In this document: one piece after another, positions 1-64,000 of the stretch
How positions within the stretch are numbered: position 1 is the stretch's first letter
Layout: every line of letters begins with the position of its first letter
Assembly: GCF_000143415.4 (NCBI RefSeq)
Contig: NW_003314378.1
Location: 260,110-324,109, forward strand
Direction: 5' to 3'
Origin: Selaginella moellendorffii
Taxonomy: Eukaryota > Plantae > Lycopodiophyta
DNA: 64,000 nt
The notes under the pieces: generated by a model
What the model was told of the DNA's origin: nothing
Database searches by the model: none
The model's input: the letters and a program-made list of their open reading frames with translations, nothing else
Program-made: the position numbers and the translations under genes

Positions 1-1
1 A

Positions 2-1946
2 GTGACAACGTCGGCTGAGCCAGCTGAAAACGATGCTAAGGGTAAAGCGGTTACGACGTCACCCGAGCTAAGTTCTCGTCCGTGGTCGCCTGTCTCGGCA
101 CAAATGACCAAAGGATTTCGTATGAATGCCGCTATGGAGGTAAGCTTTTGTTGTAAGAAGGGAACTTTGTGCTTACATTTTGTTGCTGTTATCGCAGGAG
201 TCCAATTCTGATGATGAGGTCCAACCGATAGCAACCCCAGCAGTGTCTACACCCTCCGAAACAAAAACAACACAACTTTTTGCATCTCCAAGCTCTGTAG
301 CTGACAGTAAGCCATCTTCTCCGCCTTTGGCCACTCTTACCGTACCGGCTGCCGAAAGCAAGAGTATGTTTGCATTTTCTACCGCGCCAGCGGCAGAGAA
401 GAAAGCAACTTTTGAGGTGCAGAATTCGTCGCTTTTATTTACAACTTCTCCAGCAACCAGTACGGCTGCAGAAACGAAGTCAACTCAACTATTTGGATTT
501 GCAACTGACAGTAAACCAGCATTTGCGCTTGCAGCAACTTCTACTGTTGCAGCGACCGAAGGCAAGGCTACTGTTGCGTTTCCTAGCACAGCAGTGGCAG
601 AGAAGAAGCTATTCGCTGGGTTCGAGAGTTCTCATTCGACAGCACCTTCATTCACAGCTGCAAGTAAATCGGGTCCTCTATTTATGGCAACGACAGAGAC
701 AAAATCAACTCAACCATTTGGATCTTCGAATGACAGTGGGACACTGTTTGCATTTGGCGCAGCTTCTACTGCACCGGTGGCTGAGAGCAGAGGTGCCTTT
801 GGATTCTCTAGCGTTCCAGTGGTGGAGAAGAAATCAGCGTCCGAGTTTCCGACGCAGGAGATTAAATCATTTACCGCTCCTTCAGCTGTCAGTAAAGCCG
901 TCGAAACGAAATCAACTCCGCTTTTCGCATCGTCAAGCTCTGCAACGGACATTACTCCTTCCACAACCACTCCTGCAATGCCGGCAGCTGAAAGCAAGGC
1001 TACTTTCGCATTCTCGAGCGCTCCAGTGGCGGAGAACAAAGCGAGCTTCGAGTTTTTGGCCTCTCAGACATCAGAGACAAAGCCGGCTTTTTCATTCATC
1101 GCCACTCCAGCATCAGCTACAAGTAAACCGGTGTTTGCACCCGTCCCGGCAGCTGAAAGCAAGCCGGCCTTTTCATTTACGAACGCGCCACCAGCGGAAA
1201 AGAAGGCAGGCTTTGAGTTTGGAGGCGTAACAACGCCGGCATCTTTCACCTTTGGTTCCAACACAAACACCAGCCCGAGTATCTTCGGCATAGCTTCCTC
1301 AGCACCTTCTCCCACCACAGGCACGAGCTCTGCCTTGGGAACCGGGGACATGGAACAGGACATGGCCGAAGAGCCCGCGAGTGCTGTGCAGACGTCGCAG
1401 CCTGTAGCGTTCGGCAACACTCCGGTCCCGGCGGCTCAACCGTTCGTGTTTGGAAGTCCTCCACCAGCACTGCCAACATTTGGAGCGGCGTCGGCTCCCG
1501 ACTTTGGTGCTCATCAGACATCGGCACCGGCATTTGGAGGCTTTGGATCGCAGCCATTTAGTTCTCAGTCTTCACCTTTTGGAGCTGCGGCTACTTCCGG
1601 CAGTGCTACCACCCCAGCGTCGGTTCAACCCTTCGTGTTTGGAAGCTCTCCGCCAGCACCAGCGTTTGGAGCGGCGTCAGCGCCTAGCTTTGGTGGTGGC
1701 AGTCCGCAAGCCAACCCGTTTGCGTCGCAGCCGCCGTTTGGTTCTCAGCCTTCGATCTTCGGCGCCCAGCAACCGGGGGCTGGAGCTACCCCGGCCGCTC
1801 CGGTGTTTGGATCTCAACCAGCAGGGGCGAATCCATTCAGTGGCTTTAGCGGATTTACAGTGGGAGCAGGGAATGCAGATGGCGAGCAGCGGACGAGGAA
1901 GCTTTTCAAGGCGAAGAGGACGGGTGCTTCGAAGAGGGGGAAGTGA
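2..1946 (+). CDS. FG-repeat nucleoporin, Nup1/Nup136(Nup153)-like; last two exons (<2-139, 198-1946), 5' end outside window
   Basis: Ser/Thr/Ala-rich protein with many FxF/FxFG/PAFG/PFVFG repeats and a basic C-terminal RKLFKAKR motif. A 58-bp GT..AG intron (140-197) joins ORF 2..211 and ORF 180..1946 in frame. Confidence 0.8.
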
Positions 1947-2297
1947 GAGGAAGAGGAACAGGAAATGGTGGTGGTGGCGATGGCGGTGGCGACGGTGGCA
2001 GTGATTCTGGCTGGAGCTTAACAGGGAAGAAGAGAGGACGCTGGTTTGTCAGGCAGGACTGACTCTTGATCGATCGAGCTAGCGAAGTTCCAGCGAAGAA
2101 AACTCTCTCGATCGTTCGAGCTAGCGAAGATCCGGAGAGAGCTATTTTGCAGAGGTTGTCATGTTGATTGGAAAGTAAGCTATAGTTTTTTTAAATGAGA
2201 ATGGATGGATGTTTTGTCCCGCTATAATTTTCTTGGCCTTTATTTTTCTGTTAGTTTAGTTACGATTGAAGGAAATTAGGGCTCCTGGTGCTCGGCT

Positions 2298-3882
2298 ATG
2301 AGGCGTATTTCCTGGGCGGGAAGGAACGCGGGTATGGCGCTGTCGATGCAGCAGGACAAGGCCGTCACGGCGATCGCAGCGGCCGCCGCAGCTGGATGTA
2401 GCTTGTCCCAGCAGCAGCCATGGCAGCGGCGAGCTTCGGCCGGATTCGCGAGGCGCCAGGGCGGATTTGATGTCTTGAGGTTTGCTTTTGGGGGCCGTGA
2501 GAGGCGGCTTCAGCATGGCATGCCGCGGCAGTCGGTGCTGTTCTCCAAGCTGCCCTTTGATGAGATTGCCTCGCAGTTTTCTACGCGAGGTAAGAATGTA
2601 GCTTGGAATTTTTGGTGAGGTGTTGCTGATCTCTCTATCACTTGAAGCGTCCGAAGAGACAACGCATGTTACTTTCGATGAATCGGCTGTTTCCCTCCCA
2701 CAACCGGCCAAGAAGTTTTCCACGCACAACTCAGCTTGCAAAAATGGCGAAGAGGTTTGCAAAAAAAAAAAATCCTTCTCTATATACTGAAGTCTCAAGC
2801 TTGCAGGGGTGCCAGAATGCTGAAACGGATTCTACCAGCCGGTGAGCTTGTTTACGTTTCGCGTGGCTATTGGTGAAATTCATGGTGTTCTTGCTTTTTA
2901 AGGTTGCTTCGACTCGACTATGCTGCGGCGATGCGTCCCCATCCTGAGAAGGTGCAAAGCTTACTTGCTAATTTTTGTAGATCTTCTAAGCTTTGCTGTT
3001 TACAGGCTCAAAGAGGGGGTGAAGATGCTTTCTTCACTGAAGGCTCCTGGATGGGTGTTGCTGATGGTGTTGGGGGCTGGGCCGGAGAAGGTAAGACAAA
3101 TCTTTCTTTGAGTCTGTTTCTTCAAAAGAGTTTTTACTGGTTTTCAGGCATTGATTCGGGGATGTATTCTCGGGAGCTTATGGGACATTGTAAGGCATTG
3201 GTTGTAAACAGCAAAGGGAAACCGGACCCCAAGGACGTGCTTGTCAAAGCCGCCGGCAGTACAAAGGCCCAGGGATCAGCAACGGTCCTTGTGGCTGCAT
3301 TGTTTGAGCAAGTAAGCTAGTCGGATTTGATGTTTGAGGCTGAGTCGGGTCATATATTTCAGACACTGTACGCAGCAAACTTGGGAGACTCGGGGTTCAT
3401 CATAGTTCGCAATTGGCAAGTAGTTGCAAGCTCGGAGCCCATGCAGCATAGTTTTAACTTTCCGTTTCAAGTTGGAACATTTGGTGACCATCCGACGGTT
3501 GCAGAGGTACTCTTGCTTCTTTTCCCTTAACTTCGCTAATTTTCCGTCTACAGGAATTCAAGATCCCTGTCTGCAAGGGTGACATTATTGTTTTGGGAAC
3601 TGATGGCCTTTTTGACAATCTCTTCAGCGACGACATAATCGAAGTTCTTAAAAAATCTCTTGGGTCCGACCAAGTCAACTTGAAGGTGAGCTCTCGCTGT
3701 TGAAGAATCTCAAGATTGCTGATAGTCTCTTCACTTTACAGGCAGCTGCAGCAGACCTTGTAGCTGGGGCGCAGGCCGAGCGTTTGGACAGCCCGTTTGC
3801 CAGGGCGGCTGCAAAGGCGAGAATGAATTGGAGCGGTGGAAAGCTAGATGATACCACGGCAGTTGTGGCGTTTGTGACGTGA
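2298..3882 (+). CDS. PPTC7-type (SpoIIE-like) protein phosphatase 2C, multi-exon, apparently intact, with N-terminal organellar-targeting-like extension
   Basis: Splicing short GT-AG introns gives the motifs PHPEK/GGEDAFF, GVADGVGGW, ANLGDSGF, QHSFNFPFQ, GTDGLFDN, SPF and GGKLDDTT. Exon 1 is 2298-2589 and the stop is at 3880-3882. Confidence 0.88.
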
Positions 3883-4039
3883 TATTTGAGTCGCGAAGGG
3901 TAAACATTTCAAGCAGTTTTTGCGGAGGCCAGTGTAAATTGCTCAGGCCGTTAATTTTTGCGGTATTTCCGGTTCTTACGCTAATTGAGGTATGACATCC
4001 TTTTGATTTGATTCAAACCGCTCATTCTTTGTGTCTTTG

Positions 4040-4570
4040 GTGTCCAGCCTTCATTAGAAACTGGTTTAAATCGCAGGTAGCTGCTGCTGAATCTTCTTTT
4101 TAGAAATCAAGGTTTTGTTCCATCAGAAGGTTCACAGCCTGGAAGTTCTAACCTCACTGGAGATTGAACACCGGACAGGACAGGTATCTCTTCTGTTTAG
4201 AGGGAACTGCTCAGGGTCACTTGAGGTGTTAGACATGTAGTTTAGCTGGACGATCACGAGCAAGCTCAAGATACTCAAGCTCTCCGGCAACATGATCTCT
4301 GGCTCGTCCTTCTCGGGGGTACATCGAGCTGCTAGGCCTTTGGCACGATGGGATCTTTCGCGACTGCGTGGCTCTCCAGGAGCTCTCACCCTCGTCCAGC
4401 ATCAAACTCCAGAATGTCATGCTCGGCCCTACATCTCTCAGCCATCCAAGTGGGTGTGCGGGCTTGGAAGTGCTCGAACAACGTTTCAGAGGAGCTCGTG
4501 TGGGCTATCTTGTCTCTCAGCTTGGGCAGACTCTTTGAGTTTGCTCGGATCTCTCGGAGAACCGGTTGAA
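4040..4570 (+). pseudogene. Degenerate leucine-rich-repeat (LRR-RLK/RLP-like) gene fragment; present in most units
   Basis: Translations such as SLEVLTSLEI..., SKLKILKLSGNMISGS and (in other copies) GIFRDCVALQELFNSLT fit the plant extracellular LRR consensus LxxLxLxxNxLSG. Short GT-AG intron-like segments are present. Frameshifted. Confidence 0.4.
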
Positions 4571-4967
4571 GGGGATGGTTCTGAAGGACTAAGTGGTGGA
4601 AACCCTGCTACGGTCGAATAGCAACAAAGAGCTCACGGAGAACAGTTTGAAGGACAGCTCCAGGCGAGCTCATGTGGAGGATCCTTGGATACCGCTCTCG
4701 TCCCAGTACCGTGAGACTCCACCAGAAAGATGGTGAGGAAGGTGGCGACAAGCCAATTGGCTGGAGCCGTGACTTCCTTCTTTGTCTCGAGTATTTGGTC
4801 GCGTGTCCCGTCCACATGGTGAGCCACGGAATTGTTTCTTAGTTGCTCAAATCTTAATTCTTTCCGATCTCCAGGTTGGTAATCACCATCACCAACTAAG
4901 AGGAATTTTTTGCATTGAGGCTTTGGAGTTCGGTAGGCGGCGAAGAAAAACTTTCCAGGATCGGAGG

Positions 4968-6419
4968 ATGAAAAGTTACAGCCCGAGCTTGCTGTTCTTC
5001 GTGCTCCTCTTCTCCGCTGCGGCACTGCTACTCGTATGGATTCTCGACGTAAATTCCGACTCCGCGATGATGTCCCGGAGCCGAACTCTGGGATCAAACT
5101 TCCGCATCAGCAACAACACCACAAGCTACAACGGCAGCGACTCTTGCAGGAGTAGGAACGAGTACGACTTCTACAGCCGCCGAAGATCGGCGAGCTTCGA
5201 GCCATCCGAGTCGCTCCAACGGAAAATCCTAGAGTACGAGGCTTTGCACGGGAGGTGCGCTCCGGGGCCCGAGCAGTGCGCGAACTGTAGTACATGCGGC
5301 TACCTCGTCTACGTTCCCGCCAACCAGGGGATCGGCAACAAGATGGTGGCTATAGTAGCAGCGTTTCTCTACGCGCTGCTCACCGACAGGACGATGCTGA
5401 TCGCGAGGTTGGAGAACCTGGACACGCTCTTCTGCGAGCCGTTTCCATCCAGCTCCTGGCTGCTGCCGTCGAGCTGGAAGCACCTCGAGTTGGCGCCGTG
5501 GGACGCCTCCAAGTGGATTGGGAGCCTGGCGGGTTCGCCCAACTGCAGCCGCGGCGTCGACGTGAGCTTCCCCGAGGTGGTGGTGGCCTATCTCGATTAC
5601 AACTACAGGGACCAGGACAAGGCCTTCTTCTGCCAAGATCAACAGCAAGCTCTCAACTCCAGCGCGCGGTGGATCGTCCTCTCCTCCGGCCAGTACTTCA
5701 CTCCGGCGCTCTACAACGTCCCGGCTTTCAGGAGCAAACTCGAGGAATTGTTCCCACAGCAGGAGGCCATCTTCCATCTCCTGGTGAGGTACCTGTTGCT
5801 TCCCAGTGACTTCGTGTGGGACAAGGCGGCCAGGTACTACGACGCGTACCTGGCCCAGGCCGAGCTTCTAGTCGGGGTCCAGCTGCGAAACCACATCTGG
5901 TTCTCGCCACCCAATCTCGCCGAGGATACGTTCGACTGCCTGGTGCAACAAGGCGCGCTCGCAAACACCACCCAGGAGCGAGCTCCCAGATCGTCGGTGA
6001 GGAAGAACAGCAAGAAGGTGGCGGTGCTGGTGGTGTCGCTCAACTCGCAGTACTCGGAGACGCTCAAGAGCAAGGTGCTGGGATACGATCTAGCGGACGG
6101 CTCCTCGGTGTCCATCCACCAGCCGAGTGTGGAGGGCGTGCAAAACACGGGGAACTTGGATCACGACGCACAGGCGGTGATGGAGATCTACTTGCTGTCG
6201 ATGAGCGATGTCCTGGTGACGAGCCCGCCATCCACGTTTGACTATTCGGCGGCGGGGCTGGCGGGCGTGCGGCCCGTGCAGTTCGTGTGCGACCAGAACA
6301 AGAGCGTGGTTTGCTCGGTGAGGGAGACGATGGAGCCGTGCTACCACGTTTATCCGGCTCAGTTCGCGCTGGACAACATTGAAAAGTGCGAATGCGGCGT
6401 GGGTTTCAGACTAGTCTAA
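4968..6419 (+). CDS. GT37 xyloglucan alpha-1,2-fucosyltransferase-like protein (type II membrane), uninterrupted ORF, intronless
   Basis: N-terminal TM segment followed by GIGNKMVAIVAAFLYALLTDR, LFCEPFP, GVQLR, HQPSxEGxQ, EIYLLSMSDVLVTS..STF and EPC motifs. Likely start is ATG 4968 (MKSYSPSLLFF). Confidence 0.9.
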   Translation: MKSYSPSLLFFVLLFSAAALLLVWILDVNSDSAMMSRSRTLGSNFRISNNTTSYNGSDSCRSRNEYDFYSRRRSASFEPSESLQRKILEYEALHGRCAPGPEQCANCSTCGYLVYVPANQGIGNKMVAIVAAFLYALLTDRTMLIARLENLDTLFCEPFPSSSWLLPSSWKHLELAPWDASKWIGSLAGSPNCSRGVDVSFPEVVVAYLDYNYRDQDKAFFCQDQQQALNSSARWIVLSSGQYFTPALYNVPAFRSKLEELFPQQEAIFHLLVRYLLLPSDFVWDKAARYYDAYLAQAELLVGVQLRNHIWFSPPNLAEDTFDCLVQQGALANTTQERAPRSSVRKNSKKVAVLVVSLNSQYSETLKSKVLGYDLADGSSVSIHQPSVEGVQNTGNLDHDAQAVMEIYLLSMSDVLVTSPPSTFDYSAAGLAGVRPVQFVCDQNKSVVCSVRETMEPCYHVYPAQFALDNIEKCECGVGFRLV

Positions 6420-6799
6420 AGGACGTTCTTAGAAAGGATGTTGTCTTAGAAAGTTCTTAAAGCTTTAAGATTTTATTTTCTTTCTCGTGATAGATTTCTA
6501 AGTTGCTCCTTGGGTGCATCACGCAAATCTAGCGTCATTTGTAGACTTGCGCGGTCAGGTCATGCTCTTGGCCCACGCAAAGTTGCGTCAAGGCTGCTTT
6601 GAAATCCGACATACACGGAAAAGGTAATTTGGTACCAAGAGCTTATAGACTTTTAATGGCGAGCTGTCTTTTCTGCAGGACTTTGAAAAGCTGCTCGTAG
6701 AGTGTTCTGGCTTGGAAACTAACGAGTCTTGTTTTCACAAATGGCACGCGCAAAGGACTTGACTGTTTACCAAGCCCGGTGGAGAACTTTTTGTGTGAA

Positions 6800-6806
6800 T
6801 ATAAAA
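6800..6806 (+). promoter_or_regulatory. TATA box of the secreted-peptide gene
   Basis: TATAAAA ~100 bp upstream of ATG 6904; a TATAAA core is kept in the other units. Confidence 0.5.
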
Positions 6807-6903
6807 CACTGGAGGCCCATTGGATCCAATCGTATCGGAGCAAGCACAGCTCTTGGTTCTTATACAACGATATCATCACTACATTTAGTGCTTTGTGGCT
6901 GGA

Positions 6904-7149
6904 ATGGATCGTGGAAGGATGCTTCTTGCCATCGCATTGGTGATCATGATCAGCGGCAACATCGATTGTTCCAGGCCGGGCTCGTTTTCGGCGATGAGCC
7001 AGCAGGCCGAGCTTTTCAATTCCGAATTGCGCCTTCCTGTTGTTAACAAGATCCACAATCTTTTCGAAAGGACCTTCCGGAGAATGCTCATCCAGGGTCA
7101 GCCCACGCCATCCTCCGGCCCTTCCTGGTGCTGCCACGACCATCCATAG
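6904..7149 (+). CDS. Small secreted peptide precursor (IDA/PIP-PIPL-like SGPS motif), unit 1
   Basis: MDRGRMLLAIALVIMISGNIDC-SRP signal-peptide-like N-terminus, RRML motif, C-terminal QPTPSSGPSWCCHDHP*. The ORF is conserved across units. Confidence 0.7.
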   Translation: MDRGRMLLAIALVIMISGNIDCSRPGSFSAMSQQAELFNSELRLPVVNKIHNLFERTFRRMLIQGQPTPSSGPSWCCHDHP

Positions 7150-7211
7150 CATTTTCCTAAAACGATTTTTCATTTCAATACCACCATTATTTGGCTAATT
7201 GAAGGGGCGGA

Positions 7212-7233
7212 CAGCCACGTGGCTGACACGTCA
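7212..7233. promoter_or_regulatory. G-box/ABRE palindrome (cagCCACGTGGctg) with adjacent tgACACGTca
   Basis: Perfect 14-bp palindrome around CACGTG, kept in all units just 3' of the peptide gene. Confidence 0.4.
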
Positions 7234-7739
7234 CGCTGGGAGACGGCGGCGAATTCTCCTCCAAATCCTCCGCCTCCACCCCTTTCCCCATTCTTCCCCA
7301 CCTCCGCTTCCTCCCATTACAGTCACACATCAATTTACCCAGCTTGCGTCCATGAGGCGCTTATCTCACCAAGGTGAAGGGGAATGATAAAGGCATCTTT
7401 CCATTTTTCCCTGTCAACTTCAAGAGACTTGAGAGCTGCTTGGAATTCCCCGAAGTTCCAGTCCAGCAAGTAAAGTCTCCACAAGACTTTCAGGGATGTC
7501 TTGTACAGCTGCGAACAATCAGCCGTGGTGGTGGCTTGCCCTTGTTCTGGCGAGAAGATCTGCAAAGAGGAGCGGCTGCAGTGAGTCTCGAAGATTCGCA
7601 GGTCGTTCGGATTGGGCATGGCTTGAGGGCCGGGCAGGGCAGGAGGGACAAGAGCCGGTGGTGCTAGAACAAGCTGCAGAGGGAAGTGGGCAGCACTGGC
7701 AAAGGCAGATTTTTTCCCACTTGACGATGGAGTCTCATT

Positions 7740-8310
7740 GAAATGCACGTCTGGTGAGATGATCAGCGTCTTGGAGACAGGATTGTAGACCTTGTAAGCC
7801 TTGTGTTCAATGCTATAGCCTAGGAAAATGCCGCTTGTTGAAGTGAGTTTTTTTCTAGTTTTAGAGGGGATATGGACGCCATGGAAGGTGCGCTAATCCA
7901 TTTGAATTCCACTTTGTGCAAGAACCCTTGACAATCCTGGACCTCAACATTGGCAAGCACTTAAACGTGTCTTTTGGTACTTACGAGATATGTTTCCTTA
8001 CAGTCTTAAGGCCAAGAGTCAAGCTATGTTTCCTTACAGTTTTAAGGCCAAGAGTCAAGCTATGTTTCCTTACAGTCTTAAGGCCAAGAGTCAAGCTTAC
8101 TGGGCTGGCTTTGGCTATATTGTTTAGCCTTCGGTGTTGGGCCGGGTGTCGTTGAGGAGGCGGCAAAGCCAGATGGCCTCTTTGCATGCGGAACTAGCCT
8201 CCGCCTCACAGCTGGAGCAGGCAACGACGCTCTGCTTCTTGCTGCCAATTGCATTGTAATCTACTGTAACAATCATCACAAGATTAATTCCCGGACGAAA
8301 CACGCACCAC
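7740..8310. mobile_element. Old Ty1/Copia relic (integrase C-terminus on -, RT-end/RNase H on +); part of every unit
   Basis: GIFLGYGIEHKAYKVYNP (integrase SH3-like, - strand). PGPQHWQALKR, SKKQSVVACSSCEAE..A.KEAIWLRRLL and IYCDNQ..SRTKH (+ strand in most copies). Confidence 0.75.
7989..8096 (+). repeat. 36-bp direct repeat x3 (tatgtttccttacagtcttaaggccaagagtcaagc), unit 1 only
   Basis: Three near-identical copies; single copy in other units. Confidence 0.9.
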
Positions 8311-8699
8311 GCTGGGAGACACGTCCAGTTCTTTCCATGTTATGCAATCTTAATTGAACACCACAACAGCCTGGAAATCGAGTCCGCTGCTTCATCCCAC
8401 CAAAAAATCTGATCTCGTGCACAGCATGAAACGAACATTCTCTGTGCCTCTCCTGATAGAGCCATACAGGACCTTCTCATGTCCAGCCAGCCACTCGATT
8501 ATTATATGCAGCACACTCAAATACATCCAAGTAAATCTTGAAATCCTCGCAAAGTAGGCTAAATGAGTCTGCTTGAGGAGGGCTTAAGTGAGTTGGCAAG
8601 GTGTAGTTTTGGTCTTTCCCTTGAACATTGTAAGATCATGGACCTCACGTCACTACAGTGTCACCTTTAACTCATTGTAACGCCGCATAAAGGGATTAC

Positions 8700-8990
8700 T
8701 GCGTTTGCTCAAGTCCTCGATGGGAGCGTGGAAGGTGATAGCGCCTACATCAGCTCCGTGAATCGCAACAAGGATTTCTTTATTCTCATGACAGGGGATT
8801 TTAGGATCGCGCCAGGCAGGGATCACTTCGTCTGCATGATCGATATCTTCGGCCGTGGCAGGGAGAATGCCGAGGAATTGCTGCGTGCCATGCCGTTTGT
8901 GCCAGATGCTCTGATTTGTAGGGTTTTGGTGGCATCTTGCCGATCGCATTACGATATGTTTCGGGCACTGGATCGACATATATGGCAAAT
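8700..8990 (+). pseudogene. PLS-class PPR gene relic (terminal motifs/E domain); best preserved in U7 (~63330-63600)
   Basis: PGRDHFVCMIDIFGRG..ENAEELLRAMPFVPDALICRVLVASCRSH resembles the P..EHY.CMVDLLGRAG.L.EA..LI..MP..PD..VW..LL.AC..H consensus. Confidence 0.75.
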
Positions 8991-9133
8991 CGCTCCAAGA
9001 GCGTGTTTAAAATGGAAATTGGCGGGAAAGCGATGTGTTTGTTTTCTAGCTGTGCATACTATCGAAAGGTGGAAAAAGAATTTATTTATCTTTCCATTCA
9101 GTCAAGTCAGCCTCCCAACCTTTGGAGAAACTT

Positions 9134-9799
9134 TCAAGTCATGCCGATGAGCTCTCTCAACTTCTGGATGAGACCACGGTCGTCAATCTGGAACGCTTTT
9201 GCGATCACGTTGTCGTTGATTGGAGGACTGGAATCAAACACCGCCTTGGCCACCTGAGTTGCCCCGGGGTTTTGGCTGTTGAAGCCAGCCATCGCAACCG
9301 CAGGCTCCTTTCCAACGTTGAGCTGGAAGTGAATGAGTCCCCGAGGGAAGACGAACAGATCTCCAGGATAGAGCATTTGGGCGAAGAGCTTGTTGTCCGG
9401 CAAGGTGGTGATGAATCCGACTAAGAGGTTCCCGTGCACGAGGAAGAGCAACTCGGATCCTCGGGGATGGACGTGGGGGGGATTGGTGCCGCCGGGAGCA
9501 TAGTCGATGCGGGCAAAAGCTACACCAAAGGTGTTGAGACCGGGGAAATTGTTGACACTCGCCAGCGTGACGTTGGAGCCGAGCTTGTTGTCGGTGTTCC
9601 CGGGAGTCGCCAGCAGGCTCGACTTGAAGTCCTCGGCTTTCACATCGGCGGCCGCCTTGCAGACGACGCCGTTCACTTTGATCTTGGAGCCATTGTCTGC
9701 AACGCAAAAGTCCTACAGCATATCTTCATCCGCAGCATGTACAAACAAGATGGAGCTGATTGCTAGGAGGAAGGATAGAACAAAACGAAGATGAGCCAT
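9134..9799 (-). pseudogene. Germin-like protein, unit 1, premature stop
   Basis: Germin boxes are present, but the Q of QDFCVAD is TAG (+ strand tcctacagca at 9711-9720). Several extra amino-acid changes. Confidence 0.85.
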
Positions 9800-11143
9800 C
9801 TTGCGAGCTTGGAAAAGACTGATGGAGCTATATGAGGGAGGGGCAGGCATTTTATAGCCGGAGGAGGGGAGGCGAGGTCCTTTGGATGACTTCGTCGTGA
9901 ATCGTGCACGATTTTAGGTACACGGTCTTCTGTTCCCTTCTATTTCATTTTTTACTCTTGCTGTCCGCATAACACAATCCGATTTGTTTGCTGCCAAGTC
10001 GTCTCGGAAGTTTTCTTTTACCGGGCTTGTCTAGAGCCGTCCAAATCATCTTTTCTTAGATGATGACGACCTTGGTTTTGATGGTAGGAACCGGTCTCAG
10101 TGAAACTCGAGTTTTACACGGTCTTGGTAAAAGCTTTACACTAAATTGCTTTATTCTTCTTGGCACCAGAGACTTTTTATATGTGGAGTTTTAATGGAAT
10201 TATTATGGATTGTGTAGGTCCATTGCTGATACAAATAAACTATGGGTATATCGACCAAAGGTACGTCTATGTAGGTTATCAATTTTGCAGACAATTATGT
10301 TGTCAGAAGGATAGTTGCTCACGTAGTCATGAGATATATATAGTCATAGTCATTGTGATTATTGTTTGCATCATTGTCATGGGCAAAATAGAATGTTTAT
10401 TGCTGCCACTTTATTAATCAATTTAATGCAATAAACTTATGATATTAAAAAAATTTATAATTTGTCCCACCATTGCAATCTAGGAAAGCATCCAGTTGGG
10501 GTGGTGGGAGTGAACTGAGAAATACTCATTTATTTCTCATGTGCTGCTGTGTGAGCATGTCAATCAATCAGCTGACCTCAGTATTAGTGGTCGTGGGCAG
10601 TGCATTCTAAAGCTCTTTGACTTGTTGGGCAAAGTCGGGCACCCATGCTGGCATGACTTGGTCGTGACCACAGCAAGTTTTGGTTGTTGATATGCAACTA
10701 GAACTTGTTTTAAACAGCATATGCATCCTAGTCAAACATGAGGCAGTTAAGAACTCTTGGAATTCCCCACTATTGCAAAGAAATAAAGAAAAAATATCAA
10801 TGATTACTCTATTTAACTTTCACTCACCATTTTGTTAAGGAAAAACTTAAACAATACACCACATTATTAAAGAATAGTTTAAACGACCAGGATGTAATCG
10901 TTTGTACTACTCCTATTCCATCTATAGTGCCCAATTGTGTAGTGCTGTTAACAATGTAAAGTTGGGAGGCGGCATTAGTCATGTGGATGTCCTCCGCTGC
11001 TGCCTGGTTCGAGGAGCCCTTCCACTGTTGTGAGTTGAGCCTGCAAAGTCTGTTGCAATATTAAAAACGTTTAATTGCCCAGCAAGCCTCACTGGTTTGA
11101 TCAGTCAGTGTATAGTTTTATCTTAAGAGTAACATTCCACGAA

Positions 11144-11317
11144 CTAGAGAGTAGAATTTAGATGCTCAACCAAAGTCCCACCCATATCCATAACCCACGC
11201 CTTGTCCACCAGTGGAATCAACTCTCTGCGAGGAAAGAAAATAAGATCCAAGCACTAATCACGCAAGTTTACCGCAGATCATGGCTCACAACGAGCAACG
11301 TCCTCTCCTTCTTTAAG
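11144..11317 (-). pseudogene. 3' end of an ABCI11/NAP14-like ABC ATPase (last exons), cut by the unit junction; repeated at 23612-23785, 32048-32221, 40309-40475, 48255-48428(+), 58173-58346
   Basis: Splicing a 47-bp GT..AG intron (11272-11226) gives LKKERTLLVVSHDLR|ELIPLVDKAWVMDMGGTLVEHLNSTL*, which contains the ABC H-loop VSHD. Confidence 0.75.
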
Positions 11318-11362
11318 TACGTGAGGTAAGAATGTAGATTGGAATTTTTGGTGAGGTGTTGC

Positions 11363-11512
11363 TTTAATGAAAGGTGAAACCGTGTGATGGTGCTCAAGAT
11401 CCGTCATAGCATATATGGAATGGAAAATGTACATATGTGTGACATGGTGAACCGGTGAAAACTCGTGTCTCTCCACGTGGACTAGCCACGTGGCACAGGG
11501 CCACTCTCAACA
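11363..11512 (-). repeat. 3' LTR of Copia-1 (~150 bp)
   Basis: Near-identical to 15598-15734; starts TGTTG on the - strand. Confidence 0.9.
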
Positions 11513-13140
11513 CTCCCAGTGGCACTGTGGCCATCACGAGTGATGCTCATCAGTGGAGAAAGTCCCAGCCCTTCGCGATGGACTTGAAATCGATCTTGGG
11601 GTAGTGCTTTTGTGAAGATATTTGCAACCTGAGTGGTTGTGTCACAGTAGATCAGCTCAATTGTGCCATCTTCCACTTTCTCACGAACAAAATGATGATG
11701 AATCCCAAAGTGTTTGGTGCGTGAATGAAAGCGAGGATTGGCCGCTAACGCAATGCAGCTTTGATTGTCGCAGAAGAGGCGAGTGGGAGTCTTCACACTC
11801 ACACCAAGGTTAGAAAGTAGTGAGCGTAACCACACACCTTCTTTGGTAGCTTGTGAGGCTGCCAAATATTCTCCTTCAGTACTAGAGGTTGCCACTGTAC
11901 TTTGCTTCCTGCTGCACCACGAGACTGTCGCACTGCCCAGGGAAAACGAATAGCCAGAGGTGGACTTGCGTGTGTCACAGTCTCCCCCAAAATCAGCATC
12001 ACAGTAGCCCGTGAGGGTAAGCGCTTTTCCCTGGTAGCACAATCCAAGGTAAGTAGTACCTCGAAGGTACCTGAAGATGCGTTTCACTGCTGCCCAATGT
12101 TGAGATCCAGGATTAGCCAGGAATTGGCTAACTTTGCTCACGGCAAAAGAAATATCTGGGCGCGTACAAACAGCTGGATACATGAGACTGCCAACAGCTT
12201 GTCTGTAAGGGATGGAGTCCATGGCTCTCTTGTCTTCCTCTGTCTCAGGAGACATGGCTCGTGAAAGCTGGCAGCCTAGTTCCATTGGTGTCGCCACTGG
12301 ATTAGAGCTCGTCATAGAAAACCTGGCCAGTATATCTTCTATATACTTGGCTTGGTGAAGATAGATAGTGCGTTGAGAGCGATCACGCACAAGTTCCATG
12401 CCAAGAAAGTAGGAAGCCGAGCCAAGAGTTTTCATCTCAAATTGGCTGCAAAGATCTCGCTTAACCTGGAGAAACATTAAGCGATGATTATGGATGACAA
12501 GAGTATCATCAACATAAAGAGCGATGATCACAAATGATTCACCCTCCACCCGAATATAAAGATTCGGGTCTGCCTCGCTACGGGAAAAGCCCACACTTAG
12601 TATAAAATTGTCAAAGCGTTTGTACCAAGATCTGGGTGCTTGTTTCAAGCCGTAGACAGCTTTCTTGAGAAGCCAGAGATGATCCTCTTTTCCAGCGGCT
12701 AGAAATCCTTCTGGCTGTGCCATATAGATTTCTTCTTCAAGCGCACCATAAAGGAATGCCGTGGTCACATCCATCTGTTCCAGATCAAAGTCTCCCACCG
12801 CAGCAAAATTAATCAAGGAACGAAGAGTAGAATGTTTAACCACTGGAGCGAAGGTGTCGTTGTAGTCAAGTCCAGGAACTTGCGAGCATCCTTTTGCCAC
12901 CAATCGCACCTTGTAGCGAACCGAGCCATCAGGATTAAGCTTCAGAGCATACACCCACATGCTCTTGATAATCTGGCGATTGGAAGGCACAGTTGGAACA
13001 AGAACATGTGTCTCGTTCTTTTGCTGTGAAGCAATCTCGGCTTCCATTGCTACACGCCAGTAAGACGCTTCCTGTGAGGCCATGGCTTCTCCATAGGTCC
13101 TCGGAACAGTAGGAGTCCCAGCTGCACGAGAGGAGACCAT
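11482..13140 (-). CDS. Copia reverse transcriptase-RNase H (open frame)
   Basis: KVRLVAKG, QMDVTTAFLYG, LYVDD, YCDADFGGD, CDNQS and RTKH motifs. Confidence 0.9.
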   Translation of the reverse strand: MVSSRAAGTPTVPRTYGEAMASQEASYWRVAMEAEIASQQKNETHVLVPTVPSNRQIIKSMWVYALKLNPDGSVRYKVRLVAKGCSQVPGLDYNDTFAPVVKHSTLRSLINFAAVGDFDLEQMDVTTAFLYGALEEEIYMAQPEGFLAAGKEDHLWLLKKAVYGLKQAPRSWYKRFDNFILSVGFSRSEADPNLYIRVEGESFVIIALYVDDTLVIHNHRLMFLQVKRDLCSQFEMKTLGSASYFLGMELVRDRSQRTIYLHQAKYIEDILARFSMTSSNPVATPMELGCQLSRAMSPETEEDKRAMDSIPYRQAVGSLMYPAVCTRPDISFAVSKVSQFLANPGSQHWAAVKRIFRYLRGTTYLGLCYQGKALTLTGYCDADFGGDCDTRKSTSGYSFSLGSATVSWCSRKQSTVATSSTEGEYLAASQATKEGVWLRSLLSNLGVSVKTPTRLFCDNQSCIALAANPRFHSRTKHFGIHHHFVREKVEDGTIELIYCDTTTQVANIFTKALPQDRFQVHREGLGLSPLMSITRDGHSATGSVESGPVPRG

Positions 13141-13159
13141 TGTCTCGATGAGACGCTCA

Positions 13160-13897
13160 GTAGGCTACTTCCAGACTTTCAAGGATATGGGAGAAACACA
13201 AACTGGGAAAATGCTCAAGCGATTGAGAAGTGATGGTGGAGGCGAATTCACTTCCAATGCTTTCAACCAGCTGTGTGAGCAAGGAGGGATTGTGCGAGAA
13301 CTTACAACGCGAGAGACTCCACAACAGAATGGCGTAGCTGAGCGCAAGAATCGCACACTAGTGGAGAGTGCTCGGGCAATGCTACTTTCCAGTGGTTTGC
13401 CTCGCAGCTTCTGGTTTCACGCTGTCTTGACGGCGAACTATCTCCAGAACCGGCTCCCCACCTCTGCCCTTGCTGGCATCACTCCTGAAGAAGCATGGAG
13501 TGGCAAGAAACCTACAGTTACGCATTGGGCACACATCCCTGATGGAATGCGCAAGAAATTGGACCCCAAGAGCCAGAAGGCTGTGTTTGTGGGCTACAGC
13601 CTCGATCACAAAGCCTATCGTCTCTGGAATCCAATCACGAAGCAGGAGATCCTGAGCAGAGATGTGGTTTTCAACGAGAATTCTTTTCTTCCTTCTAGTC
13701 AAGGTTCTACTTCCAGACCTACCTTGACCGAAGAAAATGACGTTGAAGCGGAACAAGATCAGTTGACTGTCGGCACGATCACTGTGCCGCTTCAAACAGT
13801 CCCTACGCAACAACCCATGCCCGCTTCTACTCCAACACCACCAGCCCCGCCGCCTCCTCCAGATCCTCTACGCAGATCGATCCGCACAAGGCGCACT
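13160..13897 (+). pseudogene. Copia integrase core/C-terminus, inverted relative to the element
   Basis: LRSDGGGEF, TPQQNGVAERKNRT, FVGYS..KAYRLW, SRDVVFNE. Confidence 0.9.
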
Positions 13898-13956
13898 GGA
13901 CGACTAAGAACCTGGATCTAGACTTCAACGAGTGGTGGGATTGGGTATCGGCACCC

Positions 13957-15453
13957 ATGGCAGCCACTGTTCCTACAAATCCGCCTCCAAATCCACCACC
14001 TATTTCCCCTCCCATCACAAATCCGACTGTGCCTACAGCGGATATCGTTTCAGTGGACGCAAATCCACCAAAATTTGATGGGAGCAACTGGTGCTTCTGG
14101 AAGACAAAATTCGAATCCTATATGGATGAACGAGGCCTCTGGGACATCACCACAGGAACTGAGACACTTCCAGATACAGCTACAGTGGATGAAACTGCGA
14201 AGTATCGCAAGAAGGACCGGAGAGCTTTGGGCAAATTCCATGCAGCGCTGGAGGGGCGAGAATTTCATTGCATTGGACGGTGCAAGAGTGCAAAGGAAGC
14301 GTGGGAGGCCATGAAGCAGACTTACCAGATCCCTTCAACATCCCATCGCATTTTTTTACGGAAGCAGCTTCATGCACTGGTGATGGCTGAAGGGGACGAC
14401 CTCAAGGATCATCTTGCTGCAGCGAGAACAATCTTAGATGATCTTAAGGATGTGGGAGCAAACATAGAGGATGAAGAAGAAGCAGAGCTGGTGCTCGTCA
14501 CACTTCCTCCATCCTTTGATCCTCTCATACGTAACAGCCTCCAGGACGATGATCTGAGACGAAGAGCAACAACAGGATCAGAGGCCGTTGCATTCTACTC
14601 TTCTCTCAGGAAAGAAACAGTGAACAAAGGGAAACAAGGAGCCTCTTCATCCAAGAAGCCCAAGTGTTCTCATTGCAACAAGAAAGGCCATGACGAAGCT
14701 CAATGCTGGGTGAAAAATCCATCTCTCAAGCCTGTAAGGAACAATGCAAAGAAAAAGGTGGTACACGCCTTCATCTTGTCACGAGCTATGGCAGTGGCAG
14801 CACTGTCTACAGAGTGCATCTACCTGGATTCTGCTGCTACAGACCATATGTTCAACAGTGATAAGTACTTTGAAGCCTATGATCCTACAGCCACAGAGGA
14901 GTATGTCATCGTTGGCAATGCCCAGCAGCTTGCTGTGAAAGGAATTGGAACCATCAAGTTGACTTTACCACAAGGAATAGTCGTAAAGATCCACAAGGTT
15001 ATTCCTGGTTTATGTGCTAATTTGTTCTCTGTGGGACAATTTGCTGAGGATGGGTATCAGTTCGCCATTACACCTCCCTTACCATGCTGCCAGATCTTGC
15101 TGGACGGAGTCTGGGCCTACACGCACAAAAGACAACGACCAGTCACTCACTGGAGCTTTGGCACGCACGCCTGGGGCATCCTAGTGCTGATAGAATCAAG
15201 CATCTCGCACGCGAGCAGATGGTTGAAGGTCTAGACCTGGACCCAAGAGCAGTTCTTCCATTGTGCCAGGGCTGTCAGCTAGGAAAATCTACTCGCCAAC
15301 CTTTCCCCAAGACTGGAGCATCTCGAGGAACTTGTACACACTGATGTGTGTGGCCCGATGGCCACCACAGCAGTGGGAGGTATCCAATACTTTATCAGTT
15401 TCATTGATGACTACAGTCGTCGCACTATGATCTACCCTATGGCTCGCAAATCC
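13957..15453 (+). pseudogene. Copia gag-protease-integrase N-terminus, inverted relative to the element, frameshifted
   Basis: KFDGSNW, CSHCNKKGHDEAQC, YLDSAATDHM, LWHARLGH..CQGCQLGK, CGPM..YFISFIDDYSR. Confidence 0.88.
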
Positions 15454-15585
15454 CAATCGTTACACCCTCTTGCAAGGCCTGGAGCGCTTGGATTAGGGCA
15501 TGCCTCTGTCCGGAGGCTCCGATTCACCCTAGCAAGTGTTGCCCTGATCCTATGGTTTCGAATTCTTCTCGCTCTCCCAGGCATT

Positions 15586-15597
15586 GCTCTGATACCA
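15586..15597 (-). promoter_or_regulatory. Primer-binding site complementary to tRNAi-Met (TGGTATCAGAGC)
   Basis: + strand gctctgatacca, abutting the 5' LTR. Confidence 0.92.
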
Positions 15598-15734
15598 TCT
15601 AACGAAAGGTGAAACCGTGTGATGGTGCTCAAGATCCGTCATAGCATATATGAAAATGTACATACGTGTGACATGGTGAACCGATGAAGACTCGTGTCTC
15701 TCCACGTGGACTAGCCACGTGGCACAGGGCCACA
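15598..15734 (-). repeat. 5' LTR of Copia-1 (~137 bp)
   Basis: Direct repeat of 11363-11512, flanked by PBS and TSD. Confidence 0.9.
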
Positions 15735-17884
15735 GTTGCTGATCTCTCTATCTCTTGAAGCGCCCGAAGAGACAACGCATGTTACTTTCGATGAATCGGC
15801 TGTTTCCCTCCCACAACCGGCCAAGACACACAACTCGGCTTGCAAAAATGGCGAAGAGGTTTGCAATTTTTTTTTTCCTTCTCTATATACTGAAGTCTCA
15901 AGCTTGCAGGGGTGCCAGAATGCTGAAACGGATTCTACCAGCCGGTGAGCTTGTTTTCTCGCGTGGCTATTGGTGAAATTCATGGTGTTCTTGCTTTTTA
16001 AGGTTGCTTCGACTCGACTATGCTGCCGCGATGCGTCCCCATCCTGAGAAGGTGCAAAGCTTACTTGCTAATTTTTGTAGATCTTCTAAGCTTTGCTGTT
16101 TACAGGCTCAAAGAGGGGGTGAAGATGATTTCTTCACTGAAGGCTCCTGGATGGGTGTTGCTGATGGTGTTGGGGGCTGGGCCGGAGAAGGTAAGAAAAA
16201 TCTTTCTTTGAGTATGTTTCTTCAAAAGAGTTTTTACTGGTTTTCAGGCATTGATTCGGGGATGTATTCTCGGGAGCTTATGGGACATTGTAAGGCATTG
16301 GTTGTAAACAGCAAAGGGAAACTGGACCCCAAGGACGTGCTTGTCAAAGCCGCCGGCAGTACAAAGGCCCAGGGATCAGCAACGGTCCTTGTGGCTGCAT
16401 TGTTTGAGCAAGTAAGCTAGTCGGATTTGATGTTTGAGTCTGAGTCGGGTCATATATTTCAGACATGTACGCAGCAAAATTGGGAGACTTGGGTTCATCA
16501 TAGTTCGCAATTGGGAGCCCATGCAGCATAGTTTTAACTTTCCGTTTCAAGTTGGAACTTTTGGTGACCATCTTTTCCCTTAACTTTGCTAATTTTCCGT
16601 CTACAGGAATTCAAGATCCCTGTCTGCAAGGGGGACATCATTGTTTTGGGAACTGATGGCCTTTTTGACAATCTCTTCAACGACGACATAATCGAAGTTC
16701 TTAAAAAATCTCTTGGGTCCGACCAAGTCAACTTGAAAGTGAACTCTCGCTGTTGAAGAATCTCAAGATTGCTAATATTCTCTTCACTTTACAGGCATGT
16801 AGCTGGGGCGCAGGCCGAGCGTTTGGACAATTGGAGCGGTGGAAAGCGACGTGATATTTGAGTCGCGAAGGGTAAACTTTTCAAGCAGTTTTTGCGGAGG
16901 CCAGTGTATAGGCCGCGGTATTTCCGGTTCTTACGCTAATTGAGCACCCTTTTGATTGGCTCATCTTCGTGTCTTTGGTGTCCAGCCTTCATTAGAAACT
17001 GGTTTAAATCGCAGGTAACTGCTGCTGAATCTTCCTTTAAGAAATCAAGGTTTTGTTCCATCAGAAGGTTCACAGCCTGGAAGTTCTAGCCTCACTGGAG
17101 ATTGAACTCCGGACAGGACAGGTATCTCTTCTGTTTAGAGGGAACTGCTCAGGGTGTTAGACGTGCCAGGGAATCAGTTCAGCTGGACGATCACGAGCCG
17201 GCAACATGATCTCTGGCTCGTCCTTCTCGGGGGTACATGGAGCTGCTAGGCCTTTGGCGCGATGGGATCTTTCGCGACTGCGTGGCTCTCCAGGAGCTCT
17301 TCAACAGTCTCACTCCCCCATCCAGCAGCAAACTCCGGAATCTCATGCTCGGCTCTACATCTCTCAGCCATCCAAGTGGGTGTGCGGGCTTGGAAGTGCT
17401 CGAACAACGTTTCGGAAGAGCTGTGTGGGCCGTATCTTGTCTCTCAGCTTGGGCAGACTCTTTGAGTTTACTCGGATCTCTCGGAGAACCGGTTGGAGGG
17501 GCTGGTTCTGAAGGACTAAGTGGTGGAAACCCTGCTACGGTCGGATAGCAACAAAGAGCTCACGGAGAACAGCTTGAAGGACAGCTCCAGGCAAGCTCGT
17601 GTGGAGGATCCTTGGATACCGCTCTCGTCCCAGTACCGTGAGACTCCACCAGAAAGATGGTGAGCGACGAAGGCAATTGGCTGGAGCCGTGACTTCCTTC
17701 TTCGTCTCGAGTATTTGGTCGCGTGTCCCGTCCACATGGTAAGCCACGGAATTGTTTCTTAGTTGCTCAAATCTTAATTCTTTCTGATCTCCAGGTTGGT
17801 AATCACCATCACCAACTAAGAGGAATTTTTTGCTTTGAGGTGGAGTTCGGTAGGCGACGAAGAAAAACTTTCCAGGATGGGAGG

Positions 17885-19180
17885 ATGAAAAGTTACAGCC
17901 CGAGCTTGCTGTTCTTCGTGCTCCTCTTCTCCGCTGCGGCACTGCTACTCGTATGGGTTCTCGACATAAATTCCGACTCCGCGATGATGTCCCGGAGCCG
18001 AACTATGGGATCAAACTTCCGCATCAGCAACAACACCACAAGCTACAAGGGCAGCGACACTTGCAGGAGTAGGAACGAGTACGACTTCTACAGCCGCCGA
18101 AGATCGACGAGCTTCGAGCCATCCGAGTCGCTCCACCGGAAAATCCTAGAGTACGAGGCTTTGCACGGGAGGTGCGCTCCGGGGCCCGAGCAGTGCGCGA
18201 ACTGTAGTACATGCGGCTACCTCGTCAATGTTCCCGCCAGCCAGGGGATCGGCAACAAGGTGGTGGCTATAGTAGCAGCGTTTCTCTACGCGCTGCTCAC
18301 CGACAGGACGATGTTGATCGCGAGGTTGGAGAACCTGGACACGCTCTTCTGCGAGCCGTTTCCATCCAGCTCCTGGCTGCTGCCGTCGAGCTGGAAGCAC
18401 CTCGAGTTGGCGCCGTGGGACGCCTCCAAGTGGATTGGGAGCCTGGCGGGATCGCCCAACTGCAGCCGCGGCGTCGACGTGAGCTTCCCCGAGGTGGTGG
18501 TGGCCTAGGACAAGGCCTTCTTCTGCCAAGACCACAGCAGGAGGCCATCTTCCATCTCCTGGTGAGGTACCGGTTGCTTCCCAGTGACTTCGTGTGGGAC
18601 AAGGCGGCCAGGTACTACGACGCGTACCTGGCCCAGGCCGAGCTTCTAGTTGGGGTCCAGCTGCGAAGCCACATCTGCCCAACCTCGCCGAGGATACGTT
18701 CGACTGCCTGGTGCAACAAGGCCCGCTCGCAAACACCACCCAGGAGCGAGCTCCCAGATCGTCGGTGAGGAAGAACAGCAAGAAGGTGGCGGTGTTGGTG
18801 GTGTCGCTCAATTCGCAGTACTCGGAGACGCTCAAGAGCAAGGTGCTGGGATACGATCTAGCGGACGGTTCCTCGGTGTCCATCCACCAGCCGAGCGTGG
18901 AGGGGGTGCAAAACACAGGGAACTTGGATCACGACGCACAGGCGGTGATGGAGATCTACTTGCTGTCGATGAGCGATGTCCTGGTGACGAGCCCGCAATC
19001 CACGTTTGGCTACTCGGCGGCAGGGGTGGCGGGCGTGCGGCCCGTGCAGTTTGTGTGCGACCAGAGAGCGTGGTTTGCTCGGTGAGGGAGACGATGGAGC
19101 CGTGCTACCACGTTTATCCGGCTCAGTTCGCGTTGGGCAACATTGAAAAGTGCGAATGCGGCGTGGGTTCAAGCTTTTAA
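17885..19180 (+). pseudogene. GT37 fucosyltransferase copy U2
   Basis: Deletion-induced stop at 18506-18508 and further frameshifts. Confidence 0.88.
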
Positions 19181-19620
19181 GATTTTATTTTCTTTCTCGT
19201 GATAGATTTCTAAGTTGCTCCTTGGCTGCATGATGCAACTCTAGCGTCTTTTGTAGATTTGCGTGGTCAGCTAGCTCATGCTCTTGGCCCACGCAAAGTT
19301 GCGCCAAGGCTGCCTTGAAATCCCACATACACGGAAAAGGTAATTTGGTGCCAAGAGCTTATAGACTTTGAATGGCGAACTGTCGTTTTGTCCAGGACTT
19401 TGAAAAGCTGCTCGTATAGTGTTCTGGCTTGGAAGCTAACGAGTCTTGTTTTGACAGATGGCACGCGCAAAGGACTTGACTGTTTACCAAGCCCGGTGGA
19501 GAACTTTTGTGTGAATATAAAACACTGGAGGCCCATTGGATCCAATCGTATCGGAGCAAGCACAGCTCTTGGTTCTTATACAACGATATCATCACTATGT
19601 TTAGTGCTTTTGTGGCTGGA

Positions 19621-19859
19621 ATGGATCGTGCAAAGATACTTCTTGCCATCGCATTGGTGATCATGATCAGCGGCAACATCGAATGTTGCAGGCCGCGTTT
19701 TCGGTGATGAGCCGGCAGGCCGAGCTTTTCAATTCCGAATTGCGCCTTCCTGTTGTTAACAAGATCCACACTCTTCTCGAAAGAACCTCCCGGAGAATGC
19801 TCATCCAGGGTCAGCCCACGCCAGCTCCCGGGCCTTCCGGGTGCTGCCACGATAATTGA
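19621..19859 (+). pseudogene. Secreted-peptide copy U2, frameshifted
   Basis: A short deletion after CCRP gives a stop at 19705-19707; QPTPAPGPSGCCHDN is left out of frame. Confidence 0.7.
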
Positions 19860-21686
19860 AGAGGCGGACAGCCACGTGGCTGACACGTCACGCTGGGCAG
19901 GCTCTTTTCATCTAAATCCTCCACCTTCCCCACCTCCGCTCCCTCCCATTACAGTCACACATCAATTTACAGCTTGCGTCCAGGAGGCGGTTGTCTCACC
20001 AGGTGAAGGGAAATGATAAAGGCAACTTTCCATTTTTCCTTGACTTGAGAGCTGCGTGGAATTCCCAGAAGTTCCAGTCCAGCAAGTAAAGTCTCCACAA
20101 GACTTTCAGGGATGTCTTGTACAGCTGCGAACAATCAGCCGTGGTGGTGGCTTGCCCTTGTTCTGGCGAGAAGATCTGCAAAGAGGAGCGGCTGCAGTGA
20201 GTCTTGAAGATTCGCAGGTCGTTCGGATTGGGCATTGGGCAGCAATGGCAAAGGCAGATTTTCTCCCACTTGACGTGATGGAGTCTCATTGGAATGCACG
20301 TCTGGTGAGATGATCAGCGCCTTGGAGACAGGATTGTAGACCTTGTAAGCCTTGTGTTCAATGCCATAGCCTAGGAAAATGCCTCGTTCGCTTGTTGGAG
20401 AGTTATAGAGGGGATATGGACGCCATGGAAGGTGCGCTAATCCATTCGAATTCCACTTTGTGCAAGAACCCTTGACAATCCTGGACCTCAACATTGGCAA
20501 GCACTTAAACGCGTCTTTTGGTACTTCCGAGATACGTTTTCTTACGGTCTTAAGGCCACGAGTCAAGCTTACTGGGCTGGCTTTGGCTAAATTGTTTAGC
20601 CTTCACAATGCAGTTAGCAGCAAGAAGAAGAGCGTCGTTGCCTGCTCCAGCTGTGAGGCGGAGGCTAGTTCCGCATGCAAAGAGGCCATCTGGCGTCGCC
20701 GCCTCCTCAACGACACCCCGCCCAACACCAATCTACTGTGAGAATCAAGGCTACGTCGCCTCGAGCAAACATCACAAGATTAATTCCCGGACGAAACACG
20801 CACCACGCTGGGAGACACGTCCAGTTCTTTCCATGTTCTTGTGATTCCAATCTCGATAATGCAATCTTAATTGAACATCACAACAGCCTGGAAATCGAGT
20901 CCACTGCTTCATCCCACCAAACAATCTGATCTCGTGCACAGCATGAAACGAACTCTCCTGATAGAGCCATACAGAACCTTCTCATGTCCAGCCACTTGAT
21001 TATTCTATGCAGCACACTCAAATACGTCCAGGTAAATCTCGAAATCCTCTCAAAGTAGGCTAAAGGAGATACTTTCTCATCTTGCCAAAAGCCCCTTCTA
21101 ACAGGGTTAGAGAGGGCTTGGGTGAGTTGGCAAGGTGTAGTTTTGGTCTTTCCCTTGAAAGATCATGGACCTCACTTCACTACAGTGTCACCTTTAGCCC
21201 ATTACAATGCTGCATAAAGGGATCACTGCGTTTGCTCATTGTGGCGAGGGCGAGAAAGTCCTCGATGGGAGCGTGGAAGGTGACACTCCGGCCTGCGCCT
21301 ACATCAGCTCCGTGAATCGCAACAAGGATTTCTTTCTTCTCGTGACAGGGGATTTTAGGATCGCGCCAGGCAGGGTCTGCATGATCGATATGTTCGGCTG
21401 GAGAATGCCGAGGAATTGCTGCGTGCCATGCCGTTTGTGACGGATGCTCTGGTTTGTAGGGTTTTGGTGGCATCTTGCCGATCGCATTACGATATATATC
21501 GGGCATTGGATGGCAAATCGCTCCAGGAGCGTGTTTAAAATGGAAATTGGCGGGAAAGCGATGTGTTTGTTTTTTATTCTATCTAGCTGTGCTTACGAAA
21601 GTTTCCGAAAGGTAAGAGCTTTGGAAAAATAATTTATTTATATATGTAACTTAGTCAAGTCAGCCTCGCAACCTTTGGAGAAACTT

Positions 21687-22352
21687 TCAAGTCATGCCGA
21701 TGAGCTCTCTCAACTTCTGGATGAGACCACGGTCGTCAATTTGGAACGCTTTCGCGATCACGTCGTCGTTGATTGGAGGATTGGAATCAAACACCGCCTT
21801 GGCCACCTGAGTCGCCCCGGGGTTTTGGCTGTTGAAGCCAGCCATCGCAACCGCAGGCTCCTTTCCAACGTTGAGCTGGAAGTGGACGAGTCCCCTAGGG
21901 AAGACGAACAGATCTCCAGGATAGAGCATTTGGGCGAAGAGCTTGTTGTCCGGCAATGTGGTGACGAATCCGACTAAGAGGTTCCCGTGCACGAGGAAGA
22001 GCAGCTCGGATCCTCGGGGATGGACGTGGGGGGGATTGGTGCCGCCGGGAGCATAGTCGATGCGGGCAAAAGCTACACCAAAGGTGTTGAGACCGGGGAA
22101 ATTGTTGACACTCGCCAGCGTGACGTTGGAGCCGAGCTTGTTGTCGGTGTTCCCGGGAGTCGCCAGCAGGCTCGACTTGAAGTCCTCGGCTTTCACATCG
22201 GCAGCCGCCTTGCAGACGACGCCATTCACTTTGATCTTGGAGCCATTGTCTGCAACGCAAAAGTCCTGCAGCATATCTTCATCCGCGGCATGCACAAACA
22301 AGATGGAGCTGATTGCTAGGAGGAAGGATAGAACAAAACGAAGATGAGCCAT
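21687..22352 (-). CDS. Germin-like protein (cupin), intact, 221 aa
   Basis: Signal peptide, box A QDFCVAD, box B GTNPPHVHPRGSE, box C GLVHFQLNVG. The true start is MAHLRF because the upstream ATG overlaps the TATA box. Confidence 0.93.
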   Translation of the reverse strand: MAHLRFVLSFLLAISSILFVHAADEDMLQDFCVADNGSKIKVNGVVCKAAADVKAEDFKSSLLATPGNTDNKLGSNVTLASVNNFPGLNTFGVAFARIDYAPGGTNPPHVHPRGSELLFLVHGNLLVGFVTTLPDNKLFAQMLYPGDLFVFPRGLVHFQLNVGKEPAVAMAGFNSQNPGATQVAKAVFDSNPPINDDVIAKAFQIDDRGLIQKLRELIGMT

Positions 22353-23785
22353 CTTGCGAGCTTGGAAAAGACTGATGGAGCTATATGAGGGAGGGGCAGG
22401 CATTTTATAGCCGGAGGAGGGGAGGCGAGGTCCTTTGGATGACTTCGTCGTGAATCGTGCACGATTTTAGGTACACGGTCTTCTGTTCCCTTCTATTTCA
22501 TTTTTTACTCTTGCTGTCCGCGTAACACAATCTGATTTGTTTGCTGCCAAGTCGTCTCGGAAGTTTTCTTTTACCGGGCTTGTCTAGAGCCGTCAAAATC
22601 ATCTTTTATGTGTGTAGATGATGACGACTGATGGTAAGAACCGGTCTCAGTGAAACTCGAGTTTTACACGGTCTTAAAAACTTGACACTAAATTGCTTTA
22701 TTCTTCTACCAGAGACTTTTTATGTGTGGAGTTTTAACGGAATTATTATGGATTGTGTAGGTCCATTGCTGATACAAATAAACTATGGGTATATCGACCA
22801 AAGGTACGTCTATGTAGGTTATCAATTTTGCAGACAACTGTGTAGAAGGATAGTTGCTCACATAGTCATGAGACATACATAGTCATAGTCATTGTGATTA
22901 TTGCTTGCATCATTGTCATGGGCAAAATAGAATGTTTATTGCTGCTACTTTATTAATCACTTTAATACAATAAACTTATGATATTAAAAAGTTTAATAAT
23001 TTGTCCCACCATTGCAATCTAGGAAAGCATCCAGTTGGGGTGGTGGGAGCGAACTAAGAAAACACTCCTGTGCTGCTGTGTGAGCATGTCAATCAGTCAG
23101 CTGACCTCAGTATCAGTGGTCGTGGGCAGTGCATTCTAAAGCTCTTGGACTTGTTGGGCAAAGTCGGGCACCCATGCTGGCATGACTTAGTCGTGGCCAC
23201 AGTGAGTTCTGGTTGTTGATAGGAGTGTTGTAAGCAGCATACGCATCCTAGTCAGACATGAGGCGGTCAAGAACTCTTGGAATTCCCCGCCATACCATTT
23301 TGTCAAGGAAAAATCTAAACAGTACACCACATTATTAAAGAATAGTTTGGCTGACCAAAATGTAATCGTTTGTACTACTCCTGTTCCATCTATGGTGCCC
23401 AATTGTGTAGTGCTGTTAACAATGTAGAGTTGGGAGGCACCATTAGTCATGTGGATGTCCTCCGCTGCTGCCTGGTTCCAGGAGCCCTTCTGCTGTTGTT
23501 AGTTGAGCCTGCAAAGTCCATTGCAATATTAAAAACGTTTAATTGCCCAGCCAGTCTCACTGGTTTGATCGGTCAGTGTATAGTTTTATCTTAAGAGTAA
23601 CATTCCACGAACTAGAGAGTAGAATTTAGCTGCTCAACCAAAGTCCCACCCATATCCATAACCCATGCCTTGTCCACCAGTGGAATCAACTCTCTGCGAG
23701 GAAAGAAAATAAGATCCAAGCACTAATCACGCAAGTTTACCGCAGATCATGGCTCATAACGAGCAACGTCCTCTCCTTCTTTAAG

Positions 23786-24992
23786 CACGCGAGGTAAGAA
23801 TGTAGCTTGGAATTTTTGGTGAGGTGTTGCTGATCTCTCTATCTCTTGAAGCGCCCGAAGAGACAACGCATGTTACTTTCGATGAATCGGCTGTTTCCCT
23901 CCCACAACCGGCCAAGACACACAACTCGGCTTGCAAAAATGGCGAAGAGGTTTGCAATTTTTTTTTTCCTTCTCTATATACTGAAGTCTCAAGCTTGCAA
24001 GGGTGCCAGAATGCTGAAACGGATTCTACCAGCCAGTGAGCATGTTTACGTTTTGCGTGGCTACTGGTGAAATTCATGGTGTTCTTGCTTTTAAGGTTGC
24101 TTTGACTCAACTATGCTGCCGCGATGCGTCCCCATCCTGAGAAGGTGCAAAGCTTACTTGCTAATTTTTGTAGATCTTCTAAGCTTTGCTGTTTACAGGC
24201 TCAAAGAGGGGGTGAAGATGCCTTCGTCACAGAAGGCTCCTGGATGGGTGTTGCTGATGGTGTTGGGGGCTGGGCCGGAGAAGGTAAGACAAATCTTTCT
24301 TTGAGTCTGTTTCTTCAAAAGAGTTTTTACTGGTTTTCAGGCATTGATTCGGGGATGTATTCTCGGGAGCTTATGGGACACTGTGGCATTGGTTGTAAAC
24401 AGCAAAGGGAAACCGGACCCCAAGGACGTCAGTACAAAGGCCCAGGGATCAGCAACGGTCCTTGTGGCTGCATTGTTTGAGCAAGTAAGCTAGTCGGATT
24501 TGATGTTTGAGGCTGAGTCGGGTCATATATTTCAGACATGTACGCAGCAAACTTGGGAGACTTGGGTTCATCATAGTTCAAGCTCGGAGCCCATGCAGCA
24601 TAGTTTTAACTTTCCGTTTCAAGTTGGAACATTTGGTGACCATCCGACGGTTGCAGAGGTACTCTTGCTTTTCCCTTAACTTCGCTAATTTTCCGTCTAC
24701 AGGAATTCAAGATCCCTGTCTGCAAGGGGGACATCATTGTTTTGGGAACTGATGGCCTTTTTGACAATCTCTTCAACAACGACATAGTCGAAGTTCTTAA
24801 AAAATCTGACCAAGTCAACTTGAAGGTGAACTCTCGCTGTTGAAGAATCTCAAGATTGCTAATATTCTCTTCACTTTACAGGCATGTAGCTGGGGCGTAG
24901 GCCGAGCGTTTGGATAGCCCGTTTGCTAGGGGGGCTGCAAAGGCGAGAATGAATTGGAGCGGTGGAAAGCTGTTGTGGCGTTTGTGACGTGA
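23786..24992 (+). pseudogene. PP2C copy U3
   Basis: No exon 1, frameshifts, loss of the DDTT motif. Confidence 0.85.
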
Positions 24993-26033
24993 TATTTGAG
25001 TCGCGAAGGGTAAACTTTTCAAGCAGTTTTTGCGGAGGCCAGTGTAAATTGCTCAGGCCGCGGTATTTCCGGTTCTTACGCTAATTGAGGTATGACACCC
25101 TTTTGATTTTATTCTTCGTGTCTTTGGTGTCTAGCCTTCATTAGAAACTGGTTTAAATCGCAGGTAAATCTTCCTTTAAGAAATCAAGGTTTTATTCCAT
25201 CAGAAGGTTCACAGCCTGGAAGTTCTAGCCTCACTGGAGATTGAACTCCGGACAGGACAGGTATCTCTTCTGTTTAGAGGGAACTGCTCAGGGTGTTAGA
25301 CATGTCAGGGAATCAGTTCAGCTGGACGATCACGAGCCGGCAACATGATCTCTGGCTCGTCCTTCTCGGGGGTACATGGAGCTGCTAGGCCTTTGGCGCG
25401 ATGGGATCTTTCGCGACTGCGTGGCTCTCCAGGAGCTCTTCAACAGTCTCACTCCCCCGTCCAGCAGCAAACTCCGGAATGTCATTCTCGGTTCTACATC
25501 TCTCAGCCATCCAAATGGGTGTGCGGGCTTAGAAGTGCTCGAACAACGTTTCGGAGGAGCTCGTGTGGGCCCTATCATGTCTCTCAGCTTGGGCAGACTC
25601 TTTGAGTTTGCTTGGATCTCTCAGAGAACCAGTTGAAGGGGATGGTTCTGAAGGACTAAGTGGTGGAAACCCTGCTACGGTCGAATAGCAACAAAGAGCT
25701 CACAGAGAACAGCTTGAAGGACAGCTCCAGGCGAGCTCATGTGGAGGATCCTTGGATACCACTTTCGTCCAGTACCGTGAGACTCCACCAGAAAGATGGT
25801 GAGGAAGGTGGCGACAAGCCAATTGGCTGGAGCTGTGACTTCCTTCTTTGTCTCGAGTATTTGGTCGCGTGTCCCGTCCACATGGTGAGCCACGGAATTG
25901 TTTCTTAGTTGCTCAAATCTTAATTCTTTCTGATCTCCAGGTTGGTAATCACCATTACCAAATAAGAGGAATTTTTTGCATTGAGGCTTTGCAGTTCGGT
26001 AGGCGACGAAGAAAAACTTTCCAGGATCGGAGG

Positions 26034-27485
26034 ATGAAAAGTTACAGCCCAAGCTTGCTGTTCTTCGTGCTCCTCTTCTCCGCTGCGGCACTGATACTCG
26101 TATGGATTCTCGACATAAATTCCGACTCCGCAATGATGTCCCGGAGCCGAACTCTGGGATCAAACTTCCGCATCAGCAACAACACCACAAGCTACAAGGG
26201 CAGCGACACTTGCAGGAGTAGGAACGAGTACGACTTCTACAGCCGCCGAAGATCAGCGAGCTTCGAGCCATCCGAGTCGGTCCAACGGAAAATCATAGAG
26301 TACGAGGCTTTGCACGGGAGGTGCGCTCCGGGCCCGAGCAGTGCGCGAACTGTAGTACATGCGGCTACCTCGTCTACGTTCCCGCCAACCAGGGGATCGG
26401 CAACAAGATGGTGGCTATAGTAGCAGCGTTTCTCTACGCGCTGCTCACCGACAGGACGATGCTGATCGCGAGGTTGGAGAACCTGGACACGCTCTTCTGC
26501 GAGCCGTTTCCATCCAGCTCCTGGCTGCTGCCGTCGAGCTGGAAGCACCTCGAGTTGGCGCCGTGGGACGCCTCCAAGTGGATTGGGAGCCTGGCGGGTT
26601 CGCCCAACTGCAGCCGCGGCGTCGACGTGAGCTTCCCCGAGGTGGTGGTGGCCTATCTCGATTACAACTACAGGGACCAGGACAAGGCCTTCTTCTGCCA
26701 AGATCAACAGCAAGCTCTCAACTCCAGCGCGCGGTGGATCGTCCTCTCCTCCGGCCAGTACTTCACTCCGGCGCTCTACAACGTCCCGACTTTCAGGAGC
26801 AAACTCGAGGAATTGTTCCCACAGCAGGAGGCCATCTTCCATCTCCTGGTGAGGTACCTGTTGCTTCCCAGTGACTTCGTGTGGGACAAGGCGGCCAGGT
26901 ACTACGACGCATACCTCGAAACCACATCTGGTTCTCGCCACCCAACCTCGCCGAGGATACGTTCGACTGCCTGGTGCAACAAGGCGCGCTCGCAAACACC
27001 ACCCAGGAGCGAGCTCCCAGATCGTCGGTGCGAGCTCCCAGATCGTCGGTGCGAGCTCCCAGATCGTCGGTGAGGAAGAACAGCAAGAAGGTGGCGGTGC
27101 TGGTGGTGTCGCTCAACTCGCAGTACTCGGAGACGCTCAAGAGCAAGGTGCTGGGATACGATCTAGCGGACGGTTCCTCGGTGTCCATCCACCAGCCGAG
27201 CGTGGAGGGGGTGCAAAACACAGGGAACTTGGATCACGACGCACAGGCGGTGATGGAGATCCACTTGCTGTCGATGAGCGATGTCCTGGTGACGAGCCCG
27301 CCATCCACGTTTGGCTACTCGGCGGCGGGGCTGGCGGGCGTGAGGCCCGTGCAGTTCGTGTGCGACCAGAGCGTGGTTTGCTCAGTGAGGGAGACGATGG
27401 AGCCGTGCTACCACGTTTATCCGGCTCAGTTCGCGCTGGACAACATTGAAAAGTGCGAATGCGGTGGGGTTTCAGACTAGTCTAA
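26034..27485 (+). pseudogene. GT37 fucosyltransferase copy U3
   Basis: Frameshifts near 26330 and 26915; 21-bp triplication. Confidence 0.88.
27009..27071 (+). repeat. 21-bp direct repeat x3 (gcgagctcccagatcgtcggt)
   Basis: Three perfect copies; single in other FUT copies. Confidence 0.9.
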
Positions 27486-27956
27486 AGGACATTCTTAGAA
27501 AGGGTGTTGTCTTAGAAAGTTCTAAGATTTTATTTTCTTTTTCGTGATAGATTTCTAAGTTGCTCCTTGGCTGCATGATGCAAATCTAGCGTCTTTTGTA
27601 GATTTGCGTGGTCAGGTCATGCTCTTGGCCCACGCAAAGTTGCGCCAAGGCTGCCTTGAAATCCGACATACACGGAACAGGTAATTTGCTACCAAGAGCT
27701 TATAGACTTCAAATGGCGAGCTGTCTTTTGTGCAGGACTTTGAAAAACTGCCCATATAGTGTTCTGGCTTGGAAGCTAACGATTCTTATTTTGACAGATG
27801 GCACGCGCAAAGGACTTGACTGTTTACCAAGCCCGGTGCTGTTTGTGTGAATATAAAACAGTGGAGGCCCATTGGATCCAATTGTATCGGAGCAAGCACG
27901 GCTCTTGGTTCTTATACAACGATATCATCACTATGTTTAGTGCTTTTGTGGCTGGA

Positions 27957-28199
27957 ATGAATCGTGGAAAGATACTTCTTGCCATCGCATTGGTGATCAT
28001 GATCAGCGGCAACATCGAATGTTGCAGGCCGGGCTCGTTTTCGGTGATGAGCCAGCAGGGCGAGCTTTTCAATTCCGAATTGCACTTTCCTGTTGTTAAA
28101 AAGATCCACACTCTTCTCGAAAGAACCTCCCGGAGAATGCTCACCCAGGGTCAGCCCACGCCAGCTCCCGGCCCTTCCGGGTGCTGCCACGATAATTGA
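27957..28199 (+). CDS. Secreted-peptide precursor U3 (C-terminus QPTPAPGPSGCCHDN)
   Basis: Intact ORF with signal-peptide-like N-terminus and RRML. Confidence 0.68.
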   Translation: MNRGKILLAIALVIMISGNIECCRPGSFSVMSQQGELFNSELHFPVVKKIHTLLERTSRRMLTQGQPTPAPGPSGCCHDN

Positions 28200-30092
28200 A
28201 GTGGCGGACAGCCACGTGGCTGACACGTCATGCAAGGCTCTTTCCATCTGGCGGCGAATTCTCCTCCAAATCCTCCACCTCCACTCCTTTCCCCATTCTT
28301 CCCCACCTCCGCTCCCTCCCATTACAGTCACACATCAATTTACCCAGCTTGCGTCCAGGAGGCGCTTGTCTCACCAAGGTGAAGGGGAATGATAAAGGCA
28401 ACTTTCCATTTTTCCTTGACTTGAGAGCTGCGTGGAATTCCCAGAAGTTCCACTCCAGCAAGTAATGTCTCCACAAGACTTTCAGGGATGTCTTGTACAG
28501 CTGCGAGCAATCAGCCGTGGTGGTGGCTTGCCCTTGTTCTGGCGAGAAGATCTGCAAAGAGGAGCGGCTGCAGTGAGTCTTGAAGATTCGCAGGTCGTTC
28601 GGATTGGGTATTGGGCAGCACTGGCAAAGGCAGATTTTCTCCCACTTGACGTGATGGAGTCTCATTGGAATGCACGTTTGGTGAGATGATCAGCGCCTTG
28701 GAGACAGGATTGTAGACCTTGTAAGCCTTGTGTTCAATGCCATAGCCTAGGAAAATGCTTCGTTCGCTTGTTGGAGTGTGTTTTTTTTCTAGTTATAGAG
28801 GGGATATGGACGCCATGGAAGGTGCGCTAATCCATTCGAATTCCACTTTGTGCAAGAACCCTTGACAATCCTGGACCTCAACATTGGCAAGCACTTAAAC
28901 GAGTCTTTTGGTACTTCCGAGATACGTTTTCTTACGGTCTTAAGGCCACAAGTCAAGCTTACTGGGCTGGCTTTGGCTAAATTGTTTAGCCTTCACAATG
29001 CAGTTGGCAGCAAGAAGCAGAGCGTCCTTGCCTGCTCCGGCTGTGAGGCGGAGGCTAGTTCCGCATGCAAAGAGGCCATCTGGCTTTGCCGCCTCCTCAA
29101 CGACACCCGGCCCAACACCAATCTACTGCAACAATCAAGGCTGCATCGCCTTGAGCAAACATCACAAGATTAATTCCCGGACGACACACGCACCACGCTG
29201 AGAGACACGTCCAGTTCTTTCCATGTTCTTGTGATTTCAATCTCGATAATGCAATCTTAATTGAACATCACAACAGCCTGGAAATCGAGTCCGCTGCTTC
29301 ATCCCACCAAACAATCTGATCTCGTGCACAGCATGAAACAAACATTCTCTGTGCCTCTCCTGATAGAGCCATACAGAACCTTCTCATGTCCAGCCACTTG
29401 ATTATTATATGCAGCACACTCAAATACGTCCAGGTAAATCCCGAAATCCTCTCAAAGTAGGCTAAAGGAGATACTTTGTCATCTTGCCAAAAGTCCCTTC
29501 TAACACATGCTTGAGGGTTAGAGAGGGCTTGGGTGAGTTGGCAAGGTGTAGTTTTGGTCTTTCCCTTGAAAGATCATGGACCTCACTTAACTACAGTATC
29601 ACCTTTAGCCCATTACAATGCTGCATAAAGGGATCACTGCGTTTGCTCATTGTGGCGAGGGCGAGAAAGTCCTCGATGGGAGCGTGGAAGGTGACACTCC
29701 GGCCTGCGCCTACATCAGCTCCGTGAATCGCAACAAGGATTTCTTTCTTCTCGTGACAGGGGATTTTAGGATCGCACCAGGCACAGGCAACTGGAGAATG
29801 CCAAGGAATTGCTGCGTGCCATGCCGTTTGTGCCGGATGCTCTGGTTTGTAGGGTTTTGGTGGCATCTTGCCGATCGCATTACGATATATTTCGGGCATT
29901 GGATCGACGTATGTCCTGGCAAATCGCTCCAGGAGCGTGTTTAAAATGGAAATTGGCGGGAAAGCGATGTGTTTGTTTTTTATTCTATCTAGCTGTGCTT
30001 ATGAAAGTTTCCGAAAGGTAAGAGCTTTGGAAAAATAATTTATTTATATATGTAACTTAGTCAAGTCAGCCTCGCAACCTTTGGAGAAACTT

Positions 30093-30758
30093 TCAAGTCA
30101 TGCCGATGAGCTCTCTCAACTTCTGGATGAGACCACGGTCGTCAATCTGGAACGCTTTCGCGATCACGTCGTCGTTGATTGGAGGATTGGAATCAAACAC
30201 CGCCTTGGCCACCTGAGTCGCCCCGGGGTTTTGGCTGTTGAAGCCAGCCATCGCAACCGCAGGCTCCTTTCCAACGTTAAGCTGAAAGTGGACGAGTCCC
30301 CGAGGGAAGACGAACAGATCTCCAGGATAGAGCATTTGGGCGAAGAGCTTGTTGTCCGGCAAGGTGGTGACGAATCCGACTAAGAGGTTCCCGTGCACGA
30401 GGAAGAGCAGCTCGGATCCTCGGGGATGGACGTGGGGGGGATTGGTGCCGCCGGGAGCATAGTCGACGCGGGCAAAAGCTACACCAAAGGTGTTGAGACC
30501 GGGGAAATTGTTGACACTCGCCAGCGTGACGTTGGAGCCGAGCTTGTTGTCGGTGTTCCCGGGAGTCGCCAGCAGGCTCGACTTGAAGTCCTCGGCTTTC
30601 ACATCGGCGGCCGCCTTGCAGACCACGCCGTTCACTTTGATCTTGGAGCCATTGTCCGCAACGCAAAAGTCCTGCAGCATATCTTCATCCGCGGCATGCA
30701 CAAACAAGATGGAGCTGATTGCTAGGAGGAAGGATAGAACAAAACGAAGATGAGCCAT
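30093..30758 (-). CDS. Germin-like protein U3, intact
   Basis: Germin boxes A, B and C; signal peptide. Confidence 0.93.
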   Translation of the reverse strand: MAHLRFVLSFLLAISSILFVHAADEDMLQDFCVADNGSKIKVNGVVCKAAADVKAEDFKSSLLATPGNTDNKLGSNVTLASVNNFPGLNTFGVAFARVDYAPGGTNPPHVHPRGSELLFLVHGNLLVGFVTTLPDNKLFAQMLYPGDLFVFPRGLVHFQLNVGKEPAVAMAGFNSQNPGATQVAKAVFDSNPPINDDVIAKAFQIDDRGLIQKLRELIGMT

Positions 30759-32221
30759 CTTGCGAGCTTGGAAAAGACTGATGGAGCTATATGAGGGAGG
30801 GGCAGGCATTTTATAGCCGGAGGAGGGAAGGCGAGGTCCTTTGGATGACTTCGTCGTGAATCGTGCACGATTTTAGGTACACGGTCTTTTCTTCCCTTCT
30901 ATTTCATTTTTTACTCTTGCTGTCCGCGTAACACAATCTGATTTGTTTGCTGCCAAGTCGTCTCAGAAGTTTTCTTTTACCGGGCTTGTCTAGAGCTGTC
31001 AAATTCATCTTTTATGTGTGTAGATGATGACGACCTTGGTTTTGATGGTCAGAATGAAACTCGAGTTTTACACGGTTTTAAAAACTTGACACTAAATTGC
31101 TTTGTTCTTCTACCAGAGACTTTTTATGTGTGGAGTTTTAACGGAATTATTATGGATTGTGTAGGTCCATTGCTGATACAAATAAACTATGGGTATATCG
31201 ACCAAAGGTACGTCTATGTAGGTTATCAATTTTGCAGACAACTGTGTAAAAGGATAGTTGCTCACATAGTCATGAGACATACATAGTTATAGTCATTGTG
31301 ATTATTGCTTGCATCATTGTCATGGGCAAAATAGAATGTTTATTGCTGCCACTTTATTAATTAGTTTAATGCAATAAACTTATGATATTAAAAAGTTTTA
31401 TAATTTGTCCCACCAGTGCAATCTAGGAAAGCATCCAGTTGGGGTGGTGGGAGTGAACTGAGAGATACTCCTATGCTGCTGTGTGAGCATGTCAATCAGT
31501 CAGCTGACCTCAGTATCAGTGGTCGTGGGCAGTGCATTCTAAAGCTCTTGGACTTGTTGGGCAAAGTCGGGCACCCATGCTGGCATGACTTGGTCGTGAT
31601 TCTGGTTGTTGATAGGAGTGTTGTAAGTAGCATATGCATCCTAGTCAGACATGAGGCGGTCAAGAACTCTTGGAATTCCCTGCCATTGCAAAGAAACAAA
31701 GAAAAAATATCAATGGCTAACTTTCATTCACCATTTTGTCAAGGAAAAATCTAAACAATACACCACATTATTAAAGAATAGTTTGGCTGACCAAGATGTA
31801 ATCGTTTGTACTACTCCTGTTCCATCTATGGTGCCCAATTGTGTAGTGCTGTTAATAATGTAGAGTTGAGAGGCATTATTAGTCATGTGGATGTCCTCTG
31901 CTGCTGCCTGGTTCGAGGAGCCCTTCCGCTGTTGTGAGTTGAGCCTGCAAAGTCCGTTGCAATATTAAAAACGTTTAACTGCCCAGTCAGCCTCACTGGT
32001 TTGATCGGTCAGTGTATAGTTTTATCTTAAGAGTAACATTCCACGAACTAGAGAGTAGAATTTAGCTGCTCAACCAAAGTCCCACCCATATCCATAACCC
32101 ATGCCTTGTCCACCAGTGGAATCAACTCTCTGCGAGGAAAGAAAATAAGATCCAAGCACTAATCACGCAAGTTTACCGCAGATCATGGCTCACAACGAGC
32201 AACGTCCTCTCCTTCTTTAAG

Positions 32222-33456
32222 TACGCGAGGTAAGAATGTAGCTTGGAATTTTTGGTGACGTGTTGCTGATCTCTCTATCTCTTGAAGCGCCCGAAGAGAC
32301 AACGCATGTTACTTTCGATGAATCGGCTGTTTCCCTCCCACAACCGGCCAAGACACACAACTCGGCTTGCAAAAATGGCGAAGAGGTTTGCAATTTTTCT
32401 TTCCTTCTCTATATACTGAAGTCTTAAGCTTGCAAGGGTGCCAGAATGCTGAAACGGATTCTACCAGCCAGTGAGCTTGTTTACGTTTCGCGTGGCTATT
32501 GGTGAAATTCATGGTGTTCTTGCTTTTAAGGTTGCTTCGACTCGACTATGCTGCGGCGATGCGTCCCCATCCTGAGAAGGTGCAAAGCTTACTTGCTAAT
32601 TTTTGTAGATCTTCTAAGCTTTGCTGTTTACAGGCTCAAAGAGGGGGTGAAGATGCCTTCGTCACAGAAGGCTCCTGGATGGGTGTTGCTGATGGTTCTG
32701 GGGGCTGGGCCGGAGAAGGTAAGACAAATCTTTCTTTGAGTCTGTTTCTTCAAAAGAGTTTTTACTGGTTTTCAGGCATTGATTCGGGGATGTATTCTCG
32801 GGAGCTTATGGGACACTGTAAGGCATTGGTTGTAAACAGCAAAGGGAAACCGGACCCCAAGGACGTGCTTGTCAAAGCCGCCGGCAGTACAAAGGCCCAG
32901 GGATCAGCAACGGTCCTTGTGGCTGCATTGTTTGAGCAAGTAAGCTAGTCGGATTTGATGTTTGAGGCTGAGTCGGGTCATATATTTCAGACATGTACGC
33001 AGCAAACTTGGGAGACTTGGGTTCATCATAGTTCGCAATTGGCAAGTAGTTGCAAGCTCGGAGCCCATGCAGCATAGTTTTAACTTTCCGTTTCAAGTTG
33101 GAACATTTGGTGACCATCCGACGGTTGCAGAGGTACTCTTGCTTTTCCCTTAACTTCGCTAATTTTCCGTTTACAGGAATTCAAGATCCCTGTCTGCAAG
33201 GGGGACATCATTGTTTTGGGAACTGATGGCCTTTTTGACAATCTCTTCAACAACGACATAATCGAAGTTCTTAAAAAATCTGACCAAGTCAACTTCAAGG
33301 TGAACTCTCGCTGTTAAGATTGCTAATATTCTCTTCACTTTACAGGCATGTAGCTGGGACGTAGGCCGAGCGTTTGGACAGCCCGTTTGCTAGGGGGGCT
33401 GCAAAGGCGAGAATGAATTGGAGCGGTGGAAAGCTGTTGTGGCGTTTGTGACGTGA
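32222..33456 (+). pseudogene. PP2C copy U4
   Basis: No exon 1, frameshifts and deletions. Confidence 0.85.
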
Positions 33457-34500
33457 TATTTGAGTCGCGAAGGGTAAACTTTTCAAGCAGTTTTTGCGGA
33501 GGCCAGTGTAAATTGCTCAGGCCGCGGTATTTCCGGTTCTTACGCTAATTGAGGTATGACACCTTTTTGATTTTATTCAAACGGCTCATCTTCGTGTCTT
33601 TGGTGTCTAGCCTTCATTAGAAACTGGTTTAAATCGCACGTAGCTGCTGCTGAATCTTCCTTTAAGAAATCAAGGTTTTGTTCCATCAGAAGCTTCACAG
33701 CGTGGAAGTTCTAGCCTCACTGGAGATTGAACTCCGGACAGGACAGGTATCTCTTCTGTTTAGAGGGAACTGCTCAGGGTGTTAGACATGTCAGGGAATC
33801 AGTTCAGCTGGACGATCACGAGCCGGCAACATGATCTCTGGCTCGTCCTTCTCGGGGGTACATCGAGCTGCTAGGCCTTTGGCACGATGGGATCTTTCGC
33901 AACTGCGTGGCTCTCCAGGAGCTCTTCAACAGTCTCACTCCCCCGTCCAGCAGCAAACTCCGGAATGTCATTCTCGGCTCTACATCTCTCAGCCATCCAA
34001 ATGGGTGTGCGGGCTTGGAAGTGCTCGAACAACGTTTCGGAGGAGCACGTGTGGGCTGTATCTTGTCTCTCAGCTTGGGCAGACTCTTTGAGTTTGCTCG
34101 GATCTCTCGGAGAACCGGTTGGAGGGGCTGGTTCTGAAGGACTAAGTGGTGGAAACCCTGCTACGGTCGGATAGCAACAAAGAGCTCACGGAGAACAGCT
34201 TGAAGGACAGCTCCAGGCGAGCTCGTGTGGAAGATCCTTGGATACCGCTCTCATCCCAGTACCGTGAGACTCCACCAGAAAGATGGTGAGCGACGAAGTC
34301 AATTGGCTGGAGCTGTGAGTTCCTTCTTCGTCTTGAGTATTTGGTCGCGTGTCCCGTCCACATGGTAAGCCACGGAATTGTTTCTTAGTTGCTCAAATCT
34401 TAATTCTTTCTGATCTTCAGGTTAGTAATCACCATCACCAACTAAGAGGAATTTTTTGCATTGAGGTGGAGTTCGGGAGGCAACTTTCCAGGATCGGAGG

Positions 34501-35935
34501 ATGAAAAGTTACAGCCCGAGCTTGCTGTTCTTCGTGCTCCTCTTCTCCGCTGCAGCACTGCTACTCATATGGGTTCTCGACATAAATTCCGACTCTGCGA
34601 TGATGTCCCGGAGCCGAACTCTGGGATCAAACTTCCGGATCAGCAACAACACCACAAGCTACAACGGCAGCGACACTTGCAGGAGCAGGAACGAGTACGA
34701 CTTCTACAGCCGCCGAAGATCGACGAGCTTCGAGCCATCCGAGTCGCTCCAAAGGAAAATCCTAGAGTGGAGGCTTTGCGCGGGAGGTGCGCTCCGGGGC
34801 CCGAGCAGTGCGCGAACTGTAGTACATGCGGCTACCTCGTCTACGTTCCCGCCAGCCAGGGGATCGGCAACAAGATGGTGGCTATAGTAGCAGCGTTTCT
34901 CTACCCGCTGCTCACCGACAGGACGATGCTGATCGCGAGGTTGGAGAACCTGGACACGCTCTTCTGCGAGCCGTTTCCACCCAGCTCCTGGCTGCTGCCG
35001 TCGAGCTGGAAGCACCTCGAGTTGGCGCCGTGGGACGCCTCCAAGTGGATTGGAAGCCTGGTGGGATCGCCCAACTGCAGCCGCGGCGTCGACGTGAGCT
35101 TGGTGGCCTATCTCGATTACAACTACAGGGACCAGGACAAGGCCTTCTTCTGCCAAGATCAACAGCAAGCTCTTAACTCCAGCGCGCGGTGGATCGTCCT
35201 CTCCTCCGGCCAGTACTTCACTCCGGCACTCTACAACGTCCCGGCTTTCAGGAGCAAGCTCGAGGAATGGTTCCCACAGCAGGAGGCCATCTTCCATCTC
35301 CTGGTGAGGTACCTGTTGCTTCCCAGTGACTTCGGGACAAGGCGGCCAGGTACTACGACGCGTACCTGGCCCAGGCCGAGCTTCTAGTCGGGGTCCAGCT
35401 GCGAAGCCACATCTGGTTCTCGCCACCCAACCTCGCCGAGGATACGTTCGACTGCCTGGTGCAACAAGGCGCGCTCGCAAACACCACCCAGGAGCGAGCT
35501 CCCAGATCGTCGGTGAGGAAGAACAGCAAGAAGGTGGCGGTGCTGGTGGTGTCGCTCAACTTGCAGTACTCGGAGACGCTCAAGAGCAAGGTGCTGGGAT
35601 ACGATCTAGCGGACGGCTCCTCGGTGTCCATCCACCAGCCGAGCGTGGAGGGCGTGCAAAACACAGGGAACTTGGATCACGACGCACAGGCGGTGATGGA
35701 GATCTACTTGCTGTCGATGAGCGATGTCCTGGTGACGAGCCCGCCATCCACGTTTGGCTACTCGGCGGCGGGGCTGGAGGGCGTGCGGCCCGTGCAGTTC
35801 GTGTGCGACCAGAACAAGAGCGTGGTCTGCTCGGTGAGGGAGACGATGGAGCCGTGCTACCACGTTTATCCGGCTCAATTCGCGCTGGACAACATTGAAA
35901 AGTGCGAATGCGGCATGGGTTTCAGACTAGTCTAA
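34501..35935 (+). pseudogene. GT37 fucosyltransferase copy U4
   Basis: Frameshifts near 34770 and 35335. Confidence 0.88.
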
Positions 35936-36411
35936 AGTACATTCTTAGAAAGGGTGTTGTCTTAGAAAGTTCTTAAAGCTTTTAAAATTTTATTTTCTTT
36001 CTCGTGATAGATTTCTAAGTTGCTCCTTGGCTGCATCACGCAAATCTAGCGTCATTTGTAGACTTGCGTGGTCAGGTCATGCTCTTGGCCCATGCAAAGT
36101 TGCACCAAGGCTGCCTGGAAATCCAGGTAATTTGGTACCAAGAGCTTATAGACTTCAAATGGCGAGCTGTCTTTTGTGCAGGACTTTGAAAAACTGCTCG
36201 TAGAGTGTTCTGGCTTGGAAGCTAACGAGTCTTGTTTTGACAGATGGCACGTGCAAAGGACTTGACTGTTTACCAAGCCCGGTGGAGAACTTTCTATGTG
36301 AATGAATATAAAACACTGGAGGCCCATTGGATCCAATCGTAGCAGAGCAAGCACAGCTCTTGGTTCTTATACAACGATATCATCACTACGTTTAGTGCTT
36401 TTGTGGCTGGA

Positions 36412-36657
36412 ATGGATCGTGGAAGGATACTTCTTGCCATCACATTGGTGATCATGATCAGCGGCAATATCGATTGTTCCAGGCCAGGCTCATTTTTGGT
36501 GATGAGCCAACAGGCCGAGCTTTTCAATTTCGAATTGCGCCTTCCTGTTGCTAACAAGATCCACACTCTTCTCGAAAGGACCTCCCGGAGAATGCTCATC
36601 CAGGGTCAGCCCACGCCACCCTCCGGCCCTTCCGAGGACAACCACGATCATGATTGA
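36412..36657 (+). CDS. Secreted-peptide precursor U4 (C-terminus QPTPPSGPSEDNHDHD)
   Basis: Intact ORF. Confidence 0.68.
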   Translation: MDRGRILLAITLVIMISGNIDCSRPGSFLVMSQQAELFNFELRLPVANKIHTLLERTSRRMLIQGQPTPPSGPSEDNHDHD

Positions 36658-38358
36658 AGAGGCGGACAGCCACGTGGCTGACACGTCACGCAAGGAGACA
36701 CGTCAGGCTCTTTCCATCTGGCGGCGAATTCTCCTCCAAATCCTTCACCTCCACTTCTTTTCCCATTCTTTCGCACCTCCGCTCCCTCCCATTACAGTCA
36801 CACACCCAGCATGCGTCCAGGAGGGGACGTCTCACCAAGGTGTGGGGAATGATAAAGGCAACTTTCCATTTTTCCCTGTCAACTTCAAGAGACTTGAGAG
36901 CCGCTTGGAATTCCCAGAAGTTCCACTCCAGCAAGTAAAGTCTCCACAAAACTTTCAGGGATGTCGTGTACAGCTGCGAGCAATCAGCCGTGGTGGTGGC
37001 TTGCCCTTGTTCTGGCGAGAAGATCTGCAAAGAGGAGCGGCTGCAGTGAGTCTCGAAGATTCGCAGGTCGTTCGGATTGGGCATGGCTTGAGGGCCGGGC
37101 AGGGCAGGAGGGACAAGAGCCGGTGGTGCTAGAGCAGGCTGCAGAGGGAAGTGGGCAGCACTGGCAAAGGCAGATTTTCTCCCACTTGACGTGATGCAGT
37201 CTCATTGAAATGCACGTCTGGTGAGATGATCAGCGTCTTGGAGACAGGATTGTAGACTTTGTAAGCCAATGCTATAGCCTAGGAAAATGCCTCGTTCGCT
37301 TGTTGAAGTGAGTTTTTTTCTAGTTTTAGAGGGGATATGGACGCCATGGAAGGTGCGCTAATCCATTTGAATTCCACTTTGTGCAAGAACTTGACAATCC
37401 TGGACCTCAACATTGGCAAGCACTTAAACGTGTCTTACGAGATATGTTTCCTTACAGTCTTAAGGCCACGAGTCAAGCTTACTGGGCTGGCTTTGGCTAT
37501 ATTGTTTAGCCTTCACAATGCAATTGACAGCAAGAAGAAGAGCGTCGTTGCCTGCTCCAGCTGTGAGGCGGAGGCTAGTTCCGCATGCAAAGAGGCCATC
37601 TGGCTTCGCCACCTCCTCCTCAACGACACCCGGCCCAACACCAATCTACTGTGACAATCAAAGCTACATTGCCTCGAGCAAACATCACAAGATTAATTCC
37701 CGGACAAAACACGCACTAGGCTAAAGGAGATATTTTCTCAGCTTGCCAAAAGCCTCTTCTAACACATGCTTGAGGGTTAGAGAGGGCTTGGGTGAGTTGG
37801 CAAGGTGTAGTTTTGGTCTTTCCCTTGAACATTGTAAGATCATGGACCTCACTTCACTACAGTGTCACCTTTAGCCCATTACAATGCTGCATAAAGGGAT
37901 CACTGCGTTTGCTCATTGTGGCGAGGGCGAGAAAGTCCCGGATGGGAGCGTGGAAGGTGACACTCCGGCCTGCGCCTACATCAGCTCCGTGAATCGCATC
38001 AAGGATTTCTTTCTTCTCGTGACAGGGGATTTTAGGATCGCACCAGGCACAGCTAACTGGAGAATGCCAAGGAATTGCTGCGTGCCATGCCGTTTGTGCC
38101 GGATGCTCTGGTTTGTAGGGTTTTGGTGGCATCTTGCCGATCGCATTACGATATATTTCGGGCATTGGATCGACATATGTCCTGGCAAATCGCTCCAGGA
38201 GCGTGTTTAAAATGGAAATTGGCGGGAAAGCGATGTGTTTGTTTTTTATTCTATCTAGCTGTGCTTACGAAAGTTTCCGAAAGGTAAGAGCTTTGGAAAA
38301 ATAATTTATTTATATATGTAACTTAGTCAAGTCAGCCTCGCAACCTTTGGAGAAACTT

Positions 38359-39024
38359 TCAAGTCATGCCGATGAGCTCTCTCAACTTCTGGATGAGACC
38401 ACGGTCGTCAATCTGGAACGCTTTCGCGATCACGTCGTCGTTGATTGGAGGATTGGAATCAAACACCGCCTTGGCCACCTGAGTCGCCCCGGGGTTTTGG
38501 CTGTTGAAGCCAGCCATCGCAACCGCAGGCTCCTTTCCAACGTTAAGCTGAAAGTGGACGAGTCCCCGAGGGAAGACGAACAGATCTCCAGGATAGAGCA
38601 TTTGGGCGAAGAGCTTGTTGTCCGGCAAGGTGGTGACGAATCCGACTAAGAGGTTCCCGTGCACGAGGAAGAGCAGCTCGGATCCTCGGGGATGGACGTG
38701 GGGGGGATTGGTGCCGCCAGGAGCATAGTCGACGCGGGCAAAAGCTACACCAAAGGTGTTGAGACCGGGGAAATTGTTGACACTCGCCAGCGTGACGTTG
38801 GAGCCGAGCTTGTTGTCGGTGTTCCCGGGAGTTGCCAGCAGGCTCGACTTGAAGTCCTCGGCTTTCACATCGGCGGCCGCCTTGCAGACCACGCCGTTCA
38901 CTTTGATCTTGGAGCCATTGTCTGCAACGCAAAAGTCCTGCAGCATATCTTCATCCGCGGCATGCACAAACAAGATGGAGCTGATTGCTAGGAGGAAGGA
39001 TAGAACAAAACGAAGATGAGCCAT
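38359..39024 (-). CDS. Germin-like protein U4, intact
   Basis: Germin boxes A, B and C; signal peptide. Confidence 0.93.
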   Translation of the reverse strand: MAHLRFVLSFLLAISSILFVHAADEDMLQDFCVADNGSKIKVNGVVCKAAADVKAEDFKSSLLATPGNTDNKLGSNVTLASVNNFPGLNTFGVAFARVDYAPGGTNPPHVHPRGSELLFLVHGNLLVGFVTTLPDNKLFAQMLYPGDLFVFPRGLVHFQLNVGKEPAVAMAGFNSQNPGATQVAKAVFDSNPPINDDVIAKAFQIDDRGLIQKLRELIGMT

Positions 39025-40715
39025 CTTGCGAGCTTGGAAAAGACTGATGGAGCTATATGAGGGAGGGGCAGGCATTTTATAGCCGGAGGAGGGGAGGCGA
39101 GGTCCTTTGGATGACTTCGTCGTGAATCGTGCACGATTTTAGGTACACGGTCTTCTCTTCCCTTCTATTTCATTTTTTTACTCTTGCTGTCCGCGTAACA
39201 CAATCTGATTTGTTTGCTGCCAAGTCGTCTCGGAAGTTTTCTTTTACCGGGCTTGTCTAGAGCCGTCAAAATCATCTTTTCTGTGTGTAGATGATGACGA
39301 CCTTGGTTTTGATGGTAAGAACTGGTCTCAGTGAAACTCGAGTTTTACACGGTCTTGGTAAAAACTTGACACTAAATTGCTTGGCACCAGAGTTTTAACG
39401 GAATTATTATGGATTGTGTAGGTCCATTGCTGATACAAATAAACCATGGGTATACTGACCAAAGGTACGTCTATGTAGGTTATCAATTTTGCAGACAACT
39501 GTGTTGTTAGAAGGATGGTTGCTCACATAGTCATGAGACATACATAGTCTTAGTCATTGTGATTATTGCTTGCATCATTGTCATGGGCAAAATAGAATGT
39601 TTATTGCTGCCACTTTATTAATTAGTTTAATGCAATAAACTTATGATATTAAAAAGTTTTATAATTTGTCCCACCAGTGCAATCTAGGAAAGCATCCAGT
39701 TGGGGTGGTGGGAGTGAACTGAGAGATACTCCTATGCTGCTGTGTGAGCATGTCAATCAGTCAGCTGACCTCAGTATCAGTGGTCGTGGGCAGTGCATTC
39801 TAAAGCTCTTGGACTTGTTGGGCAAAGTCGGGCACCCATGCTGGCATGACTTGGTCGTGATTCTGGTTGTTGATAGGAGTGTTGTAAGTAGCATATGCAT
39901 CCTAGTCAGACATGAGGCGGTCAAGAACTCTTGGAATTCCCTGCCATTGCAAAGAAACAAAGAAAAAATATCAATGGCTAACTTTCATTCACCATTTTGT
40001 CAAGGAAAAATCTAAACAATACACCACATTATTAAAGAATAGTTTGGCTGACCAAGATGTAATCGTTTGTACTACTCCTGTTCCATCTATGGTGCCCAAT
40101 TGTGTAGTGCTGTTAATAATGTAGAGTTGAGAGGCATTATTAGTCATGTGGATGTCCTCTGCTGCTGCCTGGTTCGAGGAGCCCTTCCGCTGTTGTGAGT
40201 TGAGCCTGCAAAGTCCGTTGCAATATTAAAAACGTTTAACTGCCCAGTCAGCCTCACTGGTTTGATCGGTCAGTGTATAGTTTTATCTTAAGAGTAACAT
40301 TCCACGAACTAGAGAGTAGAATTTAGCTGCTCAACCAAAGTCCCACCCATATCCATAACCCATGCCTTGTCCACCAGTGGAATCAACTCTCTGCGAGGAA
40401 AGAAAATAAGATCCAAGCACTAATCACGCAAGTTTACCGCAGATCATGGCTCACAACGTCCTCTCCTTCTTTAAGTACACGAGGTAAGAATGTAGCTTGG
40501 AATTTTTGGTGAGGTGTTGCTGATCTCTCTATCTCTTGAAGCGCCCGAAGAGTCAACGCATGTTACTTTCGATGAATCGGCTGTTTCCCTCCCACAACCG
40601 GCCAAGACACACAGCTCGGCTTGCAAAAGTGACGAAGAGGTTTGCAAATTTTTTTCCCTTCTCTATATACTGAAGTCTCAAGCTTGCAGGGGTGCCAGAA
40701 TGCTGAAACGGATTC

Positions 40716-41616
40716 AAATCTCACATCCCGAGTCAATGCTATTGCCGACATATTGTCACAGTAGAGTTTGACTGCTGGAATTTGAATCCCGAGGTCCTGC
40801 AGCAATGTCTTAAGCCAGATGGCCTCTTTCGCTGCTGCTGCAGCTGTGATGTATTCAGATTTGCATGAGAACATCGTAGTGATCTATTGCCTCTTGGAAC
40901 ACTAACTAACCATGTGATGGTTATACATGAAGACATACCCTGAGGTGGATCTTTTGTCATCTGGATCTCCTGCCCAGTCTACATCTGTGAATCCCACCAG
41001 GCCGTTGTCTCCATCTCCTCTTGCATATTTTAGTGTGAATTTCCTTGTGCCACTCATATACCTCATGATCTGCTTCACAACGGCTCAATGTGAGGGTGAT
41101 GGATTGTCCAGGAACTTTGAGACTGCTCCCACATTGAATGCGAGGTCAAGCTTAGTTGAGACCATCAAGTAGATGAGGCTCCCGACCACTGAACGGTACA
41201 GTGTTGTGGTCTCCTCCTCGGGAGTGTCATCAGAGGTTGATGTCAAACTTCTCCAGAGGTATTCTATGCTTAACGCTAATCCGGTGGCTACTCCTATGGA
41301 AGTAGGCTCAAAGTTGTCCAAAGCTTTTATGTCATGGATGTATTTAGGAGAGCTCAAGTACTCCACATTGCTTATCAGTGCAAGTTTCCCAGATCCGTCA
41401 TCTCAAATCTAGCAGCGAGAGAGGCCTTGATGTGGTGGATGAGTTGTATCTAGTTATTGTATCGTCCACATATAAGGCTAAGAATAGAAATCCTTGGCCA
41501 TCTCGGTATATGTAGAGATTATTATCAGCCGTGCTACGAGTAAAGCCCAACGAGGTCAGAAAGTTGTTAATTTTAGTGTACCATGACCTGGGCCTTTGTT
41601 TCAGCCCGTAGAGAGC
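40716..41616 (-). mobile_element. 3' part of Copia-2 (RT C-terminal half and RNase H), truncated
   Basis: ALYGLKQRPRSWY, LYVDD, YRSVVGSLIYL, KEAIWL, YCDNMSAI. Ends abruptly against PP2C exon sequence at 40715. Confidence 0.88.
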
Positions 41617-41895
41617 GTCACCACATTGCCGGACAACAAGCTCTTCGCCCAAATGCTCTATCCCGGAGATCTGTTCGTCTTCCCTCGGGGACTCGTTCAC
41701 TTCCAGCTCAATGTTGGAAAGGAGCCTGCGGTTGCGATGGCTGGCTTCAACAGCCAAAACCCCGGGGCGACTCAGGTGGCCAAGGCGGTGTTTGATTCCA
41801 ATCCTCCAATCAATGACGACGTGATCGCGAAAGCGTTCCAGATTGACGACCGTGGTCTCATCCAGAAGCTGAGAGAGCTCATCGGCATGACTTGA
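41617..41895 (+). pseudogene. 3' half of U6 germin-like gene at the left inversion breakpoint
   Basis: Starts abruptly at VTTLPDN, fused to Copia RT. Confidence 0.9.
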
Positions 41896-42992
41896 AAGTT
41901 TCTCCAAAGGTTGCGAGGCTGACTTGACTAAGTTACATATACAAATAAATTATTTTTCCAAAGCTCTTACCTTTAGATAGTGGAGACTTTCGTAAGCACA
42001 GCTAGATAGAATAAAAAACAAACACATCGCTTTCCCGCCAATTTCCATTTTAAACACGCTCTTGGAGCGATTTGCCAGGACATATGTCGATCCAATGCCC
42101 AAAACATATCGTAATGCGATCGGCAAGATGCCACCAAAACCCTACAAACCAGAGCATCCGGCACAAACGAGCAATTCCTCGGCATTCTCCAGTTGCCTGC
42201 CACGGCCGAAGATATCGATCATGCAGACGAACTGATCCCTGCCTGGCGCGATCCTAAAATCCTCTGTCACGAGAAGAAAGAAATCCTTGTTGCGATTCAC
42301 GGAGCTGATGTAGGCACAGGCCGGAGTGTCACCTTTCTCATTGCGCCCTCGCCACAATGAGCAAACGCAGTGATCCCTTTATGCAGCATTGTAATGGGCT
42401 AAAGGTGACACTGTAGTGAAGTGAGGTCCATGATCTTACAATGTTCAAGGGAAAGACCAAAACTACACCTTGTCAACTCACCCAAGCCCTCTCTAAGGGG
42501 CTTTTGGCAAGATGACAAAGTATCTCCTTTAGCCTACTTTGAGAGGATTTCGGGATTTACCTGGACGTATTTGAGTGTACTGCATATAATAATCAAGTGG
42601 CTGGACATGAGAAGGTTCTGTATGGCTCTATCAGGAGAGGCACAGAGAATGTTTGTTTCATGCTGTGCACGAGATCAGATTGTTTGGTTGGATGAAGCAG
42701 TGGACTCGATTTCCAGGCTGTTGTGATGTTCAATTAAGATTGCATTATCGAGATTGGAATCACAAGAACATGGAAAGAACTGGACGTGTCTCCCAGCGTG
42801 GTGCGTGTTTCGTCCGGGAATTAATCTTGTGATGTTTGCTCGAGGCGATGTAGCCTTGATTGTCACAGTAGATTGGTGTTGGGCCGGGTGTCGTTGAGGA
42901 GGCGGCGAAGCCAGATGGCCTCTTTGCATGCGGAACTAGCCTCCGCCTCACAGCTGGAGCAGGCAACGACGCTCTTCTTCTTGCTGCTAACT

Positions 42993-43100
42993 NNNNNNNN
43001 NNNNNNNNNNNNNNNNNNNNNNNNNNNNNNNNNNNNNNNNNNNNNNNNNNNNNNNNNNNNNNNNNNNNNNNNNNNNNNNNNNNNNNNNNNNNNNNNNNNN
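42993..43100. other. Assembly gap/masked run of 108 N
   Basis: N run; the homologous U5 interval 51423-51530 is also 108 bp. Confidence 0.98.
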
Positions 43101-43819
43101 TCAATGTTGAGGTCCAGGATTGTCAAGGGTTCTTGCACAAAGTGGAATTCGAATGGATTAGCGCACCTTCCATGGCGTCCATATCCCCTCTATAACTAGA
43201 AAAAAAACACACTCCAACAAGCGAACGAAGCATTTTCCTAGGCTATGGCATCTCACCAGACGGGCATTTCAATGGGACTGCATCACGTCAAGTGGGAGAA
43301 AATCTGCCTTTGCCAGTGCTGCCCATTTCCCTCTGCAGCCTGCTCTAGCACCACCGGCTCTTGTCCCTCCTGCCCTGCCCGGCCCTCAAGCCATGCCCAA
43401 TCCGAACGACCTGCGAATCTTCGAGACTCACTGCAGCCGCTCCTCTTTGCAGATCTTCTCGCCAGAACAAGGGCAAGCCACCACCACGGCTGATTGCTCG
43501 CAGCTGTACACGACATCCCTGAAAGTTTTGTGGAGACTTTACTTGCTGGAGTGGAACTTCTGGGAATTCCAAGCGGCTCTCAAGTCTCTTGAAGTTGACA
43601 GGGAAAAATGGAAAGTTGCCTTTATCATTCCCCACACCTTGGTGAGACGTCCCCTCCTGGACGCATGCTGGGTGTGTGACTGTAATGGGAGGGAGCGGAG
43701 GTGCGAAAGAATGGGAAAAGAAGTGGAGGTGAAGGATTTGGAGGAGAATTCGCCGCCAGATGGAAAGAGCCTGACGTGTCTCCTTGCGTGACGTGTCAGC
43801 CACGTGGCTGTCCGCCTCT

Positions 43820-44065
43820 TCAATCATGATCGTGGTTGTCCTCGGAAGGGCCGGAGGGTGGCGTGGGCTGACCCTGGATGAGCATTCTCCGGGAGGTCCT
43901 TTCGAGAAGAGTGTGGATCTTGTTAGCAACAGGAAGGCGCAATTCGAAATTGAAAAGCTCGGCCTGTTGGCTCATCACCAAAAATGAGCCTGGCCTGGAA
44001 CAATCGATATTGCCGCTGATCATGATCACCAATGTGATGGCAAGAAGTATCCTTCCACGATCCAT
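43820..44065 (-). CDS. Secreted-peptide precursor U6 (same translation as U4)
   Basis: Intact ORF. Confidence 0.66.
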   Translation of the reverse strand: MDRGRILLAITLVIMISGNIDCSRPGSFLVMSQQAELFNFELRLPVANKIHTLLERTSRRMLIQGQPTPPSGPSEDNHDHD

Positions 44066-44541
44066 TCCAGCCACAAAAGCACTAAACGTAGTGATGATAT
44101 CGTTGTATAAGAACCAAGAGCTGTGCTTGCTCTGCTACGATTGGATCCAATGGGCCTCCAGTGTTTTATATTCATTCACATAGAAAGTTCTCCACCGGGC
44201 TTGGTAAACAGTCAAGTCCTTTGCACGTGCCATCTGTCAAAACAAGACTCGTTAGCTTCCAAGCCAGAACACTCTACGAGCAGTTTTTCAAAGTCCTGCA
44301 CAAAAGACAGCTCGCCATTTGAAGTCTATAAGCTCTTGGTACCAAATTACCTGGATTTCCAGGCAGCCTTGGTGCAACTTTGCATGGGCCAAGAGCATGA
44401 CCTGACCACGCAAGTCTACAAATGACGCTAGATTTGCGTGATGCAGCCAAGGAGCAACTTAGAAATCTATCACGAGAAAGAAAATAAAATTTTAAAAGCT
44501 TTAAGAACTTTCTAAGACAACACCCTTTCTAAGAATGTACT

Positions 44542-45976
44542 TTAGACTAGTCTGAAACCCATGCCGCATTCGCACTTTTCAATGTTGTCCAGCGCGAATT
44601 GAGCCGGATAAACGTGGTAGCACGGCTCCATCGTCTCCCTCACCGAGCAGACCACGCTCTTGTTCTGGTCGCACACGAACTGCACGGGCCGCACGCCCTC
44701 CAGCCCCGCCGCCGAGTAGCCAAACGTGGATGGCGGGCTCGTCACCAGGACATCGCTCATCGACAGCAAGTAGATCTCCATCACCGCCTGTGCGTCGTGA
44801 TCCAAGTTCCCTGTGTTTTGCACGCCCTCCACGCTCGGCTGGTGGATGGACACCGAGGAGCCGTCCGCTAGATCGTATCCCAGCACCTTGCTCTTGAGCG
44901 TCTCCGAGTACTGCAAGTTGAGCGACACCACCAGCACCGCCACCTTCTTGCTGTTCTTCCTCACCGACGATCTGGGAGCTCGCTCCTGGGTGGTGTTTGC
45001 GAGCGCGCCTTGTTGCACCAGGCAGTCGAACGTATCCTCGGCGAGGTTGGGTGGCGAGAACCAGATGTGGCTTCGCAGCTGGACCCCGACTAGAAGCTCG
45101 GCCTGGGCCAGGTACGCGTCGTAGTACCTGGCCGCCTTGTCCCGAAGTCACTGGGAAGCAACAGGTACCTCACCAGGAGATGGAAGATGGCCTCCTGCTG
45201 TGGGAACCATTCCTCGAGCTTGCTCCTGAAAGCCGGGACGTTGTAGAGTGCCGGAGTGAAGTACTGGCCGGAGGAGAGGACGATCCACCGCGCGCTGGAG
45301 TTAAGAGCTTGCTGTTGATCTTGGCAGAAGAAGGCCTTGTCCTGGTCCCTGTAGTTGTAATCGAGATAGGCCACCAAGCTCACGTCGACGCCGCGGCTGC
45401 AGTTGGGCGATCCCACCAGGCTTCCAATCCACTTGGAGGCGTCCCACGGCGCCAACTCGAGGTGCTTCCAGCTCGACGGCAGCAGCCAGGAGCTGGGTGG
45501 AAACGGCTCGCAGAAGAGCGTGTCCAGGTTCTCCAACCTCGCGATCAGCATCGTCCTGTCGGTGAGCAGCGGGTAGAGAAACGCTGCTACTATAGCCACC
45601 ATCTTGTTGCCGATCCCCTGGCTGGCGGGAACGTAGACGAGGTAGCCGCATGTACTACAGTTCGCGCACTGCTCGGGCCCCGGAGCGCACCTCCCGCGCA
45701 AAGCCTCCACTCTAGGATTTTCCTTTGGAGCGACTCGGATGGCTCGAAGCTCGTCGATCTTCGGCGGCTGTAGAAGTCGTACTCGTTCCTGCTCCTGCAA
45801 GTGTCGCTGCCGTTGTAGCTTGTGGTGTTGTTGCTGATCCGGAAGTTTGATCCCAGAGTTCGGCTCCGGGACATCATCGCAGAGTCGGAATTTATGTCGA
45901 GAACCCATATGAGTAGCAGTGCTGCAGCGGAGAAGAGGAGCACGAAGAACAGCAAGCTCGGGCTGTAACTTTTCAT
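44542..45976 (-). pseudogene. GT37 fucosyltransferase copy U6 (same lesions as U4)
   Basis: ORF set identical to 34501-35935. Confidence 0.88.
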
Positions 45977-47010
45977 CCTCCGATCCTGGAAAGTTGCCTC
46001 CCGAACTCCACCTCAATGCAAAAAATTCCTCTTAGTTGGTGATGGTGATTACTAACCTGAAGATCAGAAAGAATTAAGATTTGAGCAACTAAGAAACAAT
46101 TCCGTGGCTTACCATGTGGACGGGACACGCGACCAAATACTCAAGACGAAGAAGGAACTCACAGCTCCAGCCAATTGACTTCGTCGCTCACCATCTTTCT
46201 GGTGGAGTCTCACGGTACTGGGATGAGAGCGGTATCCAAGGATCTTCCACACGAGCTCGCCTGGAGCTGTCCTTCAAGCTGTTCTCCGTGAGCTCTTTGT
46301 TGCTATCCGACCGTAGCAGGGTTTCCACCACTTAGTCCTTCAGAACCAGCCCCTCCAACCGGTTCTCCGAGAGATCCGAGCAAACTCAAAGAGTCTGCCC
46401 AAGCTGAGAGACAAGATACAGCCCACACGTGCTCCTCCGAAACGTTGTTCGAGCACTTCCAAGCCCGCACACCCATTTGGATGGCTGAGAGATGTAGAGC
46501 CGAGAATGACATTCCGGAGTTTGCTGCTGGACGGGGGAATGAGACTGTTGAAGAGCTCCTGGAGAGCCACGCAGTCGCGAAAGATCCCATCGCGCCAAAG
46601 GCCTAGCAGCTCCATGTACCCCCGAGAAGGACGAGCCAGAGATCATGTTGCCGGCTCGTGATCGTCCAGCTGAACTGATTCCTTGACATGTCTAACACCC
46701 TGAGAAGTTCCCTCTAAACAGAAGAGATACCTGTCCTGTCCGGAGTTCAATCTCCAGTGAGGCTAGAACTTCCAGGCTGTGAACCTTCTGATGGAACAAA
46801 ACCTTGATTTCTTAAAGGAAGATTCAGCAGCAGTTACCTGCGATTTAAACCAGTTTCTAATGAGCAAAGACACGAAGATGAGCCGTTTGAATAAAATCAA
46901 AAGGGAGTCATACCTCAATTAGCGTAAGAACCGGAAATACTGCGGCCTGAGCAATTTACACTGGCCTCCGCAAAAACTGCTTGAAAAGTTTACCCTTCGC
47001 GACTCAAATA

Positions 47011-48254
47011 TCACGTCACAAACGCCACAACAGCTTTCCACCGCTCCAATTCATTCTCGCCTTTGCAGCCCCCCTAGCAAACGGGCTGTCCAAACGCTCG
47101 GCCTACGCCCCAGCTACATGCCTGTAAAGTGAAGAGAATATTAGCAATCTTGAGATTCTTCAACAGCGAGAGTTCACCTTCAAGTTGACTTGGTCAGATT
47201 TTTTAAGAACTTCGACTATGTCGTTGTTGAAGAGATTGTCAAAAAGGCCATCAGTTCCCAAAACAATGATGTCCCCCTTAGACAGGGATCTTGAATTCCT
47301 GTAGACGGAAAATTAGCGAACTTAAGGGAAAAGCAAGAGTACCTCTGCAACCGTCGGATGGTCACTAAATGTTCCAACTTGAAACGGAAAGTTAAAACTA
47401 TGCTGCATGGGCTCCGAGCTTGCAACTACTTGCCAATTGCGAACTATGATGAACCCAAGTCTCCCAAGTTTGCTGCGTACATGTCTGAAATATATGACCC
47501 GACTCAGCCTCAAACATCAACTCCGACTAGCTTACTTGCTCAAACAATGCAGCCACAAGGACCGTTGCTGATCCCTGGGCCTTTGTACTGCCGGCGGCTT
47601 TGACAAGCACGTCCTTGGGGTCCGGTTTCCCTTTGCTGTTTACAACCAATGCCTTACAATGTCCCATAAGCTCCCGAGAATACATCCCCGAATCAATGCC
47701 TGAAAAGCAGTAAAAACTCTTTTGAAGAAACAGACTCAAAGAAAGATTTTTCTTACCTTCTCCGGCCCAGCCCCCAACACCATCAGCAACACCCATCCAG
47801 GAGCCTTCAGTGACGAAGGCATCTTCACCCCCTCTTTGAGCCTGTAAACAGCAAAGCTTAGAAGATCTACAAAAATTAGCAAGTAAGCTTTGCACCTTCT
47901 CAGGATGGGGACGCGTCGCAGCAGCATAGTCCAGTCGAAGCAACCTTAAAAGCAAGAACACCATGAATTTCACCAATAGCCACGCGAAACGTAAACAAGC
48001 TCACCGGCTGCTAGAATCCGTTTCAGCATTCTGGCACCCTTGCAAGCTTGAGACTTCAGTATATAGAGAAGGAAAGAAAAATTTGCAAACCTCTTCGCCA
48101 TTTTTGCAAGCCGAGTTGTGTGTCTTGGCCGGTTGTGGGAGGGAAACAGCCGATTCATCGAAAGTAACATGTGTTGTCTCTTCGGGCGCTTCAAGAGATA
48201 GAGAGATCAGCAACACCTCACCAAAAATTCCAGGCTACATTCTTACCTCGCGTG
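47011..48254 (-). pseudogene. PP2C copy U6
   Basis: No exon 1, frameshifts. Confidence 0.85.
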
Positions 48255-49618
48255 CTTAAAGAAGGAGAGGACGTTGCTCGTTGTGAGCCATGATCTGCGG
48301 TAAACTTGCGTGATTAGTGCTTGGATCTTATTTTCTTTCCTCGCAGAGAGTTGATTCCACTGGTGGACAAGGCATGGGTTATGGATATGGGTGGGACTTT
48401 GGTTGAGCAGCTAAATTCTACTCTCTAGTTCGTGGAATGTTACTCTTAAGATAAAACTATACACTGACCGATCAAACCAGTGAGGCTGGCTGGGCAATTA
48501 AACGTTTTTAACATTGCAACGGACTTCGCAGGCTCAACTAACAACAGCGGAAGGGCTCCTGGAACCAGGCAGCAGCGGAGGACATCCACATGACTAATGG
48601 CGCCTCCCAACTCTACATTGTTAACAGCACTACACAATTGGGCACCATAGATGGAACAGGAGTAGTATAAATGATTACATTTTGGTCAGCCAAACTATTC
48701 TTTAATCATGTGGTGTACTGTTTAGATTTTTCCTTGACAAAATGGTATGGCGGGGAATTCCAAGAGTTCTTGACCGCCTCATGTCTGACTAGGATGCATA
48801 TGCTGCTTACAACACTCCTATCAACAACCAGAACTCACTGTGGTCACGACTAAGTCATGCCAGCATGGGTGCCCGACTTTGCCCAACAAGTCCAAGAGCT
48901 TTAGAATGCACTGCCCACGACCACTGATACTGAGGTCAGCTGACTGATTGACATGCTCACACAGCAGCACAGGAGTATTTTCTCAGTTCACTCCCACCAC
49001 CCCAACTGGATGCTTTCCTAGATTTCACTGGTGGGACAAATTATAAAACTTTTTAAAATCATAAGTTTATTGTATTAAACTGATTAATAAAGTGGCAGCA
49101 ATAAACATTCTATTCTGCCCATGACAATGATGCAAGCAATAATCACAATGACTATGACTATGTATGTCTCATGAACTATCCTTCTACACAGTTGTCTGCA
49201 AAATTGATAACCTACATAGATGTACCTTTGGTCGATATACCCATAGTTTATTTGTATCAGCAATGGACCTACACAATCCATAATAATTCCGTTAAAACTC
49301 CACACATAAAAAGTCTCTACAAAGCAATTTAGTGTCAAGTTTTTAAGACCGTGTAAAACTCGAGTTTCACTGAGACCGGTTCTTACCATCAAAACCAAGA
49401 TCGTCATCATCTACACACATAAAAGATGATTTTGACGGCTCTAGACAAGCCCGGTAAAAGAAAACTTCCGAGACGACTTGGCAGCAAACAAATCAGATTG
49501 TGTTACGCGGACAGCAAGAGTAAAAAATGAAATAGAAGGGAACAGAAGACCGTGTACCTAAAATCGTGCACGATTCACGACGAAGTCATCCAAAGGACCT
49601 CGCCTCCCCTCCTCCGGC

Positions 49619-49625
49619 TATAAAA
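49619..49625 (+). promoter_or_regulatory. TATA box of GLP (TATAAAA), conserved in intact GLP copies
   Basis: ccggcTATAAAAtgcc, ~50 bp upstream of ATG 49676. Confidence 0.6.
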
Positions 49626-49675
49626 TGCCTGCCCCTCCCTCATATAGCTCCATCAGTCTTTTCCAAGCTCACAAG

Positions 49676-50341
49676 ATGGCTCATCTTCGTTTTGTTCTAT
49701 CCTTCCTCCTAGCAATCAGCTCCATCTTGTTTGTGCATGCCGCGGATGAAGATATGCTGCAGGACTTTTGCGTTGCAGACAATGGCTCCAAGATCAAAGT
49801 GAACGGCGTCGTCTGCAAGGCGGCCGCCGATGTGAAAGCCGAGGACTTCAAGTCGAGCCTGCTGGCGACTCCCGGGAACACCGACAACAAGCTCGGCTCC
49901 AACGTCACGCTGGCGAGTGTCAACAATTTCCCCGGTCTCAACACCTTTGGTGTAGCTTTTGCCCGCGTCGACTATGCTCCCGGCGGCACCAATCCCCCCC
50001 ACGTCCATCCCCGAGGATCCGAGCTGCTCTTCCTCGTGCACGGGAACCTCTTAGTCGGATTCGTCACCACCTTGCCGGACAACAAGCTCTTCGCCCAAAT
50101 GCTCTATCCTGGAGATCTGTTCGTCTTCCCTCGGGGACTCGTCCACTTCCAGCTTAACGTTGGAAAGGAGCCTGCGGTTGCGATGGCTGGCTTCAACAGC
50201 CAAAACCCCGGGGCAACTCAGGTGGCCAAGGCGGTGTTTGATTCCAATCCTCCAATCAACGACGACGTGATCGCGAAAGCATTCCAGATTGACGACCGTG
50301 GTCTCATCCAGAAGTTGAGAGAGCTCATCGGCATGACTTGA
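49676..50341 (+). CDS. Germin-like protein U5, intact
   Basis: Germin boxes A, B and C; signal peptide. Confidence 0.93.
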   Translation: MAHLRFVLSFLLAISSILFVHAADEDMLQDFCVADNGSKIKVNGVVCKAAADVKAEDFKSSLLATPGNTDNKLGSNVTLASVNNFPGLNTFGVAFARVDYAPGGTNPPHVHPRGSELLFLVHGNLLVGFVTTLPDNKLFAQMLYPGDLFVFPRGLVHFQLNVGKEPAVAMAGFNSQNPGATQVAKAVFDSNPPINDDVIAKAFQIDDRGLIQKLRELIGMT

Positions 50342-52217
50342 AAGTTTCTCCAAAGGTTGCGAGGCTGACTTGACTAAGTTACATATATAAATAAATTATT
50401 TTTCCAAAGCTCTTACCTTTCGGAAACTTTCGTAAGCACAGCTAGATCGCTTTCCCGCCAATTTCCATTTTAAACACGGTCCTGGAGCGATTTGCCAGGA
50501 CATACGTCGATCCAATGCCCGAAACATATCGTAATGCGATCGGCAAGATGCCACCAAAACCCTACAAACCAGAGCATCCGGCACAAACGGCATGGCACCA
50601 GCAATTCCTCGGCATTCTCCAGTTGCCTGCCACGGCCGAAGATATCGATCATGCAGACGAAGTGATCACTGCCTGGCGCGATCCTAAAATCCCCTGTCAC
50701 GAGAAGAAAGAAATCCTTATTGCGATTCACGGAGCTGATGTAGGCGCAGGCCGGAGTGTCACCTTTCCCATTGCGCCCTTGCCTCAATGAGCAAACGCAG
50801 TGATCCCTTTATGCAGCATTGTAATGGGCTAAAGGTGACACTGTAGTGAAGTGAGGTCCATGATCTTACAATGTTCAAGGGAAAGACCAAAACTACACCT
50901 TGTCAACTCACCCAAGCCCTCTCTAAGGGGCTTTTGGCAAGATGACAAAGTATCTCCTTTAGCCTACTTTGAGAGGATTTCGGGATTTACCTGGACGTAT
51001 TTGAGTGTACTGCATATAATAATCAAGTGGCTGGACATGAGAAGGTTCTGTATGGCTCTATCAGGAGAGGCACAGAGAATGTTTGTTTCATGCTGTGCAC
51101 GAGATCAGATTGTTTGGTTGGATGAAGCAGTGGACTCGATTTCCAGGCTGTTGTGATGTTCAATTAAGATTGCATTATCGAGATTGGAATCACAAGAACA
51201 TGGAAAGAACTGGACGTGTCTCCCAGCGTGGTGCGTGTTTCGTCCGGGAATTAATCTTGTGATGTTTGCTCGAGGCGATGTAGCCTTGATTGTCACAGTA
51301 GATTGGTGTTGGGCCGGGTGTCGTTGAGGAGGCGGCGAAGCCAGATGGCCTCTTTGCATGCGGAACTAGCCTCCGCCTCACAGCTGGAGCAGGCAACGAC
51401 GCTCTTCTTCTTGCTGCTAACTGCATTGTGAAGGCTAAACAATTTAGCCAAAGCCAGCCCAGTAAGCTTGACTCGTGGCCTTAAGACCGCAAGAAAACGT
51501 ATCTCGGAAGTACGAAAAGACGCGTTTTAGTCAATGTTGAGGTCCAGGATTGTCAAGGGTTCTTGCACAAAGTGGAATTCGAATGGATTAGCGCACCTTC
51601 CATGGCGTCCATATCCCCTCTATAACTAGAAAAAAAACACACTCCAACAAGCGAACGAAGCATTTTCCTAGGCTATGGCATTGAACACAAGGCTTACAAG
51701 GTCTACAATCCTGTCTCCAAGGCGCTGATCATCTCACCAGACGTGCATCCAATGAGACTCCATCACGTCAAGTGGGAGAAAATCTGCCTTTGCCAGTGCT
51801 GCCCAATGCCCAATCCGAACGACCTGCGAATCTTCAAGACTCACTGCAGCCGCTCCTCTTTGCAGATCTTCTCGCCAGAACAAGGGCAAGCCACCACCAC
51901 GGCTGATTGCTCGCAGCTGTACACGACATCCCTGAAAGTCTTGTGGAGACTTTGAACTTCTGGGAATTCCAAGCGGCTCTCAAGTCTCTTGAAGTTGACA
52001 GGGAAAAATGGAAAGTTGCCTTTATCATTCCCCTCACCTTGGTGAGACAAGCGCCTCCTGGACGCATGCTGGGTGTGTGACTGTAATGGGAGGGAGCGGA
52101 GGTGCGGAAGAATGGGAAAAGAAGTGGAGGTGGAGGATTTGGAGAATTCACCGCCAGATGGAAAGAGCCTGACGTGTCTTCTTGCGTGACGTGTCAGCCA
52201 CGTGGCTGTCCGCCTCT

Positions 52218-52463
52218 TCAATCATGATGGTGGTTGTCCTCGGAAGGGCCGGAGGGTGGCGTGGGCTGACCCTGGATGAGCATTCTCCGGGAGGTCCTTT
52301 CGAGAAGAGTGTGGATCTTGTTAACAACAGGAAGGCGCAATTCGGAATTGAAAAGCTCGGCCTGCTGGCTCATCACCGAAAACGAGCCCGGCCTGGAACA
52401 TTTGATGTTGCCGCTGATCATGATCACCAATGCGATGGCAACAAGCATCCTTCCACGATCCAT
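52218..52463 (-). CDS. Secreted-peptide precursor U5 (C-terminus QPTPPSGPSEDNHHHD)
   Basis: Intact ORF. Confidence 0.68.
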   Translation of the reverse strand: MDRGRMLVAIALVIMISGNIKCSRPGSFSVMSQQAELFNSELRLPVVNKIHTLLERTSRRMLIQGQPTPPSGPSEDNHHHD

Positions 52464-52705
52464 TCCAGCCACAAAAGCACTAAACGTAGTGATGATATCG
52501 TTGTATAAGAACCAAGAGCTGTGCTTGCTCCGATACGATTGGATCCAATGGGCCTCCAGTGTTTTATATTCACAGAAAAAGTTCTTCACCGGGCTTGGTA
52601 AACAGTCAAGTCCTTTGCGCGTGCCAATGTCAAAACAAGACTCGTTAGCTTCCAAGCCAGAACACTCTACGAGCAGTTTTTCAAAGTCCTGCACAAAAGA
52701 CAGCT

Positions 52706-53239
52706 GCTGCCCTAGCAAATGGGCTGTCCAAACGCTCGGCCTGCGCCCCAGCTATATGCCTGTAAAGTGAGGAGAATATTAGCAATCTTGAGATTCTTCA
52801 ACAGCGAGAGTTCACCTTCAAGTTGACTTTGTCGGACCCAAGAGATTTTTTAAGAACTTTGATTATGTCGTCGTTGAAGAGATTGTCAAAAAGGCCATCA
52901 GTTCCCAAAACAATGATGTCCCCCTTGCAGACAGGGATCTTGAATTCCTGTAGACAGAAAATTAGCGAATTTAAGGGAAAAGCAAGAATACCTCTGCAAC
53001 CGTTGGATGGTCACCAAAAGTTCCAACTTGAAACAGAAAGTTAAAACTATGCTGCATGGGCTCCGAGCTTGCAACTACTTGCCAATTGCGAACTATGATG
53101 AACCCCGAGTCTCCCAAGCTTGCTGCATACAGTGTCTGAAACATATGACCCGACTCAGCCTCAAACATCAAATCCGACTAGCTTAGTTGCTCAAACAATG
53201 CAGCCACAAGAACCGTTGCTGATCCTTTGGCCTTTGTAC
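52706..53239 (-). pseudogene. PP2C copy U5, middle/3' fragment (5' fragment at 40476-40715)
   Basis: Homology to PP2C exons; bounded by Copia-2 and by a deletion that removed the fucosyltransferase. Confidence 0.82.
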
Positions 53240-56200
53240 TGTGGAGACAATTGATGACAAGTCTCCACATCAGCAAAAAAGACATGTCATTCATCCAAGA
53301 CACCAACCACCAAGAGTCACACCCATACTGTTATGTACATAACCATACCAAAGCAATGAAGTCGATAGAGCATTCTGCGTACACTGGCAAACACAGCAAC
53401 ACAACGAGCAGGACCACGCTAGGGCTCTTGTAGTCCTTGCTAGGGTGGAACGACAGATTCAAGAACGCAAGTGAGCACAACATGATGTCCATCCGTGCTT
53501 CTACCCTAATTGTCGCTCTATGTGCATGGCGTATGGGCGTCCCTTCCAGTGATTCCCACTGCCTCTTCCCCGCCCCTGCCCCCGCCCCCGCCCCCCCCCC
53601 CCCCCCCCTCGCTTCTAGCTTACTCTATTGTTTTGTCCTTTCTTCTAGAAACTAATGGCTACCAGTACTCCACCTCGCACTACATCTAGAACCACCCTAG
53701 CGAGCACCATGGCCATCCTGGCTGGCAACTAAGATGTAGGATGGGAGAAGCTACTCTAGAAGTTCACAGGCGAGAACTTCACAACTTGGAAGACCAAAGT
53801 CCAATTAATCCTAATGGCAAAAAATTGTTGAGATTTGGTGGAGGGAACCGAAGTGAGACCTCAAGATATAGAAGCAGCCTTGCAAGCTACTTAAGACTCT
53901 AAGAACGGCAAAGCCCTTTCCGTGATTGGACTAGGTCTTGGAGATGAATTTATTCATCTCCTTGATCTAGAAAAATCCGCCAAGGCCAATTGGGACTCCC
54001 TTTCCCAAGTCTTTGTAGCCAAAGCTGCTAATGCTAAATTGGTTCTGACCCAGAAATTTTTCTCCCTATGCATGCAGCCTGGTGAGATGATGGCAACATA
54101 CATTGGGAAGCTCAAGGGTTTAATGCAGCAGCTGAAGGAAGTAGGTGCTGCAGTTTCCGATGACTATGCAAAAGCCTTCTTGCTCTACTCTGTATCTTAA
54201 GAGTTGCAACAATTGTCCTCCATGCTTTCTTTTGTCCCAGGCAAAACCATGGAGGAGCTCTACTCTGATCTACTCAAGGAAGAGCACAAGATTGCTGAGC
54301 GTCAAGCTGGCCATCAAGGATCCCCTCAAGCTGCTCGCGAGCAGGCCTTGTTTCTTGGTAAGAAACAATCGAGTGGGGAGTAGAGGAAAGGAGGCACTAG
54401 CCGTGGGCCTCGTATCTCTTCTGCTACAACTCCCAGCTCTTGATTTAACTTCTCCAAGAAGAAAAAAGGTCCTTGCAACTATTGTGGAAAGATGGGGCAT
54501 GTCGAGTGTGAGTGTTGTGCAAAGAAGGCTGCCACCCAGCACATGCTTACCCAGAGCAACTTGTTGTTGATGATGGCTCTTTACCCGTCACCGGTGTCTG
54601 CTCTTGAGGTTCTATGGCTGGATAGTGGTGCCTCTTTTCACATGACTCCCTTAAGGTCTGCCTTTCACACTTACAAGGCTCTTCAAGCTCCACAACAGGT
54701 TTATGTCGGCGACAAGCGACCACTCTAGGTGGAAGGTCGTGGCATGGTGGTGATCAGGCTATCCACTGGACCTTTTAAGGAGGTTCATCACGTGCACTTT
54801 GTACCTGAAGCAGCACATACAGTTCTTTCTATAGGTGTAGCCTCAGATCAAGGCTTTACTACCACCTTCTTCCCAAAAGGGTGCACCATCTATGGTCGTG
54901 ATGGTACTTCTGTAGCTAGTGGCATGAGGTATGAAACACTCTACTGTTTAAATGCAGAATTGGTTTTTCCAACTCAAGTGCTTGCTTTCTGAGCACAAGA
55001 CACCATTGAGCTCTGGCATGCTCGTCTGGGGCATGTCAATGAACGAGATCTACATGCCTTGGCTCGTAACCAGCATGCTAAAGGCATCATGCTCCCAACT
55101 GGCCATCTAGGCGTGTGTGAAACTTGCTATCTTGGGAAGCAAGTTCACCTTCCTTTTCCATCAAGAACCATGGAGGACCAAGCTACAGGCTTATTGGATC
55201 TGGTTCACAATGACGTGTGCTACTTGCCATGGAAACACTCAGCCACAAGAGGTACTTTGTGTCTTTTATCAATGACCATTCCAGATATGCTGTGGTGAGC
55301 CTTCTCCATGCCAAGAGCGAAGTGTTCAACCACTTTAAGCTTTTTAAGAGCTGGGCAGAGACGTCTACTGGCCAAAAGATTCGTGTGTTACGCACAGATG
55401 GTGGTGGAGAGTACCTGAACAAAGAGTTTCTCAACTTTCTAGCTGAGGCTAGCATTGTTCACCAGTACACAACAGCCCATACTCCCCAACAGAACGGCAT
55501 GGCAGAGCACCTCAATCGCATGCTACTAGAGACTGTTTGTTGCCTTCTCCAACACACAAGCATACCCAACTCTTTTTGGGGTGAAGCCATTAACACGGTT
55601 GTTTATATCCGTAATCGCCTTCCCACAAGGAGCACTGGTGTGGTTCCTTATCAAGCTTGGACTGGGAAGTGTCCTCAGTTAGGGCACTTGAGGGTCTTTC
55701 GCTGCACAATGTATGCTTGCATTCCAGATGCGACTCGGCAGAAGCTGGATCCTAGGAGCCAGAAGACCATCTTCGTGGGCTATCATGCTCATTCCAAGGC
55801 CTATCACCTACCTCTATAATCTTGCTCTCAAGAAGCTCGTGGTCAGCCAAGATGTCTCTTTCAATGAGCAAGATCTTTATCGCCACATTCAAGGTACTAT
55901 TCCTTCAAGTTCTAACTTGGTGGACTTGACCCCAGTGCTGGAAGACGAGCTCACCCACCCACCAACACCAGCAATCCAAAGGCTACTCGTTCCAGAAGGA
56001 GGAACACCTCTTCCACTTGGTGATGAACCTTCTCCAGCAACTCTGCTGCTACCAGTTCCTCTAGTCACTTCGGTGGCTACTAGCAGCAACACTACTTCAT
56101 CCAATGAGCAGAATCTTGCTGCTACTGTGGACGAGTTGTTCATTGGTGAAGAAACAGTTGGAGGATCTTCCCGCTCACCTCCTCCAGATTCTCTCATGAC

Positions 56201-56780
56201 ACCACCACCTCGTCAAGAGATTGGAGCTATTACCTGTTTAGGACAAGTGAGCAAGCCAACGGTCAAAGCTCTAGAATCTCTTGCTCAAGCTCCATGCAAG
56301 AAGGGATTCTACTGGGCCATGAGCTCCATTGTTGAACCTCGTGGCTACCAAGTTGCTCTCTCCAATCCTGATGCCTCACAGTGGCAAGCAGCCATGCAGG
56401 ACGAGTATGACTCATTGATCAAGAATGGAATCTGGACATTGGTTCCCCTCCCTCCCGGCAGGAAGGCAGTCACAGCCAAATGGCTGTTCAAGAAGAAATA
56501 TCGAGCTGATGGCAGCATTGAGCGCTACAAGGCACACTTTGTAGCTCGTGGTTTCTCTCAGATCCAAGGAGTTGATTACTCTCAAACTTATAGCCTTGTT
56601 ATAAAGCTGACAACAATTTGTGTTTTGATGAGTCTTGCAGTTGAGCTCGACCTGGAGCTCCATCAACTTGATGTGAGAACTGCATTCCTGAATGGTGATC
56701 TTGAGGAGGAGGTGTATGTTGCCCAGCCTCCTGGATTTATACGTCCCGGACAAGAGCATCTAGTCTGCCGCTTGCACAAG
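53240..56780 (+). mobile_element. 5' part of Copia-2 (leader, gag, protease, integrase, RT N-terminal half), degenerate
   Basis: KFTGENFTTWK, a zinc-knuckle remnant, WLDSGASFHM, LRTDGGGEY, HQLDVRTAFLNG..VCRLHK. Many stops and frameshifts; no intact LTR or PBS recognised. Confidence 0.88.
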
Positions 56781-57160
56781 ACTAAGAGGTTCCCGTGCAC
56801 GAGGAAGAGCAGCTCGGATCCTCGGGGGTGGACGTGGGGGGGATTGGTGCCGCCATGAGCGTAGTCAATGCGGGCAAAAGCTACACCAAAGGTGTTGAGA
56901 CCGGGGAAATTGTTGACACTCGCCAGCGTGACGTTGGAGCTGAGCTTGTTGTCGGTGTTCCCGGGAGTCGCCAGCAGGCTCAACTTGAAGTCCTCGGCTT
57001 TCACATCGGCGGCCGCCTTGCAGACGACGCCGTTCACTTTGATCTTGGAGCCATTGTCTGCAACGCAAAAGTCCTGCAGCATATCTTCATCCGCGGCATG
57101 CACAAACAAGATGGAGCTGATTGCTAGGAGGAAGGATAGAACAAAACGAAGATGAGCCAT
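56781..57160 (-). pseudogene. 5' half of U6 germin-like gene at the right inversion breakpoint
   Basis: MAHLRF...HGNLLV, then runs into antisense Copia RT. Confidence 0.9.
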
Positions 57161-58346
57161 CTTGCGAGCTTGGAAAAGACTGATGGATTATAGCCGGAGG
57201 AGGGAAGGCGAGGTCCTTTGGATGACTTCGTCCTGAATCGTGCACGATTTTAGGTACACGGGCTTCTGTTCCCTTCTATTTCATTTCTTACTCTTGCTGT
57301 CTGCGTAACACAATCTGATATTTTTGCTGCCAAGTCGTCTCGGAAGTTCTCTTTTACCAGGCTTGTCTAGAGCCGTCAAAATCATCTTTTCTGTGTGTAG
57401 ATGACGACCTTGGTTTTGATGGTAGGAACTGGTCTCAGTGAAACTCGAGTTTTACACGGTCTTGCTAAAAGCTTGGCACCTTCTTGGCACCAGAGACTTT
57501 TTATGTGTGGAGTTTTAACGTGCTGATACAAATAAACCATGGGTATATCGACCAAAGGTACGTCTCTGTAGGTTATCAATTTTGCAGACAACTGTGTAGA
57601 AGGATAGTTGCTCACATAGTCATGAGACATACATAGTCATAGTCATTGTGATTATTGCTTGCATCATTGTCATGGGCAAAACCGAATGTTTATTGCTGTC
57701 ACTTTATTAATCAGTTTAATGGAATAAACTTATGATATTAAAAAGTTTTATAATTTGTCCCACCATGGCAATCTAGGAAAGCATCCAGTTGGGGTGGTGG
57801 GAGTGAACTGGGAAATACTCCTGTGCTGCTGTGTGAGCATGTCAATCAATCATTTAACCTCAGTATCAGTGGTCGTTGTGGGCAGTGCATTCTAAAGCTC
57901 TTTGGACTTGTTACGCAAAGTCCGGCACCCATGCTGGCATGACTCAGTCGTGACCACAATGAGTTCTGGTTTTGATAGGAGTGTTGTAAGCAGCATATGC
58001 ATCCTAGTCAGACATAAGGTGGTCAAGAACTTTTGGAATTCCCCACCATTACAGAAAAACAAGGGGAAAATATTAATAATTACTTTATTTAACTTTCACT
58101 CACCATTTTGTCAAAGAAAAACCTAAACAATGGTCAGTGTATAGTTTTATCTTAAGAGTAACATTCCATGAACTAGAGAGTAGAATTTAGTTGCTCAACC
58201 AAAGTCCCACCCATATCCATAACCCACGCCTTGTCCACCAGTGAAATCAACTCTCTGCGAGGAAAGAAAATAAGATCCAAGCACTAATCACGCAAGTTTA
58301 CCGCAGATCATGGCTCACAACGAGCAACGTCCTCTCCTTCCTTAAG

Positions 58347-59645
58347 TACGCGAGGTAAGAATGTAGCTTGGAAGTTTTGGTGAGGTGTTGCTGGTCTCTC
58401 TATCTCTTGAAGCGCCCGAAGAGACAACGCATGTTACTTTCGATGAATCGGCAGTTTCCCTCCCACAACCGGCCAAGGCACACAACTCGGCTTGCAAAAA
58501 TGGCGAAGAGGTTTGCAATTTTTTTTCCTTCTCTATATACTGAAGTCTCAAGCTTGCAGGGGTGCCAGAATGCTGAAACGGATTCTACCAGCTGGTGAGC
58601 TTGTTTATTTTCGCGTGGCTATTGGTGAAATTCATGATGTTCTTGCTTTTTAAGGTTTCTTCGACTCGACTATGCTGCCGCGATGCGTCCCCATCCTGAG
58701 AAGGTGCAAAGCTTACTTGCTAATTTTTGTAGAACTTCTAAGCTTTGCTGTTTACAGGCTCAAAGAGGGGGTGAAGATGCTTTCTTCACTGAAGGCTCCT
58801 GGATGGGTGTTGCTGATGGTGTTGGGGGCTGGGCCGGAGAAGGTAAGAAAAATCTTTCTTTGAGTCTGTTTTTCCAAGAGTTTTTACTGGTTTTCAGACA
58901 TTGATTAGGGGATGTATTCTCGGGAGCTTATGAGACATTGTCAGGCATTGGTTGTAAACAGCAAAGGGAAACCGGACCCCAAGGACGTGCTTGTCAAAGC
59001 CGCCGGCAGTACAAAGGCCCAGGGATCAGCAACGGCAGGGATCAGCAACGGTCCTTGTGGCTGCATTGTTTGAGCAAGTAAGCTAGTCGGATTTGATGGT
59101 TGAGGCTGAGTCTGGTCATATATTTCAGACACTGTACGCAGCAAACTTGGGAGACTCGGGGTTCATCATAGTTCGCAATTGGCAAGTAGTTGCAAGCTCG
59201 GAGCCCATGCAGCATAGTTTTAACTTTACGTTTCAAGTTGGAACGTTTGGTGACCATCCGACGGTTGCAGAGGTACTCTTGCTTTTCCCTTAAGTTCTCT
59301 AATTTTCCGTCTACAGGAATTCAAGATCCCTGTCTGCAAGGGGGAAACCATTGTTTTGGGAACTGATGGCCTTTTTGACAATCTCTTCAACAACGACATA
59401 ATCGAAGTTCTTAAAAAATCTCTTGGGTCCGACCAAGTCAACTTGAAGGTGAACTCTCGCTGTTGAAGAATCTCAAGATTGCTGAGATTCTCTTCACTTT
59501 ACAGGCAGCTGCAGCAGACCTTGTAGCTGGGGCGCAGGCCAAGCGTTTGGACAGCCCGTTTGCCAGGGCGGCTGCAAAGGCGAGAATGAATTGGAGTGGT
59601 GGAAAGCTAGATGATACCACGGCAGTTGTGGCGTTTGTGACGTGA
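58347..59645 (+). pseudogene. PP2C copy U7
   Basis: No exon 1, in-frame TAG (attgattag, ~58900), 16-bp duplication at 59020-59051. Confidence 0.83.
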
Positions 59646-60404
59646 TATTTGAGTCGCGAAGGGTAAACATTTCAAGCAGTTTTTGCAGGGGCCAGTGTAA
59701 ATTGCTCAGGCCGTTAATATTTGCGGTATTTCCGGTTCTTTCGCTAATTGTATGACATCCTTTTGATTTGATTCAAACCGCTCATTCTGTTTAGAGGGAA
59801 CTGCTCAAGGTCACTTGAGGTGTTAGACATGTAGTTTAGCTGGACGATCACGAGCAAGCTCAAGATACTCAAGCTCTCCGGCAACATGATCTCTGGCTCG
59901 TCCTTCTCGGGGGTACATCGAGCTGCTAGGCCTTTGGCACGATGGGATCTTTCGCGACTGCGTGGCTCTCCAGGAGCTCTTCAACAGTCTCACACCCTCG
60001 TCCAGCAGCAAACTCCAGAATGTCATGCTCGGAAGTGCTCGAACAACGTTTCAGAGGAGCTCGTGTGGGCTGTATCTTGTCTCTCAGCTTGGGCAGACTC
60101 TTTGAGTTTGCTCGGATCTCTCGGAGAACCGGTTGGAGGTTCTGAAGGACTAAGTGGTGGAAACCCTGCTCCGGTCGGATAGCAACAAAGAGCTCACGGA
60201 GAACAGCTTGAAGGACAGCTCCAGGCGAGCTCGTGTGGAGGATCCTTGGATACCGCTCTTGTCCCAGTACCGTGCGACTCCACCAGAAAGATGGTGAGGA
60301 AGGTGGCGACAAGCCAATTGGCTGGAGCCGTGACTTCCTTCTTTGTCTCGAGTATTTGGTCGCGTGTCCCGTCCACATGGTGAGCCACGGAATTGTTTCT
60401 TAGT

Positions 60405-61259
60405 GGTGGTGGTTGTTTCCCCGAGGTGCTGGTGGCCTATCTCGATTACAACTACAGGGACCAGGACAAGGCCTTCTTCTGCCAAGATCAACAGCAAGCT
60501 CTCAACTCCAGCGCGCGGTGGATCGTCCTCTCCTCCGGCCAGTACATCACTCCGGCGCTCTACAACGTCCCGGCTTTCAGGAGCAAGCTCGAGGAATGGT
60601 TCCCATAGCAGGAGGCCATCTTCCATCTCCTGGTGAGGTACCTGTTGCTTCCCAGTGACTTCGTGTGGGACAAGGCGGCCAGGTACTACGACGCGTACCT
60701 GGCCCAGGCCGAGCTTCTAGTCGGGGTCCAGCTGCAAAACCACATCTGGTTCTCGCCACCCAACCTCGCCGAGGATACATTCGACTGCCTGGTGCAACAA
60801 GGCGCGCTCGCAAACACCACCCAGGAGCGAGCTCCCAGATCGTCGGTGAGGAAGAACAGCAAGAAGGTGGCGGTGCTGGTGGTGTCGCTCAACTCTCAGT
60901 ACTCGGAGACGCTCAAGAGCAAGGTGCTGGGATACGATCTAGCGGACGGCTCCTCGGTGTCCATCCACCAGCCGAGCGTGGAGGGCGTGGAAAACACGAA
61001 GAACTTGGATCACGACGCACAGGCGGTGATGAAGATCTAGTTGCTGTCGATGAGCGATGTCCTGGTGACGAGCCCGCCATCCACGTTTGGCTACTCGGCG
61101 GCGGGGCTGGCGGGCGTGAGGCCCGTGCAGTTCGTGTGCGACCAGAACAAGAGCGTGGTTTGCTCGGTGAGGGAGACGATGGAGCCGTGCTACCACGTTT
61201 ATCCGGCTCAGTTCGCATTGAAAAGTGCGAATGCAGCGTGGGTTTCAGACTAGTCTATA
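60405..61259 (+). pseudogene. GT37 fucosyltransferase copy U7, 5' half deleted, nonsense codons
   Basis: Starts near FPEVLVAYLDY; stops at 60608 and 61040. Confidence 0.85.
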
Positions 61260-61706
61260 GAAAGTTCTTAAAGCTTTTAAAATTTTATTTTCTTTCTCGT
61301 GATAGATTTCTAAGTTGCTCCTTGGCTGCATGATGCAAATCTAGCGTCATTTGTAGATTTGCGTGGTCAGGTCATGCTCTTGGCCCACGCAAAGTTGCGC
61401 CAAGGCTGCCTTGAAATCCAGGTAATTTGGTACCAAGAGCTTATAGACTTCAAATGGCGAGCTGTCTTTTGGGCAGGACTTTGAAAAACTGCTCGTAGAG
61501 TGTTCTGGCTTGGAAGCTAACGAGTCTTGTTTTGACAGATGGCACGTGCAAAGGACTTGACTGTTTACCAAGCCCGGTGGAGAACTTTCTGTGTGAATGA
61601 ATATAAAGCACTGGAGGCCCATTGGATCCAATCGTAGCAGAGCAAGCACAGCTCTTGGTTCTTATACAACGATATCATCACTACGTTTAGTGCTTTTGTG
61701 GCTGGA

Positions 61707-61949
61707 ATGGATCGTGGAAGGATACTTCTTGCCATCACATTGGTGATCATGATCAGCGGCAACATCGATTGTTCCAGGCCAGGCTCGTTTTCGGTGATGA
61801 GCCAACAGGCCGAGCTTTTCAATTTCGAATTGCGCCTTCCTGTTGTTAACAAGATCCACACTCTTCTCGAAAGGACCTCCCGGAGAATGCTCACCCAGGA
61901 TCAGCCCACGCCAGCTCCCGGCCCTTCCGGGTGCTGCCACGATAAGTGA
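61707..61949 (+). CDS. Secreted-peptide precursor U7 (C-terminus QPTPAPGPSGCCHDK)
   Basis: Intact ORF. Confidence 0.68.
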   Translation: MDRGRILLAITLVIMISGNIDCSRPGSFSVMSQQAELFNFELRLPVVNKIHTLLERTSRRMLTQDQPTPAPGPSGCCHDK

Positions 61950-63809
61950 AGAGGCGGACAGCCACGTGGCTGACACGTCACTCTAGGAGACACGTCAGGC
62001 TCTTTCCATCTGGCGGCGAATTCTCCTCCAAATCCTCCACTCCTTTCCCCATTCTTCCCCACCTCCGCTCCCTCCCATTACAGTCACACATCAATTTACC
62101 CAGCTTGCGTCCATGAGGCGCTTGTCTCACCAAGGTGAAGGGGAATGATAAAGGCAACTTTCCATTTTTCCTTGACTTGGGAGCTGCGTGGAATTCCTAG
62201 AAGTTCCACTCCAGCAAGTAAAGTCTCCACAAGACTTTCAGGGATGTCTTGCACAGCTGCGAGCAATCAGCCGTGGTGGTGGCTTGCCCTTGTTCTGGCG
62301 AGAAGATCTGCAAAGAGGAGCGGCTGCAGTGAGTCTTGAAGATTCGCAGGTCGTTCGGATTGGGCATTGGGCAGCACTGGCAAAGGCAGATTTTCTCCCA
62401 CTTGACGTGATGGAGTCTCATTGAAATGCACGTCTGGTGAGATGGTCAGCGCCTTTGAGACAGGATTGTCGATCTTGTAAGCCTTGTGTTCAATGCTATA
62501 GCCTAGAAAAATGCCTCGTTCGCTTGTTCGAGTGAGTTTTTTTCTAGTTTTAGAGGGGATATGGACGCTATGGAAGGTGCACTAATCCGTTCGAATTCCA
62601 CTTTGTGCAAGAACCTTTGACAATCCTGGACCTCAACATTGGCAAACACTTAAACGTAGATTTGTTTTCTTACAGTCTTAAGGCCACGAGTCAAGCTTAC
62701 GGGGCTGGCTTTGGCTAAATTGTTTAGCCTTCACAATGCAGTTGGCAGCGAGAAGCAGAGCGTCGTTGCCTGCTCCAGCTGTGAGGCGGAGGCTAGTTCC
62801 GCATGCAAAGAGGCCATCTGGCTTCGCCGCCTCCTCAACGACCACCCGGCCCAACACCAATCTACAGTGACAATCAAGGCTACATCGCCTTGAGCAAACA
62901 TCACAAGATTAATTCCCGGACGAAACACACACCACGCTGGGAGACACGTCCAGTTCTTTCCATGTTCTTGTGATTCCAATCTTAATAATGCAATCTTAAT
63001 TGAACATCACCACAGCCTGGAAATCGAGTGCACTGCTCATCCCACCAAACAATCTGATCTCGTGCACAGCATGAAACGAACATTCTCTGTGCCTCTCCTG
63101 ATAGAGCCATACAGAACCTTCTCATGTCCAGCCACTTGATTATTATATGCAGCACACTCAAATACGTCCAGGTAAATCTCGAAATCCTCTCAAAGTAGGC
63201 TAAAGGAGATACTTTCTCATCTTGCCAAAAGCCTCTTCTAACACATGCTTGAGGATTAGAGAGGGCTTGGGTGAGTTGGCAAAGTGTAGTTTTGGTCTTT
63301 TTCTTGAAAATCATGGACCTCACTTCACTACCGCATAAAGGGATCACTGCGTTTGCTCATTGTGGCGAGGGCGAGAAAGTCCTCGATGGGAGCGTGGAAG
63401 GTGACATTCCGGCCTGCGCCTACATCAGCTCCGTGAATCGCAACAAGGATTTCTTTCTTCTCGTGACAGAGGATTTTAGGATCGCGCCAGGCAGGGATCA
63501 GTTCGTCTGCATGATCGATATCTTCGGCCGTGACAGGCAACTGGAGAATGCCGAGGAATTGCTGCGTGCCATGCCGTTTGTGCCGGATGCTCTGGTTTGT
63601 AATGTTTCGGGCATTGGATCGACGTATGTGCTGGCAATTCGCTCCAAGAGAGTGTTTAAAATGGAAATTGGCGGGAAAGCGATGTGTTTGTTTTTTATTC
63701 TATCTAGCTGTGCTTACGAAAGTCCCACTATCGAAAGGTGACAGCTTTGGAAAAATAATTTAATTATATATGTAACTTAGTCAAGTGTGCCTCGCAACCA
63801 GAGAGACTT

Positions 63810-64000
63810 TCAAGTCATGCCGATGAGCTCTCTCAGCTTCTGGATGAGACCACGGTCGTCAATCTGGAACGCTTTCGCGATCACGTCGTCATTGATTGGA
63901 GGATTGGAATCAAACACCGCCTTGGCCACCTGAGTTGCCCCGGGGTTTTGGCTGTTGAAGCCAGCCATCGCAACCGCAGGCTCCTTTCCAACGTTGAGCT
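63810..64000 (-). CDS. Germin-like protein U7, 3' end only (continues beyond window)
   Basis: QLNVGKEPAV...KLRELIGMT*. Confidence 0.8.
   Translation of the reverse strand, partial: LNVGKEPAVAMAGFNSQNPGATQVAKAVFDSNPPINDDVIAKAFQIDDRGLIQKLRELIGMT

Follow-up and report, generated by a model that had tools for sequence, protein, structure and literature searches.

The locus of Selaginella moellendorffii on scaffold GL377682.1 raises the question of whether a short reading frame, repeated seven times (U1-U7), encodes secreted peptide ligands, and to which known family these would belong. All seven ORFs were found in the window, the whole stretch of 64,000 nucleotides that was analysed. We consider it probable that they represent a lineage-specific, diverged subfamily of IDA-like prepropeptide genes amplified within a segmental repeat of approximately 8 kb.

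The repeat unit and its copies

The repeat unit of approximately 8 kb contained a PP2C gene, a fucosyltransferase (FUT) gene, the peptide gene, a PPR remnant and a germin gene (Table 1), the last of which was omitted from the earlier description. The first-pass annotation had described seven units with an ORF of about 80 aa, a TATA box, a hydrophobic N-terminus, C(S/C)RP and RRML motifs and three tail types, along with a 9-nt block in the tail that changes from gggtgctgc to gaggacaac, and all of these were recovered. It had also supposed that such short genes easily escape annotation; none of the peptide ORFs U1-U7 had an existing one. No local template for the 9-nt tail block was found within the window.

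The reading frame was intact in six of the seven copies, as had been claimed. However, U4 and U5 lie inside one identical 3,212-bp tract, so that the window holds five independent intact copies rather than six; this tract may reflect either recent gene conversion or assembly collapse. U2 had lost 4 nt after codon 25, resulting in a stop at codon 29. An additional in-frame ATG was present 24 nt upstream in U3, and in U6 a rearrangement had replaced the sequence beyond about 240 nt upstream, FUT being absent. Around the assembly gap downstream of U5, the 32-mers identical to the gap flanks were spaced by exactly 108 nt in the U6 paralog, equal to the N count, which is consistent with sequence continuity across the gap but does not prove it. 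Six further copies (B280, B289, B299, B307, C1 and C2) were detected on other scaffolds. Two of the 11 distinct copies (U2 and B299) were broken, and some copies are thus dying. The possibility that B280 is the positional allele of U1 was unsupported, the array order differing between the two scaffolds. Among the neighbouring genes, the germin-like gene was intact in 10 of 11 copies and, with an omega of 0.13, was under stronger constraint than any other gene in the unit; the FUT gene of unit 1 was the sole intact one among nine copies examined. FUT-type RNA carried a spliced leader intron with a GT..AG joint.

Table 1. Positions of the features in the window
Feature	Position	Strand	Remark
PP2C-like gene segment	2904..3700	+	further copies near 16004, 24097, 32532, 47943 (-), 58656
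Xyloglucan-fucosyltransferase-family gene, unit 1	4968..6419	+	483 aa
U1 TATA-like box	6800..6805	+	at -104
U1 precursor ORF	6904..7149	+	81 aa, tail PTPSSGPSWCCH-DHP; adjoins sole intact FUT; RNA contigs match
U1 IDA-register motif	7102..7137	+	12 codons
Germin-like gene	9134-9799	-	nonsense codon
U2 broken copy	19621..19859	+	ATG 19621; GCC-type tail out of frame
Germin-like gene	21687..22352	-	intact
U3 precursor ORF	27957..28199	+	80 aa, tail PTPAPGPSGCCH-DN
Germin-like gene	30093-30758	-	intact
Identical tract, 3,212 bp	33939..37150	+	exact inverted match to 43327-46538; holds U4, U5
U4 precursor ORF	36412..36657	+	81 aa, tail PTPPSGPSEDNH-DHD
Germin-like gene	38359-39024	-	intact
Germin-like gene	41616-41895 and 56780-57160		split by inversion
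Assembly gap, 108 N	42993..43100		in no ORF; 720 bp past U5 stop
U5 precursor ORF	43820..44065	-	sequence identical to U4
Germin-like gene	49676-50341	+	intact
U6 precursor ORF	52218..52463	-	81 aa, tail PTPPSGPSEDNH-HHD
U7 precursor ORF	61707..61949	+	80 aa, tail PTPAPGPSGCCH-DK

Precursor layout and the IDA-like motif

In U1-U7, TATAAA was located 105 nt upstream of the ATG (104 nt in U1), and residues 6-16 formed an 11-residue hydrophobic stretch with a mean KD of 3.3-3.55, when compared to at most 1.1 for the best stretch elsewhere. A C(S/C)RP motif and then RRML followed, in a short precursor that is likely to be disordered. Arg24 was invariant after the predicted signal peptide, giving the aliphatic stretch plus Arg that is expected of IDA, as judged by hydropathy. 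RRML was found in eight of nine aligned copies, with RRMV in B307 (compare RRIL and RRAL). The site-1 protease site proposed at RRML is a candidate: the RRxL pattern of SBT6.1/S1P substrates is present in the pro-region, as a pattern only, but RRML also lines up with FGYL/YLPK of the IDA EPIP. This region of IDA is cut by subtilases other than S1P. The MLPQGQP of copy C1 parallels YLPKGVP of EPIP. IDA has a subtilase site with P2-Pro and P4-Tyr ahead of its mature 14-mer; at these positions in the array, P4 is Met, and P2 is Pro in B280 and C1 only, being Ile or Thr in the window copies.

The S(G/A/V)PS core expected of IDA was present in U1, U4-U6, C1, B280 and B289, and PGPS occurred instead of SGPS in U2, U3, U7 and B307. 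At the end of the 12-mer, the final four residues were either acidic (EDNH, EDNN) or of a vicinal-cysteine type (GCCH, WCCH, GCCR). When 75,816 distinct 12-mers drawn from the window and the sister scaffold were scored against published IDA 12-mers, the EDNN and EDNH motifs ranked first and second (38.6 and 33.9; MpIDA1 scores 32.9), and the GCC-type 12-mers ranked 7th and 23rd. All of this similarity came from the first eight residues, the last four scoring -4.9 to +3.5.

Neither the U4 query nor the 9-copy alignment had homologues in the protein collections, indicating a family without cross-species conservation. No match was obtained by phmmer against 1.84 billion representatives, exact look-up, metagenome scan, Pfam or PDB sequence search; the word-based protein search covered only proteins 0.55-1.75 times the query length. 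The best matches in the ESM Atlas, at 0.89-0.90 and with as many as 172 features in common, were IDL5/PF27884 clusters, with a recognition (2091) under the reliable level. The tail motifs had no match in the literature among the matches listed.

The putative signal peptide (approximately residues 1-22) would route the precursor into the secretory pathway, and a subtilase would cut at or directly after RRML. A peptide of 12-19 residues with a PTP(P/S/A)(S/P)GPS core, probably proline-hydroxylated, would then be released to the apoplast, where an HSL-clade LRR receptor kinase, paired with a SERK co-receptor, would read it. The array products are probably receptor-kinase ligands. Positions 9-12 set receptor specificity in IDA versus CTNIP, and in the array these positions carry the acidic or vicinal-Cys residues.

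Constraint, transcription and alternative readings

The most credible alternative, itself unlikely, is that a single real IDA-like gene of the U1 type was a passenger of germin amplification, the other copies being neutral and their tail types functionless accidents. The constraint on germin in the unit and the death of FUT copies outside unit 1 agree with it, as do the broken U2 and B299. Full neutrality, however, predicts about eight frameshifts at the flank rate. Over 231 nt in 11 distinct copies, we counted one non-3n indel when compared to 8.2 expected (P=0.0025), and hence not the flank-like indel density that the first-pass annotation had named as evidence against its family. Its statement that the frames are kept while neighbours break thus held against non-coding flanks, but not against FUT alone, at whose rate 3.25 were expected (P=0.16, not significant), as the passenger explanation would have it.

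The claim that the family is kept under selection likewise applied to the frame and not to the amino acids. The density of synonymous variants equalled that of the flanks, GLP and FUT (0.125-0.14 per site), and the omega of the peptide ORF was 1.8-2.4, borderline above neutral, its amino acids showing no purifying selection. There were more replacement changes than neutrality predicts (P=0.007 to 0.06), against the passenger explanation, although N:S inside the ORF did not differ from neutral (P=0.14), in its favour. Amino-acid constraint is weak, and diversifying selection is possibly overlaid on it. Diversification had been thought to concentrate at the mature peptide; with multi-nucleotide blocks scored as single events, observed/expected replacements were 10/6.8 in the signal peptide, 13/10.6 in the pro-region and 10/6.2 in residues 59-77. 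The fast amino-acid change is spread across the whole precursor and is not tail-specific.

A lack of transcripts from every copy had been named as counter-evidence; RNA was detected for some copies. In three RNA-like runs, unstranded contigs covered the gene together with some 1 kb of downstream sequence, and none fell in adjacent intergenic bins. These contigs, whose start is not fixed, matched U1 and the off-window B280 exactly by difference count. U1 supplied much of the RNA, and private alleles of U4 (U4/U5) were not seen in four runs, both as expected if only U1 were real. Against this, B280 showed high contig depth in two RNA runs, and it differs from U1 in tail class and has a broken FUT neighbour. 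A whole-ORF contig for U7 appeared only in run X1, not classed as RNA-like, at a depth of 2.5.

A further reading, also unlikely, is that true diversifying selection acts on the array as a lycophyte phytocytokine family. Its two expressed ligand classes, acidic EDN and vicinal-Cys (the latter with its first Cys in the CTNIP register), would then address different HSL-clade receptors, independently of angiosperm CTNIP/PIP.

There is a slim chance that the product is an IDA-derived secreted peptide that is no longer a receptor ligand, binding metal ions or hitting microbes via its His/Asp/Cys-rich end (HDHD, HHHD, CCH). Where IDA has its basic HN end, every tail carries His, Asp or Cys behind the core, and the gene was co-amplified with a cupin gene, the metal-dependent germin. 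However, that linkage requires no function, the His/Asp ends were partly made by a single deletion across the old stop, and the SGPS core is nearly invariant at six of eight positions, versus none of the seven after it, as expected of a receptor-binding surface. Least probable of all is that the ORF is open only by chance, lying in transcribed non-coding or antisense sequence, and that part of the copy number is an assembly artefact: the lack of homologues, the unstranded contigs, an open antisense frame (omega 0.78) and two identical tracts of 2.5-3.2 kb (U4/U5 and U3/C2) amid 2-3% divergence speak for it, but the TATA box, hydrophobic N-terminus, Arg, RRxL and top-ranked IDA motif occur together and in order within a single frame, frameshifts are fewer than expected, and clear purifying selection was seen in none of the other coding frames (omega 0.77-2.15). 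An artefact could explain U5 and C2 but not 11 distinct copies.

Comparison with known peptide families

IDA, PIP, CEP and CTNIP are thought to descend from one SGPS-type ancestor via C-terminal changes, and to our knowledge young examples of such ligand splitting are rare. The array comprises closely related, partly expressed precursors with a common core and differing specificity ends. If the diversifying two-class reading were true, it would be a snapshot of IDA-type ligands splitting into new specificities; if the copies are passengers, it still adds one unannotated IDA-like gene. Five 12-mers, set against the three HSL-clade receptors known from S. moellendorffii (PMC8462819), give a small test set.

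The array copies share the central PSGP of CLE in their EDN-type members, but lack its R/H at position 1 and its (D/N)P-x-H(H/N) end, and the EDN-type 12-mer scored lower against CLE than against IDA (19-21 versus 34-39). The terminal SPG(I/V)GH of CEP is likewise absent. The hallmarks of IDA/PIP include S(G/A/V)PS and an Arg that follows the signal peptide (PMC4526919), and the array has both the SGPS core and this Arg in common with PIP/PIPL. The terminal GxGH is missing, however, and residues extend beyond the motif (PMC4526919). Of the IDA/IDL or PIP/PIPL architecture proposed earlier, the IDA layout and its core, PTPPSGPS, stand, whereas PIP is excluded and the (R/K)(R/K)HN end of IDA is missing.

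CTNIP/SCREW, the ligands of HSL3/NUT, have the IDA-like N-terminal core in common with the array. The S-G-x-x-G-C register of CTNIP4 (Ser53-Cys58) corresponds to the first Cys of C1, and U3 and U7 have x-G-x-x-G-C. In contrast to the Cys 9-11 residues apart and the TNIP loop of CTNIP/SCREW, the Cys of the array are vicinal, TNIP is lacking and Cys is absent from half of the copies. Angiosperms are the group from which CTNIP and HSL3 have been reported (PMC9191895).

The closest likeness is to IDA/IDL (Arabidopsis IDA PIPPSAPSKRHN; Marchantia MpIDA1 EVPPQGPSPIHN), which likewise have a single-exon precursor of about 80 aa with a signal peptide followed by Arg and a variable pro-region. The P-x-P-x-S-G-P-S 12-mer, the EPIP register, the preceding (M/Y)L-x-x-G and the few residues after are also shared. 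Unlike conserved developmental IDAs, the array shows recent tandem amplification with an omega above 1, and positions 9-12 are EDNH, EDNN, GCCH, WCCH or GCCR in place of (R/K)(R/K)HN in every copy. Three IDA genes, SmIDA1-3, have been reported from Selaginella and described as keeping His-Asn (PMC8462819); the array copies are therefore probably not SmIDA1-3, being set apart by this description only. Departures from HN do exist within the IDA family, as Solanaceae IDA-likes end in KRCN, ERCN and CRSS.

The repeat array and the copies of the small ORF

The germin proteins of the window are encoded on scaffold GL377682.1 of Selaginella moellendorffii GCA_000143415.2, and the loci fetched from this scaffold showed a 100% match to it (record position = window + 260109). 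Self-comparison of the window detected an approximately 8-kb unit repeated seven times with about 88-95% identity, the stretch at 41.6-56.8 kb being inverted relative to the rest of the array. The unit comprises PP2C, a xyloglucan fucosyltransferase (FUT, PF03254), the small ORF, a PPR remnant and, on the other strand, a germin-like gene (PF00190). The germin-like genes showed strong purifying selection with 0 indels over 11 copies, and had very deep contigs in the RNA-like runs X9 and X10; they likely drove the amplification of the array. The ORF bordering the array, which we take to resemble the C-terminal part of a nucleoporin, gave no match in a Pfam search.

The ORFs described by the first-pass annotation were all present, and so were the TATA at -104/-105, a hydrophobic stretch at residues 6-16, the motifs C(S/C)RP and RRML, and the three types of tail. 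Germin and PP2C were among the genes called at the fetched loci, and the small ORF was not; none of five precursors looked up was present in a collection of 15 billion proteins. An assembly gap lies 720 bp beyond the stop of U5, inside no ORF. The same gap-flanking 32-mers are exactly 108 nt apart in the paralog U6, a spacing that agrees with, short of proving, a sequence that would be continuous across the gap. U4 and U5 lie within one inverted tract of 3,212 bp that is exactly identical amid surroundings differing by 1-4%, and the private alleles of U4 were found in contigs of none of the four runs compared. U5 thus reflects either very recent conversion or duplication in the assembly; U4/U5 were entered once in the copy counts. 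With four further copies on GL377681.1 and those on GL377838.1, the three scaffolds hold 11 distinct copies, nine of which are intact. Part of these may be alleles, since this assembly retains both haplotypes.

Features of the window and copies of the small ORF on other scaffolds
Feature	Location	Description
ORF bordering array	180-1946	588 codons, Ser/Ala/Phe-rich, FG-like repeats
FUT, unit 1	4968-6419	483 aa; the only intact copy
Micro-inversion	8133-8257	~125 bp, sets unit 1 apart
Germin-like gene, unit 1	9134-9799	nonsense codon at position 29
Ty1/copia LTR retrotransposon	11365-15733 (- strand)	~140-bp LTRs, fragmented gag-pol; between units 1 and 2; 97%-identical copy on GL377681.1 near 273-277 kb
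Germin-like gene	21687-22352	
FUT, unit 3	near 27000-27100	21-nt tandem triplication
Identical tract around U3	27500-30000	about 2.5 kb identical to unplaced 15-kb GL377838.1, 2-3% different either side; second such tract spanning a peptide gene, after U4/U5
G-box (CACGTG) and one or two ACACGTC palindromic elements	36671-36705 and equivalents	7/7 units; 10-45 nt 3' of stop codon (U1: about 70 nt), within transcribed 3' region; may respond to ABA or light
RNA-covered 3' region of peptide gene	37150-37700	enters copia integrase/RNase H remnant on opposite strand
Copia-type pol fragments	40716-41616; 54-56.8 kb	at the 15-kb inversion
15-kb inversion	41616-56780	breakpoints cut one germin copy in two (41616-41895 and 56780-57160)
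B280	GL377681.1	tail EDNN-DRD
B289	GL377681.1	tail EDNH-DHH, in-frame deletion of 9 nt
B299	GL377681.1	broken, stop at codon 21
B307	GL377681.1	tail GCCH-DN, RRMV
C1	GL377838.1	tail GCCR-HQP
C2	GL377838.1	identical to U3

Transcription of the small ORF

Contigs of the sequencing runs X8, X9 and X10 were compared with window 34300-39900. In the FUT leader they contained a GT..AG joint, where a 56-nt intron was removed, and they left 35983-36169 and 39162-39535 uncovered; the runs, whose type is guessed, were therefore taken to behave as RNA. The coverage at about 36300-37700, in contigs carrying no strand, start or level information, corresponded to the small ORF and about 1 kb 3' of it. Difference counts assigned contigs to U1 (13 substitutions + 1 gap letter in X10; 5 + 2 in X9 and X10) and B280 (6 + 0 in X8, with two private B280 alleles also in X9). 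A 577-nt contig of X1, a run of unspecified type, matched U7 across the whole ORF. The acidic EDN tail was directly present in RNA-like contigs, from B280, and the U1 tail is probably transcribed, judging from contigs flanking it on both sides and the joint at 36633-36653.

Preservation of the frame and replacement changes

Counting over codons 1-77, with each distinct variant taken once, gave 39 replacement changes (one of them a stop) and 8 silent changes in the small ORF, corresponding to an omega of 1.83; omega was 0.13 for germin and 0.52 for FUT. The silent density was alike in the small ORF (0.127), germin (0.137), FUT (0.125) and flanks (0.127). Only one indel of non-3n length was seen in the small ORF, whereas 8.2 were expected at the flank rate (P=0.0025) and 3.25 at the FUT rate (P=0.16). 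The first-pass annotation had set the intact frames against frameshifted PP2C and FUT copies, and had regarded an indel or stop density equal to that of the flanks as fatal to its proposal; the frameshift contrast was significant against the flanks but not against FUT. The lower FUT frameshift rate would fit a partly selected history, as its omega suggests, and the flank rate is therefore the fairer neutral yardstick. The family had been described as kept under selection, which applies to the reading frame but not to amino-acid constraint: the frame is preserved and the amino acids are unconstrained.

Under context-specific rates, 23.6 replacements were expected (P=0.007 for the 39 observed); after merging multi-nucleotide blocks, 33 were observed (P=0.06). 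A codon model over codons 1-69 gave an omega of 2.4; twice its gain in log-likelihood relative to omega=1 was about 4.9 (P about 0.03), and this test is inflated by recombination, the copies being mosaics. Positive selection is suggested, short of being established. The proposed focus of diversification on the mature peptide was not supported, as the excess after merging was similar in the signal peptide (10 observed vs 6.8 expected), the pro-region (13 vs 10.6) and residues 59-77 (10 vs 6.2). The apparent diversity of the tail (pi 0.137 vs 0.05) stems from two block changes and one deletion across the stop; six of the eight core positions are invariant, compared with none of seven in the following stretch. 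Any part in stress or defence is a guess that draws on the rapid evolution of the family and on its germin neighbour.

Proposed ligand and likeness to IDA

We consider it fairly probable that the small ORF encodes a precursor that would be secreted and then matured by a subtilase, the resulting proline-rich ligand being perceived by an HSL-clade receptor. That the copies are passengers of one real gene is unlikely; a metal-binding or antimicrobial peptide is distinctly less probable. A non-coding frame is the least credible, given the deficit of frameshifts.

The ligand reading agrees with a ranking of 75,816 12-mers against 16 published IDA 12-mers, in which the EDNN and EDNH motifs were first and second, with scores at or above that of MpIDA1 itself, and the Cys-type 12-mers were 7th and 23rd; this signal derives wholly from the first eight residues. 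The ESM Atlas matches of both U1 and U4 were IDL5 clusters (0.89-0.90), a moderate lead to IDA identity. The 20 residues from RRML through position 12 align to EPIP gap-free, and RRML, earlier read as an SBT6.1 RRxL site, may as readily be the counterpart of the EPIP FGYL, ahead of the YLPK/GVPI cut of IDA. None of the copies conformed to the definitions of the IDA end, PIP, CEP or CTNIP (PMC4526919, PMC9191895), which excludes them from PIP/PIPL.

IDA was previously reported in S. moellendorffii (PMC8462819). IDA and CTNIP share a common N-terminal core, and their differing C-terminal end decides receptor choice (PMC13585564, CTNIP structure paper); it is at this end that the small-ORF copies diverge from IDA and among themselves. 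The family is a variant of the IDA kind, alike in its proposed mode of working but set apart by the one defining IDA feature that it lacks.

Follow-up and report, generated by a model that had tools for sequence, protein, structure and literature searches.

Purifying selection on the germin-like genes of a three-gene tandem array in the spikemoss Selaginella moellendorffii

When neighbouring genes are duplicated together, why should one of them be kept in working order while the others are lost? The question is raised by a stretch of 64,000 nucleotides in Selaginella moellendorffii (spikemoss; GL377682.1:260110-324109, hereafter the window), which carries at least seven tandem copies of a repeat unit composed of a PTC7-like PP2C gene, a GT37 fucosyltransferase (FUT) gene and a germin-like protein (GLP) gene. 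The locus amounts to a natural experiment, in which three genes were duplicated jointly, FUT arriving complete, and GLP alone was retained. Germin-like gene clusters ordinarily follow this pattern, with only GLP kept working in the extra copies; the locus reveals no new mechanism or protein family, and extends to a lycophyte the GLP-cluster pattern of angiosperms.

Self-BLAST and unit alignment place the tandem array at 2582..64000 (no strand assigned), with units of 8.2-8.7 kb each (~8.3 kb) starting at positions 2582, 11324, 23787, 32222, 40477, 48253 (inverted) and 58347. The initial annotation had the array begin at 9134, which self-BLAST corrects to 2582. At the other end, the array extends ~0.9 kb beyond the window, where the L003 sequence identifies U7 as the final unit. 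All units are collinear once an inversion, described below, is undone. A global MAFFT alignment of whole units misaligned unit E, which lacks FUT, over columns 3400-4200, and those columns were left out for this unit. One copia element (element 1; 11364..15739, minus strand), with LTRs of ~140 bp that are 96% identical and a 5-bp target duplication (GTTGC), is found at the same insertion on a sister scaffold, GL377681.1. Unequal crossing-over probably amplified a segment comprising a 5'-truncated PP2C, a complete FUT and a complete GLP to at least seven tandem units, linked by occasional gene-conversion tracts; in the extra units, both passenger genes have decayed and GLP has been retained.

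The parent FUT1 (4968..6419, plus strand) is an intact GT37 xyloglucan-type fucosyltransferase gene encoding 483 aa from MKSYSPS (Pfam XG_FTase, E = 4e-87, profile positions 38-470 of 475). All extra FUT and PP2C copies are dead, as had been claimed initially, the former being frameshifted, stopped or deleted and the latter carrying stops or frameshifts. FUT pseudogenes in the window exhibit two to three frameshifts each, and their lesions are mostly independent. Pseudogene 2 (17885..19169, plus) has frameshifting deletions of 115, 10 and 4 nt, pseudogene 3 (26034..27485, plus) is frameshifted by deletions of 1, 34 and 1 nt, and pseudogene 4 (34501..35935, plus), which has an identical, inverted counterpart at 44542-45976 (minus), shows deletions of 1 and 4 nt. 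Finally, pseudogene 7 (60417..61257, plus) lacks the 5' 600 nt and shows two stops and a 10-nt deletion.

In the parent PP2C (PTC7-like; 2907..3882, plus), every catalytic exon is open, and unit A is the only unit in which the PP2C exon blocks are open. Pseudogenes of PP2C are located in unit B (16007..16854, plus) and at 24100-24992, 32535-33456, 47011-47940 (minus) and 58659-59645, with a further fragment at 52710-53241 (minus). Pfam, run exon by exon, returned a single weak match (E = 0.15); the assignment to PTC7-type PP2C is one that we take from recognised motifs, and a gene call on the sister scaffold bears a weak SpoIIE/PP2C mark, which adds to this identity. Any start exon of the parent must sit left of 2582, outside the repeat. 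As this duplication boundary falls between any start and the first catalytic exon, the extra copies of PP2C probably lacked their 5' end from the outset, and their death thus says little about selection.

Two of the seven GLP copies on this scaffold are dead. Intact copies are U2 (21687..22352), U3 (30093..30758) and U4 (38359..39024), all on the minus strand, and U5 (49676..50341, plus strand), which lies within the inverted segment and whose unit is missing FUT and the greater part of PP2C. Only the 3' end of U7 is within the window (63810..64000, minus), but the complete copy, which runs beyond the window end (L003:10001-10666), is intact and its protein is identical. The number of intact GLPs therefore rises from the four counted initially (U2-U5) to five (U2-U5 and U7). 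As first described, the 221-aa proteins of U2-U5 are identical save for V98I in U2 (ARIDY instead of ARVDY), with 13 synonymous sites and one replacement site in the 666-nt coding sequence (CDS). More broadly, eight of the 13 GLP copies examined (11 of them intact) encode one identical protein, and a look-up of the protein returned genome records only. Annotation starts the protein at MAHLRF (221 aa), and the ATG further upstream that opens a 238-aa ORF overlaps the TATA box.

The dead copies differ in how they were lost. U1 (9134..9799, minus) carries a CAG>TAG change at codon 29 (9713-9715). The TAG and the replacements GFITT, LIHF, DSS and DNV reported for this copy are all present, but LIHF and DNV also occur in an intact copy of GL377681.1 (Hd), which leaves TAG, GFITT and DSS as the only changes that U1 does not share. 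U6 is split into a 5' half (nt 1-381; 56780..57160, minus), with three replacements, and a 3' half (nt 387-666; 41616..41895, plus), with none; five nt were lost at the break. Its reported KLSLL, KLSSN and YAHG are present, and the loss noted next to its TATA box is a 25-bp deletion directly after CTATAA, at ~57187, 27 nt upstream of the U6 ATG.

The GLP product matches Cupin_1 (PF00190; E = 1e-48, 165 bits against a cut-off of 22, profile positions 3-147 of 151) and barley germin in the PDB (E = 7e-53), with ~50% identity to barley germin/oxalate oxidase (PDB 1FI2, 2ET1, 2ETE, 2ET7) over the whole mature chain. The manganese ligands H88, H90, E95 and H137 of barley germin are aligned (PPHVHPRGSE and GLVHFQ in Selaginella, PPHIHPRATE and GLMHFQ in 1FI2/2ETE) and are unaltered in all intact copies; the N-terminal Cys pair also aligns with that of barley germin. 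The barley mature chain begins at GLP residue 24, leaving a hydrophobic leader of 22-23 residues as a putative signal peptide. The Asn75/Asn85/Gln139 set of true germin is incomplete: Asn85 and Gln139 are present, whereas Asn75 is missing, its position being occupied by Ala (FARVDY) as in the 2ET7 chain (ARVDF), where 2ETE reads NRVDF. Asn75 is required for oxalate oxidase activity; our literature search found no open papers mentioning this residue. Given the Ala at this position, a true germin (oxalate oxidase) is not expected, and a superoxide-dismutase or other non-oxalate-oxidase type appears more likely.

Is the GLP coding sequence under selection in the extra copies? The pseudogenised neighbours supply an in-locus neutral baseline for the mutation spectrum, the indel rate and the replacement-to-silent ratio, against which the identity of the proteins can be quantified as a signal of selection. 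Replacement-to-silent counts, ω and the contrast with the FUT pseudogenes all bear out the proposal of purifying selection on several GLP copies. For the five intact window GLPs, dS is 0.046 and dN 0.0008 (Nei-Gojobori), hence ω ~0.02, and the dN/dS check as a whole gave ω ~0.02-0.04 (0.017-0.037), nowhere near 1. When compared with a neutral replacement fraction of 0.69, computed from the mutation spectrum of the array itself, replacement-to-silent sites number 1:13 in U2-U5 (p = 2e-6) and 5:25 in nine distinct intact CDS from the window and two other scaffolds (p = 4e-9). In the FUT pseudogenes of the same units the ratio is 39:31 (Fisher test against intact GLPs, p = 3.6e-4). GLP CDS are also free of indels, although the indel-to-substitution ratio of the pseudogenes predicts ~4 (P = 0.016); the flanks are rich in indels. 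Among the changes seen in one intact copy only, two are replacements and ten are silent (p = 3e-4), which points to constraint on individual copies and not solely on one master copy. The view that replacements in the dead copies reflect decay stands only in part: several are indeed present, but dead and intact copies contrast only weakly (p = 0.06), and a pair of the U1 replacements do not represent decay.

Conservation extends to the promoter. The conserved proximal promoter of U3 (230 bp, 30759-30988) contains CTATAAAA ~51-58 nt upstream of the ATG, and these proximal 230 bp, TATA box included, are nearly identical across all intact copies: 13 of 229 sites are variable between -230 and -1, with three gapped columns. 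The next 170 nt upstream show 16 variable sites out of 117 and 69 gapped columns. Overall, 14-17% of sites vary beyond ~-230, where indels are numerous (U4, for example, has lost 27 nt, and other copies differ by 13 nt and 18 nt) and leave room for regulatory divergence. That each GLP copy is held by purifying selection together with its 230-bp TATA promoter is strongly supported. With each copy kept by selection, a single haplotype has five genes that encode essentially the same secreted Mn-cupin. The initial proposal went further, to selection that would maintain the array as well as each gene.

What such selection would favour is a separate matter. Additional GLP copies would raise the amount of a single product, as has been suggested for the GLP clusters of cereals, and extra dosage seems the most likely reason for retention. 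The explanation as a whole (an amplified segment, lost passengers, selected GLPs, and dosage as the likely motive) seems to us reasonably probable. Copies might also be retained irrespective of dosage, if their expression were divided between tissues, stresses or times (subfunctionalisation) or if each provided robustness, total product not being selected. The many indels of the distal promoters beyond ~-230 would suit this reading, as would the difference in copy number between two putatively allelic scaffolds: GL377681.1 has four GLPs between copia element 1 and the array end, against six here (five intact), i.e. two fewer units. Copy number thus differs between the scaffolds and is not tightly held, which, like the death of two of the seven copies here, tells against the favoured explanation. 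However, all intact copies share a nearly identical 230-bp TATA promoter and encode identical proteins, and we therefore regard partitioning or robustness without dosage as rather unlikely.

Copy number could itself be partly an assembly product, if repeat-induced joins in a two-haplotype Sanger assembly had lengthened an array that is in truth shorter; we take the S. moellendorffii assembly to contain both haplotypes. The inversion (41616..56779, no strand assigned), which interrupts both U6 and copia element 2 (the latter in pieces at 40716-41615 and 53242-56779), is absent from GL377681.1, and ~5 nt and ~2 nt were lost at its junctions. An assembly gap (42993-43100, no strand assigned) stands in for ~105-115 bp of intergenic sequence collinear with the other units; it follows the U6 3' half by ~1.1 kb, no CDS runs across it, and its flanks are identical to unit E and in register with the other units. 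We rejected the reading of the inverted near-duplicate beside this gap as a haplotig, as the high identity spans no more than 5.5 kb (of which 3.2 kb are identical), the adjoining GLP region is just 95% alike and the inversion junctions are reciprocal. An inflated copy number would fit with the position of the gap within sequence identical to unit E, with the identity of units F and D over 3.2 kb and with a 15-kb scaffold, GL377838.1, holding CDS identical to U3 and U4. It is nevertheless improbable, because U2, U3, U4, U5 and U7 can each be told apart by silent variants of their own and by the lesions in their flanks, the two inversion junctions fall within contigs and show microdeletions, and GL377838.1 is only 93-99% identical to the window outside CDS. 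The selection result is, in any case, independent of the exact copy count.

Gene conversion or unequal crossing-over might, alternatively, be all that keeps the GLPs alike, the extra copies being unselected. Perfectly identical tracts of 0.45-3.2 kb are shared between units (3,212 bp between D and F, 897 bp between E and F, 450 bp and 903 bp between C and D) and extend over 360 bp of the U3/U4 CDS, and site patterns in the GLP CDS are mosaic; conversion is thus active and the copies are not fully independent lineages. Yet conversion is blind to codon position, and the segregating GLP CDS sites number 7/0/23 at first, second and third positions. Moreover, silent divergence equals or exceeds the divergence of the flanks between units (0.02-0.045), while replacement sites are ~50-fold more conserved, so that homogenisation alone cannot account for the identity. 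With FUT and PP2C not kept intact in the same units, and given the private changes reported above, homogenisation as the sole cause is very improbable. Finally, it is hardly credible that the array is neutral and merely young, its GLP ORFs being open owing to a short gene and little time: divergence is modest (2-6%) and, at the FUT-pseudogene lesion rate, a single neutral ORF of 666 bp has P ~0.29 of remaining intact, but five intact window copies bring this to P ~0.002, and the replacement-to-silent asymmetry is independent of ORF length.

Amplification with dosage as its likely motive has counterparts in cereals. A dosage hypothesis was put forward for the barley HvGER4 cluster, with high transcript level as the shaping force (PMC4302706). 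Like the array described here, HvGER4 (chromosome 4HL) is a dense tandem cluster of near-identical secreted-GLP genes, conserved in both promoter and CDS. In contrast, the Selaginella array belongs to a lycophyte and not a cereal, and is known here from sequence alone; its unit drags along two pseudogenised genes, and one GLP copy is split by an inversion. The OsGLP cluster of rice chromosome 8 is similarly a tandem GLP family, although its members are more diverged, whereas the Selaginella proteins are essentially identical. Manosalva et al. 2009 are said to have described the rice cluster as a quantitative disease-resistance locus, whose members were thought to be additive. A literature search for Selaginella-specific work on germin-like proteins, including pathogen induction or resistance, found none. 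Selaginella split from seed plants ~400 million years ago, and GLP amplification for dosage may conceivably be an ancient, recurrent strategy of land plants, Selaginella arrays having been built independently, shedding passengers, in analogy with the GER4/OsGLP8 defence clusters, and with unequal crossing-over still altering copy number between haplotypes; we advance this generalisation tentatively, as a possibility that we doubt more than we favour. Dosage itself can be approached at this locus, as copy-specific silent SNPs in the GLP CDS (e.g. at nt 102, 129, 135, 192, 306, 474, 480, 540 and 606) provide a handle for testing it.

The window, at about 260110-324109 of scaffold GL377682.1 (assembly GCA_000143415.2), carries a tandem array of 8.2-8.7 kb units (A to G), the first of which starts at 2582, and self-comparison of the window detected no repeated sequence to the left of that position. 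Gene order is constant: a PP2C-like gene (+), a GT37 xyloglucan-type fucosyltransferase gene (FUT, +; Pfam XG_FTase, E = 4e-87), transposon relics and a germin-like protein gene (GLP, -; Pfam Cupin_1, E = 1e-48), whose annotated start is MAHLRF, the ATG of a longer ORF overlapping the TATA box. GLP copies U2 to U5 encode one 221-aa protein, except for V98I in U2, and their CDSs differ at 13 silent sites and one replacement site. U7 is cut by the window end, but its full copy in L003, where scaffold GL377682.1 continues, is intact with an identical protein, giving five intact GLP copies on this scaffold. U1 has a CAG>TAG change at codon 29 and four replacements, while the 5' half of U6 shows three replacements and a 25-bp deletion immediately after CTATAA. 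The initial annotation's sequence statements on the GLP copies (near-identity of U2-U5, the U1 stop, the U6 changes and the deletion beside its TATA box) were thus all reproduced. Two additions concern replacements in the dead copies: the 3' half of U6 (41616-41895) has none, and two of those in U1, V156I and D197N, recur in Hd, an intact GLP of the sister scaffold GL377681.1, and are therefore not decay.

A neutral expectation was derived from the mutation spectrum within the array itself, as given by 523 changes that occur as singletons in unit-alignment columns outside GLP. In this spectrum C>T is dominant, and the replacement fraction that it predicts for the GLP CDS under neutrality is 0.69. 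Observed replacement:silent ratios are 1:13 for variable sites among U2-U5 (p = 2e-6), 5:25 among nine distinct intact CDSs from the window, L003, L008 (a stretch of GL377681.1) and L006 (a further outside stretch with GLP copies; p = 4e-9), and 2:10 for sites private to one intact copy (p = 3e-4). Sites found only in dead copies U1 and U6 show no departure from neutrality (6:7, p = 0.07). The ratio is 39:31 in FUT pseudogenes, which differ from intact GLPs (Fisher's test, p = 3.6e-4); the intact versus dead GLP comparison gives p = 0.06. Nei-Gojobori estimates for the five intact GLPs of this scaffold are dS 0.046, dN 0.0008 and ω 0.017, and ω is 0.037 across all intact copies, far from the value of 1 expected for unconstrained genes. 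Purifying selection thus acts on several GLP copies, as had been proposed.

The nine intact copies have 7/0/23 segregating sites per codon position and zero indels. In the 230 nt upstream of GLP, TATA box included, 13/229 sites are variable with 3 gapped columns, as against 16/117 and 69 in the following 170 nt farther upstream, and 19/114 and 102 in the first 200 nt downstream. At the FUT pseudogene rate, a neutral 666-bp ORF would have accumulated ~1.2 disabling lesions, and the chance of staying intact would be ~0.29 for one copy and ~0.002 for five.

Homogenisation between units does occur. Perfectly identical tracts lie amid 2-5% background divergence: 897 bp between units E and F, 450 bp (360 bp of it CDS) and another 903 bp between C and D, and 3,212 bp between D and F (33939-37150 versus 46538-43327), which are inverted relative to each other and elsewhere 1-4% different. 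The D-F identity has two readings: the inverted repeats underwent conversion recently, or reads were misplaced when the Sanger assembly was built. Site patterns in the GLP CDS are also mosaic. Such exchange makes the copies less independent. Homogenisation cannot, however, generate a replacement-to-silent asymmetry, and as the sole cause it is ruled out: flanks and pseudogenes of the same units have diverged by 0.020-0.045, so that divergence at GLP silent sites is on a par with that of neutral DNA, replacement sites alone being held fixed, which is the reverse of its prediction.

The accompanying genes have decayed. FUT1 (4968-6419) is intact, whereas FUT2, FUT3, FUT4 and FUT7 each carry 2-3 frameshifts or stops at differing positions (FUT4 being identical to its inverted copy) and unit E has lost FUT entirely. 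Five more FUT copies beside intact GLPs, on GL377681.1 and the 15-kb scaffold GL377838.1, are broken too, with lesion sets part common, part new; across the scaffolds compared, inactivation followed at least six independent paths. A 2-nt deletion within a single exon and a last-exon lesion are common to the PP2C copies of units B, C, D and F, the unit G copy is disrupted separately by a stop and an insertion of 16 nt, and only a fragment remains in unit E; an exon-by-exon Pfam search of PP2C was uninformative. As the repeat starts at 2582, upstream of the first PP2C catalytic exon (~2907), with nothing farther left repeated, these copies probably lacked a start and promoter from birth. Every extra PP2C and FUT copy is thus disrupted, a fragment or gone, in agreement with the initial annotation. 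Public annotation calls genes of 167 aa (24124-24843, +) and 198 aa (47398-49244, -) on PP2C pseudogene copies, both blank in Pfam, and spreads a single GLP model across 19.5 kb of GL377681.1 (L008:10001-29561); all three are annotation artefacts of the repeat.

Asn75 of barley germin is required for oxalate oxidase activity, and SOD-type activity is the commonest assignment for GLPs that are not oxalate oxidases. Barley germin/oxalate oxidase is the closest solved relative of the Selaginella GLP (E = 7e-53), in which the four metal ligands, the Cys pair, Asn85 and Gln139 are aligned, but Asn75 is replaced by Ala (also Ala in the 2ET7 chain), so a non-oxalate-oxidase GLP would be expected. Window copies vary at a single residue, V/I98; this change is conservative and lies two residues C-terminal to the Asn75 position. 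Dosage would be the simplest reading of identical proteins and identical proximal promoters, and the barley GER4 cluster (PMC4302706) offers a precedent for it. Angiosperm family surveys routinely report GLP tandem clusters under purifying selection, and the Selaginella array is a well-documented further case of this pattern.

Re-inverting 41616-56779 in silico yields a single collinear array with all GLPs on the minus strand. The inversion junctions are reciprocal and both lie inside contigs: the first splits U6 after CDS nt 381, resuming at nt 387 (5 nt lost), and the second interrupts the reverse transcriptase of a copia element, with ...HLVCRLHK on one side and ALYGLKQ... on the other (~2 nt lost), microdeletions as expected from end joining. 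On GL377681.1 (L008:9643-17989), the corresponding copia element is unbroken and the adjoining units are collinear, so the 15.2-kb inversion is real and private to GL377682.1. An assembly gap (42993-43100) lies within the inverted segment, in intergenic sequence ~1.1 kb downstream of the U6 3' half. Both its edges are in register with the other six units, its 108 N represent ~105-115 bp, and this comparison places no coding sequence across it; the assembly probably broke there because the sequence flanking the gap on both sides matches that of unit E perfectly for 897 bp.

GLP copy number is visibly not fixed. Both copia insertions are common to GL377681.1 and GL377682.1, but from the first of them to the array end there are four GLPs in a single orientation on the former and six on the latter. 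GL377838.1 holds two further units, with CDSs equal to those of U3 and U4 and flanks 93-99% identical to the window. The copia element at 11364-15739 (LTRs of ~140 bp, 96% identical; 5-bp target duplication GTTGC) is also inserted on GL377681.1, so the scaffolds diverged after its insertion; its LTR divergence (~3.6%) is close to that between units. The two arrays have dissimilar right-hand flanks (beyond the last GLP, L001:1-9000 and L003:1-9000 are unlike), so the scaffolds may not be strictly allelic: either the difference is due to a large insertion, or simple allelism does not extend to this end. Beyond its last GLP, GL377682.1 carries aminotransferase, ODP/flavin-reductase, ribosomal P-protein, EF-hand and transferase genes. 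U7 (63810-64000; L003:9592-10000) has only ~400 bp of upstream sequence in common with other units, versus ~1.5 kb among internal units, indicating that the right end of the array was remodelled. On GL377681.1, a 208-aa PAP2-domain gene is called in a ~870-bp insertion just downstream of the terminal GLP (L008:2725-3665), absent from the window.

Just left of the array, a 588-aa ORF (180-1946, +) rich in FG/FxF and Ser/Thr/Ala/Pro repeats has no Pfam match and looks like an FG-nucleoporin-type low-complexity protein. Directly downstream of GLP copies, ORFs at 8728-9150 and 63271-63741 (+), for which Pfam returned sub-threshold Hisat_C alone, resemble by eye the C-terminus of a pentatricopeptide-repeat protein (...MIDIFGRGR.NAEELLRAMPFVPDAL...) and are probably a gene relic riding in the unit.
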